Assembly (NCBI GenBank): GCA_046563655.1
Contig: CM102289.1
Location: 5,766,001 to 5,830,000 of the forward strand
Direction: 5' to 3'
From: Yuukianura sp. NJ FZ-2021
Taxonomy: Eukaryota
Length of the DNA stretch: 64,000 nucleotides
A program made the translations under genes and the position numbers. How positions within the stretch are numbered: position 1 is the first letter of the stretch; each line of letters opens with the position of its first letter. Below the pieces are notes generated by a model that worked only from the letters and a program-made list of their open reading frames with translations, was not told the DNA's origin and ran no database searches. Of the stretch, positions 1-64,000 are shown in pieces.

Positions 1-2142
1 GCTATTAATCGACTAAAAGCTACTAAACCCTGCGGATGAACCTACTTTCTCCTAGATTTCCACTAGATACCTCCATTTCGTTTTTTCCCCGCGGTTTTGG
101 TTTTTTAAATTGCTGGTTTCAATTATTGAGCGAAAACTTTCGTCCGTGAATAGTAGTTGCAGTAGCATCTACAGATGGTGGTGGTTTTCAAACAAAACAT
201 TTCTTTTCCATTCAAAATAATTAGATTGTGGTTGAAATTTCAACCTCGCCAAAGTTTAAAACGGAACCTTTTAAACTTTTTCTCGCCAAAATTAGCAAAT
301 CTGCCACGTAGCTGTGCGCTTCAAGCCAGCGAGTACATTTCATCAAAGAAAATATTTGTTATAGTTTAGTCTTTTCGGATTTTTCAAATCATCGGTTTTT
401 GGTATTATCTTTATTAAAATTCATTTCACGCAAAGAAAGTTCGCTGCAGAATTTCAAAATTTCCGTCTTTTTTCAACGAATTGGCTCCACCCACTTTTGA
501 ATTTATTGAAATAGAGATAAAGTAACCAATAGGAAATTAATCCTGATATGGAACAAAAAGAATTGAGATTCAAGTCTTGAAGAAGATGAATGTCATTCAC
601 CTTGACCTGACTTTCTACCTTCGTGTTTCCAGAGGTTTGCATGAGTCCAGTGTAGCACAGTGTTGCCAAATATTTTTCGGGGTTGATACTTTTCCAATTT
701 CTTCAAAGCCTAATGTTCCAGAAAACGACTTTGTAATTTTCTTTTAACATTTGCGAAATTGTTTTGAACCACACTGTACAACACCTTCACTTTTGAGACT
801 TGAGAGAAAGTGGACTTCGTGTGTAATTTTCTCCTTAGGAAAAGGGAATGTAATCTCCTTGGATTTGGATCTGATAAGTGGCTTTTACATCTACTATTTC
901 CAGTTTCACTTTGTAAACCTTCTTATAACCTTCCTAACTCCTGTTCAAATTTTCCCTCCCAAAGTCTGTTCAAAATCTCCCGCCTCCGCAGTCCATTTGG
1001 CAGAACTTAAAATATTAACTCCATTAAGATTAAGGCAGCTTTAACGTCCTTGCTCCTTGCTACTCCTGGCTAGGCGATTTTTTTTTGACCGCTCACTGGG
1101 CCTTCTTGAGTTCTCTTGGGATTCAAAGCTACGCTCCACTCTAGCTTCCTTTTCGAAGATCAGAAAAAGGCGGGAAACGTTAAGCAATGTTAGGTTGGAG
1201 AGAATCTGGCAAAAGGAAAATGACTTTCTGCTAATGCCCCGCTTTTACTGACTTAGTAAGTCACCCACAAACCACAACATAAATATGACGGAGCAACCGG
1301 AAATGTTTCGATTCTGAACGTCTAGAAAGGAAACGCGCCCAGAATTCTCTTCCCGGGAAATTCAAAACTTATAAATTTTTAAGTAAGCTACAGCTTTTCA
1401 GAAAGTGTCTAAAATTTGGAAATTAATGTAATCTGTGCACACAACAGAGAAATGCTTTTTAGATTGCAAAATTAGGTTCTTAAAATTGTTTCTGTCGCTT
1501 TGTAAAGTAAGGGTGTTGGATTTGATTGATAGTGGCGCCAAGAAGTGTTTAAATTCCTTTTGAAATTCAAATTTTGGTTTTAATTTGAACAGTTCTACAA
1601 CTTTTGTTAAAATATTCTTAAACCAAAATTAGCTCGACAAAAACTTTTTTTATTTTATCTTTCATCTAATGTTTGCTTAAGGTTACTAAGTTGAGGCTAC
1701 TTTGACATCAGGTTTGCCAGGCTTAATAGAATACTAAATGATGTACATACAAAAGTGAATGAACTTATTGAATTTCTAATGAAAATGTTGTCGAAACTCG
1801 TTTCCTGCGACAAATCTATTTTTGCAAAACCTATAAATGTCACTTTGCGTTTGGAATTTTCCGCCACAACTTTTTCCTTTGTGTGGATACGGGCCCTATG
1901 CCTGAATTGGCTTTGTGTGTAGCCTAGTGGTAGTCGCGGTTTGGTTTTCGTGTTCTAAAAGAAACTTTTTTCTTTTCCTGCTACTTACTCCACTTTCTTT
2001 TTTTTTGTTGCGTTTTTCTCGTTTTGCAAAATTCCCGTACGGTTGCAAATTACATAGTAGTGGTTTAGAGAAGGCTAGAAGCAGCGTGTACGATTCCAGT
2101 AAAAAGGAGAATTCAACGTAACTAACAGAAACGCGTTTCAAC

Positions 2143-2172
2143 GGTTAGGTTGGGCGTATGTTAGGTTAGGTT
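2143..2172 (+). repeat. Short degenerate (TTAGG)n-like tract; similar tracts near 4190-4232, 4697-4760, 11308-11340 (minus) and 41700-41728
   Basis: ggttaggttgggcgtatgttaggttaggtt visible directly; only 2-4 units per site. Confidence 0.4.
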
Positions 2173-5100
2173 TATCGCTGGACTGGATCAGAAAGCCCGG
2201 CGGGTTGTGGGTTGTGGAGAAAGCAGGGAGCCTTTTGCCTTCAAGTGACAGGAAGACTGATTGATTCCGTTGCGGTCCATTCCTGTGTTTCTGTAAATGC
2301 TATGAACCTACATTAATAACGTAGTGTTTTGAATTCTGAATGTGTTAGCACCAAAATTTAGAACATAAATGAGCTATTCATTGTGTCGGTGTTTTTAGTC
2401 TTGGTTTTAGCACAATACTAACACTAAGACTAACATAAATGCATCCACATTCCACAGAATTCAAACAAAGAAGAAAGAGTTTTAGAGTATGGAGGAGACA
2501 GGTCTAGGAAAAATTAGGTGACGCAACCAGAAAAGAAAAGACAAAACTAAGGGTGGGAATGCAGGAAAGGAAAAAAACGATTCTTTTGGAAAGCGCAGAA
2601 TTTTGTGTTTTTCAAATTCAGTTTGGAATTTCCAAAAAGAGTAAGTTGAGAATTTTAGAAAGAATTTCGTCCATTTTGTTTATTTAAGGATTCTCTGCTT
2701 TTAGAACTTTTGAAATTCCGTTCCATTTTAAAATACAAGTGGGTTTAAGAATTTCAAATTTTCTGGACTCAAATACAGTTTACGAAAGCCCCCAAGCGGA
2801 AATTGCGAAAAAAAGAAAAGGAAAAAATTGACATTTTGAAAAGAGTTGTGAGTTTGACGACTTCCCGCTTTATACATTTTCTTTGTACTTGAGTTTGTAG
2901 CTCTTCGTCATGGGTTTAACGTTTATGGTTTCAAATGTCAAATTCTACAAAATCCGCTCTGTGCAGTTCATGAAAACGAGTAGCCCAGAGCAAATATTTT
3001 TCAAGACAAAGAGCGACAGAAGTGACGATGAAAGTCAACTAGTTTTGAAGTTGAAATGGAAAATGGATGAGTGCGGGAAAATACCGATGGATTTAAAATA
3101 CAGACCTCATTGGGTCAGAAGAGTGAAAGTAACTTCTGCTTTAAGTAAAAAAAGTTATGGTGCAACCCAACTTTTTCCTGTCCTACTTCTCGTTTCAGCA
3201 TTTTCTTTTTGGCAAAGGGGATGTGAAATGCGTTTCAAATGTGAAATTTGAAAAAATAAAGCAGGGTTTCGTTGTTAGGTGCCTATTCAATTCTAATCTT
3301 TCTCCTTGGTTTCCTCTTTTTACTCGAGGGAATGTTTGGATGGAGGGAAGGAGTAGGCGGGAGAAAGGAAAATTGATTTCTTTTTCTGAAGTCCCGGGGG
3401 AAACTAAAGCTTTTTCTTCACAATTAAAGTCTGGGAAGTTTAAAAGATTTTGAGAAGAGACAAAGTTCCAGAGTTCGTTTCGAAAAAGAATTATCATTCC
3501 TATAAACCTGTTTACAAGATTCTACAATTCTGAAACATTCTTTTTTTACTTTTGGAAAAAATATAGAATTTTTGAAATAATACCGGAAATTACGAGCTCC
3601 CGCAATCCGATTTCCCTTCGCTTCTAATTAACAAAATTTTCAAATTCCCTTAAATTAAATTTGAAATCTTAAGGAAATTAGATTTAAATCTCGATTTCCC
3701 TTACTGTGCGAATTCCAAATTTCAAAACTATTCGAGGACAATTTCCATAAAATCAGCCACTCTCCAGCTCACTTTCTCCCTAATTTTGAATTTTCTTCAA
3801 AAACAAATCCTGTTTCTCCATTCAATTAATTTTGATTCAAAATTTTGATTTACTGCAAAACTTTAGAACTTTTGCAACTCCAAAACAAAGAAGAAAAGTT
3901 TTCCATTTTCTATGCAGTTTTGATAGAAATTTCAAAATGCTTCGCAATAAGATGGCATTTGGACCTTCAGGATGGCTTTTCCATTTGTGTCGAAAACTAA
4001 ACTGAAGATTTTAAAACTGAATTGTTGAAATTTGAATAGTTGCAGAACTATTGAGGGGTTGAAAAGAAAGGCTGTCAGAGGCGTTGCAAGCAACTTTTAC
4101 GGAGTTTGACATTGCGCTATTGTTTGCGTCTGAAATGTAGCTCGAGCACAACTCTGTAAGGAATTTGGGTTGCTCTTGATCATGTTTAGGCAGAAGTTGG
4201 TGTTGGGTTGAAGTTAGGCTGGTGTTAGGTTGGTGAGTGTCCGTTATAAATAATTGAGACAGGACGTGTTGGTGAATAATAGATTAATTTGAAAACACAA
4301 TGCCTTGCTCTGTCGTCTTACCCAAAGATCCTCTTCTGCCTTTCCAATACTTTCTCCTTTGTTTTCACCCGCCATTCTCATCCGATTCAAATATTGGTTG
4401 GTGGCCAGGGTTTCACATTGCCTGAACTCATCCCTTTTCCAGGGCACTACAAACATTGAGTCAAATGCAATGTCTGACAACATAACCTTACTGAAACATC
4501 TTTAGGTGTTTGTTAGTTGAAAGCTCATTAACGCTTAACTTCAAAAATTAACATTTCCGATTTTAAAAGTAAGTTGGTATTAATTTTTGTAAAATTTTAC
4601 GAAACAACTTGAGATCGTTGGAAGTTTTAATCTCCTTATTTTGGACATGGTTGTTTTTGACATACTTCGACGGGTTCTGGGATGACATGCCCAAGCTAGG
4701 CTGTGAGTTAGGCATAGTTAGGTTTCGTTGATTAAGTTACTTCGGCTATGTCAGGTTGGTTATGTTCATTCTCCGGTTGAAGTGTTTGGCTAACCCTGTT
4801 GGTTGTTTGGCTGCGAAATATTGGAGAGAACTTGTGTACTCCGGTTTAAGATCTGTTTTCCTTTGTGTTTCTTCGCATCTTCCACTCGACGTGATCTTTA
4901 CGTTTGGTTGTTGTGGGATCTTTGTGGCCATCGTCGTGCCCAAAGATTACAAGATAAATGGCGGGAACAGAGAGTGTGGTCGCCATTGTTAAGATCGTCC
5001 ACTTGAATTGGCCTATGAGAACTTAAATACTAACAAAGTTTGCCTGTAGTATAATTAATCTTCCCGCTTTTCTTGCCTGACAACATTCGGTTTTCTGATT

Positions 5101-7266
5101 AAGCTCCTTCTTACTTTTAAAGTTTCAAATAGCGGATTGCCACAACTTACAACCTCTGATCGCATTATTTCAAAATTGTTCAACTTTCAAAACGTTGAAT
5201 TTTCCTTTGTCTTGCTTTAACCGCTGAGAAAACGGAAATTTCCGAGGATTGGTTCTAAGTATTCCAACGAATTTAAAATCAATCCTCGAACTCGTAAAAA
5301 TTTTTGTCCGAAGTTTTACAGAATCTTCCTAAAAAAAATTTTGAGAGACAAAAAAATCCAGCAGAAGGTAAGTACCGTAGAAAGAAGTTAGTGATCTCCG
5401 TCGGCCCGATTTTTTTGTGATTTGTTGTTTGCCGACTTTTCCAAATCGGCAATTCGTCTTCATTTGAGTCAATTTTTAGATCTTGGATACACCCTAAAAA
5501 ATTTGAATGCGGTTTAGAAATCCTTTTTTTTTTGGTGAGCGCTGATTTGAATCTGTGAGATTTTCAACGAGTCAATAACGATTTCTCTATTGGGAGGAAA
5601 AGTTGCCTCATAAATTCAAAACGGAAAACTTTTCTTTGAGCTTTTGTTACAAAAAGTTTTTATCCCTCGGCTCATGATCTCAAAAAACAGATTTTCAACA
5701 AACAGTTGCTAAATCTCTGCCTTAAGGTTTCGAAATGTGTCTCAGCCAGTTGATATTTCTCGTCAAAATTTTTTATTCATCTCTCTTAAGCAAGTATTTT
5801 TCTTTTATAGAATGTTAGAAAAATGGAAGATGAATTTGACAGTTCAAAAAGATGTGAAAATCAAAGCAGATGTTGGGAAGCATCTGGTTTTTTGGAAGAT
5901 CTTTTCTGAGGGGAAATCTGTGTCAAATGACACTTGCTTTCTTTTGTTCCATTTCCAACCTCTCCATGGACTCAAAAGATGAACTTTTAGAGTTCTTTTT
6001 GAATATTTTAAAACTAAAAACATAATTCCTTTCTTGTGCTTTTCTCTCCATTGAGTTCCTTTTGCCCTTCGTAACATACCATTTCACATTATGAATATAA
6101 AGAGTGGAGAAAGCAGAGTTGAGAGAGTTTTGGGAAGAATTTTCAAAAAAAGAGTATTCGAGAAATGAATTTTTAAAAGGCCCTCTCGCATTTTATCCTC
6201 TGCGTTCTTAGCAGCCGGAGAAAGATGAACTTTCGCCTGGAGAAAGCAAGAACTTTTTGTTTTCCACATTTTTTCTTGTTTCAAAAAGCGTACTTGTTTT
6301 GTTTGAATGTTTGAAAATGAACCGCAGGTGGGCGGTAAAACTCTTTGTTCTATGAAAGTTAATCAGGAAATTTTCCTTCTTTTTGTTTACGCGCAGTAAA
6401 CGTCGTCTAACAACAAGACATCGAAAATCCTTTCAAAAATATTGCAGTATTCAAATATTTAAATGCTCAAAAAGTGTGCGCACTATTAAAAAAATACAAT
6501 AATTAAAACATTAATAAGAGCAGGCATTATTTCAAAATTACATTGCACGAAATAGTGTCGGTAGTATACAATATAACTTGAATCTTCCCGCATTTCTTGT
6601 CACATCAAAATTTATTCACTACACAAGCGTTATCTCGGTTTTTTAAACTAAAACTTTCATTCTTCGAGAAAGCAAAAATTGGGCTAGTTTCTTTTCAAGC
6701 TGCGTAATCCTCTTTACGGCGCGCACGACTCTAAACTAAAAAGAAATCAGAAAAGGTAGTAAAACTGTCTAAAAAAATTTTCCGCTCGTGTACTAGTTTT
6801 TGCATACAAACAAAGTTTTTGTTCATTCCTTTTCACTCATGGTCTTTTTCTCGCCAAAAAACTTTTAAAACTTTTCTTGAACAAGATTTGTTTTGTTGAA
6901 TTTCAACTTTCTTCTTGTAAAACATTTGTTACAGACAAGCTGTTAACAAAAACTTTTTTGGTGTGAAACCTCTCTACCTCACTTGTTGCGACATGGGAAA
7001 TCTGTTCTCCCAAAAAAGTAACTACGGTGAGCGCCAACTTTCAAAAAAGCACATCTACGTGTCAGGGACTTTGCCACCATAAATAATTGAGCCAACTGGC
7101 GACATTTCTAACACACTCGGGTAGACCATCTTTGGCAGTTCGGCTAACGACGTTTGCATCGTAACGACGTCACTCTGTTTCCTCTTTGTTCCAATTTTGG
7201 CGCGCCTAACAAATAATTCAAGTGTCCATTATTTCAATTCTGCCACTTCTTCTTTGCTTTTTCCAG

Positions 7267-10200
7267 ACATTCTGTGTCCTGACGAACAAGTTTGGGAAAA
7301 CGTACGTCTGTCGCTACTCTGCGACACGCTCGCTCTTCCTGTTCACTCCGTTGAACTACTTGCGTCGCCTCTGCATCTACATCATTTCCCATCCACTCTT
7401 TGACGTCCTCATCATGCTCACTATTCTCGCCAATTGCGTTGCTCTGGCGACAGATACGAAGAGGGTAATCCTCAATCCATTCACTGGTCTCTGGGAAATC
7501 AAGGAAGACGACCTACCCAAGTATCTCGAGTGAGTCATTCAAAATAATTGACTTTTAAAAAAATACATCCTGAATTCACATATGACTTTTTGCGAAGTAT
7601 ATTTCTAAGCGTAAGTTTGGAGTTCACAAAAAGAAAGAGAAAGCTGTAAATTCTGCCAACGATTGTTGTAACCCCAAAATTTTTACCTCACGCTCATTCC
7701 GTCAAAACTTTTATAACTATAATCTTAATCAAAAATATTTCACGAAACATTTTTGAAATATTTTATGAAACGTTTCAGTCAAACAGAACTTTTATATTCG
7801 ACGTTTTTTTAAAATTACGCTTATAGCAATGCTAACAAAATTGCGCATTTTGAGACGTTTGACAATCAAATTGAAATGATAAGTGTGGTTTCTCTAAAGA
7901 ATTTTTAATTTTCTGTTGAAATTTTTTTCAGGATCATGTTTTTGGTAATCTACTCAGTTGAAATGGTTTTGAAAGTGATTGCAAAAGGATTCGTGTTCAA
8001 TAAGTTTTCGTATCTACGAAATGGCTGGAACATATTGGATTTCACGGTGGTTTGGTTGGGGTATTTCACTGAAATCCAGACGGCGGCATCTAATTCTACA
8101 GCGAGTACAAAACACACAACTGATACAATTCAAATCCTCCGCACATTCCGTGTCCTTCGAGCCATCAAGACAATTTCTATTCTTCCAGGTGAGTTAAGCA
8201 AGCGACGACATGATACCTGCGCAGTACACTTCTGGGCAGCATGATCAAATTGTGTGTAATTTTACCTAACAGGACTGCGTATGATGATAAACGCTTTGAT
8301 GAATGCCATAATCCAACTGGTGGAAGTGATGCTGCTCACATTCTTTTGTCTCTGTATCTTCTCTCTGTTTGCTCTTGAAATTTTCATGGGCAAATTCCAT
8401 CAAGTCTGTGTTTTGATCCGTGGAAGTCAAACGGCAAACAATTTGATTTTGGCCGGCGGAAATTGGTCTACACAACCAATTGACCCAAATTCACCCTTGG
8501 CTGACTACGAGTACAAGACGTAAGGGCATTGAAATTGCAAAACTCAAAAAATATCATATTCTGAACAGGACGTAAATTACTTTGACAAAGAAGATGGATC
8601 TGGCAGGAAAACATTCGAAATGTTTTTAAATTTTATTAGATGGATCCATAATCCAGAGAATTGGCAGAGACGGTCCTTTCCTAAAGACGAATTTGTCGTA
8701 TGCTCCAATGAAACGGAGGGAAGGTAATTTTGTTTGACAATTTGATTGCCAGATCACTTGAGCAAAAAAATGATGATGAATTGTTCATTTTTTTAAGAAA
8801 CGTTTTTGAAATTTGAAATCGCAGGCTCTGCCCGCCAGATTACGTTTGTCTTCCTGACTTGGCTGAAAATCCAGACAACGGATGGACTTCCTTTGATCAC
8901 TTTGGTTTGTCAATGCTAAGCACTCTCCAGCTTCTGACACTAGACTACTGGGAGCGTCTGTATGAGCTGGTGAGTGACCTTTGATCTCTTTTGAAATTTC
9001 GATTTTGTTTTGAAAAAAGAAATTTTGGTGTGCTAGGTCATGTCCACTGTTGGTCCTTGGAGCTTAATATTTTTCATTGGTGTGATCTTCTTCGGTTCCT
9101 TTTATCTTCTCAACTTAATGTTGGCCGTCGTCGCCATGAGTTATGAAGCAGAGGCCCAGAGTTCTCAGCTCGTAAAATAAAAAATATCGTACTTTTCATT
9201 TGAATTTTGGAATTTCATAAAGAGAATGTGAACATTTTCAATTTTTTTCAGAAACCGCTAAGCAAACACCAAAAATTGACTCTTCACCGCTCTCATTCTA
9301 CGTTCAGCTTCGACGAACCAATGAAATTAAACATCCAAGTTCTGACTGCCGCGTCTCATCGCCGTACTCCAGCGGAACGCATGGCTCTTGCCAAAAAACT
9401 TCGGAACGCCTCAATGGGTAAACGAAAGAAACGACGAGCGTTTCGTCGGAAACCGGCACCGAAGGCCGGTAGTGCTAGTGACGGTGGGGGGAGTAACTTA
9501 GGGACTGGTGGGGCTTCATCTCCGGCGGGGCGGAGTGCATGTGGGTCATTGTCAGGGTCACTCTATGGTGGGTTAAGTGGGTTTGAAGGTGGAGCTTCTC
9601 CACTGCCACCACGGAAGCGGGAGAGACCTAAAAGGAACAAGGCTCTTATGAGTGGGGTTTTAGGGGAGAGGCCAGTGTATGTTCAAAAACCGAAAAGTGC
9701 TCCAGCACCCCCGCCTCATGCATCAGCAATGTCATCCGGTTCCAAGACAAAACCGAAACGAATTGTGACTATAGACGAAGGTGACCGTGTAGTGAGCGTT
9801 ATTCCGCGTAAGGTCACGAAAGATCAGTTTGAGAAAGTGGCTAGTGTAGACTCTGGTGTGGCGGATGTGGCTAAACCTAGTGGGGGAGGGGGGATACGTG
9901 TCAGTGCCCGGGTCAAAAGTGCTCCGCGATCGGACGATACTGAAGAAACTCGTTTTTATTTAGAAACGGAACCGTCTTTTATGGCCCGAAAGTCACGACG
10001 TAAGAAAGGAGTTATACATGACGCCGTTCTGCGAATGTTGGGACGTCGTATGACCACGGATCCTGACGTCGAGGTAGGAGGCACCGCTGCTCAACCGACA
10101 CCAAGTGAGTATATTCGATTCAAACACTAAAACCGATACTGTTTTCCTTGGACCGATATTAAACGTGTCGTTTCGTAGGTGATGCTGCAGAAACGATCAA

Positions 10201-13200
10201 GCAAAATGTCGAAAGTTTAGGAACTTCCGCACCAGAAGAATCGAAACATCCAGCTCACGCGGAGCACGCCGGTCACGTAAGTAAAATTTCTGACTTCGTC
10301 TAAATACCGTAAAGAAAGCGAACCAAATTTAGACCATTTACGGTATTCCGTCCTGGGGTTTGATATTTAGGCACTGGAATCCGACATTTCCGTGGATTTG
10401 ACGGCATCTAGTCGAAGTAGTCTTCGTATTGGTGATGCTTTTCGTCCCCACTTGACCGCAGAAAATACAAGTAAGTTAGAATTAATGAGTCAAGAGTCAA
10501 GCATTTTGACTCATGAGTCAATTGATTCAATTGTCGGTTTCAGAAACGCGTGATACTCGTAATATGAGCCAATCGAACCAAGTCTTTCATCAAATGAAAC
10601 TCCGACTCGATCCAATTGTGACTCACTGGGGTTTCGAGTCCTTCATTACAACATGCATCATCATCAACACTATTCTCCTGGCGTCCGAACATCATGAACA
10701 ACCGCAGTGGCTCACTGACACCATAAGCACTGGGAGTCACGTGAGTATTTTCAACCAATCACAGCAGGCGGCCAATTTAAACTTGTACAAATTTCAATTG
10801 GATTTAACTTTTGGCGCTTTCCAGTGCTTCACTGCCGTCTTTACACTGGAGTGTGTCATCAAAATTGTCGCACTTCAAAGAAATTACTTTTCTCAACCAT
10901 GGAACATCTTTGACCTCTGCATGGTTTTCATCAGTTTTGCTGATATCACGCTCGACAAGGTTTTGGAAGATGGTGGTTTCGCTTTTCGAGTCTTCCGTCT
11001 CGTAATGCCCCCAAAAAAATCTGACAAAGTTTGTGACAATGTGATGCCCTTTATTTTTTGATTTTTAAATTTTGAAACATATTTTTCCATAGTTGCGTAT
11101 TTTCAAATTGGCTCAAAGTTGGATCACCATGAAGGTTCTGCTGAACATTATTTTCTCTACGTTCGGTGCCTTGGGAAACCTCACTCTCGTGCTGGTCATC
11201 TTCATTTACATCTTCGCCATCTTGGGAATGCAAATTCTGGGTGACGGATTTCTTCCGCCGAATTTTGAAGTCGAGTCGACAGACAGCGAGGGATATCCAA
11301 GGTAAGTTAACCTAATTAACCTAACCAAAAACCTAACTTGATTAAACTAATCTAATCCGCAAACAGAATTTAACAGCAAAGGCACTCATGTTTTTAGATG
11401 GCACTTTCAAGACTTTGGGCACGCCTTCATGATGATTTTCCGAGTTATTGCACAGGAATGGATAGAGCCGTTGGGAGAGTGTTTAGACGCCCATGATGGT
11501 GGTGCTGAAGTAACTAAAGCAGTTTCTTCAAACTTTGAATTCCGGGTTTTCAAAATTTTGAAATTTTTTTGAAATTTTCAGTGGCGCTGTTTTGTGATCT
11601 ACATTCCTGTTCTAGTCTTTGGGACATTTATTGTCCTCAATCTCTTTTTGGCCCTGTTGCTCAACAGCTTCAATTCACAAGAGCTTAAGGCCCAGCGTGA
11701 AGTAAGCCTGCAGAATATGTCCGAAAATTTTGGTTTAAAATTTTGACAAACCTGGACTTTTTACAAAGTTTCAAAATTTTCTGACAGAAAGAGAAAGAGT
11801 TGTCTGGAAAGTCAGATACGCTAAAAAATATTGTGGGAATGCTGATTGCCAAAAATCGAAAAGCAATGATAGCTCTACCGGCAATTGTTGCTGCGGCTTC
11901 TGAGCAGGCGCAAGTCGAAGGCCGTCCAGGTCATGGCGTAAGTACATTTACTGTTTATATGCTAGGCTGAGACGCTAGGTTACGCTGTGCCTGAACTTGA
12001 CTTGTGCATAAACACCAACATCAGAAGTAGAATTTGCAAAGGAATCAAATATTTAGCAATTTCAGCAAGTTTGCACTAGTCAGCACTGCCAAACACATCA
12101 CTCATCTCACCAATCACCGCCATCGGGATTCGATCTCACGTATCTGTAACTTCATCACACGTTGTTTCATATTTGACTTTGACCTACGGTGACCCAGTTT
12201 TGATTCATGTGCATCTTGTAACTTGTGAATGCCTCACATAAGATGCCAAAATCAACTTGACCTATTGACCTTTACAAAATAAATAACGAAATGTAATTTC
12301 CACATTCCCTCGCAGATGAAATCAAATGCTAGCCGATTGAACCAACAAGAATTAGCTCGTCGTCAACTTGCAAAACAGAGATTTGTTGATGCCGCCAAGA
12401 AAATAATTCTGAAAAATCGGAAAGCTGCGGCAATTCGTGCAATTCGTCGAGCAGAAGAAGGACTCAACGAACTCGAAAAATCTCGACTTCATCCTCAATT
12501 AGTTTTTGTCAAGAATCCACTCCTGGAAGCCAACAACGTTGACCCTGACGTACTAAAACTAACGAATGGAACAGGGAACCATTTGTCATGTCATAAAAGG
12601 TCAAAGGTCACGATTAATTTTTTGTTTCGTTTTTGGTTTCAAACTTAGGCGGTGAGTATGAAATCTGAAATTGATGAGACGATGCCTGCCAACTGTTTGC
12701 CCGAATGCCTTGTCCGTCATCACTCAATCTGCTGCAACTACATTCGAAAGGCTCCGTTCATTCGGTGGACTCGGTTTCGCACGATGTGTCTCCGGATTGT
12801 GAGCAACAACGTTTTTGAATGGACAATTTTGGCACTCATCATGGCTTCGAGTCTGACACTGTGCTTTGAGGACGTCCATCTTGAAGAGAGACCAACTCTA
12901 AAACTTTGGTTGTTCATTCTAAATACAATTTTTACGACAATATTCGTCGTGGAGATGCTGCTCAAGTGGTGTGCTCTGGGACTCGTTCGCTACTTTACCA
13001 GTTTCTGGACACTTCTGGACGTTTTCATTGTCACAGTAAGATACAAGTTTGTAATTAGTAGAATATGTTAAGTTAAGTTAAACTTTCTTAAGGTTTATTG
13101 AACTATAACTTACCTGAATTAGGTTAGCGTGGTTTCGTTGGGCTTTGACATTCAGAATCGGAATTGGGAGCCTTTGATTGGAAAAAGGAAGTCTGCCGTA

Positions 13201-16200
13201 TCGAGTTTGAAAGCACTCAGAACTTTGGTAAATTTTTTTTTCTTTTAAATTTTGACATATTTACTTTTTAACAGTTCAAAGCATTCAGCAGTTTAATTAA
13301 AAATGTTTTGATTCTAGCGAGCTTTGCGTCCTCTTCGTGCCATTTCTCGCTGGCAAGGAATGAAGGTTGATTTAAATTAGAGTGACTTTGTTTTTTTTAA
13401 CTTTCTAAAAATTCTGTGCTGAAATTTTCAGATTGTCGTGAACGCTCTCATGTACGCCATTCCATCTATTTTTAATGTCCTGTTGGTCTGCCTCTTGTTC
13501 TGGTTGGTGTTTGCCATTATGGGAGTTCAGTTTTTCAAGGGAAAGTTTTTCAAATGTATTTACGGAGATACTGGAGTTACCGTTTCTGAAACAGAAGTAA
13601 GTTCAGATGGATTTTAACGCTTAGTAATTAATTCATCATAACTAAATAATAATTTAATCGTGTTGATGTGTCTTTAGGTTCCGAATATGCAAAAATGTTG
13701 TGTAGGTCGAACCGACACGGTATGGATCAATACCACCCCCAATTTTGACAATGTCTTTGAAGCTTACTTGTCGCTTTTCCAAGTGGTAAGAAACCAGTAT
13801 TTTTAATTACTGAAGAAAATTGAAAACAAATTTTTTCTAAAATTTCGTAATTTTCAAGGCCACGTTTGAAGGGTGGATGGAGCTGATGCGAGCGGCATCA
13901 GACATTCAAAGTGCAAATACAAACATTCAGCCGAAAAAAGATGCCAGCTACTACGCAAACATCTACTTTGTCGTTTTCATAATTTTTGGAACATTCTTTA
14001 CATTGAATCTCTTCATTGGAGTTATCATTGATAACTTCAATATGCTCAAGAAAAAGGTATGGTAGAATGTCAAATTTCCAAAAATTTCGAAAATAAGATT
14101 CAAATTTCTTTTGAAATTTTAGTATGAAGGAAACTTAGTCGAAGCTCTTCTAACTCCAAGTCAAATGCGATACTACACAGCAATGAAGAAATTAGGAAGA
14201 AAGAAACCACAGCGAGTCATTAGACGACCACAGAGTAAATGTCTTGCTCTCTTCTATGACATTTCCATGTCACGCAGGTAATTTTTTGACATTTTTACTA
14301 GAGTAGTACCAATTTTCAAAAATTTTGAACATTTTTGAAATTTTCAGATTCGAAATTGCCATCTTTGTTCTAATTTTTCTAAACATGGTTGTGATGGCGT
14401 TTGAGCATCATGGACAACGAGAAATCTACCACCATATTCTCACAGGATTCAATTCTTTCTTCAGTACCATTTATGCTCTAGGTATGTTGTATGCGCAGAT
14501 AATTCAAAAGTGTAAAGTTTTTGTGTGTAATGTGCAGTAGTTCATTCGATTTTTTCTTTGTCTATGCAGAAGCCATAGTGAAAATTGTGGGCATGCGCCA
14601 TTACTACTTTACCATTCCATGGAACGTCTTTGACTTCTGCCTCGTTCTGTTCTCCATCTTGGATCTTTTTCTAACAGACGTCCAGTGGTCGCTGCCCTTC
14701 CCACCAACTATGCTCAGAGTTGTGCGCGTTTTCAGAATTGGTCGTGTTCTGCGTCTCATCAAAGTAAAAACCATTTTTTTTAAATAAAAATTTTTAATAA
14801 TTCTCTTGTTGGAGAAAGCAAAGTAAAAAATTTTAAACTTCTTGTACAGGCAGCAAAGGGAATTCGAAAACTTCTCTTTGCTCTGGTCGTTTCTCTTCCG
14901 GCTCTTTTGAACATTGGAGCGCTTTTAGGGCTGATCATGTTCATTTACGCTATCCTCGGTAAATATGTTTCGATTTCTTAACAATGATTATATTTACTTA
15001 TTTTATAAAAATCATTATTTTATTTAATTTAACTTAACGTTGTTAATAATTATTTCTCTCACCAGGAATGGCTCTATTCAAGGATGCCAACTACTACGGC
15101 ACAATGGACGAAATGTTCAACTTCAAAACATTCTTTCGGTCATGCATGATGCTTTTACGGTAAACAAAATTTTTTTTTTCTAAAAATGTATATAGCGATT
15201 GTCTATTTTGAAACCAACTTCTAAGGTTTTTTAACGTGACATTTGAACTTTGACATTCATGTTAGGTTGATGACCGCTGCTGGGTGGAACGACGTGCTGA
15301 ACTCCCTGGTAGTAGAAGTTCCGAGATGCAACGTCGACTCTTACCGGAAGCTGACGTGCGGGAAGGAAGATGAGCCGGAATGTATCTCTCGGATGGTTTC
15401 CGTTTCCTACATGGTCACGTACATCATCATCACGAACCTCATCGTCATCAACATGTACATTGCCATCATTCTAGAGAACTTTGTAGAAGCCAATCAGGAC
15501 GAAGAGATTGGAATTGTGGAAGATGATCTGGAAATGTTTTACATTCGGTGGTCAAGGTTTGTCTAAAAAAAAATTCAAATGATTTGGGATAAAAACCTAA
15601 ACTTGGATTTCAAAATTTTAGATACGATCCAACTGCAACTCAGTTCATCGGATTCGATCAACTTTCAGAATTTTTGGCAAGTTTGGATCCACCTCTGGAC
15701 ATTCCAAGACCAAATATTGTTGCCATTGTTTCTTTCAATTTGCCAATTGCCCGAGGCAACAAAATCCATTGTCTGGACATTCTTCATGCTCTGGTCAAAC
15801 ATGCTCTTGGGCATGTCGACGACTCGGAAGAATTTCGAAAAGTTTGAAAAACTCTTATCAAAAAGCAATTTTGGAAAAAAAATTCAACTGTTTTTATTTT
15901 CTTAGATCCAAGAACAAATGGAAGCCAAATTTCGAAAACAATTTCCGAGTCGAAAACTTTTGGACATCGTTTCGTCAACTCGAATTTGGAAAATTCAGCA
16001 CAACGCAGCAGTGATCATTCAGCGAGCATGGAGAGCCTATCTTGCACGCAAACACGCTGCAACGGAACGTGTAAAATCTACACAAACTGTCAAAAGTGCT
16101 GGCGCAACTCATCATGGCTTTGGTCACAAACTGGGTCAATTCTTTCACGTGGGTGGGGACAAGCGAAGACGTTCTTCACTCCGTGACGGCGGGCTTCCAT

Positions 16201-16929
16201 TTAACCTTAAACCGGGCGGATCTGTAAGTCCTGACGGTAATTCCAGCACGTAATCCTTCCTGAATTCCTCTTACAGGCGCCATCTAGCTTCCGATGCCCA
16301 TCGCTGCTGACCCTTGACCTCTGGCACCTTAACACTATTTTCAAATCGTTTCAATTTTTAACACAAATTTCACTTGCCAACTTTGTTGAAAATTTTAGGC
16401 GAAACGGAGCAGTCCGCTCGCTACGGTCAGAGACGAGGATCACTCTCTCCCGAAATCGCAGAACTCAACCGGGAAACCAGAGCTCGAAGAGCTTCCTTCG
16501 GCCTACCCCCGAAATAGTTACAGCAGCCAATCATCTTCATCCGCCAGTCCACTACCGATACCGAGAATCGAAACGGCTCCACCCACACGTCGAGAAGCAT
16601 CGAAACAAACAAGACGGTTGTCTCCGTCAAGACTTTCTGGCGGCAGTTTTGACGTGGCCGTCAATTATGGATCAATATTTGATTCAACTCCGATTAGTAA
16701 TCAACTTTTAGGAATCCATTTACCCAAGTCTGTTGTGAATAATAAATCGTTAAGTCCGCCACTAGAGGAGGAGTCAGTTTCGACTCCTGTCTTTGCACAT
16801 CCGCAGTGCATCTCTTACAATACATCGCCACTTCATTCTCCATCGACGTCTCCGACGTCTCCACGACGCAGACTCCCGCGACGCCAAGCATCTGTTACAG
16901 TCCAAGTTCATGAAACGTCACCTTCATAA
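7267..16929 (+). CDS. Voltage-gated Na+/Ca2+ channel alpha subunit, Nav2 (DSC1/NaCP60E/BSC1)-like; about 31 exons; N-terminal exon unresolved
   Basis: Spliced exons give four 6-TM repeats. S4 segments: [12 protein letters not shown] (~8137-8172), [52 protein letters not shown]. Pore loops: TLDYWE (8943), AQEWIE (11456), TFEGWME (13868), TAAGWND (15279). DIII-IV linker [12 protein letters not shown]-terminal YDPTATQFI and IQ motif IQRAWRAY (~16017). Approximate exons: 7267-7529, 7932-8188, 8273-8519, 8640-8723, 8825-8969, 9037-9171, 9251-10104, 10179-10276, 10371-10470, 10543-10740, 10825-11001, 11092-11301, 11398-11509, 11582-11701, 11788-11937, 12316-12549, 12649-13035, 13122-13227, 13318-13364, 13432-13596, 13678-13785, 13859-14056, 14123-14277, 14348-14481, 14570-14763, 14850-14958, 15066-15159, 15266-15556, 15622-15842, 15906-16223, 16399-16929. 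Confidence 0.95.
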
Positions 16930-18299
16930 TGTTTAGACACATCGTCGTAAAAAGTTGTAAAGACGGCGCAGTCTACAAATCTGCCGTCATCAGTTTTATG
17001 AGACGGCAGTTTTACCACTAGAGATTCAGAAAAAAGACAAAATTTTGAGCTGTGCTCGAGAAATTCTCAGAAATTTCAAAGAATTTATTACAATAGACTT
17101 TAAAATGCGGTGCTTGACCTCTCTTGTTGCCTCCTTTGTAAAGGTCATTAACCTTCGACCTGTTCATGCCTCAAGTTATCAACTTGTAACTTTGACACAC
17201 ATCAATAATACCTACCTTAGTTTACTCTAAGTCTTATGTAAAACTTTCTTCTTTTAGCACCTTTCACCTTTTGGTAAGACACTTTGAAATTAATTAGTTA
17301 AAAATCTTCAATAATTTATTAAAAATTAGAACGTTACTTATTGCTCCTGTACTTAAAAGTCGTTTCGGACTAAAACTTTGTGATATTTAATACCACATTA
17401 AACATTAGTGGAAATTATTAAAATAATTGTATCATCTCTGAAAATAACGATATTGTTATTCAAATTCCAGAGGATAAAATGCGAATTCGACGAACTGGAA
17501 GATAAAGTCCGACGTATGGCACCAAAAATGGTGTATGCTTTTCGAAGAAGCGGTAAATTAAAAAAAAATCAAGTCATTTTTTTTTCATTTAACTTTTAAG
17601 GCAATTTGTCTAACCTATAACGTGTTTGATTGCAACAGTTTGGAGAATTTCAATAGCAATCTAAAAGTAGCGGACATTTTGAAGCATGTACATACTTGGA
17701 CAAAAAATTGATGGCATTTCACCGTCATTTTTGAACAATGCAGAGAACGTGTATTTGTATTTTTATTTCAGTAGTTTTTCAGTTTAAGGCACCGGGCTCA
17801 GTTTTGTTTTAAGTTTGTGATACACATTGCAATTAATATTCTTAAGAGTTCACTCACACGTTTACTGTATTATTATAAAATTAATTCAAATTCAAACGGA
17901 ATTTATATTTTTCCCTAAAAAAATGAATGGAAACCTTACCGTGGAATGGTGCAAAAACGTATATTTTGCCCCTAAAACGTTTTCGTTACATAAACCTTGT
18001 TCCCTTTGTTTTGAAATTTGGTCCAGAACAATGTGCCCTTATAACTACGCTTTGAACTAAAAACTAGAAACACGGAAAAAATCTAAAATTAATCTAAAGC
18101 CTTTGATTTACAGTGTCCGGGATGGTCCTTAGGAATAAGCTAATAAATTCCTTGGATCTACATAACCTAACAACTATTCGTCAATTGAAAACTTTAACGT
18201 TGCTAAAAACGTGAAAAACAAAACAGAAAACTAAATAGACTCTGAGTTTCTTCCTACTAGAGACTACTGGAAAAATAAGCCCACAATGGCGAAAACTTT

Positions 18300-21200
18300 T
18301 TAAGAGTAGAATGTCAAAACGGACGTTTGATTTCCACGGACGAGCAAGAAAGGCGGCATATCCTTGGTCATCATTTCCAGCCATGACATGTACAGTGGAG
18401 CCGACACTGTTCCGCGTCTGGGAACTGGAAGCGTCCTAAAATTTCAAAATTCAAAATTAAAAAAAAATCAAAATCTATATTTTTATAAATCGCATCAATA
18501 CTCACATCACAACAAAAGTAGATTCCGAGGAATGTTGTTTGAGGAGTTCGTGAAGACGAAGATGTCGATTCGTCTTTTCTCGGAGTGTAACCAGTTCTGC
18601 ATCGGTAATGTTCCGTCCGTCATTTGACTCCTCCCCCTTAAACGGACCAATCATAGCTTCGAATTGCTTTTTAGTCTCCTCCTTGGCCCTCTTCGTTATG
18701 TCCGGTATTACAATGACGTCGCTGTATTCAATTCGGAACTTGGCCAAAAGAGCAGCCATGCTGAAATCAAAAATTCGGATTATCGAATCAACTTCAGGCG
18801 CGAGTGCTTAAAATTTCAAACTATCAAAATAGACTTACTTTCTTTGTTCTCTTCCGAGCTCTTCCTTTCGACTCGTCAGCGTAAAAATGCGGAGTTGACA
18901 TCCCGAAAACTGGGATCTCGTCGTAAGAATGTAGGGAAGCAAAATTGTAAGTCCACCGTCATCCTAAAAATCGACACAAAAACTCAAAGTCTTGACGATC
19001 AAAACGAAGCAGAGAAATGCAAAAACTTACGTATAACCACCAGACGTCAATCGTCGACTTCTTTTGTTTGCGTTGGAATAGTGTAACGTTGGCGAGTATT
19101 TGTCGTGGAAGAACGGATCCTCCAGGTCCAGTGTAAAGTGGTGCACCGGACGCCTTGCGTGTTCGCTTCTTCTTCCTGGATTGATTTTCTGTTTTGTCAC
19201 CATTGGTTGGAAGTCGGGGTAGTTTCGGAGATGACGGAGTACTGCTAGATTCACTGCTGTTTCCATCTAAAAAATATTTTCAATTAGTCAACTCAAAATA
19301 ACTAAAAATACCAGTTCAAAAATTAAGTCAAACAAATCGTCCAGTTTTCAATTGAAAACAAAGCTATAGTTGTCATTTTGAAAATTTTGTAAGCATTTTG
19401 TTCAAATTTCATGCTGTTTGCAGTGATTTAATGAAAAACAAGAAGTGCAGGGTGCAAGAAGAAACGCTGTTTTGTTTCAGCTCACCAATTGGAGAGTAGG
19501 CGGCTAAAAAGATTGCAGAGGCAGATCGTATACTTCGACTTTCGGCTGGGATAGGAAAATTCGGATTTAAAAATTCATAAGGAAGGATAATTTCGGAATT
19601 TTTTTTCAATTAGAATTTAAGGAAACTGAAAATTACCTTGTGACAATTGACCTTCACTTTGATTCCTGGGCATGCCTTTCTCCTTAGGACTTTTGACATC
19701 TAGAAGATGCTCAACTGACTTAGCTTGGTCTTCCTCTTCAATTTGATCCGAGTAGTCAAGTCCTCCAGGAACACGCAGAATTGCCACAGCAAAGTGAATA
19801 TCCAATGCTTCACTAAAGTTAAAAACAAAAGAAATGCAATCAATGCTTTGAAAAACAGAATTCATTTCTTTCTTTCATTTTAAAATCCGTAAAGGTTCTC
19901 CTTACTGCAGCACACTGAAGTAATCATTGAGCTCAATTCCTTTGTTGACATCCGGATTCATCCAGTCAGATTTATAGCCGAGCAGAATTGTATTCGGCTT
20001 GAGCCGCCCAAGTCCAGCCGTTTGCATGATCGAATGACAACCTCTTTCAAATACATCTTCTTCAATTAGAGTATAGAATCCCTTCTTTTTGTGCTTTTGA
20101 AGCCACGAGTAGGCTTGTCGTTGAAGTGCACTTCGAACTTTCTGGTTATGATGTCCCTAAATTGACAAAGAAAAAGTATACAATTTAATTGAAATGAATT
20201 CCGTAACCTGCTAACTTACTTTCAACACTTGAGCACAAAGCATGAGTGACACGTTCTTGATAAGTAAATAGCCAAAGTCAACCAGCGCTGGACGTGCACT
20301 CGGCATGCCACTGAAAATGAGTAGTTGCGGGCGGTAGTTCTTGACATGTTCCTCTACTTGGTTTAGGTCTTGGACAGATTTTAACGCAGTGTTGTACGAC
20401 TGTGCTTGCGTAGACGAGCCCCAGTTGACGTCTGGTCCACGGTAAGAAACGTAGAGATAAAGGAACACACTCACTGCCACAGTGATCAAAGCAGTTATCC
20501 AGGACATGAGGAACATCACTGCACAAACACAGAAAACGTTTGAAAAGCGGGAAAACTTGTGAACTCCCACATTTCAAAATTTTCGAAATTCTTACCCCCA
20601 ATGCATAGAATACATCCGCCCAAGCTCACCCAGGCATTGTAGTACTTAAAAGATGGACGCCATCCCGGGGACTTTGATATCGATGCATGAAAAACTGAGA
20701 AGTTTATGAGACAGTAGGCAGCCAGGAAGAAGTTACTGAGCAGTGGAGCAATGGCGTTCAATTTTGCTGTAAAGTGACATTATGAAACACTTGAAATAAT
20801 GCAAATAGTTTTACCTAAAAAGACAAAGAAAATTGTTCCCAAATTCAAATCTTACCAATGAGAAGACACCCAAGGGAAATTAGGAAAACGAGAATGTAGC
20901 CGCGAACTGGATCATTATTGGCTCCATAACCTTTTTCAAAAAAGTGAATCGCTGGATACAAACGATCTTTGGCCAGTGCCTAAACACAACAAAAAAATTC
21001 TAAAAGTGAAATAAAAATTCAGAGTCATAAATTATGTCATACTATTCTAGACAACAAACCTGTAAGACTCTTGGGGCGCCAACCAATGAGGCAATGGCGG
21101 ATGACAACGTAGCAGCAAAGCAACCTTTGCAAACAGCAAAAACAGAGATAAACCACAAAAAAATCGAATGTAATTTGAATTTACTGAACTTACCGCCATA

Positions 21201-24200
21201 AATCAACGGCCACCAAGCACTAACAAGTGACATGACCTGTGGGTCCTACAAATAAAAAATGAGTCAGAATATGTTAACTTTAATTATTATAAATTACTTT
21301 AACAGTAATTATTTTAACTCCTTACATTCAAAAGGCCGTACTGACAAGCGTTAATTTGTTCATCATTTGAAACAGCGATGCAAGTCGTATGATTCTCCAA
21401 TTCAAAATCCAAAACGTTGCCAGTCGCTTCTCGAACTACCGAAGCGCCCATCTAGAATTCAAAACAAAAATGAGTTACTCCCGCCATTTTTATGAAAATT
21501 TTTGAAATCAGTGTTTTGCACTTACCATGATTCCATAACCAATGTAGCTCAAATATGTAATGGTAATGGCAAGTAGAGTTCCCTTTGGAATGGCCATGGC
21601 GGGATCTTTCAAATCTCCACTCAAGTTGGCGCCAGCTACAATTCCAGTTACGGCGGGAAAAAACACTCCAAAAACAGAAAAGAAATCTTGTTGAGAATTG
21701 TCTCCATCGATTCCCTTGCGATAGTCCGAGTAAAAATTGACTTTAAAAGTTTCCCCTAGAAAAATCAAGGGACAAAAATAACAATTTTTAATTAATCTTA
21801 AGTTAACTCAATTAAAGGTAAACCGAGCACTTAGAACAAGCAAATGGAGCTAAAAGCACTTACAACTGTAACCCACGAACCCCTTAGCTTTCTCCAAGTC
21901 ATCTTCTGGACCAATAAAACTTCCCACAATAAAATCTAATTGTGCAGCTACCAAAACGACCAGAAGCAGCATTTGCGTCTACGGGAAATGACAAAAATTG
22001 AACTTCAAACTTACTATACTTTTAGTGCAAAATTTTACTGGCTTACTCTTGTCACCCAGTCCATCCCAACGAAGGCCAAAATCAGAATCAAAACCAGTAC
22101 ACCTTGTCAAAAACAAAATTCAAAATTTCAAAAATTTATCTTCTTTTGAATGTAAAAACCTTATATAAACACAATTTTTAGTTCCGCTTTGAAACATTCA
22201 AAAGATTTAGTTTCAACTTGGTTGCAAAAAATAAATGTCAAAAAAATTCACACGCAAAATCCCATCAAAAAATGTTCTTTTTTTCCCCTCATAACAATGA
22301 TTCCAAAATGCTGTGCAGTGATAAAAAAAAATGAAACGAAAGAGGGAAAATTTTAGAAATTTCATCAAAACATGTTTTCAAATTTGAACTCATAGCTTTA
22401 CCAACTCCGACGATTCGAATGTCATTTTCTCCTCCATCAATGATCCCGTCAGAACCGTTTACTCTGAGTAAGCTGTTCAGTGACTCGCAGAAGCCAACGA
22501 TATACAATGCTACCGCTATGGAGTTGGCTACCGTAAACATCAAGCCTGTCAAAAAATCGAAATTATCCAGACATAAGTTTCATAAAGTAAACAACTTTCA
22601 CACAGATTTTTAAACTTTCAAATTTTTTTTCAATGCTTTTTTGGCACATTCTGCGAGAAAAAACTTACCAATAGCTGCACCAAATTCAGGTCCCAGTGAC
22701 CGTGAAATCATGTAGTAAATTCCGCCTCCCTTTATCAATCTATCAAAAATTAAATGGCACCTCAACTTTCATACAAAATCGTTCGCTTCACTCCAGCTTA
22801 AGTTCATGTTTTTAGTTTTGTAAAACTCAAATAATTAAATTCATACCCATTCGTGCTAACTGCTGACATGCTAAAAGCCGTTATGTATGTCACAGTATTT
22901 GCTAAAGTAATCAACAGGAACCCTTCCACTGTAAATACCAAACCATAAACAACATTAGTAAAGTTTATAACTGCAGTTCCAACTTTATTTAAAATGTCAA
23001 AGGTCACTTACATATTCCTGCTTGTCCTATTACCCAACTCAGGCGCAGAAACAGCATAACCCCCCATATATTCAACAGACATCGCATCTACAAAAAAATG
23101 GCACAAAAAGTTATGAAAACCTCATAAACCTGAAAACACGCCAATAAAACTAAATCCGAAAATTATTAGTTCCTTACCAGCACGCCCTCCAACCAACCGA
23201 ATTTGATGACTTTTCCTTTCAGAACTGCCGTCTCATCATCTTCTTTCTTTGAACTCTAAAAATAAAAAAATAAATCCGTGTCAACTTAAACAATAGGCAA
23301 TCATCACATTTTCAAAAAAAAATCTTATAGTACTTTAGTCGTTTCTTGAGCTGAACCTAAAGCCACTTCTTTCAAAATTTCAATTTTTACAATTTGATCC
23401 AAATCCACATTTACGATTATGACCTCCCATTCTCAAGTCTTTTCTTTAGGAATATGACCATTTTTGTATAATTTCTTCATAAAAACTGCTCTAAATTTTA
23501 TTTATTAGCCCAAAGCAAGTATTTGGTTTAGTTTTCAGTTTCTTCAAGTGTAACAAGTCCTTAGCGTCTTCAAAAATTTCTTGTTCAAATGGCTTCTCAA
23601 CCGCCATGATTCATTCCATATTTACTCAACGCTGTTAAAAATATCACTAGTCGTAAAATTTCCGAAATTGCAATGCCAAACTCTTTGAAATAATGACTAC
23701 TCCTTCCCAGTTTTTGAAGAAAGAAAATTAGCACGTTCTTCATTTTCCGGTCAATGAATCCGCCAAGTCATAAAATGCATTTTTTTAAACTCTTGAATTT
23801 CAATATTCACATCTCTAAATTCCATTTCCAAAGTTTAAAGCTCAAGTCGGATTCAATTTCAAATTGTGCAACATCAAGATCGATCGACAAGATTCATTTT
23901 AATTGAAATTTTTTCTACAATTGAAAAGTCATTCACCTTGTGATCACAAAAATTGATCAAAATCAAACAATCTTGAATAGTTTAAATTGACCTTGCAAGT
24001 TTTTGACCTTAGCACAGGTTGTTTTTGCATTTTGTAAAAATTTGAGAAGTTATTGGCTCTATTTTTGGATTTCGAATATTACCAAAGGTCATGAATCTTA
24101 CTCAGAAATTAGTGTCAGTGACATTCTGTATTTTACGCCTGTGCAAATAACTTTCCCGGCTCTTCAGACAAGAAGCCATTAGCACCGAGAGTGTTTTGCC

Positions 24201-27200
24201 CAGCGGGACATCCTAGTGTGCAAAAATGAAATTCGAAAAAGTGACTAATGGCGGATGGATTGCTGAAGACACAAATTGCCATCCATCCGCCATTTCCCCC
24301 GGGGGGATCCAAATGACAAAAGGAGTCCATCGCTCATTCTAATTGCCATTATTTGCAGGCAGGAGGAAGCATGAAGATCATCGCAAACAGTCACTCCCCG
24401 CGGACTTTCAAAAAGTTTTTTTTCGAAACATATCACTTTCATCTTCAGCCACCAATTTCCAGTAGCTGACATGCCAGAAGAATGGACCAGAAATAAATGT
24501 CACTGTCACAAATCACGACGACGACGTCTCCACTCCCATTTTATTGGTACAAAAATGTCAACGACGTAACCTCTTGGTCATTTGACCACATTTAAAATTC
24601 AACACCAGCCTAAAAGTGTCACTTTCGTACGTCTTAATGTGTCATCCTCAAAAGTTTCTTTTCATCGACTCAAAAACAAGGCTTAATTATAATTTCAAAT
24701 TAGGTTTCATCTTTACGAAAATAACTCAATTCCAAATTTTTCCACGTCAAAAAGTTCAAAAAAATTAGGAAAGACGTAAATGCCTAACCCTAATTTTTGT
24801 CAACTACTGTCACAAAACCAGCCTTGGAAACATACTTGTCTCCCTGGAAAATGATTAGGAATGTTTCCAAAAATCATCCATCTTACTTTGGTGTCTGAAG
24901 CAATCCACATGCGTCAGCGCCTTGTCAAATTCTAGACCTGCAGTTTCTCATTTTGCAAAATCAGGAGCGATCAGGATCAGCATTCAGCAACATTAAGCAA
25001 AAATGATCACCAAGGAACAATGGGCTTGATTGGACGCTAATCTCCATGGAATATCAAATCATTCTAATGTTCTTTCCCATTGCTAAAAATCAAAATCATC
25101 GCAGCTTCCAAGAACTACAACTTTTTAGAAATGCTGGAAGTTCAACAGAATCGCAAGTGTCACACTTCCGAAAATTAATAGGAAACGGAATTTTCAAAAT
25201 TACAAATTACACATTTTATGAATGGAAGAATGACAATTGGTTCTCTGGCAGAAGCAGCAGCAGCATCCATCTAAATGAAATTAGGCAACAAAGACTTTTA
25301 AGAGCTTTGACCTCAATTTCAATTCCTCTTTGTTACTAAAAACACCGAGCAATTTTCCAATGATGCGTGATGAATTCAAGTGTTGGGTGTTATGAGGATG
25401 CACTTTGCCAGTAGGATGGAAAGTACAAAAAAAGTAGAAAGTATTTTTAAAAAGTTGCTACAAAAAAGTTTCGTAGCAAGAAAACCCTTTCCTCATTTCC
25501 TTAAACGAGCGAGTAATATATTAAACGCAAAGCAATGAATTTTGATGTATGCGGAATAATTCCAAACTAAACATGGGATTTAACAAAAATTTTATAAAAA
25601 AAAAATTAATAATATGGAGAAAAATATAAATATTCAATCTCAATGTCAATGTAAAAGTTCAAGTGCGATTTTGAAAGACTGGCAGAAGATGATCTGCCAC
25701 AGATCGTCTTCATATTGGAATGTCGCCTGTGCGTGTTTTAGCGTGTAATACACGCTGCGTGTTGAAAGCTAAAGTTGATCTCACACAAAGTAGATGACAA
25801 ATTGGCTCTACAATCCTAAATACAGGGACAATTGACAAATGGCATACAGAAAGTCGTTTGGTTGAGGTGAAGGATTTTTTCAAGAATTGAACTTTAAAAA
25901 TACAACAAAAATCTTTGAACGTAAAAATTGCTTCAAATGTCTACATCTCCACCCAGCCCCTTAATTTTAAAGGTTTAAAATGAAACTGGTTTTTTCAAAA
26001 TTTCGTATTTTACAGACGAACTAAAATTCAAGAAGCTCGCAGCGGTGTTCAAAAGCCTTCTGGATATCAGAAACCGGCTTCAATAAAATACAAAATTGAT
26101 CCCATTGTTCTTGTTCATGAAAATTGTTCATTGCATCTTTCACTTAAAGTTCATTTATCTTCCTTCGTATTGGATAAATTGGAAACATGCATGTTGAAAG
26201 ATTTTCTTTGCCACGTTTACACGCCTCTCAATTTAATTTATAACAACTAACCGGTTAAGCTCCTCAATTAAATCTATCCATCATTTCATCAAATTGCAAT
26301 CTAAAATTTTTCTATTCAAAATTCAAAAATTCCGATCAAAAATGAATTAAACCGGTAAAAAGCTTAGCTGAATATTAAGTTGTACATTGAAGGCGCGTCT
26401 CACACTATGAACATGAGAAATTTTTTGGAACAAAAACTATAATTTTTGGAGAAAAAACGAGAGGTTTCTGGAAATTAAGTTTTTTTTTCGGCAAAGAAAA
26501 ATTACCGTAGATTTAAAAATAGATTCAGAACCGCATCTTCAGCCATAGTCAGGAAAAGATTGTTCACGCCTTCCGCCCTTCCCATCATCCACCGCCGCCA
26601 GACAAGAAATGCATTTCTGCGTTCGTTACGGTTCCTTAGTAATTTCTACGTTCGGAACATGCAATTTACTATGAACTCCAAATGAAACTTGAAGTCGAAG
26701 CTTTTCATTCTTTTGGACTTGTGCCAGAAACAAGAGGATAGGCCTTTGCCTGATATGTTTCTCCGAACGATGATAAACATTTGGTAGTAAAAAGTAAATT
26801 CATTGAAAATCTAAAAATTGAACTTGAAAAGAACATTCAAGAAATAAAATGACCCCAACCGCATATCCGGTGAGCTTCCTCCATTCGTTTTGCTTAAAAA
26901 AAATTAACAATGAACTTGAGAGCAAAAAATTCGCGGTTTGCGACGGCGGTTAGTACTTGCATAAAGTGGTTATGCCTTCTAAATTTAGCGTTACTGTCAC
27001 TGCCATGCGATGTGGGAATATGAAATTGATCAAAGATGATAAAAAAAAACTAACTTAACCGGTCCGGTCATTCCAGAAATTTTTGGTTAGAGGAAGGCAG
27101 CTTGTCAAAATCGTTCCATACGCTGAACATTTCAATATCAAAGTGGGGTCAGTGCGGAAACCATTTACAGAAACTGCCTTAATTCCAACCATAAAACTGG

Positions 27201-28228
27201 ATAGAACAGGCACATTGAAATTGACAATGGGACAGGGACTATAAAAGTACTATAGAAACAGCAGACCTTAGTCATTTTGGCTTTATTACATAACCGTTGA
27301 GACCATGACTAAGGACCACGGCGACGACGGTTTCAAAAGATGAATATCCTTGTCCTAGACAATACCTCATGTTCCACGGTGATACAAGACCATTGTCAAA
27401 CATAAGCAAAAAAACAGTGGAAAGGTACAGGGCGGGAAGACATGTTTCTGCCCAACATCTGTCATGTCTACTCTGCTCCCCTGCTTACACATTTTTTACC
27501 AGTTTCCAGTGAAATGTTCAACATGTTAAAAAATGGATGCTAAAACATGTTAAAATTATGGCCGTTGCTCCTTGGGAGAGTGAACGAACGCTTGCATGCT
27601 CAAAGTAAAAAAAACCTAAACAGTTTACCGAAGCAATACGAACTTAACGCAAAAACACAAAAGAAAAGACTAGTTACAGTAAAGTCCCTCATTCCGCAAC
27701 ACACTTTTCTTCTTGACGAAAACCGTAAAACTCAAATTCCTTTTTGAGACAATAAACATAGCCTTTCGAAAAAATGAATCGGTGACTTGAGTTTACCCTA
27801 TAACGTAATCGGAGACTTTACGGTATCAAACGGTGGACTTTTCCCTGTTGCATAATGAAGGGGTTTTACTGTATCAAACTTTTACTTACCTTCTCGTGGA
27901 AAGTTGCATTATGCAGTTCATCTAGGGTCGGACGAGGCACGGCATGGATTGACATCAAATCCCGGTAGTTGTCATACTTTGGCAGAGCTTCACGAGTCAA
28001 CTGGCCAAGACTCTTCAAGTTCCAAGTATATTGATGCTGTGTCATCCCTTCGTAGTTTTCAGATGGATCTTCTTCAGAAATAGCTGCTCCACCAGCCACC
28101 ATTTCCGGCCCTACTTTGGCCACTTGAAACCGACTTTTCTCAATATCGTTCATCTCTTGATCTTCCGCGGGATATCGATATGTCTCTCCCGAACCTTTGC
28201 TGATACTGACCCTACCCTTGCTCGGCAT
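18300..28228 (-). CDS. SLC12 Na-K-2Cl cotransporter, paralogue A (canonical NKCC / Ncc69-like)
   Basis: ATG 28228 (MPSKGRVS), RFQV motif, TREALP...[98 protein letters not shown], and [16 protein letters not shown] (18300-18302). Intron of about 4.6 kb after the first coding exon. Confidence 0.95.
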
Positions 28229-29620
28229 TGTGCTTAAATTAATTCTAAAACATAAACAATTCAAATTATAAATACAAGCCCATTTTAGTAGTTGCATTTC
28301 CAATTACAATCAGTCCGATGTTATTGTTTACTACCTGTGTCACCTTTGAAACTGTCTCTGTCACGCCAACGATGCACAATTTGTGCACAATTATCAGTAT
28401 TGTTCACGAACCGCGATTATAAATCGTTACACCGGAAGTGTCAGTTTTTCAAGTGGATTGATGACAATGACGATGAAGTGCCCATGGCAAAAAATTGACT
28501 CAGAAAGTTGGCAGTTGCCGGATACAAACAAAAGACAAGACAAGAAACTTAACTTTGATTTGACAACCTTCTCTGCCGAACAGAAAGTGCGGACTGGAGA
28601 GCAGGGGGAAGTAGTTCTCTCAATTTATAGCATAAACATCATGATTATTCAGAGTCATGAACACACGCTACACAGTACCATGGTAAGCCGTTCATTAACA
28701 AGAAGACACGTTAATCATTATCACACTAAACAATTAATTCAATTTGTAACCAACTCTTTAAGCCAACGATGCATGAACAGTACTTTTCTCGGTCGATCGA
28801 ACAAAAGGCGGGAAAATGAAAGGCGATTGAAAAAAAGCAGCGGAAAACGAAAGACGATCGAAAAAAAAAAAGCGGGAAGCTGTTGATGCTTTCAAATCCG
28901 GAAGATTTTGTTGTTACGTTATCGCTTCGCATACATTCTTCTTTGTTCCGAAAAATCCGAAAAGCTGACAAATGTTGCCTGTTTTGTACCGAAACCCGCA
29001 CGGTGGGAAGAAACATTGAAAAGTTGAACGATTTTGACACAAACTTACATTATCCAGGAAAGAAAAGTCTGTTTTGGATCATACCTTACCATTAGAGCCA
29101 CCAATACCACCGGTGGTAACGGTTCCTCCTGGAAGGATGGATACTGGAGCTAATAATATAACGGAAGTTACCCCAGTCTCCATGTAGATGCGGCGAACTT
29201 TCTCCGACTTTTTCCGAAACAGAAACTTTCTCTCCTTTAAACAAATGCTCCAGCCTCTTCCAGGATTCCATTTGGAGGGAGACAGGGAGCACAAGCACAT
29301 CACCGACACAGATCCGGAAGAATCACCTGCTGCTGCTGCTCCTTGGTCTTACTTAACGTGTAGTCCAGGATTTTGTCGTTGGAGACAAATTGGTTCCTTC
29401 CAGGAAAATTGACATTTTCCGGCACAAGCCCAGGACGAGACAATTCAAATCCGGAATCCAAAAATCGTTTAATTGGAAATCGAAACATCTTTGCCAAGAC
29501 TAGGAAAAATATACTGGGTTGAGCACAATAGAGATTTAACTTAAGCAAGGACGTTGCAAAAGGTCAACTTAAATTGAAAAATTGGAATCTTTGGAACTCG
29601 GAAGGATCCGGCATGGTTGA

Positions 29621-31806
29621 ATGGTAAGCAACTTTTCAAGAGTTTTATGAACACAAATTGAAGAAAAATGGTGTTACAAAATAATTGAATGTGACATTGT
29701 GAATGAAAACTTGCTTATTGCGTTGAATTTGGTCCAATTTGTAAAACTGTACAGTTCTGGCTCTTTCCAGAATAAACAAGTTTTAGGTTTAATGTGAAAG
29801 AGAAAGTTTTGGAAAGTTCAAATACTAACCTATTAATTTTTATTAGAAGGAAAATCTGATGACAGACGAAAGTAGAGTAAACACGTGAAATTCATTTTGT
29901 TTTTATTTCACATACTGACGTGAATTCTATTTTTTAAAAATTATTTTAAAAAATCAGTATGAAAATTTGCTGAACAATAAGAATTTTCTTTCACTTTTTG
30001 AAAGCCTTATTGTTGCAAGAAATATTCAAAGAATGACGGCACTGAAAGGGGAAGAGCGAGATGCATGTCAAAATTTAAATTTTTTTGAGAGGGAATATTG
30101 TTTATAATCAAAACTTTTAACTTTTCTCGAGATGTTTTTCAGTAAATTTTCAATTCTTTAATTTTTTGTCAGTTTTCGATTAAAAAAATTATTGATAGTT
30201 GTGGAAAAATGAATCTCATTGAGTCTTGAATAGAATTGAGCGCGGTTTGAATAGCTTGGGGATGATAAATCAACTTAATTTTTTAATTGTAGCTGAATTC
30301 AAACATGTAAGTTAATTAATCGTGAAATGGATTTGCATCAGCTGTTACTTCTTAGCACTAGTCATACCTTAACGCAAATCAACTAAGTTTTTGTTCGTTT
30401 TGTTGTTGGTTTAGATTCTCAGACGACCTTGGCATTGGCCCGTACTCCGAGGTAGAGTTCGCAGTTGCAGTTGTAGCTTCAGTACTGGCGAAATTCCCGG
30501 ACCAGGAACAGTAGAAGAAGACAAGCCAAAACCAATCATGAACGCTTCAGTTGGAAACGATGAAGACCTTTTGTCTCATACTAGAAACTTCATTCCACAA
30601 TTGACAAATAAGATGCACAAGGGACAGGCTGGTAGAATTGCAATTATTGGCGGGAGCGAAGAATACACTGGGGCGCCATATTTTGCCGGAGTGAGTCAAT
30701 TGAGCATAAAATAGAGCAGGCAATAGAGACAGTGAACTGTGAACAAATGGGTTTACTTCGTGATTTACAGCTATCGGCGCTTAAAGTAGGAGCCGACTTG
30801 GTCCACATCTTCTGCGTCCGAAATGCTTCTCCTGTGATCAAGAGCTACAGTCCCGAATTAATAGTCCATCCAGTACTAGACGAAGAAAATGCATTAGAGA
30901 CGATGGTAGATTGGGCTCCAAAGATGCATGCCTTTGTCATCGGTCCAGGGCTTGGTCGAGATCCTAAAGTTCATCAAGTTGTGTCAAAATTTATCGAAAA
31001 GCTGAAGGAGCTGGATAAACCAATGGTTATTGTAAGTTCGCATTACTTGGATGATAATTATCATTAGTTTCCCGGAGAATAACGTCAGATTTAATGACAT
31101 TTTTTATGGTTGTAGGACGCTGATGGTCTTCTCATTGTAACAGAGCAGCCAGATTTAATTCGTAACTACTACAAGGTGATTCTAACGCCAAATTCAATTG
31201 AATTCTCAAGACTTTGTACAGCCATTTTTGGAGGAGAATTCAAACCAGTTCCTAGTGCTTCTGCTGAAAAGATTCGTGACTTGTCACTTGCTCTGGGAAA
31301 TGTTACGATCCTGAACAAGGGTGCTACTGACGTTGCTTCCAATGGACGCTTAGTTGTATGTTGTGCCGGTGGTGGGTCAAATCGGAGATGCGGAGGTCAG
31401 GGTGACGTTTTGGCCGGTACTCTAGCAGTACTTTTTCACTGGGCTTTATCTTATGGAGACAAAGGAGGAGCTCCCGGCAAGAAACACTTTTTGTTTCTTT
31501 AGAATTACAAAACTTTTAATCTAGTCTGTAAAATTGGCTCAATTTTTAAAACTTTTTTTTAAACTTTCTAGCACCTCCAGAACTTTTGGCCCCCTATGGT
31601 GCATGTCGGTAAGTTTTGGTATTGAATCTCAATTAAACTTTGTAAGAATGACAGCTGTTATGTAGCGCGCCAACTTTTGAATTTCTAATTCCAGGCTTAC
31701 AAGAGAATGTGCCAGATTGGCTTACTCACAAAATGGACGGTCCATGACGACAACAGATTTGATTAAATTAATTCATCAGGCGTTTCTGTTCCTCTTCGGT
31801 CCTTGA
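29621..31806 (+). CDS. NAXD: ATP-dependent (S)-NAD(P)H-hydrate dehydratase (carbohydrate kinase domain protein)
   Basis: Motifs HKGQAGRIAIIGGSEEYTGAPYF, LKVGADL, IKSYSPELIVHP, VIGPGLGRD, DADGL, ILTPNSIEF, RRCGGQGDVLAG, GRSMTTTDLI; stop TGA 31804-31806. Exons ~30415-30690, 30771-31031, 31116-31476, 31572-31608, 31695-31806. Start uncertain (ATG 29621, 30262 or 30538). Confidence 0.93.
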
Positions 31807-33039
31807 CATACTAGATCCAAACTTCCATCGTACTAAAACTACCAGATTACTACTGAGCTTTGTAAATAACACGAAGAGAGAACAGTTGAAATTGATGTTT
31901 TAGAGAACTAAAAGGTAAATTAAACGTTAATTGCAGTCTTTAACTTGTAATTAAAAATTTACTACCCAGGAACTAAGAAACAAACTGTAACCTAATTATT
32001 TTTCATTGTTCTTTCTAGACGTCCAAATCTGTCCAAAACTTTGCTCGATGTTGTTTGTAATGGATGATGAAGCTGTGTTGTCTGTTCTGTTTTTCAAGCT
32101 TTTCCAGGGTCCTCCACGGTTCCATTAAAAACCTCGATATTGCCAAACTAAAGTGAAGACGAGAGACGCTTTTGTGAAATAAACCTTTTCAAATGAAAAT
32201 TCATTTCCGTATTTGTCTAACTGTTATTTGTAAATTTTTTTTAGAAACAGAGAAACTCTCCACATACACAACGTTCAGCTTTTCGAAATGATTCAACCTG
32301 AGAGTATCAGCTTCATGTAATTAATCCCAGGCAAGTCTTCCTTTCATCTCTTGTTCAAGTTTCTCGTTTCCCAAATACTAGGAAATCAGGAAATATGTTT
32401 CAGTTGGACTAAAGCCGGATTTTGCTCACCTATAAACTTCAAAGTTTCCATTTTAGTTCATTAACACAAGTTTAGAAGGATTAGTGTACAACTTTGATCG
32501 AATAGACTTCAAAAGTTGCGTTCTCTTTCAAAAGCAGTACAAATACAGAAATAACTTCCGTTAAGTTTTCAAAATTTCCAGGGGAATTGAATAGTATCTC
32601 TTAAGAAGTAAATGCATTCAAAATCTTTCAGAAGTTTTAAGAGACAAAACTGAGGAAGTCAAAGGTTAAAAGGTTCCCTCCTTGTCACTATGGGTCGTCG
32701 CTGACAACTTTGTTGTTTCATATACTCAAGGTGACAACTTTGTTATAGAAAAGTTGAAAAGTGAAAGTTGTTTTCACTTTTGAACAAACTGAGTGGCAGG
32801 TTTAAAGGTTTTATTTTAACGTCTTGCTTAGAACAACAGGGAAAGTGGTTTGGACAGCGGCGGAGACGCTGTGTACAGTGAAGGCTCAACGAGTTAAATG
32901 ATAAGGGCCCTTAAGTCCCCTTCAAAAGTGAAGAGACTTGATAGAATAACTTAATTAACTTAAAATTATTATGTTTTCATAGCACGTTTTGAATTTAGGT
33001 TTAGAATCATCCTAGAGGCTTAAACCGCCAAAACTTTTT

Positions 33040-36000
33040 TTACGAATAGAAAGTTAGAACAGACGTCTGATTTCCACGGACCAATAGGAAAGGCGGCATG
33101 TCTCTCGTCAGAACTTCCAGCCACGCCATGTACAGAGGTGCTGAAACTTGACCTTTTCGGGGAATTGGAAGTGTCCTAAAGATCAAAATTTTGAAATTGA
33201 AGTTCGAATTTCTCTAAAAAGTGTCATTTGAGCTCTAGTTTCACAACGTTTTTCGTTTGTTCTGAAAAAAAGAACTCACATTGCAATGAGATTGGATTGG
33301 GCTGAATGTTCTAGTAAAAGTTCACGGAGTCGGAGATGTCGATTTGTCTTTTCTCGGAGACCAAGAAGTTCACCATTGGTTATCAAAGTCTCAGGATCAT
33401 CTATAGAACAGAACAAGAAAAAAGTGAAATTCGAGACACGTTGTTAGCCCTGTGCAGATAGAATTTCACACAATGTTCAGCAATTTCGTGATTTTTGGAA
33501 CAGAAGGAAGGAAAATTTTGGCAAAGAGAAAGTTATTTTGGGAAGGAGAACGTATGGTTTCATACGGGCTTTATCTTGGTAAGCAGAGAGAACTTGAAAA
33601 GAAGGCAGAAGAATTAAGAAAATATGAGAGTTCGGTTTCTGCTTTCAGTTGCAGAAAGGAAAAAAAATTGGGAGAAACTTGTGGTTTTTTTTTTCGAAAA
33701 AGAAGAAATTGAGCTGATTCAGGAGAAAAAAGAGACACGAGAAGAGAAAGCGTGGGAAACCTTTGCCAAAAAAAAGTTGTGCAAAAATGTGTTATTTTAA
33801 GACTCCGCAGGAATAGAACGAAGGAAGCGACGCTTATTGGTTCTTCCCTTTAAGAAAAAGTTTCACAACTTTCACCGTGGCATTTCCTCATAAAAATTTC
33901 TATAAAAAGTCTTATGATTTCAAAAAAATTGTGAGTGTTGCTTTCAACTTGTGTAAACAAGTACAAAACTCGGAATTTTGTATAAACAAAATGAGACAGG
34001 AAGACACGCAAAAGAATGAAATATTGTTTAACTAAGAATTTAATAAGGCAAATGAAATTTTTTTAGTTTCCCAATAAGTTTTTTTTTCTTACCGAATTTC
34101 TGTGGATCTCCTCGGAATTGCTTAATGAGCGACTCAAAGAAAACTTGTGATGAGTCTGATGCCTTTGTAGTTACGTCCGGAATCACGGTTAGATCGGAGT
34201 AATCGATACGAAACTTAGACAAAAGACTTGCCATCCTGTCCACGGTTTCACCCAAAGGAAAATAGAACAGAACAAAAAAAATAGTTTTAGCCAAAGCGAT
34301 CTTACTTAATAGATTTGATCAGCTCAACGCACACTTTCTTCTTTCTCTTTCTACGTTTCGCAGAATTCTACGCCTCTCATGAACGGAAACTTGTGAACGG
34401 ATCGGCTTAGGGATATAACTTTAATAGACACAGGTAACTGTACCGTAGTGTTCATATTAAATATGCTTAGGAGTTCTATGCATGACCAAACCGGTTCGTA
34501 AATATGCGTTCAAAAGTGACCTAGTCACTTGTTCGTACAAGACAAAGAAGACATAAGGTTTGACAGCGGATAGTCATTTATCCAAAGTCCAATTTCAGAT
34601 CAAATTCATTTTGGCACGAACAAGGCACTTTCGCCTTTTCTTTTTTTGGAAGACAGATGAAGTTTTTTTTTTGGAAAACTTTTTTTTTCTCAGAATTCGG
34701 ATATTTGTGCTGAATAGTAATTATTAAAAAGTTTAACACGAAAGTTGAAAAAGGGATACTCATAATTTTTGCCAAACTTTTAAAACTCCCAATTTTTAAA
34801 AGTTTCCTACCGAACAGCTAAAACTCGGAATAATCAATTTTTTGGACAGATTTTTTTTTGAAAACTTACCCTCGATGCTCAATTTCCATTTCAGTTTTTT
34901 TGTTGCCAAGAACAAATACACGAAGACGACACTGTGACCAATTTTTGCGAGTTTGAATAATGTAGGGTAAAAGGAGAGTCAGACCTAAAGTAAGAAAAAA
35001 AGAAGTAAAAAAAAAGAAGTCATGTTTAGCTTACTACTATTTTGAATTACGAGGAAATTTTCTTTGTTTTAAAAAGTGGGCCATTTTTCATCCAGCTCGC
35101 TCTGACACTTTTACAAATTCTTTCTTTGTGAATGCCAAATTTTACATTTAAATTCCATTTCCAGCGTCATGTGATAACCTACTATTTTAATATTTTAGAA
35201 AAGTTTCAACATTTGAAGGGTGCTGTAGAAGTTTGAAATTTAGTTGCTCAAAAAGTTCAGAAAATTTTGACAAAAAAAATCGTAGGTGGTGGTATTACAC
35301 GAATTCGAAAAAGTTTAAAGTTGAGCCCCACTTAAAAAAAGTTTTATAGCTGCCCATTATATTATTTTCCTTTCAATATCCTAATGATTGCCTCCCATAA
35401 AAATCCAGTGAACCAAATCCAAACTTCTAACATGTCTCAACACCTTTCTCAATTTTCTGTAAAGGCTTCCAATTCTACCCGGGTATTTTCAAAAATTCCC
35501 TCGGTGGCAGGAAACTCTCTGTCCTTTTGTCGCCAACGATAAGAAATAGAATTATAAACTCGTTTTCGTCTCTTCCTGTTCCGAAAGCAGGAAGAAGAGG
35601 AAAAAGTTGGAGAAAAGCGTTTCCTGGAAGGCAAGCGCGGGGGAAAAAAAAGTTTCGTAACTGGATTACTCCTTGGTTTTCTTTACTAGGAAAATCCATG
35701 AACGGAGAAAGTTGTCTTTTCCTTTCGCTGCTTATTTGCTCGAGTTGTTAAGTTACTACACTGTACGCCCCCATTTTTCTTAAAACTAATTTAAGTCCCC
35801 CCAGACTAGGAGTTAAGTACCCTCAGAAACTACTTTGGGGACTTAAGTCCCTCTGTAATCCCCGCAAATCGTGTCTCAACTTACCCCCGTCATCATATAA
35901 CCACCACACATCAATGACTCCCTTTCCTTGTTTCAGTTGAAATGGAGACATGGGCACGCATTCCGTTCCGGGTTCTGATCCGTTGACTCCTGGCCCTCTG

Positions 36001-39000
36001 CATTTTTTAAAAACAAATTGCAGGTCAAAAGTAGCCGAATTTTGAAAAACTTGCGAGGGAACATTTCCAACCTGTAGTCGAGTTTTGGAATTTAAAAAAT
36101 ACAGTCATATTCTGTATGCCAAAAGAAAATTTTCCGCACTAGTTTCAGTCGCCAATGCCAAGAAAAATTACCCAACCTGGGCTCGAACCCGTGGTCCCAC
36201 TCCAGAAGAATGAGAACATTTTTTTGGGTCGAATTTTTCGACAGACAAAGTGTTTAGGATATTATATCATACGATTTACACGTTTGCTGTTGAATAATTC
36301 GACATAAAAAATATTTAAATTATTTAAAACATTGTCTGGGTCTTCGTATAAAGTGAGGGTTCGAGCACAGGTCGGGGTAATTTTTTTTGGCAATGGCAAC
36401 TGAAACTACTGCGGAATTTGTTTTTCAATATATAGACAACGATTGTATTTTTTAAATTCCAAAACTCAACGACAGGTTGGGAATGTTCCCTCGTTAGTAA
36501 AAGGCCAAAGGTTGGGGAAAAAATAACTTTGGAACGGAAACTCACCGATAGACGCCGCCACTTACACCTTCGTCACTTTCACGCGGGGATGAAGTTGTCG
36601 TTCTCGAGTCAAAAACAAGTTTATTCCCACGCCGAGTAGCTGCGGACAAATTGTTGACCTGCGTGATGCCACCGTTTCGATCATTAGCAGCCTCTGGATC
36701 TGTCGGGTCAACTTCCAGAATATTTTCAAATGTGTTGATAGTGCGGGGTGAATGGGCCATCGGACGAATTAAATTTCGCGGTAAATTTTCTTCTAGACCT
36801 CCAACAATATGGGAGTTGTCCAGAGCCCCCTTTGTACGTAAAATGGCAATGCCCAAATGGTTATCCAGAGCCTGGCTGGAAAGTCAAAGGTCAAGTTTTA
36901 ATCAGAAAAGACGATCAACTTACAAACAAACCGAAAAGTAAACTTTTAAATGCTTAAATTTTCTTCACCGCTGAAAAGTAGATTTGAAAGAAAAGCAATT
37001 TGGAGCTTAAAAGGTCCAAAGTTGAACAAAAGTTTGTAAATTGAAAAGAGCACAACATGAATTGACTTTTGGAAATTTAGTTTAAGTGTGGCGTGACACT
37101 CCCAGAAGAAAAAGTGTTGAAGTGTGTAGTTCTTCTTTCAAAAACTTTTTCCCATGTCCAAAATGTCAAAGTTTTTCGCATACCCAAACTTTTTTGTGTA
37201 AAGTGAAAGTTGACAGAGACTGAAATTGTGAAAGTAGTTGGAAAGTGGGAATGACAAGTCGCTGAAACGGCACCTCAGAAGTTTTGTTTTGAAAATGGCG
37301 CCAAAAGAAAAAGAAATTGAAAACCCCACTTTCCTTCAGATCATAAAATAAATAACACTCCCTTACGATAACAAGCAAAAATTCAATAACTTACTGCAGG
37401 ATGTTAAAGTATTCTTTAACTTCTTCTCTGTCTTCACAAACTTGCCAGTTAGCTTTGTAGCCCATTAAAAGAATGTTTGGCGCCAATTTTCCAATTCCGG
37501 TTGACTGAATGAGCGCTTGACAACCTTCATCAAATTTGCATCCGTCAACCATCACGTAGAAGGCTTTGACTTTCTGTAGGTGTAACCAGTCGTAGCCATT
37601 TTGAAGCACAACTCTTCGAATTCTCGCTGGAACTTGGTCCTCTTGAATATTTGCACAAATTAGGAGCGAATTCTAAAACAACATCCAAAATTTGGTTTTG
37701 CAAGTGAAAGTCTTAATTTGAAACTGCTTGGTATAATTTTTTTTTTGTTTCTTCCGCTCTAAAACATTTCTTGACCTGTTAATTTGCTAATTATGACTGA
37801 TTAGATATTGAAATAACGTTAATTTAACTTACCTTCTTTGTAATTAAAGAAGCGAGATCAATGAGAGCTGGACGTGAAGACGGAAATCCACTGAGACACA
37901 GGATTTGTGGACGGTAGTTTTTGACATGTTCGTTTTGAACGGCCAGGCGTTGCAACGCTGTCAAAGCATCTTGGTACGTCTGCGCTTGGGTAGTTGTTCC
38001 CCAATTTAAATCTAAGTAAAACCCAAAAAAATGAGGCTCACTTTTCAATAACTTTCGTTAAGAAGCCTAGTAAAGTGGAAAAAATCTTACCGGGATTTCG
38101 GTAAACAACGATGGAGTAACAAACAAAAACACAGAAAATGGCAACTAGAGCGCAAACCCACGACATCAGGAACTAAATAGTCAAAAAATGACGTTAATTT
38201 TCGAGAGTGCAATTTTAATTGTTTTCGTGTACTCACCATCACCACAACACAAACAACAGCTCCTGCTAAGCTCAGCCAAGTATTATAATACTACAACAAA
38301 AGTTTTAAAAAAATTCACAGATTTTCTTTTGTGTTTTTACGAAGTTTTGAAGGAGTTGACTAATTACCTTGAAAGTAGGTCTCCAGCCAATTGGCCTCAC
38401 AAGACTAGCGTGAAATGTACAGTAGTTCAATAGTGCGTACTAAAAGCAATCAAACTTTTTTAATTAGTTTGGAAAAATTACGTGTCTTAAATGAAAATCT
38501 TACCGCTGCCATGAACATGGAAGAGATGAGCATAGCTATAGCGTTGAGATCAGCGATGAGAATGAAGATGAGTGCTATGAGGAAGCCAAGTGCATACGAC
38601 CAGTAGGGGTCATCGCTCTTCTTGTACCCGATTCCAAACCTATTATTTTATATAAATTATTTATTACAATTTATTTTATAATATTCATAATTGATCTTAC
38701 CGGGTCAAATAAGGGTACACTTCATCCTTACAAAGCGCTTGAAATGTCTTCGGACCAGACACCATGCATGACAAGGCAGATGATAACGTTGCAGCAAAGC
38801 ATCCCGCGTAAATAATTGGACCTGCGTTATTATTATAATTAAATTTTAATGTACAATGTTTATTATTAGTTAAATTATAATAGTTAATTTATAATAATTT
38901 ATAATCATTAATTTATAAAGTACAAAAACTCCAAGACTTACCAAATGCTGACATCAGTTGCATAACCTTAATCAAAACAGAAAAAAATTAAGCTGGTGCT

Positions 39001-42000
39001 TCCCTTTGCTATGAATGCAAATTTTTTTAAGCTTTACTTGGTAGTCATTGTTGAGTCCCCATTTGCAGCTGTAGTTGGCGTAAACACAGTCTGTGTAAGT
39101 TCCATTTTCATATTCCGATACAATTCCACTTGCTTCACGGACTTCACCTAAAATTTAAACAAATTAATTCTAAGCTGTGACGTTGGTTTTGAAAAAAAAA
39201 ACAGTTTTATAAGGATTGAATCTGCAGAAGTTGTGTCTGACATACCTGCTCCTGCCAGTAGAGCAAACACGGCGTACGAGCCAGACGTAATGAAAATGGC
39301 CAATAGCGTTCCAGTGGGAATTGCAAAGCCAGGATCCTATATAAAAGTTCAAGTTTTTATTATTTTCAAAATTTTGACACCAATTTTAAAGAAAAAGTGC
39401 TAACCTTCAAATCTCCAGAAAGTGACGCTCCAGCCTGAATTCCGGCAACGGAAGGGAAGAAAATTGAGAAAATAGAAAAGAAATCCTGTTCCATTCCTTC
39501 ACTAAATCGGTAGCCAGGAGTTAAGTTTTCAACGAAAACTTTGGCTAATACAAATCAGGATAAATTAGTTAAACCAAAAAATTTAATGAAAATTTATAAT
39601 GTTATATAATTATTGTTTGCTAATTTACCACTTATTCCTTCAAATCCTTTTGCTTTTTGCAAATCCGACTGTGGCCCCATACAAGCTCCAACAACAAAAT
39701 CCAACATGGCCACTAATAGAATCACGAGCAATCCAACTTGAGCCTAAAAAATTTTTGAAAAAAATTATGAAGGTTTTAAGCTAAAAACTGCTAAAAAAGT
39801 ATCAAAACAAACAGTATATAAAACCACATAAGCCAAAAAAAGCCTAAAGCAATTTTCAATAAATCGTATAATAATTTCAGTAAAAACATTTTTTTTTTCA
39901 TTCTGAAGTTATTTTGTTCTGTCGTTTAATTTTAGTTGCAGCGCATTGTTTGGTGAGTAATTTTTAGAAGTTCTAAGAACATAGTGACAGCCATTGCTGA
40001 CTCAAAATAACCCTTAAAATTGCTTTTAACTGTTTCAGTAGAGTTAATTACTGTAAGTTAGTTAAAATTGGCAAACCTAATTTTAAGTGAACCTAAGTTT
40101 TGACTCACCTTAGCTTCCCATTCCATTCCAATTATGATAATTGACTGAAGAGCAATGAGGGCTATGACGCTAATAATTCTGTTGTCGTTGACTCCGCCGT
40201 CAACAATACTTAAACCTTCTGCTTTCAAAAGTGAAATCAACGATTCTGAAAATCCGACAATATTCAGCGCAGCCATTCCTGCGTTTGCAAAACTGAAAAC
40301 CACACCCACTGCGCCACCAAATTCCGGACCAAGACTTCGCCTAAAACCCCAAGAAAACAATTTCTTTTAAACAGTGATTCAAGTTTTTAGAGAAAATTCT
40401 TGTTGTTCGAACATGCAACTTACGAAATCATGTAGTAGAGTCCACCACCTTTCATTTCTCTGTGGAAAAGAAAATGAGATGGTGAATTTTATGGAAATTT
40501 TGGGAATTTTTACTAATTTTGGATAATTTTTAAAATTTGAACCAATTACCCGTTAGTAGACATTGCCGACATGCTTAGAGTGGTAACGCAAGTAATTGCA
40601 GTTGAAATAACAATAATAATTAAAGAGTGCGCTGTGGAAATAAAAGTTTTAAATTTTTTATTTAGTAATTTTGAAAACTATTTTTAACAAAAATATAATG
40701 CAAACTTCGCACTTACCAATTCCAGCCTGTCCGACCATCCAAGACAGTCGAAGAAATAGCATGACTCCCCTGTCGTAAGAAAAAGTTTTTTGAAAACTTT
40801 GTACAAATTTTTGAAAACTGTCAGATTTTCAAAAAAAAAAAGAAAAAAAGAAAACCTTACCAAATATTTAACAGACAGCGAACCAAGCATCCTTCAATCC
40901 ACCCAAACTTTACAGCCCCGCCAGCTCCATCGCCATTTTCAATGTTTGGACTCTAATTTTGTTCAAAACGAAGATAATTAACACTAGTTGATTTGACCTA
41001 AAAAAATGTTGACCTCTGACCTCTCTCCGTCGAATGTCTCCACCTTCATGAAGGTCGTCCAGCGTTGGACGCTGAGCCGCTTGAAACGACATGAGATTTC
41101 TGTAGTTTTCCATTTTAGGCAAAGCTTCTTGGGTGTACTGCTGAAGGCTGAGGCCATAGTGAGTATGGTCACCACCCGTAAAGTCTGCGACTTCCGGAAG
41201 AAAAACGGAACTCTTCCGACGCACATTCGGATTCGCACCGGTACAAGCCGAAATTTTCCGAACAGCCGTCATTGTGCACCGTGTCGTTTCGGCCCAAGTG
41301 CCAGTCGTTACTACTGTACAGACGCCGCCGTTGGGTGTCGTAGGCGACCGTTCTTCTGGAATTGCGTTTTCCAATCCACGCAGACTTCCAGGTCTCGTGG
41401 TTCGGAGAACAATGGAATCGATTCGGTCGACTTGGAATCTGCTTCCAGAAGGCTTCTGAATCTAGAATAACGTTAGGACAATTCAAAAAAAAATTTGAAA
41501 ACGTGAGAAAACTGAAATCGCGAAAAGTGAAAATATTGTTGACTGATGAGATGCAACTGAAACAGCGACTGTTGGCCTGCGAGTAGCTTTGGGAGTGTCG
41601 AGTCTAATGAGACTGTTTAAGTCAACAGAAGTGAAAGGTGATTAAATAGACGCTAAACTGTAGATGAGGCAGCCACCCTACGTTTAACGCTAACGTTAAC
41701 ATTAGGTTTACATTAAGTTTAGGTTAGGCAGAAAGTCTCAATCGCACACCAGTTCCAGACGTAAGTTGTTTCTTTGGAGCGAAGTGTCATGAATTGCAAA
41801 ATACTTGGAAAAAGGCTTCCCCCACAAACTTATTACTCACAATGACATCACAACTTGATCTCCATCTGCTAACCGCAATAACCTTTGCAATTTTAACACA
41901 TTTTTGATAATTTACAGAATTCAGCATAACTTAAAAGACAAAAAAACAAGTTTATCGATAACAATTTTTGATTCCAATGAAGTACGAAATGAATTCAGCA

Positions 42001-42773
42001 TCCAAATTTGTCGAATTTTGAAAAACAAATGTGGGCAAGTCATAGTCTAAACATGAACGCAGCCAAGCATACTCTGGAATAACACTCGAAAGACTTCCGT
42101 AGACTTGCCCAAGCTTGTTTTGAGTCTGCCCAAGGTTGTTCTTGCTAGAAATCACTTTTCCTGGATCCTCTCATCATCTTTATCATCTTACTAGGACATC
42201 CTATTGTCATTCTAATGTTGAGTACTCGCACATTCTCACATGAATGACTCCACAACATCATTGTACAACTTCCATTAGCTTGTGTTCAAGTAACCGCGGG
42301 GTCGTTGACATCCAGATTTCCAAGATAAGCTTAGACAAAAACCGCAGTTTACCAAAAACTTGTTAAGGTCAAGTTCACATTGCGGCTCTGTGCATCTCAA
42401 ATCTTGTTTTTTTAAAGCCATTAGGTTTAGCGTTCAACTTTATAACTTTTCATTGATTTGCATAAATCTTCGCCAATTAGCCATTTTTGTAAATTCGTTT
42501 GGAAATAATTTCACAATTTTATTTTTCAAATCCAAGGTCCTGACTTTAGCCAAATTAAAATCGAGCTCATTCTAATAAGAACCTCGTGCCTTCTAATTTT
42601 GTTCGGCTCTTAAGATGTTGCAATGTTAGTTAGTAAATTAGGCTTAATTTGAAAATTGGCACCATTTTGTAATATGCAGATTGAACAGCAATTCATTTTG
42701 ACTTTGAAATTACTAATTGAATGTACTTGAAGTAATTGGTCTCTTTAAGTAAAATTACCTCTGCTAACTCCAT
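33040..42773 (-). CDS. SLC12 Na-dependent cation-chloride cotransporter, paralogue B (atypical, NaCCC2/Ncc83-like signature)
   Basis: Probable short first coding exon MELAE (42773-42759, phase 0) spliced to [11 protein letters not shown] (41461). Then [79 protein letters not shown], and [16 protein letters not shown] (33040-33042). No frameshift or stop seen in the exons read. Confidence 0.93.
36054..36493. mobile_element. MITE/foldback element of 440 bp with ~137-bp imperfect inverted arms, inside an intron of paralogue B
   Basis: 36054-36190 (cgagggaacatttccaacctgtagtcgagttttggaatttaaaaaatac...gctcgaaccc) is the degenerate reverse complement of 36357-36493. No ORF and no intact target-site duplication. 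Confidence 0.75.
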
Positions 42774-43012
42774 ATTTTTTGATCCCGTGCTCCTAGCAAT
42801 TTAGGTTGTGATAAAAACGGCTTAGCGCTAAGCCATGTTCCCTTGATCTTCCGCTTGGTTTGAATCTGCTCCTATCCAGAACTGGGGAAACCGTCAGACG
42901 TTCACTGAATAATGCAGAAGATGAAGAATTAGCTGGAAGGACAAGATGTTCCCTTCACTCTGGAAACTACAATTCCAAAACTAGAATTCTAGGCTTTTTA
43001 GTTGGGATTCCT

Positions 43013-43082
43013 CAGTCTTTTTAGTTAGGATTCTTTCTACTATAGTCTTTTTTAGTTAGAAAATTTGATAGTCTTTTTAGTT
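43013..43082. repeat. Three degenerate copies of agtcttttt(t)agtt
   Basis: Direct repeats at about 43014, 43044 and 43070, upstream of the paralogue B start. Confidence 0.45.
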
Positions 43083-44420
43083 GAAATCACACGGGGACGC
43101 GACAGGTCTTTAATTTACAACTTCCATTTGGTCCGTTATCATGAAAAATATGAACTATACGTCTCTGTTTTACATAATTCCCTTTGCTCAACATAAACAA
43201 TAACAATTAACTTAAACTATAAGCGAAATGTGTATTCATTTGAAATGTGTACTCATCAAACGTGTGCTCATTTTTTTTTGGAATTACAATCTCGAGATTA
43301 TTAATTTTTCAAATTTTGTTGTTGTTTTTTTCTGAATCGTGCATTTTTTTTTCAAATGTTTCTAGGCACATTTTTATAACTTTTGATATTTATTCTTCAA
43401 AGCTAATTGTTATTTATCCTGGGAAGAGGCAGTTTAACCTAACTATCAATAAGGTAACTTTTTAGTTCAAGTTCAACGGGAAGAGGCATCAGAAACATAA
43501 CAGAAGTTGAGGTCATGAATGAACTAATTGGAATTGTTAATTAATCATAATAATTTTCCATGGCCAATTATTATCTCTTTGCATTAAACAACGAGGAGTG
43601 TTCCAGCGTGCAAGAATTTTTATGTTCCGGCGCGACTGCCACTTCCCAAGTCACAAGTGCTAATTCAGCCCTTGATGATTTCCGCTCCAACGAAGTTCTT
43701 GTTTAACGTGAGACACGCTTAATTTCAAATTCTTTTCACATCTTCAATTTCAAAAGTTTTCACCTCTTTCTTATTTTCTCCTTTGTTTCCTTTTGTTGAG
43801 AGAGAAGATGAGGAACAATGCTCCAGAAAAATTTCATTTCCAATTCAAAAATCAATTTTTGTTAAGACTTCTTTTGTTTGTATTTGCAAATTTAGGGACA
43901 CTCACGACTTGGAACATGGAAAAGTCGCAATAGTTCCCAATTCACAAGTCCAGTGCATGTATTTCGAAGGGCGCTACTGCGCAATACTTTTCCAAGAACT
44001 TTTTTTTTTGCGTGCGATTCCTGTCAAGTCAAAAACCTTCGGGATTTGCAGACGCGAAAAATGTAACATTTGCAATTCTTTTGTTCCAACGGGATTGAGG
44101 CAGTTGCAAAAACTTTGCGTATTTTCAACTACGTTAACACGACTTATACAACACTGCTTTAATTTCCATTTGAATTGAAAGTCACAAGGTTGCTTAAGCC
44201 TGAGCTTAGCAAAAAAAATGTTACGGGAAAAAAAACTGAAAAATGTCAAAATAATGCAATCTTTCTTCAAACTATTTGAAATTATAATTCAATTTAACTA
44301 TATATTCAAGCAAATAATATACATAGCATATAGTTGACTAACTTTTTCTTCTAACACTGTGATTAATGGTACAACTAATACTTTTTGGTCTCAACTTTTT
44401 GCACTCAAGGCCAAAGCTTT

Positions 44421-47400
44421 TTAAGAATAAAACGTAAGAACGGATGTTTGGTTTCCGCGAACGAGCAGAAATGGTGGCATATCTTTCGTCAGGCACTCCA
44501 GCCATGCCAAGTAGAGTGGAGCCGAAACACCGCCGCGACGTGGGATAGGCTGAAATTCAAAAACAAAAATGAATTCAGTTTTGGCGCCAATTTTCTAAAT
44601 CAAATTTTTACTTCTGGTCGTACCATGGTCATTACAACAAGATTGGCCATTCGGGAATGATCCAACAGAAGTTCACGAAGTCGTAAGTGGCGATTAGTCT
44701 TTTCCCGCAAACTTTTTAGTTCAGCGTCCTCCACTTCCATTTCTAAAATGAGAAAAGTTGGTACTTGAAACTTTTTTAAAACAAAAAAGTGATTTGTGCT
44801 CAAGTTTTGTAGTCACCAGGATCTTTTCCGTCGTTTCCGCTTCTGTATTCCTTGATGAGCTCATCAAAAAATTTCCAGCTGACATCCGTTGCCTTCTTGG
44901 TCACATCCGAAATGATAATCAGGTCGGAATAAGAAATTCGAAATTTTGACAAAAGACTAGCTAGTCTGAAAACAAAAATTTTCATAATGTAGAAATAATT
45001 TTTTATCGTGTTCCAACATTTTCTAAATTGATTTACCCTGCTTGTTCCACTTCCAAATTGTTTTGTTTACTTGCGAGAGCAAAGACGCGAATTTTGCTTC
45101 CTTGAAAAATTGACCTTGTAGAAATTATGTATGGAAGCAACATAGTCAACCCTCCATCGTCGTATCTTCACAAATTAAAATGTGGATTAAAATGTGATAT
45201 TTAAAATACTTGGTTAAAATAATTATCCAATTCAATGAAACTTACAGCCACCAAATGTCAATTGTTGACTTCCTTTGTTTCGTTTGGAACTGAGTCAAGT
45301 TGTTTATAACGGATTTCGGAAGGATATCTCCGTTCGGACTCCTAGAAGCATTTCAAAGACAACAATAAATTTTATACTCAAATTTCAAAATTTCAAAGTT
45401 TCCAAATTTCAAAAATTTAAACTTGAAGATATTACCTTAGGTTTTGTACTAAATCCTTTTGGCGTTTTTTCATTTTTGAATCTCCTTCTGGCTCCATTGT
45501 GAAACCGCCATTTCCATGTCCAAGATCTGGCGTCAAATGGGAAGACGTACTAAACCCACCTAGAAAAGTACACAAACTTTAAATTTGTTAGCGCCTAAAT
45601 TCTGGCGCTAAAATTTGAAATAAACAAATTTTACTGGCGTCGGATTCGACACGAGAAAGCGTGAGGATGTCCACCACCTCTTGGCTGTCGACGTTGATGA
45701 GGTCAGAGTAATCAAGACCCTCTCGCAATCGTAACATTGCAAATCCCAGGTGAGTGTCCAGGACGTCGCTAAAATGTTTAAAATTTGTTTAAAATATTCA
45801 AAAACTTTTCAAACAGGTTCAAGAAAATTGCTGTGTTTGCTTACTGAATTACACGGAAGTAGGCTTTTAGTTCTTCCGAGTCACATGTTTTCCAATCCGA
45901 TTTAAATCCCATCATCACCTACATCAAAAATAAGTCTAAAATTGTGCTTTTTTTTTGTTTTTATATAATTTTTTTAGTTTTAGTTTTCCATGAACAAAAC
46001 TTCGACAAAAAAAAAGCTACGAACGTACAATGTTTGGCTTCATTTTGCCTAAACCAGAAGCTTGCATCAAACATCGCGCGCCTTCTTCAAAATCGACGTC
46101 GTCCACCAAGCTGTAGAAAGCTTTGACTCTGTGGTTTTGAAACCAGGAGTTGGCTTTTGCATTCAAATACTCCCGTACTTTATAAGATTGTCTATCCTAA
46201 AAAACAAGTTTCCAAATTGAAATCAACAACTTTTTTGAAATATTTGGAAACTTACTTGAATAATGTGTCCGCAGATGACCATTGAAATGTTTTTGGTAAT
46301 CAAGTAAGCAAAGTCAATTAACGTAGGGCGTGAAGAGGGACGCCCGCTAAGCAGCAGAATTTGCGGTTGGTAGTTTTTGATGTGATCTTGTGTGTTAGAT
46401 AAAGCTTGAACGGAACTCAATGCACTTTTGAAATTTTGTGCCTGTGCTGATGATCCCCAGTTGACATCTGCAAAACCACATTAAACTGAATTTAATTTCT
46501 GTGTAATTTCATTGTTAAATTTTTACTTGAACGTACCTGGCTTAATGTAAACCAAAATTAGGAATAGACATGCCAGAATGCCAAATGTAATGAGAGCAGT
46601 GACCCATGACATGAGGAACATAATGGCCACACAAAGCACAAATCCAACGAAACTACTGTATTTGCTGTAATACTAAAATTCAAAATGAAAATTTGCAAAT
46701 TTTTATAGTATCGCCATCAAAAAATTTGAAAATATTTTTTTTTCACAAAGTTTACCCGAAACTCTGGACGCCATCCAAGCGGTTTCACCAAAGCTGCATG
46801 GAAAGTACAAAAGTTCACCATAGCGTACTACACAAATCAAAAAGTTAAACCAATTTTTTTTAAAAACCAGTTTAAAAATTTTGCAAAAAAAAAAAGGAGC
46901 TCCAAAAATTTACCGCAGCCATGTAGAAGTTGGATATTAATGGTGCGATGGCATTGAGCTCAGCTAAACAGTTAAAAGGATCAAAATGAAAATTGAAGCG
47001 GAAATGTTGCATAATCAATTAACCTAAAGCATTTAAGATACCCTATTTTAACCTAACTTACTTAAATTAGTCCTTACCAATCAGAATAAAAGCCAGTGCG
47101 ATGATGAATGCAATAATGTAGGCATAAAACGGATCATTGTTTTTCCGAAATCCTCTTCCGAGTGGACCAATGAACGGATACAAATTGTCTTTGCAAAGAG
47201 CTTGAAAAATTTTTGGTGCAGAAACGAGACATGCCAGTGCAGAGGACAAAGTTGCAGCAAAACAACCCGCATAAATAATTGGACCAAAAATGGCCATGAG
47301 TTCCATGATCTGAAAAATCAGAGATTTAGTTAGCCTTTGAAATCTTCCAATACGGTTCAAGTGCACACCCACCTGAAAACTGTTGTGCAATCCCCATTCG

Positions 47401-50400
47401 CAACTGCTCTTTCCAGTAGTGTAGTTGACTGTACAGTTATTGCCAAATTCCCAAGTTTCTACAATTTCTTCTGTCAAATTTCCAACTGGACCCATTGCAT
47501 CTCGGATGCATTCAGATCCTGCCAGAAGTGCAAAAATAATGTAGGAGGCAGTGGTAGTCAAAATGGCAAGAAGAGTTCCTTTTGGAATGGCCGCAGAAGG
47601 ATCCTGTAGTTGAAAAATGAAAATTTTATTACGAGTTTCTAAATTTTTGTGACATTCTTGACCTTCAAATCTCCAGAAATGTTGGCACCAGCAGTGATTC
47701 CAGTTGCAGCGGGAAAAAAGATGGCGAAGATTGTAAAGAATCCATGTTGCATTCCGTCTTGAACCCGAAAGTTTGGAGAAAAGTTGTCAGCAAATGCGGA
47801 TGCTTCAAAATTTTGACACAAATAAAATAAAATTTAGAATTCATACTAATACATATTCAAAACTAAAGCATCATATTCACTTACAATTAAATCCAATGTA
47901 GCCTCTAGAAATTTCATCTGAATCAAGTGGTCCAATAAAAGCTCCAATAAGAAAATCCGCAATTGCAACGAGCAAAATTATCAGCAACACAATTTGAGCC
48001 TAGTTTGAATTTTCTATTTTCAATTTTTTGGCACATTCTACCAAATTTAGTAGTTTCAGTTTCATAATAGCAGAGTATTCGGTGCATTTAGTCAATTGAA
48101 TTATATCAACTGCCATTGCATCAACTGAATTAGGTCAAATGGAAGTGTATTAACCATCAAATGTGTCTGTTAATAATTTTATCCACGAACCTTGCCAAAC
48201 CTAACCTAAGCTAAATTAGCAATTATGCACGTTCACACAATTAAAAAGTTGACAAAACTTGGTTGGTGCGATGGCAGTTGATACAATTCAATCGGTACAA
48301 TGGCGTCCTCCCACGCATACGTATTGAGTTTTGAATACAAAATGTTTGATTGTATTCTCACCTTCGACTCCCATTCAGTTCCGATAATAATGATGGACTT
48401 TGGAAAGAAAATTTCAAAATAAATTTCAAATTTTCAAATTTGTAAGTCCGTTTTTTATATAAGAAACTGTCCTACCTGCATCACAATTAACGCAATTGTT
48501 CCAACAATTCTGATGTCATTCTGTGCATTGTCAATAATTTTGACCTAAAACAAAGCAAAAAAATATCAGCAAATGTTTGCACATTAAGTAAAGTAAGAAT
48601 TTTGAAAATACAAATTGACTGTGAAATTACTTGTAATGTTTTCAACAGATCGTTCAGAGACTCAGCAAATCCAACTGTGTGCATTGCAACTGCCGTTGCC
48701 TAATTCAGAAAGGAATTGCAAAATCATTAGTATTTTCTCAATGTTCACATTTTAAAGATTTCAAAAAATTCAAAAATTTGTACATTTGCAAAAGAGAAGA
48801 TGGCTCCCACTGCCCCTCCAAATTCTGGACCCAGCGCTCTAGAATTTAAATTTTTAATTTTAAAGTCATGCAGTTCTTCATGCTTTTGAAGCATTGTTGA
48901 ACTGGAAACATAAAAAGGATAACTTTTATATTTCTCTCACCAATTCTGTTTAACATTCAACAACTTTTTATTGAAATTGATGATTGAAATTAAAATTAAT
49001 TCTATTAGCATGTTATCCGATAGACTCAATCTAGACTCATAAAAATGCTGCCAGACACATGACATGCGTCATGCGTTTGTTTACGAAAATTCACATGAAT
49101 TCAAACAGTTGCTGAGCGTGAGGTCATCCGTTTTCGAACCAAAAATAAAAACAATTGAACCAAAAGATGCCGAGTTTGCCAAGGGTGTTTCAATTGTACA
49201 CTTTGTTAATTTGTACTTTCATTGACCTAGGGTAACTCTGCGTGTGTAAAAACAAGTGGAAAAGCTTCTCGATTTTTAGAAAAGTCAAAAATCGCATGAG
49301 TGTTACCTTGAAATCATGTAGTAAATTCCTCCTCCCTTGATTTGTCTAAATAATGAATATAAAGGTAGGTTTAGATATAGAAATGTGTGAGTTGTGCAAA
49401 ATGTTCTAAATTTTGAATTTTTACCCATTGGTGCTAATTGCACTCATGCTAAGAGCAGTCAAAGTGGTTACAGTTGCAGAGAGACAAATGATTACAATGG
49501 CCAATCCTGTTAGCACAATCAGTAGCTAATATTTTTAATTTCAAAATGTTTTTTAGTTGTAATAGTGCTAATTTGGGACAATTTTTACCAATTCCAGCTT
49601 GAGCTACAACCCAGCTCAATCGCAAAAACAACATCACACCCCTTGAGAAATAGAGCAAAATTAGTGAACCTGATTTTCCAAAAAATATCACACCTTTTCT
49701 TTCATATTTAAACTAAATCAGTGCATATTTTGTTACCAAATGTTGAGCAAGCATCGCACCAACACCCCTTCGATCCATCCGAATTTAACTGAAGTTCCAG
49801 CAGCCTCCGGTTGTGGTTCAGGTTTCTATTTCGAAAACGAACCATTTACGTAAACATGAACCATGTCCAACGACTTAGAGTAAACGCCATAATCATACAT
49901 AAATTCAGGTAGAGTGGCAAATTTGAAATTCAGTTTGCGTTTCATCGAAAACATAAAGAAATTAAAGTGCAACGTGAACAACGTAAAATACGAATAAAAG
50001 GTTAAACCAAATCCGGAAAAAATTTTCTGGTCATAAAACGTTTTCGTGGAAGATGGTTTTGAAAAAGCACATCAAATACAAATAACCTTAAAAATTCAAA
50101 TTCTGTCACTTGTTTACACATGAGTTAACTAACAGCATAATTAAATTTTGGTATCGATTTTTTCAAAAAAAACATATGATCACTTGTTTCTTTACTCTGG
50201 CTAAGTTCTCGGACTTTACCTTGGCATACATGGCTTCGCTGCGAAGTTCATCCATCGTTGGTCTTGCACAGACCTCGTGGCTTTGCAAATTCTTGTAATG
50301 GTCCATTTTTGGCAACGCTTCCCGCGTGTAGTAAGCCAAACTTTGTCCATACACCGTCTGAGCTTGCGCACCGCCATCATCCTCTTCATAGTCAAATTCC

Positions 50401-50660
50401 TTTGGCAAACTCACAGACTTTTTGCGTCCTCCTCCCAGGCCCTGTGCAATGGACGTTCTGCGTTGCATCTGCGGATGCGCCGTGGGTTGCTGTGCACAAA
50501 TCACATTAGTCAACTCCTGTTCTTCTGGAATTGAACTACTCTGAAGACCCAACCCACCACCAAAGTTCAGTAAAAGTTGGCCCGAAGAAATACGATTTAC
50601 CCGAAACCGGTTAGAGTCCAGAGTCGGAGGTGGAGGATTCGAACTAGGGATGTCTGTCAT
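44421..50660 (-). CDS. SLC12 Na-dependent cation-chloride cotransporter, paralogue C (NCC-like His at the K+ site)
   Basis: First in-frame ATG 50660 (MTDIPSS), [87 protein letters not shown], and [16 protein letters not shown] (44421-44423). Confidence 0.93.
48096..48291. mobile_element. Small MITE-like element: 30-bp inverted repeats around a CCTAA-repeat core, in an intron of paralogue C
   Basis: ttgaattatatcaactgccattgcatcaac (48096-48125) versus the reverse complement of 48262-48291, ttgaattgtatcaactgccatcgcaccaac (3 mismatches). Central aacctaacctaag near 48198-48210. Confidence 0.55.
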
Positions 50661-53058
50661 TTCAAACTGAACAGCAGGCGATACGTTCAGATTTGTATTT
50701 GGCGGGTAAACTTGAAGAGCCCGCTCTAAATTGATCCTTTCCTGGACACTGCTAATGTCCAACTGATCGTCTGCTCCTGCTTCTGGGAAGCTGAAGCTTC
50801 CTTTATGAAACCACGGAATTTTGCTAGCAATTTTTTATGCTCCGCCTCTGTTTAAACAAAACAATTCCGTGTAGAGTTTAAACAGTTTTTGAAAGAGTAC
50901 AAATTAAAGCTAATTGACAGCAAGCGCAGGAGGAGTTGATACACATATTTAAGGAGATGAAAACAAAGAAGAAAAAAATGGTTCTCACCACTTGAAAAAA
51001 GTTGTGGCTTGTTTTCCCTGGAATTGTCTCCTAAATTTTTTGTGTTTTAATAAAAAATTGTCATGAAATTTTAAAACTTTTGACAACTTGAGGCAGGACA
51101 ATAATTTTCTTTTTAACTTTTGACTAATGGCCTCTTGGCACTTGACGCGTTTTAATTTTTTCTCAGAGAGTCGTTAAGAGTTACACGCTCATTTCAAAAA
51201 TGAATCTTAAATTTTTTAGAAGTTGGTTAAGTTCGGTGATCTTTGCTCAACTGGTCCAGAATTGAAATTTGTTCTTTATCAAAACCTAAGATGTTAATAT
51301 AATCTTCCAGCATAGCATAAGCATCTATACTTGTAAGGGCGAGTCGAAATTTCCAAACTTTTTTTTTGAAATGACATCAAGGACTTAAATTAAGATCATT
51401 TGACAAATTAAGAAGTTGGAAATTATGCTTCAACAGGAAAATGGACTAAAACAATGACAGTGTTAATAAGGTAAGGAGATCACTTCGGTAGCTAAAGACA
51501 CTGCTGGGAATCTAAATTCCAATTTAACCGCCATTGTTTTACTTGACGTTGATTGCCTCATCATTGAAATTTGCGTAACATCAAAGTTAACTAAGAAAAA
51601 TTCGAGCTTCAGATGAAAACGTAAAAAGTCTGGCGCATGTCGCCAAACAAATTTGCAAGCGTATATGCATTATCAGGGGTCGTCACGTGCTAAAAACGAA
51701 AGATTGGCCTTTACATTCCACAAATCCAAACATTTAATTGTAATTTTGACGTTTCGCTTAAATACTATCAGAAATGTAATTAATTATAACGAGCGGGTTA
51801 GTAAAGTATTTTCATATGATTTTCTCATTTTTATTTACAAAAAAAACACAAATACACACTTTTATCCTGACAAAAAATGAGAGCTTCAGTGATTATTGAA
51901 CAGCTGAAAAAAAAATATTGAGCAACTGAAGTAAAAATAATATATACTTTTGTATTAAAATTTACATTCTATTTAAAAATAATAACTAATACAAACATGA
52001 TTTATAAAAATGGCAGCGCTTGTCTGATGGCAGAAAAGTAGATTCATGTAGAGTTTATTACACGATGTCAAATGCTGCGGTTTTGTTCTTCTCTGATGTT
52101 ATTATAACTGAAATAGGTATTTTGAAGAACTTTAATTTTTGTACTTTTTAGTAAATATTTATTATAATATGTAACAAATTTAATGTAAAGTGATATTGTA
52201 ATAATAAATTGCGACGAGATGAGGTACTTACATTTGTTCTGCTGTGGCCACGCATATTGCTGTTGAGCCAATTGGTGCCTATGCTGCCTATTCTTGCAAA
52301 TTTCGCTGATAATCCAACAAACCTGCAATAAAGATTTTGTTCATTATTCATTAACATAAAAATTAGTGACGAATATAAGTAAATTTGAAAAGTTTACTTA
52401 CAGCGAATATGGACCAAATAAAGTGTACGATAACCAAACCGTAAAAGCCGATGTAGTACATTTTCACCAAGAGTAACAAAAAACTTTTTTCAATATAAGA
52501 CAAATTTGTGTTTTAGGTAGATGTTTCCTCACCGAATTTCGAAATTGAACTGAAAGTCATCCGAAAATTTGTTTGTATTTTTTGACCAAAATGGTCACCG
52601 GATTAAAGCTTGTATTTTTAAAATTTTGTTCATTGTTTTCTGCAGCCCCGAAATACCGAAAACCAACCCTCAAGACAAAAGATTTTACTTGAGCTAGTCC
52701 ATTTCTGAAAACAAGTTAAAAAAAACTTACAAAAATCGTTTTTTTTGTAAATTTTTGTACAAAAATAAACAATTCTAAACCGTTTTGTTTTAAGTGGAAA
52801 AATTCCACGTAATTGTCTTGCATTTAATTTAATGAAGAGTTAAACTTATTTAAGTGACGTCTTGTGCGTAAATAGAACAGTGACATCTAAGAAGAAGATT
52901 TTCAAAATTTTCAAAAACGAATGATAAATAACTTTAAACATGCGCAGAAACGTGTGCATATAAAAACTAAGGTAAATTCAAGGCCTCGTACGTTGACTTT
53001 CAGCAAAAGTTTCAGGTACTTAGCTTAATTTTCAACTCAATATAATTTTTAGCTGTTC

Positions 53059-56000
53059 TTAGGATTGTCTGCCGGAGTACTTGGCTGCGTAGTGTTGTAA
53101 AACCTCGTAAATGTGTCTGTACTGATCCTTGGTTTGAACTGCGCCTGCGCGGTCATGCCTCAACTGTTTCACGATTTGCGGAATGTCAACCTTCCTATCA
53201 GCATCCAATTGCTTCAGTCCAATGTCACAAGCGACAAGAGTTCCACTACGACCAGTGCCAGGGCTAAAAAAAACAACACAAATTTAGGGTTAACATTGAG
53301 AGGTCAAGAGGTCAACGAATTTTTTCATGACTTGTCGACTTTTAAAAGCATGTTTTACCAAAGGTTAGTGACCTCAACGCTTACCTGCAATGGACTAGGA
53401 TTGGATTGGGTTCTCGCGTGTACTTGCGCGACTTCAGGAGAAAGTCTACTGTTGACTGCGGATTTTGTGCAACGCCTTTTTCTGGCCAAGAGTGATACCA
53501 CAAGTGAACAACGTCACGACGCAAACTCCGAGCCATGTCCTAAACAAATTCCAAAAAAATTGTTTTGAAGATCTAAATGCTGAACTTCTTATTTTTTGTG
53601 TTTGTTTGAACTTACTTTTAGAACAAGGAATGACGTTATGCAGTTTTCTGTCACTTCACGTTTTTCTAGTGTAACTTGGAAATCTCCATGTAACTGACTA
53701 CACTCTACGGTTTCAGACCTTGGATAATACTCGGCACATTTTGGCTGAAAAGATGTACATGAGTTTTAAAAAAAACTTCCAAGATTTTGAATTTTTTTTT
53801 AACAAATTGACTTACAATTCCCGCTTCAGCAAAATCCGTAACCATAAAAATGACTCGCACTTGCTGCTCCCAAATCATTCGCCAAAAGTCGACTAAAGTT
53901 TCTTCTAGCGGCCCTTGTGTTATAATATACGCCTTCGCACTACCACTTGCTCCCTAAAACAAATTGAGCAAAAAAAAGTAATTTTAAAAATTGTTCGAAA
54001 ATTTTTGTGGATGTCAAAAAAGTGGAAAAGTCACTTACTTGTACAAAGTTTGCATTGATGTAATCCGAATTTGGCTGCTCGTCTTGAAATGTTAGGAGAA
54101 CTCTCGTATCAGGCATTGGGATAACATTGGCGTACCGATTTTTGGATTCGGCTCCAGCCGGAATGTCATCCAGTGTTGGCAGCACGCTCGGAATTTTTGA
54201 AAATTCTTCAAAAATCCCGCCAACTTCTTTCACAGCAGTTCCAAGCCCATCGACATCCAACGGTCGAGTTGGAGCGTTCTAAAAATTGAAAGTTCGGACG
54301 GATTAAAAATAAAATATAAAGGGATAGTTTTTTTAAATTTTCAAAATTTCGAAAAATGTCGGGTCACGTACGGGGTCATCGAACCCTGCATTGGTGTAAG
54401 ACCTTTTCGAAGCTCTATTTCTCTGTTTCCTGCGGAAACTGTTGAAGACTGAAATGTTGTCGAGACTGTAGTCATCGAGGGTAACTGGCGTACATCTTTT
54501 GGCAAAATTATTTTGAGCCTGACGATGTCTCATCACAAGCTGCAAAGAAACAAAACAAAAATTGCCAATATTAGAAAAAAAAAGTCAATGCCACACTGCT
54601 TACAAATCTTATTGAGAATTTGAGAACGTCAAGCCTCATTTAAACATAAACGTTGCGATTTGAAACAGTGCAAACCAGAACATAAAACTTTCTGTTTCCA
54701 TTCCATTAGTCTTTGCAGCAAAATTTGAATTTGGTCCTTTTTGTGCAATTTTTGAAAACCAAGAAAAAATCACTACAATAACTATAAATTGTTACCAAAA
54801 TTATGCCAAGGATGAGGAGACAAAGAGCAGCAATGGAAGCAACGGAGATGGCAGCGATGACGCCAGTATTTTCATTGGCCGGGGTTTCTCCACCAATCAA
54901 ATCCGTTGATATGATCATCTCAACTTTTTTGATCTATAACAATATTCCAAAATTTAGAAAAAAAAAATGTTTTTTTTTGTTAACTTTTTCAAAAATTAAT
55001 TACTTTGTTAAATAAAAGAAGTCCCCCTTGGTCATTAGTAACATTCCAGAGGTCAATGAACGATTCCGTGAGCAGTTGATCATAAGTTCCATTTTTGTGT
55101 AAAATGTAAACATAGACTGCATAGAGGGCGGGAGCTGGCGTAGCATTTTCAAAATCCGAATTTTCGCGCTTCGTTTTGTTTTCCTTTATTTCCCAATCCT
55201 CTGCTATTTCCTTTCCATTTACAGCACTGGATGCACTGTTTGTCGCTGGTGAACTATTTGAACTTCGGCGCTTCGCTGATTTCAGTTTGGCAGCTATTGG
55301 GTTGCTACAATGCGGTTCGTGGTATACGACAACTTGATCCAGTGTAATTTGTCTGAAAATCAAGAGGAACAAGCGATTAACAGTTAAAAAAATAAACATT
55401 TTAGTTTACATAAGGTAAAGCTTTTTACTTCCTCATAATCACGGTTTGAGTAACCTAAATTCTTTCATTTTAAATTTTTTGAAAAAGTGACTAAAAATGT
55501 ATGTTTGTACTGTTTTTCTTTGCATTGAAGCAATTTGCAATAAAGGAAACAAAGTACACAATTTTTTAGTACTCAAAAATTGTGGGCAGAATCATAACAA
55601 TTATTCAGTGAGGCGAAAACGTGCAAAAATGACGCTCCCATACAATTATTCACAGAACCACAACAATTCAATAGGCAAAGTCTAAGCCTTCTAATCATGC
55701 CCAGATTTCACATTTGTTCTACTTTGAAAACAAAAAAAAATCGTTTTTTTTAACTTTTTTAAAATTTAAGTTCTCACCTATTGTTGTATTTGTACACGAG
55801 AATGATAGTTTCCTTGAAGGCTTTCAGGTTGAAGCAAAATTGAGCTGGCGGAATGTCCAGAAAAATTTGAATGTACGAAGGCACCGCTGGAAAATGAAAA
55901 TGCGATTCGGAATTTCCCGAAATTTCACTCCCTACTTCATTTTCTCGTCCTGTTGTAGAAACAATACTCTCATGATTATGATCATTGTGATGATCATTAT

Positions 56001-59000
56001 GATTGTGATGATCATTAGGATGATCATTTGCATCGGCTGGTGTAGGAGTCACTGGAGGATCTCTTGGCGCATGCGTCGTTCCGCCCAACTTTTTGGCTTC
56101 TACTTCCACTGCTGACTCAGAGGCTAGAGTCGGATCCGGACCTTTACGAATGTCGTTTTCCTCGAGATGCGTCGATTCCGGTGTCGTATGATTCGGTGGT
56201 AGCTCGGGACCGGTTTGAAACGTCGCTCCTGATTGGTTCGGTACGTCTGTTTTGAGACCAACGACATCCCAGTTGAGGAACGTAGTGGTTGAGGTAGGCT
56301 GGATGAAGTTCTTAACGTTATTGTTCCCCAGTCCAGGGTGATGATGAGGTTGAGCATCGTCGGGTTGATGATCAGGATGATGATGAATTTGATGATCATG
56401 TTGATTTTGAGTATGATCATCGTCATCTTCGTCTGATGGATAAGTAAAAGAATACTCTTTTGAAGAAGTGAAAGTGTAGTGTGTGGAAGTAAAGTGTGGA
56501 TATTCCTCAGTTGAGTAAAATACGCTTTTGTATTCCTTTGAGGTCATCAGTGGAGACGGGTCAAGGTCAAAGGTTCCCCGAGGTGAAGTCACTTCGAAAT
56601 CTTGCTGATGATCTGACTCAGTGTCTGCATCTACACGGATGTCACTCGACGGCGACATTGATAAAACGCTACGTTCAGCCGATGTCGAAGCAATACTGAA
56701 AACCTCTGGGGTTTTTACTTTTACGTTTGAGCTTTCTTTGTTGCTGAAATTCTTCGTAAAAAGTTCAGATTCTGGAAGCGTTGGAGTTGGAACGACTAAA
56801 AAGTTGACGAAATTTTCATTCTGAACGTTTTCGACGTGTGGAGGGCGTGGTTCTGCGGAAGGCTGTGATTGGCTGGACGCACTCATTTTTTCCGTGACAG
56901 TGACCGTGACTGTGATTTGTTTAACTTTGACCTCCGGTTCAATTTGTTTTGATTTCGCATCTTGCTGAAAGTAGTCACGGTAAACAGGAGAAACTGGATG
57001 GGTAAAGTGATCGTCTTCCGATGCGTCAATAATTATCGGAGGAGTTGTGGGCGTGGTCAACGGTGTCGCAGGAATGTTTTCATCTAGCGACGACATTTCC
57101 GGTGTCGAATGTCGTAGAAAGTCTTTTCCATCAGCTGATCCTTCTACGCCGTCGTCGTCATGCTCCTCCCATGCTCCACCTGTAATTCCAAACTCCTCCG
57201 TATAAATTCGACTAGACGTAAAAACTGGCGGGAAAGAAATTGACGACGAATATTTGAATTTGTAAATTCCGTCGGGGTACAATGTAAAGTCTTCGTCCGG
57301 GTCAAAGGTCGGCGGTGGAGGCATTGGACCACGGTGGACATCAGCCCAGGGTAAAGATGATGAAGCGTGGAGTTCAGGAACCTCCTGCGCCTGTGCAGAT
57401 GAGTCGGTTGGTTTCGGCGTTGGAAGTGTCGGAATCCGAGTCGTTCCGATCTTTACTTTTGGATTCCGTATCGTCGGGTAATTTGTAGTAGTTGGCGGAA
57501 TTTCAGTTTCCGAAGAAAGAGTTTCATTAGCCGGAAATTGTTGAGCAGGACGGCGGGAAATTTCAAATTTTGTTTGGCGTTTAGGACTTTGACTAGACGG
57601 GAAAGGAGTGGTACTTGGCAGTTCAGTGGTATCCGATGACAATATGAATTGTGCTGCCGAAGTACTAGCACCATTGTCGCTTGAATTTGAAAGTTCTGGA
57701 GTAATCACAGTCGAGGTTTGATTTTGCCGCCGTTTGAGTATTCTATTGTAGTTGGTCGGATTGTATGATATTGGGGGTGGAGACGGGCGGGATTTGAGTA
57801 CGGTTTGAATATTGTTGAAACCTGGAGTAGTTGCTGTTCTTGTCGTAGGAGAAACGCGACTTCCAAAATGGCGCCCAGCCTTGACGACCACTGATGACGA
57901 AGAGCTCGTGACACTCGTAGTAGTTTCTGACGAATCAGAAGCAGCTTGTTCCGTATCACTCGGTGTCTTCGGAGAAACACTTTTAACTTCCGCGGGACTT
58001 CTGGTTGTCGTAGAAGTCTCTCGCGTTGGTTGATCAGGTTCGTGGTTTTTCGGTTTGTCAGTAAAGTGTTCCGTTTCACTTGACGTCGTCATTGTGTCAA
58101 AGGTCAAGTCGAGGTCATTTGGCGTTGACGCCGGAACAGCGTCAACTTCAATTTCGTGCGGCGTCGAATCCTGTTCCTGGCCATTTTCAAGGCTTCGTCC
58201 AAAGATTGGCAGGACAAGGCCTAGAAATAGCCAACCAGCGACGAGGAACCGAACTAAAATTTAAAAAAAAATTAAAACAAATTTTTTTTTCGACCAAATT
58301 CTTTTCACATATGAATTAGGTGTTAATTAAGGAATTAAAAGTAAAAAATCCATTTCTCTTCTTCATTGTTATTTAAGTGTTTCATCGTATGTGCCATTGA
58401 AAACATTTCAAATTCTGTGCACGCATTCACTCATCCTTAAGTTTCGCATGTTCACATTTTCTGCCGGAAGCAAATCACGTTTTCCTGTAACTTCTGCACG
58501 TACCAAGAAACGTAGCTTTCTTTTTTTTATCAATGGTGGTGACGCTACGCAATTTTAAGTAGCATCTTCACAAAAGTCCTTGAAAAAAATCATTTTAAAT
58601 TTTTTGGTACCGCTATTTAGCCAATTTTAACACGCGAAAAATGAACTGAATTTTGAAATTTACAAAGAAACTTTTGTTGTGGTCCTCAGTATGTTATCGT
58701 ACAGTCATGTACAAGAAGCTTTTATTCGGGCTGAACTTTTTTTTTTACCGTTGCACGTCACACTAACTTATTCCAACTCATTTTTAAAGAGGTGACAAAA
58801 ACACTTAAACTCTACTTAACACCTCTTCAGAATATCAACAACAACAACATTTAGAATTATTCCGTTCTCAGAAACTTGGAAGGTGAATGTTTTTTAAATT
58901 TTGAAATTTCGAAACATCAGTTTTCAGAATTGAAATTTTTAGAGTCGTGATAGACAATGACAAAAACTGAATGCGATCTGTCAAAAGAGGAAGTGCGGCC

Positions 59001-59261
59001 TCAAATTGTCTATTCTAAAAATAACTTAGCAAAAGGTGAGTGTTGACCCACATTGATTTTGGAACAATCCCATAAAGGCGAGCGGGAAATTTTAAAGTGA
59101 AAGTTTGACCATTTAAAAATTCCTGGGCTTACTTCTAACACTTCTGCCATTTAAATTTAACTTTCAAATTGACTTAAAAAATTACCTTTACTAATTAGTT
59201 GTTTCTGTTACATTTACAATTAAATAACTAATAGTTTTTTTTTACCTGAGCAAATGTTCAT
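53059..59261 (-). CDS. Receptor-type protein tyrosine phosphatase-like protein: signal peptide, mucin-like ectodomain, single TM helix, single PTP domain
   Basis: ATG 59261 exon MNICS(V) joins in phase 1 to [18 protein letters not shown] (signal-like) at 58253. A 2.5-kb S/T/P-rich exon spans 55779-58253. [25 protein letters not shown] (~54797-54865). PTP motifs [64 protein letters not shown] 53059-53061. Confidence 0.9.
55971..56030 (-). repeat. Coding low-complexity (GATCAT-like) repeat encoding [18 protein letters not shown]
   Basis: Repeated atgatc/atgatt units on +, within the large exon of the phosphatase gene. Confidence 0.7.
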
Positions 59262-62200
59262 CTTTGTCCAACTTTTGTAATCTTGCGATTCAAATTCCAA
59301 GAGCAGCGCATCTTCACTTACACTTGTCAAAGTTACAACTGACTAAAGATTATTGCACAACTTTCACACACATTTCCAAACGAGTTTTTTTCTGTCTTAA
59401 TTTCGTGACAGTGAAATTCCAAATGAACGAAAATTGCACTTTGGTTTGCAAAATTTTTAAAAGTCAAAGTCACCAACTTTTAAGCCCAATGTCAGTTCTG
59501 CTACGATTCCTTTTAAAGTGTTGAGGAAATACAAAAATGTGTTGTTTCCCAATGACAAGTAAACAGAACGGAATGTTTTTTCTGTAAGATGAACAACGTT
59601 GAGTCACCGTTCAGTCACTTTTTACTTGGAGCGTAGACAATTTCGCGATGAGCAGTCCATTGTTGTGCAAAAGTTGAACAATTGACGTCGTCGTTCTTTT
59701 TTCCCCTGCTGACGCCGTTTGAAGGGGGCGGGGGTTGCAAGGGGATGGTTTAGGAGAGGGTGGAAGAAAATTGCATTCCAACAAGATCACAATTCACAAT
59801 TTCGCAAATTGCCAAAATGGAGATTTGTCTTTCAAGGGAGGTCTGATACGCCCTGTGTCCTTAGCTTTCAGTTAACTTAGGTTTTAATTTTAACTTCAAC
59901 GCAATCAGATCATCTAAACGAGACGGAGAAAAATGTTAGTCTGAATTTTTTTAATTGTTTTGAACGCCAATGCACTTGCGTGAGTTTTGTACATAACCAA
60001 ACAAGGCTGTGAGGTGGGAGGTTCGAAATGTCAGAGGTCAAATTTCTACAAAAAGTGAAGTAATTTGATACCCGAAGTGTTCTGGCACTTTGGAAGGAGT
60101 GTTAAATTTTGTATACTTTTTAACAGTTGAAAACTTCAACTGCGCCGGAGTTGAATTTCTGGATTTGAAACTTGAAAGTTGAACTTCCAGATTATTCTGG
60201 ATTGTGTTCTACGAAATCCTGTTGGTCATTGCTTCATTGATTTCAAATTTTGACTTTGAGAAGGACGCGGTCACAAATTGTTGAAATTCGCAAACAGTTG
60301 CAAAAGAATAATTTTTTGCAGTATCACTCACTAGTTGCGCACTAATCCTTCGTTAGATGAGAATTTGTTGAGGGACGAGCACAGAACAATGCTTCGGGGC
60401 AATTTGCGCAATTTTGCAAATGTTGGCTACGTTGGCGTGATTGGTTCAATCCATTATTGCTTCAATGGACTCTGGGAAGAATTGATTGACCTTCAAAAGA
60501 ACAAAAAAGAAACCAGAGACTAGGTTAGAGGCAACGAAAATTAAAAATATGTAGAAATAAAATTTGTTAATTTTGCTTTTCAAAATATTGTTAGTACGCA
60601 GGAGCAGGAGGTGCAAATTTTTTGAATCTTGCGGCTTAATTTGTAGTAATGAGAAATGGATTTTTTGGCGGATACGGATGGGAGATGAAGGAGTTCATTT
60701 TCTATGCATGCGGTCAAGTCGAGATCGTTCAATTTTTTCTTTCTACTAGACATTCAAATTTACGTGCGCAGAAACAGTAACGTTGCCAAAAAAAAGTTGT
60801 TGAGCTAGATGTCCACGACTGTGTTGACCTTTGGATGACCTCTAATGGGAGGTGCCCTCTCCTTATAAAGCGTTTTTTATATTTGGCTCCAAGTGGACTC
60901 TGATGTCATGTCTGTCAGTAAAAGGTAAAGTACAAGGTTACGCGTGCAATTAATCGATCAAAATTGCACCAGTATTTAAAATAATTGCGGAAATCAAAGT
61001 TGGAAATGGAAAATTATAACGCGATGAATTTGAGTTCAATTTATTTCCGGGTCCGTACCTATTGTTATAACCATAATGTAGCTTTAAGTTAGTGTTAAGT
61101 TAGCTTTTAGGAATATTTAAGCTTATTAACTTAAGTTAATCAGGTTATGTCAGATAATAGGGTAATTATGAAATGCTAGTAGATTGATTAGGTTAACTAG
61201 GCTAAGTTGTAAGTTTCAGGATGCTCATTTCTAAATTTTTACTTGATTTTCGTGCAACTTACAAAAAGAGAATCCACGTTTTGCGTAAATTTGCTGGGAA
61301 AATCCCAAACGCTGTTTCTAAACTTTTCCACTGTGTTTACAGAAATTGTAAGGTGACAATTTGTGTGGATCCAATGGATACTTGGTATGTAACTGTACAT
61401 TCACCTTGTCTGTGATGGAGGGGACGACAGTCGAAATGTGAGGGAATTTTGAAATGGGCTACACTTGAACGTTAGTGTTGTTGCCTATGTGAAAGACATG
61501 GTTCAACTAAACTTCCTTAAAGATTTTACCTCTGTGATTGTTGCATGGTTCCCTACGTTAAATGGGGGATAGGTTTTGGGGGTTGTGGAATTTTAGGATC
61601 AAAATCCTATTGTTCCTCGGTACAATCCATTTCGACTATAGTACAAAAGTAACAGAAACGTCACCTCAACAATGACTAACAAACACTCACTAGCTCCCAT
61701 TGTTACAAAATCCAATTTCAAACTCACAAAAAATGTACCGAAAAAAATCAAAGTTACAAAAAAAGTTAACGTAAAACATAGTTTTAGCTGTAAATTCCGA
61801 CATTTTAATGGCACCGAGAACTCCTTGTATAGCTGACAAGGAAGCTTTCAGAAAATGAAAAGTTTTTGGATTTTGTGTTTTGAAAAAGTTGAACTTTGAA
61901 CAAGTTTTTGAGACAAACCCGAAAGTTTGTCGGTACTAAATACGTTTTTACCTGAAAAATTCCTTGAAGATGATGAAGGCGATGTTGTTGAAGGATTTTT
62001 TTTTCAAAACTTTTCCTTGAGGCAATGTTTTCCTTAATGTTTTTTATGTAAAATTTTTGTGAGCATTGCTCCACTTCCTTGAATCAAAAGCCCGGATCTG
62101 CACAATTACTTCTGCACGGGAGAGGTCAAGTCAAAAAACAATTCGTTTTGAGGGCACTGCCCACATTTCAAAAACTTCCTGCTTTGCAACTTTTTTTTTT

Positions 62201-63537
62201 CAAAAGTTTTCACAATTCAAATTATAAGCTTCGAACAATAGGTTTCTCTGGAACCGTGTCACGTCACTCTAGAAAACTGGACTAAAACTCCGACTAGCCT
62301 TGATGAGGCCTTTGCGTGTTCAAGAGCCATTGAGGCGGGAAGGCTCGAACTGTCGGAACGTAATGGAGCTCAAAATTCCCTCGGCCACTGCACTTTTACC
62401 CAGCCATTTGACACGTCCAATGTTTACCATCCGTCGAATAATGAGCCACGAGCTCTGTTCTTGACCAATTTGAGCGTTCAATGGCAGAAATTATTGGCTG
62501 AAAGTATGAATTAGAAATGAATTCACATGAACTAGACTTTTAGAAGAACGTCATACTAGAACATAGGATTTCGAAAAGGAAAATTCCTGTGAAGAGAAAA
62601 TCAATAACCAGTTGACATTTTGTATACAATCGATACATGGAGCCTTTCCAGATCCTGCTTTTTCTGGAGGTCATCGTTATAAATTTATGGCATTTTGGAA
62701 AGAAATGACACGGAAAAGCTAGGCCTTGGAAAGACAAGGATGTTTCAGTTTGATTTTTGGAGTTATATTTTTAGAACGTTGGTTTCAAAATAGTTAATAA
62801 TGAATTAGGATATTGGAACATGAAAACAAGGTGACACAGTTACACAAATTAGACCAAATCATGCAGACAATTGTTTCGAATTGGGAAATTGATTTCATGA
62901 TTTTGTGTATTATGCTCTGAACAATAGGTTATATAACTTCGGTTATATAATCTATACAATCCAGTAAATTAAGGTGAAAACAATTAACTGGGAGGATTAC
63001 ACAATTTCGTAATGATCTTTAGAAAATAATTGAGAAAAGATCAACTAGGTTCTTAATCTTAACTACAGAGATTGTCATCGCCATTAAGATTAAGATGATG
63101 GGGATCTATTGTGCAATTCATTAGCATAGTTACCATTGAAACAGAAATCGTTGGAGTTTGACTATAGCTACTTAAAAAATTGAATTAAAAAATAGCAAGT
63201 ATTATAGTGCATTATTATAGTGTTTCAATTTTTTTTTGTTAAAAAGTGTAACAAGATGAAATTAATTTCACTTTTTCTTTATTTGGTGTTGTAAATACAT
63301 TTTGATATAAAGCTAAAAATCTAACTTGGGTAACGTGAGAACTAATTTTCCCGCGAAATTCAAATTAGGCAAACCTTGACATTTGGAAAAAAAAACAACA
63401 CAACACAAACGAACGAATAATTTATTTTCTGCTCTTATGGTTTTTGTAGAAATTTTGTATTGATCAACCCTTTAATTCCTAATTTTAATTGACTTGACTA
63501 TAATTAATTAATCAAACTAACTTAGTTTAGTGAAAAG

Positions 63538-64000
63538 ATGTCGAATCTCGGGAACGAGCGTATTAGCAGTCCTGCACCGACGTATTTTTACGTAGGACGA
63601 GCAGCGCCCGAGACAAGTGGACGGGTTCACGCCGTTTATGCTGGTATTTTGGTATTGGCAAAGTTGTGTTCATCGTTCTCTATTTTTCTATTGGCCAATT
63701 TCATCAACACTAAGCTGTCCCATACTGTGCCTTGGATTGGAAATGGTCGAATAGTTCGTATGGGAATTCTGGCAGACTTTTCAGCCATTGTGCAAATTTT
63801 AACATTCATACAATTCGGGTAAGTATTGATTAATTTGGAATTGGATCAACAAGGAAGTTATTAGTTATAATATAATCAATCAAGTAGTGAATTTTGTGTC
63901 TCAGATCCGGTCTCCTCTTCTTAATAATCTTGAATGTACTCAAGCAAAACACGTTGCCAAAATTTGGATTAAAAGACATATGCAGTTGCAGAGACGTGTA
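63538..64000 (+). CDS. 5' part of a putative multi-pass membrane protein gene, truncated by the window edge
   Basis: ATG 63538 opens a 94-codon frame with hydrophobic segments ending at a strong GG|gtaagt donor (63818). The acceptor tctcag (63904) continues in phase without a stop to the window end (SGLLFLIILNVLKQNTLPKFG...). Confidence 0.55.

What the first reader, a model, noticed from the sequence alone, without database searches (positions are those of the whole stretch)
18300..50660. Tandem trio of cation-chloride cotransporters with three different K+-site residues (Tyr / Asn / His)
Seen: all three paralogues keep TM1 LNIWGVM and the TM8 Na+-site AATLSS, but the TM3 residue differs: ALYIVGF in A (Tyr codon 22502-22504), ALNIVGF in B (Asn, 40262-40264) and AMHTVGF in C (His, 48679-48681). 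TM6 also differs: PAVTGIV, PSVAGIQ, PAATGIT. Known: this Tyr (human NKCC1 Y383) and the TM6 Thr (T499) coordinate K+, and K+-independent NCC has His at the Tyr position. Inference: one locus encodes a Na-K-2Cl, a Na-Cl and an atypical Na transporter, i.e. a locally evolved ion-uptake toolkit.
Basis: partly seen in the sequence, partly recalled or inferred. Interest (0 to 1): 0.85.

Follow-up and report, generated by a model that had tools for sequence, protein, structure and literature searches.

The report
Three old salt-transporter genes in a row
A springtail-like genome carries three intact sodium-coupled chloride-transporter genes side by side that differ at the residue which normally holds potassium, and each belongs to an old, separately conserved subfamily rather than being a recent local invention.

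Summary
Three intact minus-strand SLC12 Na+-coupled cation-chloride cotransporter genes lie at 18303-28228 (A, 21 exons), 33043-41461 (B, at least 24 exons, initiator exon not found) and 44424-50660 (C, 26 exons). The Tyr, Asn and His codons sit where stated, and each aligns to human NKCC1 Y383 / NCC H234.

The paralogues are 48-52% identical and each has orthologues in other springtails and beyond, so the array is ancient rather than locally evolved.
- A belongs to a pancrustacean clade with the signature Tyr/PAVTGIV. It is not the Ncc69/NKCC1 orthologue; that fourth gene is absent from the window.
- B is the springtail member of the insect NaCCC2 (Ncc83/aeCCC2) type (N383, S497, Q502), but it keeps R294 and S614 and adds T499A.
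- C belongs to a His-bearing clade shared with damselfly and mayfly. This clade is sister to NaCCC2 and unrelated to vertebrate NCC.

Tyr-to-His arose at least five times in my 84-sequence tree. The transport modes (NKCC-like, Na+ pathway, NCC-like) are inferred from residues only. Expression could not be tested.

The parts
18303..28228 (-). Gene A. 21 coding exons, 1068 aa, ATG at 28228, TAA at 18300-18302. Na+-coupled CCC of the pancrustacean 'Tyr / PAVTGIV / SSAIAS' clade.
   Evidence: Spliced alignment to Allacma fusca P0121 gives a full-length model with GT-AG at all 20 introns. The core exons are the same with P0125 and P0130 as references. Exon list. 79% identical to P0121 over 932 columns.
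22502..22504 (-). A: Tyr codon at the human NKCC1 Y383 position (TM3 ALYIVGF, aa 230).
21637..21657 (-). A: TM6 PAVTGIV (P496-L502). Thr499 is kept; A498V and L502V.
33043..41461 (-). Gene B. At least 24 coding exons, at least 1061 aa, TAA at 33040-33042. The springtail member of the NaCCC2 (Ncc83/aeCCC2) type. The exon holding RFQV opens at a strong acceptor (ttattctag|) at 41461. The exon with the initiator Met lies further upstream and was not identified. Exon borders are uncertain at 41014-41021/40924-40952 and in the linker at 36546-36631/35989-35997.
   Evidence: Spliced alignments to P0064 and P0036 agree for the 17 exons from 40769 to 37395 and the last 4, from 34984 to 33043. N-terminus examined. 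71% identical to Orchesella cincta P0064 over 925 columns.
40262..40264 (-). B: Asn codon at the Y383 position (TM3 ALNIVGF).
39435..39455 (-). B: TM6 PSVAGIQ (A497S, A498V, T499A, L502Q).
   Evidence: Compared with dipteran PSVTG[IV]Q.
44424..50660 (-). Gene C. 26 coding exons, 1080 aa, ATG at 50660, TAA at 44421-44423. His-type Na+-coupled CCC, in a clade shared with Orchesella, Ischnura and Cloeon.
   Evidence: Identical 26-exon model with P0001 and P0004 as references, all GT-AG. 80% identical to P0001 over 925 columns.
48679..48681 (-). C: His codon at the Y383 / NCC H234 position (TM3 AMHTVGF, aa 260).
47693..47713 (-). C: TM6 PAATGIT (Thr499 kept, L502T).
28121..28132 (-). A: RFQV, the SPAK/OSR1-docking type motif RFx[V/I] in the N-terminus. 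The equivalents are B RFQV at 41429-41440 and C RFRV at 50598-50609.
   Evidence: Motif definition from Duong 2022, section 3.4.

Best explanation
The window, from a springtail-like hexapod, holds an ancient same-strand array of three functional paralogues of the Na+-coupled branch of the SLC12 family. Each represents a different, separately conserved subfamily.

Shown:
- A is a member of a pancrustacean clade with an intact K+ site (N298, I299, Y383, P496, T499), Na+ site and Cl- sites.
- B groups with insect NaCCC2 (Ncc83/aeCCC2) and has lost two K+ ligands (Y383N, T499A). It has Q at 502 but keeps R294 and S614.
- C belongs to a hexapod clade with His at 383. This clade is sister to the NaCCC2 type and is not related to vertebrate NCC.
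- All three keep an RFx[V/I] docking motif and the T-x-EALPK-x-x-Y stretch in the N-terminus.

Inferred:
- A works as a K+-dependent, bumetanide-type Na-K-2Cl cotransporter.
- B works as a K+-independent Na+ pathway like aeCCC2/Ncc83, possibly less derived and still Cl--coupled.
- C works as a K+-independent Na-Cl cotransporter, with the His replacing K+ in the central pocket as proposed for NCC.
- All three are switched by WNK-SPAK/Fray phosphorylation.
- The B and C lineages arose by tandem duplication before springtails and insects split. A separated earlier.
For: Gene integrity: A has 21 exons, B 24 and C 26. Models are full length and have no stop or frameshift, and all introns are GT-AG.

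Family: Pfam AA_permease and SLC12 domains on single exons. Single exons hit solved NKCC1/NCC chains at E = 1e-10 to 1e-20, better than KCCs.

Site mapping.

Clades:
- FastTree of 230 rows: A clade, 32 rows, support 1.0; N+H clade, 29 rows, 0.998.
- IQ-TREE of 84 rows I selected, 940 columns, with the five trait columns removed: A clade 100/100; N+H clade 100/99; His clade 83/98; Asn clade 74/51.
- V498 and Q502 are shared by B and the insect NaCCC2 sequences, and these columns were left out of the tree.

Age: pairwise identity is 48.4-52.3%. Six intron positions are shared by all three, six more by B and C only, three by A and C only, and one by A and B only.

Orthologue signatures are fixed in Allacma, Orchesella and Folsomia. 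The C orthologue P0001 (1082 aa) comes from a 3529-base contig, which leaves no room for introns and so is presumably a transcript.

Function of the relatives: aeCCC2/Ncc83 give Na+-dependent currents without Rb+ uptake (PMC9012228, abstract and sections 1, 3.4 and 4.2). Y383 and T499 coordinate K+, and NCC has His at that position (PMC9713717 passages; PMC9645730 passages).
Against: - No transport or expression data exist for any of the three.
- B's initiator exon was not found.
- The grouping of B with insect NaCCC2 has only moderate support (74/51). B lacks three of the six dipteran NaCCC2 marks (R294P, S614T, S618N).
- C is sister to the electrogenic NaCCC2 type, so it could share that behaviour rather than NCC-like cotransport. 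C also has L502T next to the Cl2 site and lacks the A497S seen in NCC.
- In human NCC, H234Y abolished transport but also destabilised the protein (PMC9645730). The residue alone therefore does not prove ion selectivity.
- No member of the A clade was found to be functionally characterised in the papers I read.
- The trees have no KCC outgroup and are rooted at the midpoint only.
Confidence: 0.75

Rival explanations
1. The trio is a recent, lineage-specific tandem radiation that evolved its three K+-site variants locally.
For: Same strand and close spacing: B and C are 3 kb apart, and A and B 4.8 kb apart.
Against: Pairwise identity is only 48-52%. Each gene is 71-80% identical to an orthologue in another springtail genus and sits in its own clade with insects or crustaceans. 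Another gene lies between A and B.
Confidence: 0.03
2. C is not NCC-like. Like its sister clade NaCCC2, it is a Cl--independent, electrogenic Na+ pathway, K+ coupling having been lost once in the common ancestor of the Asn and His clades.
For: The His and Asn clades form one clade at 100/99. Both lack Tyr383. aeCCC2/Ncc83 behave as Na+-dependent conductances (PMC9012228).
Against: C keeps R294, A497, T499 and S613/S614, and lacks Q502. The damselfly and mayfly members keep L502 and have PSATGIL, which is identical to vertebrate NCC's TM6.
Confidence: 0.2
3. The residue at 383 does not set ion selectivity here: all three are ordinary Na-K-2Cl cotransporters, or B and C are non-transporting regulators.
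For: No functional data. CCC function is hard to predict from sequence (PMC9012228, introduction). In my survey of 147 anonymous cluster representatives, 126 aligned at this position, and 32 of those carry N or H, so the position is tolerant.
Against: Y383F/S impair human NKCC1 (PMC9713717 passage). aeCCC2 with N383 takes up Li+ but not Rb+ (PMC9012228, introduction). B has also lost T499.
Confidence: 0.12
4. One or more of the genes, B most likely, is an unexpressed pseudogene.
For: No initiator Met was found for B. No RNA evidence was obtainable.
Against: B has at least 1061 codons over 24 exons without a stop or frameshift and with canonical splice sites. The reading frame opens at a strong acceptor, which is typical of a short upstream first coding exon. 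The signature residues are identical to or close to those of Orchesella and Folsomia.
Confidence: 0.05

Closest known systems
Insect NaCCC2: Drosophila Ncc83 (CG31547), Aedes aeCCC2/aeCCC3
   Same: B shares Y383N, A497S, V498 and L502Q, and falls in the same clade (marks from PMC9012228, section 3.4). The predicted loss of K+ transport is shared.
   Different: B keeps R294 (dipteran P), S614 (dipteran T) and has C rather than N at 618. It has T499A, which the mosquito and Diorhabda sequences lack. Orchesella and Folsomia B-types have A at 497. Electrogenic behaviour is untested.
Vertebrate Na-Cl cotransporter NCC (SLC12A3; solved structures such as 8fht, 7y6i)
   Same: C has His at the H234 position within an identical AMHTVGFAE stretch. 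It has conserved Na+-site residues and T499.
   Different: C is not an orthologue. It nests inside a hexapod clade, sister to NaCCC2, whereas vertebrate NCC groups with vertebrate NKCC1/2. C has A, not S, at 497, and T, not L, at 502. Thiazide sensitivity and K+ independence are untested.
Canonical NKCC: human NKCC1 (SLC12A2), Drosophila Ncc69, Aedes aeNKCC1
   Same: A keeps the K+ ligands (N298, I299, Y383, P496, T499), the Na+ site and the TM10 Tyr.
   Different: A belongs to a separate clade (PAVTGIV, SSAIAS). In my sample this clade occurs in crustaceans, Collembola, Palaeoptera, Polyneoptera, Hemiptera and a louse, but not in Holometabola (32 of 230 rows). The springtail Ncc69-type gene is P0020/P0036, which has no counterpart in the window.
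Branchiopod, prawn and unionid His-bearing N(K)CC paralogues (Daphnia P0054 and others, Macrobrachium P0105, Sinanodonta/Potamilus P0258/P0259)
   Same: They have the same Tyr-to-His change at position 383 in an otherwise NKCC-like protein.
   Different: The origins are independent: five changes to or from His on the 84-row tree. Joining the Daphnia and hexapod His groups is rejected (AU p = 0.0049).

Membership tests
SLC12 Na+-coupled cation-chloride cotransporters (N(K)CC branch) | APC-type permease domain plus SLC12 C-terminal domain | tested here: met
   Pfam on single exons: PF00324 for A (E = 9e-12) and C (E = 8e-23); PF03522 for B (E = 4e-31) and weakly for A. Database orthologues carry PF00324 plus PF03522.
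SLC12 Na+-coupled cation-chloride cotransporters (N(K)CC branch) | Closer to NKCC/NCC than to KCC | tested here: met
   PDB phmmer with single exons: NKCC1/NCC E = 1e-17 to 1e-20, against KCC1-4 E = 1e-4 to 1e-10. For the TM6 exons of B and C, only NKCC1/NCC pass E = 0.001.
SLC12 Na+-coupled cation-chloride cotransporters (N(K)CC branch) | Na+-site residues of TM1 and TM8 (L297, W300, A610, S613, S614) | tested here: met
   LNIWGVM and AATLSS are present once in each of A, B and C. The residue list is taken from the PMC9012228 discussion and otherwise recalled.
SLC12 Na+-coupled cation-chloride cotransporters (N(K)CC branch) | N-terminal SPAK/OSR1 docking motif RFx[V/I] and phospho-acceptor stretch | tested here: met
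   RFQV (A), RFQV (B) and RFRV (C). The T-[RQ]-EALPK-x-x-Y stretch is aligned among the three. Alignment of B's N-terminus to a human NKCC1 N-terminal chain is not significant on its own (E = 0.81).
Canonical NKCC (NKCC1 / Ncc69) | K+ ligands Tyr383 and Thr499 | tested here: met
   Met for A only (Y, T). B has N and A; C has H and T.
Canonical NKCC (NKCC1 / Ncc69) | Orthology with the Ncc69/aeNKCC1 clade | tested here: not met
   None of A, B or C falls in the Tyr/PAATGIL hexapod clade that holds Ncc69-named sequences and Orchesella P0020/P0036.
Canonical NKCC (NKCC1 / Ncc69) | Na+-, K+- and Cl--dependent, bumetanide-sensitive electroneutral uptake | not testable with these tools
   Needs flux assays.
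Insect NaCCC2 (Ncc83 / aeCCC2 / aeCCC3) | Conserved substitutions Y383N, A497S and L502Q | tested here: met
   B has N, S and Q. Marks from PMC9012228, section 3.4.
Insect NaCCC2 (Ncc83 / aeCCC2 / aeCCC3) | Conserved substitutions R294P, S614T and S618N | tested here: not met
   B has R, S and C. Diorhabda and the mosquitoes have P, T and N.
Insect NaCCC2 (Ncc83 / aeCCC2 / aeCCC3) | Clade membership | tested here: inconclusive
   B plus insect Asn sequences: FastTree 0.947, IQ-TREE 74/51. The wider Asn+His clade is 100/99.
Insect NaCCC2 (Ncc83 / aeCCC2 / aeCCC3) | Na+-dependent current, no Rb+ uptake | not testable with these tools
   Needs oocyte electrophysiology.
Vertebrate NCC (SLC12A3) | His at the TM3 position of NKCC Tyr383 (H234) | tested here: met
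   [10 protein letters not shown] is identical to the human NCC chains at 229-237.
Vertebrate NCC (SLC12A3) | Orthology with vertebrate SLC12A3 | tested here: not met
   C lies within the hexapod clade. Bird NCC groups with vertebrate NKCC1/2 (99*).
Vertebrate NCC (SLC12A3) | K+-independent, thiazide-sensitive Na-Cl cotransport | not testable with these tools
   Needs flux assays with thiazides.

The most novel reading that the evidence does not exclude
C and its damselfly and mayfly relatives are a hexapod-born, K+-independent Na-Cl cotransporter that arose independently of vertebrate NCC by the same Tyr-to-His change. This change would be a recurrent route to NaCl uptake from dilute water. 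There are at least five origins in my tree, and the invertebrate ones all lie in freshwater or wet-soil animals: Daphnia, a freshwater prawn, unionid mussels, and springtails plus insects with aquatic larvae (habitats recalled). In springtails it would be the unidentified carrier behind the Na+ and Cl- absorption measured at the collophore vesicles. The collembolan B gene would be a less derived NaCCC2, showing the order in which that odd Na+ pathway lost its K+ and Cl- sites.
Probability: 0.3. Interest if true: 0.75.

Novelty: new variant of a known kind. Interest (0 to 1): 0.5.

Why it matters
Arthropod ion-uptake models lack a molecular NCC.
- A 2022 review assigns the NCC-type uptake model to fish, "relative to insects and crustaceans" (PMC9644288, passages read).
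- A 2025 shrimp SLC12 study states that there is no genomic evidence for SLC12A3 in crustaceans. It leaves convergence with NCC as an open hypothesis, and the word 'histidine' does not occur in its text (PMC12428425, passages).
- Thiazide-sensitive Na+ uptake has been reported in Daphnia neonates (PMC6114146, passage).

A conserved His-type clade in springtails, damselflies and mayflies, together with independent His paralogues in Daphnia and a prawn, names concrete candidate genes and makes the question testable in oocytes.

The springtail B gene carries only half of the dipteran NaCCC2 marks, so it offers a natural intermediate for dissecting how NaCCC2 became K+- and Cl--independent. For the window itself, the practical outcome is a corrected annotation: three different subfamilies, none of them the Ncc69 orthologue.

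Tried and rejected
- A first heuristic that refined junctions between ungapped tblastn hits failed where hits ran through stop codons or lay within one exon. I replaced it with a dynamic-programming spliced aligner.
- B's first coding exon: spliced alignment of the Orchesella and Folsomia N-termini to 40800-44350 gave only implausible short exons. The initiator stays unidentified.
- RNA evidence: no RNA holder was listed for 44400-50700.
- No whole genome is held for the window, so I could not ask whether the Ncc69-type gene lies nearby.
- N-terminal exons of C and B against PDB gave no significant NKCC hit.
- A search for duplicated or mutually exclusive exons, or for a fourth paralogue, in the window found only 5 hits outside the exons. 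All had E > 1.8.
- Literature searches for a described arthropod His-type CCC or a springtail CCC found none. These are full-text word searches of open-access papers only. Piermarini 2017 and Hartmann 2014 were not read.
- Structure prediction was not run, because the tool returns no coordinates from which the pocket could be judged.

Full report
**What is there.** The window is AT-rich eukaryotic DNA (GC 0.33-0.47). All three genes lie on the minus strand.

A stop-to-stop ORF list showed many short exons. I therefore fetched full-length relatives with single-exon queries. I then wrote a protein-to-genome spliced aligner with exact split-codon scoring, after a simpler junction heuristic failed.

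The resulting gene models are:
- **Gene A:** 21 exons, 28228-18303, 1068 aa.
- **Gene C:** 26 exons, 50660-44424, 1080 aa.
- **Gene B:** 24 exons from about 41443 to 33043, at least 1061 aa.

A and C start with ATG. All three end in ...VLTFYS followed by TAA, and every intron is GT-AG. Different reference proteins gave the same core exons.

Two regions of B remain uncertain: the border of its second exon and two linker exons. B's reading frame opens exactly at a strong acceptor (ttattctag|) at 41461. The initiator Met must therefore lie in an upstream exon, which I could not find.

No further exon copies or paralogue fragments exist in the window.

**Are the residues at the K+ site?** Yes.
- phmmer of the single TM3 exons against all PDB chains aligns A's Tyr and B's Asn with Y383 of human NKCC1 in native numbering.
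- C's AMHTVGFAE matches the identical stretch of human NCC, with His at 234. This short exon is not significant on its own, but the whole-protein alignment agrees.
- The TM6 motifs align without gaps to FFPAATGIL / FFPSATGIL.

This gives the following readings for positions P496-L502:

| Gene | TM6 motif | Changes relative to NKCC1 |
|---|---|---|
| A | PAVTGIV | A498V, L502V |
| B | PSVAGIQ | A497S, A498V, T499A, L502Q |
| C | PAATGIT | L502T |

TM1 LNIWGVM, TM8 AATLSS and the TM10 Tyr are kept in all three.

The literature supports the site assignment. Y383 and T499 coordinate K+ in human NKCC1, and NCC has a conserved His at that position (PMC9713717, passages; PMC9645730, passages).

**What the three genes are.** The best database relatives are springtail proteins from Allacma, Orchesella and Folsomia. 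The organism is therefore springtail-like.

I built two trees:
- A FastTree of 230 rows. The input was 231 database proteins of 800-1399 aa plus my 3 models, 234 rows in all, of which 4 were dropped for under 75% coverage.
- An IQ-TREE (LG+G4) with 1000 ultrafast bootstraps and SH-aLRT. It used 84 rows that I chose for taxon spread and 940 columns, with positions 383, 497, 498, 499 and 502 removed.

Both trees agree.

*Gene A.* A lies with Allacma, Orchesella and Folsomia proteins inside a clade of 32 of the 230 rows (support 1.0; 100/100 in the 84-row tree). Every member carries Tyr, all but two PAVTGIV (two crab-group sequences have TAVTGIV), and SSAIAS. The clade includes an ostracod, an amphipod, decapods, mayflies, a damselfly, orthopterans, a phasmid, termites, hemipterans and a louse. 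It has no holometabolan member in this sample.

*Genes B and C.* B (with Folsomia P0213 and O. cincta P0064) and C (with Orchesella dallaii P0004 and the unnamed P0001) fall together in one clade with two other groups (0.998; 100/99):
- the mosquito and Diorhabda Asn-type proteins;
- the Ischnura and Cloeon His-type proteins.

Inside this clade the His group (83/98) and the Asn group (74/51) are each monophyletic.

*The Ncc69 type.* Sequences named Ncc69, and the Tyr/PAATGIL proteins of Orchesella (P0020, P0036), form a different group. None of the window's genes is the Ncc69/NKCC1 orthologue.

**B against the published NaCCC2 signature.** Duong et al. 2022 (PMC9012228; abstract and sections 1, 3.3, 3.4 and 4.2 read) list the residues that separate dipteran NaCCC2 (Ncc83, aeCCC2, aeCCC3) from NKCC1. 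These are Y383N, A497S, L502Q, R294P, S614T and N at 618.
- B has N383, S497 and Q502.
- B keeps R294 and S614, and has C at 618.
- The beetle Diorhabda already has the P, T and N states.
- All three springtail B-types have Ala at 499, where the insect sequences keep Thr.

B thus looks like a less derived NaCCC2 that has lost a second K+ ligand. In the same paper, aeCCC2 and Ncc83 produce Na+-dependent currents. aeCCC2 takes up Li+ but not Rb+, independently of Cl- and of bumetanide or thiazide.

**C and the His residue.** C is not related to vertebrate NCC, which groups with vertebrate NKCC1/2.

On the 84-row tree His needs five changes and Asn two. The His-bearing groups are:
- bird NCC;
- unionid mussels (H/PSATGIL);
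- Macrobrachium (H/PACTGIM);
- a Daphnia paralogue clade (H/PAATGIL);
- the hexapod clade.

Forcing the Daphnia and hexapod His groups together costs 47.6 log-likelihood units (AU p = 0.0049). I named this group after seeing the tree.

A scan of 1.84 billion cluster representatives with P0004 returned 1671 proteins at E <= 1e-30. Of the 150 best listed, I examined the 147 that were new. Of these, 126 aligned at position 383: 88 had Tyr, 19 Asn, 13 His and 6 another residue. The position is therefore variable across the family, and His and Asn recur.

**Age and origin of the array.**
- Pairwise identities are A-B 48.4%, A-C 49.3% and B-C 52.3%.
- Six intron positions are shared by all three genes, six more by B and C only, three by A and C only, and one by A and B only. 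This fits the tree, in which B and C are closest.
- The database tables list O. cincta P0020, P0064 and P0125 with the same longest-contig length (132,959 bases). The same holds for O. dallaii P0004 and P0036 (2,057,389), Allacma P0121 and P0126 (82,046), and Folsomia P0130 and P0213 (28,534,321). This suggests conserved linkage. I could not fetch those contigs, so it is only a hint.

The array is old: the duplications predate the split of springtails and insects. 'Locally evolved' is not supported.

The array is also not uninterrupted. A plus-strand NAD(P)HX-dehydratase gene lies between A and B (Pfam PF01256).

**Function (inferred).**
- All three keep an RFx[V/I] motif and a conserved T-x-EALPK-x-x-Y stretch in the N-terminus. 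Regulation by WNK-SPAK/Fray is therefore likely.
- A has all K+, Na+ and Cl- ligands, so it most likely acts as a Na-K-2Cl cotransporter.
- B most likely acts as a K+-independent Na+ pathway. Because it retains R294 and S614, it may still be Cl--coupled.
- C is predicted to be K+-independent. NCC-like electroneutral Na-Cl cotransport is the most likely mode. The sister relation to NaCCC2 keeps an electrogenic Na+ pathway as a serious rival.

Springtail collophore vesicles absorb Na+ and Cl- by unidentified carriers (preprint 10.1101/534164, abstract only). C is a candidate for this role, which is pure inference.

Expression could not be tested. The C orthologue P0001 (1082 aa) comes from a 3529-base contig, which suggests a transcript.

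**Comparison with print.**
- The Asn type is known (PMC9012228; PMC6468792, one passage, which calls the clade insect-specific).
- I found no paper describing a hexapod His-type clade, the PAVTGIV clade, or springtail CCCs (searches; open-access full text only).
- PMC9644288 (passages) treats the NCC model as a fish feature.
- PMC12428425 (passages) says there is no genomic evidence for SLC12A3 in crustaceans and does not mention histidine.
- PMC6114146 (passage) reports thiazide-sensitive uptake in Daphnia neonates.

**Verdict.** The trio is three ancient subfamilies kept in a row. The His-type gene is the part worth a bench test.

Noticed in passing
window 7909-13071 (+), probably extending to about 17000: Exons of a multi-domain voltage-gated cation-channel gene. 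Three separate ORF pieces each hit Pfam Ion_trans (E = 1e-17 to 1e-19). A 308-aa Ser/Gly/Pro-rich ORF at 9204-10130 has no Pfam hit.
   Followed up: partly
window 30415-31502 (+): An NAD(P)HX-dehydratase (Carb_kinase, PF01256) gene on the opposite strand, lying between CCC genes A and B.
   Followed up: partly
window 53940-58260 (-): A protein-tyrosine-phosphatase exon (PF00102, E = 3e-8) lies downstream of an 828-aa open exon rich in Ser, Thr, Pro and His/Asp repeats that has no Pfam match. This is possibly a receptor-type phosphatase with a mucin-like ectodomain. It coincides with the GC peak at 56-58 kb.
   Followed up: partly
database proteins P0258, P0259, P0021, P0008, P0017, P0260, P0261: In three of the five His origins (vertebrate NCC, unionid mussels, and damselfly plus mayfly), His383 is accompanied by A497S, giving the identical TM6 PSATGIL. 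The springtail, Daphnia and Macrobrachium His types keep Ala497.
   Followed up: no
database proteins P0146, P0085, P0148, P0238, P0243: Asn at position 383 also occurs outside the NaCCC2 clade: in a planthopper (Lycorma) and an unnamed relative, in an Agrilus beetle paralogue, and in two tardigrades.
   Followed up: no
database proteins P0178, P0194, P0195, P0198 (psyllids and unnamed): Very divergent psyllid members of the hemipteran Ncc69-type clade have changed TM1, TM6 and TM8 site motifs (KNLLHLWGII, F or C at 383, PAIIGFL, TCA). This suggests loss of the usual ion sites.
   Followed up: no
genes A, B and C, last exon: All three genes end with the same ...[12 protein letters not shown], followed by TAAAAA.
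   Followed up: no

Follow-up and report, generated by a model that had tools for sequence, protein, structure and literature searches.

A springtail SLC12 cotransporter gene with a histidine at the NCC position of TM3

Three tandem SLC12 genes

The stretch of DNA analysed in this study (the window, 64,000 nucleotides) holds three tandem SLC12 genes of the N(K)CC type, all on the minus strand, in which the site corresponding to Tyr383 of human NKCC1 (hNKCC1) is Tyr, Asn, and His in turn. The third of these, gene C, was delimited by spliced protein-to-genome alignment against P0005, a His-type orthologue from Orchesella dallaii. It has 26 exons with no stop codon and 25 introns, every one of them GT..AG, and its product is approximately 1080 amino acids long, starting from the ATG at 50660-50658. 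Residue numbering follows hNKCC1 unless stated otherwise. The genes and the features of gene C used below are:

18303..28240, minus strand: gene A, the remaining, Tyr-type paralogue; the 5' end of the model is uncertain
33043..41599, minus strand: gene B, an Asn-type paralogue adjoining gene C, orthologue of Orchesella cincta P0066
44424..50660, minus strand: gene C, a His-type N(K)CC-family SLC12 gene
50220..50660, minus strand: exon 1, cytoplasmic N-terminus
50598-50609, minus strand: RFRV in exon 1, a motif of the RFxV SPAK/OSR1-docking type
50310-50327, minus strand: TREALP in exon 1, aligned with the hNKCC1 phospho-acceptor segment NTMDAVPRIDHY
49589..49825, minus strand: exons 2-3, TM1
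48784..48838, minus strand: exon 6, first half of TM3, including the Asn equivalent to hNKCC1 N376 and hNCC N227
48700..48783, minus strand: intron splitting TM3 after FSFAN; 84 bases, phase 0, GT..AG
48631..48699, minus strand: exon 7, second half of TM3, 23 residues, with human NCC chains as best PDB matches
48679..48681, minus strand: His codon CAC, equivalent to hNKCC1 Tyr383 and hNCC His234
47663..47802, minus strand: exon 11, TM6
47078..47309, minus strand: exon 13, TM8
46756..46963, minus strand: exons 14-15, TM10

Gene C is intact and of native arthropod (springtail-like) origin, and within the SLC12 cation-chloride cotransporters it belongs to the Na+-dependent N(K)CC branch. Single-exon pieces match the Pfam domains AA_permease, with 80.5 and 27.5 bits against a cut-off of 24.6, and SLC12, with 30.8 bits against 27, and AA_permease_N falls slightly below its cut-off of 21 at 19.5 bits; all three domains are present in P0005 according to a precomputed domain list. 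Identity of the protein is 75-76% with its His-type orthologues, P0005 and P0003, 52-53% with canonical arthropod NKCCs, roughly 50% overall with NKCC1, 48% with NaCCC2, and 40% with a fish NCC unit. Membership in the N(K)CC branch is indicated by greater closeness to NKCC and NCC than to KCC (P0005 scores 979 bits with hNKCC1, approximately 852 with hNCC, and approximately 360 with KCCs) and by nesting among N(K)CC sequences in trees.

The initial annotation had described the N-terminus as arthropod-type and the introns as common to gene C and its neighbour, and both descriptions hold. The segment TREALP stands where hNKCC1 has TMDAVP and is the same in canonical arthropod NKCCs, and 12 of the 25 intron positions are common to gene C and the neighbouring paralogue and eight to gene C and gene A, as expected for a native gene. 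Among the three paralogues of the window, the intron that splits TM3 is found in gene C only. The RFxV motif and the segment with the phospho-acceptor Thr are N-terminal features that gene C has in common with vertebrate NCC; the docking and phospho-acceptor roles of such motifs are taken from the NKCC and NCC literature. Gene A has the NKCC1 state at every ion-site residue except one (V502), and gene B has part of the insect NaCCC2 signature discussed below (N383, S497, and Q502).

The TM3 histidine and the ion sites

An NCC-type motif in an invertebrate cotransporter had been reported in the initial annotation at 48655-48838. The motif is present, and that span covers both of its coding pieces; the strand, which had been left unstated, is the minus strand, and the motif is encoded by two exons across the 84-base intron. 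Through P0005, in which the motif is matched residue for residue, the His of gene C aligns with Tyr383 of hNKCC1, and it also aligns with His234 of hNCC. In this, gene C is like vertebrate NCC (SLC12A3), which has His instead of the K+-coordinating Tyr found in TM3 of other CCCs. The human NCC motif given in the initial annotation is correct, since the NCC chains in the PDB read the same, and 10 consecutive residues of TM3 are identical in gene C and human NCC. A comparison of the 23-residue peptide of exon 7 with the PDB ranks NCC chains above NKCC1 chains, with E values of 0.009 and 0.6-0.9, respectively. The resemblance is not a chance match, because the SLC12 gene whose TM3 contains it is intact across 26 exons and the motif is aligned in the orthologue P0005; the same His and flanking motif are found in both P0003 and P0005, which come from other sources. 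The motif is also only one change away from its local background, the TM3 of canonical springtail NKCCs (P0022 and P0043), since the transition from the Tyr codon TAC to the His codon CAC suffices. In human NCC, the reverse substitution H234Y abolishes transport, but the protein is also destabilised. One residue need not set the stoichiometry of a transporter.

The motif is not exceptional. His at this site is not rare and is widespread in arthropod relatives: among 258 aligned family members, site 383 is His in 28 and Asn in 22, including sequences from Daphnia, Cloeon, Ischnura, and Macrobrachium. Within hexapods, the His type was found only in springtails, the mayfly Cloeon, and the damselfly Ischnura, whereas NaCCC2 is spread across insect orders in a homologue search with P0124, and 117 of the 119 proteins from that search have Asn at the site (the other two had no motif match). 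Loss of Tyr383 co-varies with a change at position 618 in approximately six of seven independent pairs (sign test p ~0.03), and Tyr occupies position 682 in 14 of the 28 rows with His at 383 and in 9 of the 22 with Asn, as compared with 3 of the 185 with Tyr. That insects have lost this Tyr, with Asn in aeCCC2 and aeCCC3, has already been put forward in the literature as a probable reason for their K+ independence. No description of a His-type arthropod N(K)CC was found in open PMC and bioRxiv main texts, and no functional data for any His-type arthropod protein were found in the open PMC and bioRxiv literature. A His common among characterised K+-transporting invertebrate NKCCs, which the initial annotation had named as evidence against its reading, was therefore not encountered.

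Most of the remaining ion-site residues are those of NKCC1. In TM1, R294, L297, N298, I299, W300, G301, V302, and M303 are all identical; in TM6, P496, A497, T499, G500, I501, and N506 are kept and L502, a residue of Cl- site 2, is replaced by Thr (47693-47695); in TM8, A610, S613, and S614 of the Na+ site are kept and at position 618 the Ser of NKCC1 gives way to Cys (47229-47231), the residue of human NCC (C472); in TM10, Y686 of Cl- site 2 is kept and position 682 is Tyr (46923-46925) rather than the Phe of NKCC1 and NCC. The Na+ site of TM1 and TM8, which we take to consist of L297, W300, A610, S613, and S614, is thus identical at all five positions. In KCCs, Gly is found instead of S614 (Duong 2022, PMC9012228). 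Gene C agrees with both NKCC1 and NCC at R294, L297-M303, P496, T499, G500, I501, A610, S613, S614, and Y686, and departs from both at L502 (L355 of NCC) and F682 (F536 of NCC). The mark of a canonical NKCC, the Tyr383 hydroxyl as K+ ligand, is absent. Compared with the canonical arthropod NKCCs (Ncc69, aeNKCC1, and P0022/P0043), the ion-site residues are the same except at 383, 502, 618, and 682, where the canonical proteins have Tyr, Leu, Ser, and Phe.

NKCC1 is not a thiazide target. The thiazide contacts of NCC are N148, N226, H233, T351, N358, C471, and F535 in the numbering of Zhao 2024; gene C is identical to human NCC at six of the seven, including the Cys at C472 (F535 is Tyr), and NKCC1 at five, so these residues alone do not decide drug response. 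The insect NaCCC2 signature, as given in Duong 2022 (PMC9012228), is P294, N383, S497, Q502, T614, and N618. The corresponding residues of gene C are R, H, A, T, S, and C, none of the six states. All six are present in five insect Asn-type rows, and ten rows carry five of the states in the wider table, positions 294 and 497 being tabulated only for a printed subset that includes those five insect rows.

Phylogenetic origin of the histidine

Trees were built with TM3 removed: a quick ML tree of 72 rows and 941 columns and a more careful LG+C20 tree (45 rows), for which values are given as UFBoot/SH-aLRT. In both trees, gene C falls in a hexapod clade (17 rows and SH-aLRT 99 in the quick tree; 100/99 with LG+C20) that contains the His genes of springtails, mayfly, and damselfly as well as the Asn lineage of NaCCC2 (aeCCC2/Ncc83). 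The arthropod clade has support of 100/100 in the LG+C20 tree, and vertebrate NCC and vertebrate NKCC are sister groups (99 in the quick tree, 100/96 with LG+C20). Within the hexapod clade, the His sublineage forms one clade with moderate support (75/89 with LG+C20), and in the best trees gene C lies in this sublineage, sister to the Asn sublineage with NaCCC2 (75/89 and 71/88). A single clade of the hexapod His genes and vertebrate NCC is rejected by the AU test (lnL difference 182, p 4.8e-6), and the His of gene C therefore arose independently of vertebrate NCC. Of the two origins offered in the initial annotation, convergence is borne out by the grouping of gene C with arthropod N(K)CCs when TM3 is excluded, and ancestral retention is rejected. 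The premise that NCC is usually regarded as vertebrate-specific agrees with the literature consulted, which places the origin of NCC at the base of the vertebrates and states that there is no genomic evidence of NCC in crustaceans; reviews of freshwater ion uptake assign a Na-Cl cotransporter route to fish, not to insects or crustaceans.

Other arthropod His genes fall elsewhere in the best trees. The Daphnia His genes group with branchiopod Tyr-type genes (97 in the quick tree, 99/95 with LG+C20), and the His gene of the prawn Macrobrachium lies inside the decapod Tyr-type genes (100/98); the His-type paralogues of both animals are annotated as NKCC. A single clade of the hexapod, Daphnia, and Macrobrachium His genes was rejected (p 1e-63). 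The AU test did not reject descent of the Daphnia His/Asn group and the hexapod clade of His and Asn genes from one origin (p 0.32), and the Daphnia His-type paralogues have the triad H383, C618, and Y682 in common with gene C.

Predicted transport and alternative readings

The best reading, with a probability of roughly 0.55, is that gene C encodes a K+-independent, Na+-coupled, and most likely Cl--coupled NCC-like transporter belonging to a native hexapod His lineage. A hexapod paralogue lineage, gene C included, has lost the K+-coordinating Tyr of TM3; in one sublineage (springtails, mayfly, and damselfly) the site is His, which came about independently of vertebrate NCC and requires no more than the single base change from TAC to CAC, and in its sister (the NaCCC2 proteins aeCCC2, aeCCC3, and Ncc83 together with springtail gene B) it is Asn. 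Because gene C has had only the Tyr hydroxyl replaced, as NCC has, and retains the Na+ site, the backbone component of the K+ site, and nearly all Cl- site residues, the protein is predicted to carry Na+ inward without K+ and probably with Cl-. Its N-terminus may be the target of WNK-SPAK/OSR1-type phosphorylation controlling the protein, which may serve to take up or reabsorb salt. The sequence and structure of the gene, its clade, its independence from NCC, and its residue states are results of the analysis; from them we infer its ion stoichiometry and electroneutrality, its sensitivity to drugs, its regulation, and its role in tissues. NCC-like transport, electroneutral at 1Na:1Cl without K+, and NCC-like drug response are predictions from sequence for a protein that is not orthologous to NCC.

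Descent from the same gene as vertebrate NCC, kept from the bilaterian ancestor, might have been suggested by the ten of ten motif residues in common with human NCC and by the Cys at the C472 position, but it is very improbable and was rejected on the AU test and the tree position: vertebrate NCC goes with vertebrate NKCC, and gene C is 40% identical to the fish NCC unit versus 52-53% to arthropod NKCCs. It is just as hard to credit that the His is an artefact of a pseudogene, a one-base assembly or sequencing error, or contamination, given a frame that stays open over 26 exons with canonical splice sites, an arthropod-type N-terminus, introns common to neighbouring paralogues, and the recurrence of the His and its flanking motif in P0003 and P0005 from other sources.

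Two other readings deserve more weight, although each is unlikely. Gene C could work like NaCCC2, conducting Na+ (Li+) electrogenically without dependence on K+ or Cl- and without sensitivity to thiazide or bumetanide, rather than as a Na-Cl cotransporter. It belongs to the same hexapod clade, whose sole functionally characterised members are aeCCC2 and Ncc83; it shares with NaCCC2 both the loss of Tyr383 and the Tyr at 682, and the springtail Asn-type counterpart, gene B, adjoins it in tandem. Both aeCCC2 and Ncc83 mediate Na+-dependent currents (Piermarini 2017 and Kalsi 2019, cited from Duong 2022, PMC9012228), and Li+ uptake by aeCCC2 is described there as Cl--independent and not blocked by bumetanide, hydrochlorothiazide, or amiloride. 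However, apart from its His in place of Asn, gene C has none of the NaCCC2 states P294, S497, Q502, T614, and N618; it keeps R294, which Duong 2022 (PMC9012228) ties to Cl- binding, although L502 is Thr; and its branch is short, with about as much similarity to canonical NKCC as to NaCCC2. Equally doubtful is that gene C remains a Na-K-2Cl cotransporter like Drosophila Ncc69 (described as 1Na:1K:2Cl and bumetanide-sensitive), one of the usual tissue-specific NKCC paralogues with changes in affinity; K+ would still bind with His in place of the Tyr hydroxyl, the other K+ ligands being backbone carbonyls. The retention of N298, I299, P496, and T499 is consistent with this, as are the greater overall closeness of P0005 to hNKCC1 than to hNCC and the public annotations that name such proteins bumetanide-sensitive Na-(K)-Cl cotransporters, names that are assigned automatically. 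Against it, loss of the Tyr accompanies K+ independence in every characterised case cited (His in NCC and Asn in aeCCC2), and the co-variation at 618 and the enrichment of Tyr682 suggest a remodelled pocket and not a neutral swap.

The NCC-like reading can be extended, more tentatively, to the His-type N(K)CC (H383, C618, and Y682) of early-branching hexapods and branchiopods as a whole. Such a protein would serve arthropods as a Na-Cl cotransporter of their own, electroneutral, K+-independent, and possibly thiazide-sensitive, which evolved independently of NCC through the same key substitution and was lost in neopteran insects, and it might lie behind Na+ uptake in Daphnia neonates and NaCl uptake by the springtail ventral tube. 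According to the summary in Griffith 2017, Na+ uptake in Daphnia magna neonates is thiazide-sensitive; this, together with the triad common to gene C and the Daphnia His paralogues, lends the NCC-like reading indirect support.

Should its transport turn out to be like that of aeCCC2 or NKCC, gene C would be one further uncharacterised paralogue. If the NCC-like reading is true, the His-type arthropod lineage, in which the Na+ site and nearly all Cl- site residues are kept, with the exceptions of Thr at L502 and the changes at 618 and 682, would amount to an independent natural repeat of the transition from NKCC to NCC. It could show whether the change from Tyr to His, alone or with those at 618 and 682, is enough to take K+ out of the transport cycle. 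Thiazide-sensitive Na+ uptake in Daphnia would likewise gain a candidate gene, and the locus, with its tandem array of three genes that differ at one site (Tyr, Asn, or His), makes a compact comparison set.

Gene C and its neighbours

Three tandem N(K)CC genes lie on the minus strand between 18303 and 50660, each with a different residue at the column of the K+-coordinating Tyr383 of human NKCC1 (His234 in human NCC).

Features of the window
~7000-16900, plus: voltage-gated cation channel gene of several exons, apparently sodium-channel-like by its translated exons; three of its pieces hit Pfam Ion_trans (E 1e-11 to 1e-18)
18303-28240, minus: gene A, Tyr at the site
30636-31502, plus: NAD(P)H-hydrate dehydratase gene (Pfam Carb_kinase), between gene A and gene B, in opposite orientation
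33043-41599, minus: gene B, Asn at the site
50618 to 44424, minus: gene C, His at the site; 26 exons, reference-guided model (spliced alignment)
48838-48784, minus: gene C first TM3 exon, read as 18 residues (direct translation)
48699-48631, minus: gene C second TM3 exon, 23-residue peptide (direct translation)
48681-48679, minus: gene C His codon, CAC (translation)
53059-54278, minus: protein-tyrosine phosphatase exons (Pfam Y_phosphatase), directly upstream of gene C
55774-58260, minus: open frame of 828 residues with abundant Ser, Thr, and Pro as well as His-Asp/His-Asn runs, no Pfam match; may encode a mucin-like or low-complexity secreted protein

Gene C was modelled with a custom-written spliced protein-to-genome alignment program against its closest database protein, P0005, the His-type orthologue from Orchesella dallaii. 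All 25 introns are GT..AG, including one of 84 bases between the two TM3 exons, no stop interrupts the model, and an in-frame ATG at 50660-50658 brings the product to about 1080 residues. Pieces from single exons hit Pfam AA_permease and SLC12, with AA_permease_N scoring just below the cut-off. A 178-residue piece finds its best database matches in P0003 (67%) and P0005 (65%); insect and crustacean proteins annotated as bumetanide-sensitive Na-(K)-Cl cotransporters come next, which marks the window as arthropod DNA, probably of a springtail. Among PDB chains, the 23-residue peptide matches NCC (E 0.009) ahead of NKCC1 (E 0.6-0.9), and the NCC motif given in the initial annotation is indeed that of the human NCC chains. 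Aligned over its full length with human NKCC1 (7d10_A, native numbering), P0005 has its His exactly at Tyr383.

Genes A, B, and C are 48-51% identical in pairwise comparison, and any two of their codons at the site differ by a single base, the first. Counting introns as shared when alignment column and phase agree exactly, B and C have 12 of 25 positions in common, A and C have 8, and A and B have 7; among the three paralogues the TM3-internal intron occurs in gene C alone. In their N-termini the sequence is T[RQ]EALPK, against TMDAVP in human NKCC1, with an RFxV motif upstream in genes B and C. Gene A has RFQV within its first ORF, and its first-exon model is doubtful because the ORF at 27866-28303 is continuous and contains this motif. 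The shared introns and the N-termini bear out the earlier claim of a native gene, with no indication of contamination or horizontal transfer. In database records of several species, paralogues of different types have equal longest-contig values (O. dallaii P0005/P0043, O. cincta P0022/P0066, Ischnura P0023/P0347, Hetaerina P0027/P0334, Daphnia pulicaria P0056/P0087/P0096, Anabrus P0067/P0327), which suggests that linkage of different-type N(K)CC paralogues is widespread.

Phylogeny and origins of the His state

Among the best 120 matches, HTVGF occurs in P0003, P0005, Cloeon P0010 and P0011, Ischnura P0023, seven Daphnia proteins, and Macrobrachium P0110, and Asn occupies the site in Orchesella cincta P0066 and P0084. 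An alignment of 258 proteins, each 600 residues or longer, combined the three window models, the named matches, and 150 representatives at 50% identity; in this non-random set, gathered with a His-type query and including close duplicates, the site column has Tyr in 185 rows, His in 28, Asn in 22, a gap in 16, Cys, Thr, and Phe in 2 each, and Ile in 1. One member, Danionella P0006 (1984 aa, named SLC12A3), consists of two fused NCC-like units with His in the first and Asn in the second, probably two tandem genes joined by annotation. Acipenser P0004 and P0045 carry an UNVERIFIED_CONTAM flag from their source.

A FastTree overview of 218 of the 258 rows (omitting P0006, P0045, P0007, and rows below 75% coverage) placed gene C inside the arthropods with springtail, mayfly, and damselfly His genes, adjoining an Asn clade. 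A quick maximum-likelihood tree of 72 hand-picked, realigned rows (P0006 split into its two units; LG+G4; 941 columns, 31 TM3 columns removed) gave a 17-row hexapod His+Asn clade (SH-aLRT 99) comprising a springtail Asn pair (gene B and P0066), a His clade (support 94) of Cloeon, Ischnura, P0005, P0003, and gene C, and ten Asn genes of insects (support 100). The 17-row clade and the canonical Tyr-type NKCCs together make up a 27-row hexapod clade (support 95), and among the vertebrate rows the NCC type is the sister group of NKCC (support 99). Gene A stands apart from the canonical springtail NKCC (P0022/P0043), of which the window holds no counterpart, and forms a group (support 99) with P0125 (His), P0130, P0133, and P0152, outside the branchiopod+hexapod clade.

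Clade support (UFBoot/SH-aLRT) in the careful tree: 45 of the 72 rows, LG+C20+F+G4, 1000 ultrafast bootstraps
Arthropods: 100/100
Hexapod His+Asn clade: 100/99
His sublineage: 75/89
Asn sublineage: 71/88
Branchiopod Tyr+His: 99/95
Macrobrachium His with one decapod Tyr gene: 100/98
Vertebrate NKCC+NCC: 100/96

Groups for AU tests on the 72 rows were set after the overview tree had been seen, apart from hexapod His with vertebrate NCC, which was the initial annotation's own alternative. As a single clade, that group was rejected (lnL difference 182, p 4.8e-6), as was hexapod, Daphnia, and Macrobrachium His (406, p 1e-63); the 17-row hexapod clade with Daphnia His and P0137 was not rejected (13.5, p 0.32). 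The 72-row tree needs at least 6 changes between His and not-His and 9 between Tyr and not-Tyr. From these tests and counts, the His of gene C is convergent with that of vertebrate NCC; within arthropods, His arose at least twice (decapod versus the rest) and possibly more often. The motif had been taken as convergent or ancestrally retained; the first option agrees with the placement of gene C inside arthropods without TM3, and the second falls with the AU result.

Pocket residues of the His and Asn types

Pocket residues of gene C, hNKCC1 numbering (P0005-7d10_A alignment)
TM1: R294, L297, N298, I299, W300, G301, V302, M303
TM3: N376, H383
TM6: P496, A497, T499, G500, I501, T502, N506
TM7: conserved Tyr
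TM8: A610, S613, S614, C618
TM10: Y682, Y686

At the listed positions gene C differs from NKCC1 only at 383, 502, 618, and 682; the Na+-site residues are those we take to form that site. The triad H383, C618, Y682 recurs in springtail and Cloeon His genes and in Daphnia His genes.

Residues accompanying each state at 383 (raw row counts)
Tyr, 185 rows: Tyr682 in 3, Cys618 in 4
His, 28 rows: Tyr682 in 14, Cys618 in 16
Asn, 22 rows: Tyr682 in 9, Cys618 in 9

In several separate clades, Ser618 is lost together with Tyr383, frequently giving way to Cys or Asn, and Phe682 has often become Tyr. Loss of Tyr383 goes with a non-Ser 618 in about 6 of 7 phylogenetically independent pairs and the reverse is never seen (sign test, median p 0.03); it goes with Tyr682 in about 4 of 8 pairs, which falls short of significance (p 0.125).

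Nan et al. 2022 identify which NCC residues correspond to the TM1, TM6, and TM10 ligands, and point out His234 as unique. Zhao et al. 2024 name the thiazide contacts Asn148, Asn226, His233, Thr351, Asn358, Cys471, and Phe535; the residues of gene C there are, in the same order, N, N, H, T, N, C, and Y, with Tyr in place of Phe535.

A search with P0124 (Nezara) found the Asn-type paralogue across insect orders, with Asn at the site in 117 of 119 proteins and no motif match in the other two. Several carry the name 'sodium potassium chloride cotransporter', distinct from 'sodium chloride cotransporter 69'; the NCBI naming presumably goes back to the Drosophila gene. P294, N383, S497, Q502, T614, and N618 are all present in five Asn-clade rows, and ten rows have five of these states in a table covering not all six positions (294 and 497 not tabulated). 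The six make up the set of conserved differences given for dipteran NaCCC2 (aeCCC2, aeCCC3, Ncc83) in Duong 2022 (PMC9012228), where residue 383 is a 'substitution of R for Y' in section 4.2 and asparagine in the introduction. Gene B and its orthologue P0066 have a partial signature (N383, S497, Q502) alongside R294, S614, C618, A499, and S506, and gene B looks like an intermediate state of the NaCCC2 lineage.

Proposed transport by gene C

The analysis establishes the sequence of gene C, its structure, its clade, and its residue states; its function is inferred from a handful of residues. As judged from the aligned residues, the pocket of gene C is an NKCC pocket minus the K+-binding hydroxyl, as in NCC, and without the further NaCCC2 changes. 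This combination favours K+-independent, Na+- and Cl--coupled transport, to which we assign a probability of about 0.45, slightly under even odds. One rival is an Na+ conductance of the aeCCC2 kind. According to Duong 2022, aeCCC2 raises Li+ uptake in oocytes and not that of Rb+, independently of Cl- and unblocked by furosemide, bumetanide, hydrochlorothiazide, or amiloride, and gives an Na+-dependent current; gene C shares a clade with this Asn type and lacks its additional substitutions. The other rival is an NKCC that has kept K+ coupling.

An arthropod N(K)CC paralogue lacking the K+-site Tyr is already published for the Asn type, and Duong 2022 regards the missing Tyr (Asn in aeCCC2 and aeCCC3) as a probable reason for K+ independence. 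His-type proteins are present in public databases under automatic NKCC names, but neither a His-type arthropod lineage nor its link to NaCCC2 nor the 383/618/682 pattern was found described in the literature searched. Neonates of Daphnia magna are described as having thiazide-sensitive Na+ uptake by Griffith 2017, who cites Bianchini and Wood 2008, and a 2025 study of Exopalaemon shrimp knows of no SLC12A3 in crustaceans and uses expression data to propose that one NKCC paralogue converged on NCC. While not evidence on gene C itself, this physiology is consistent with the K+-independent reading.
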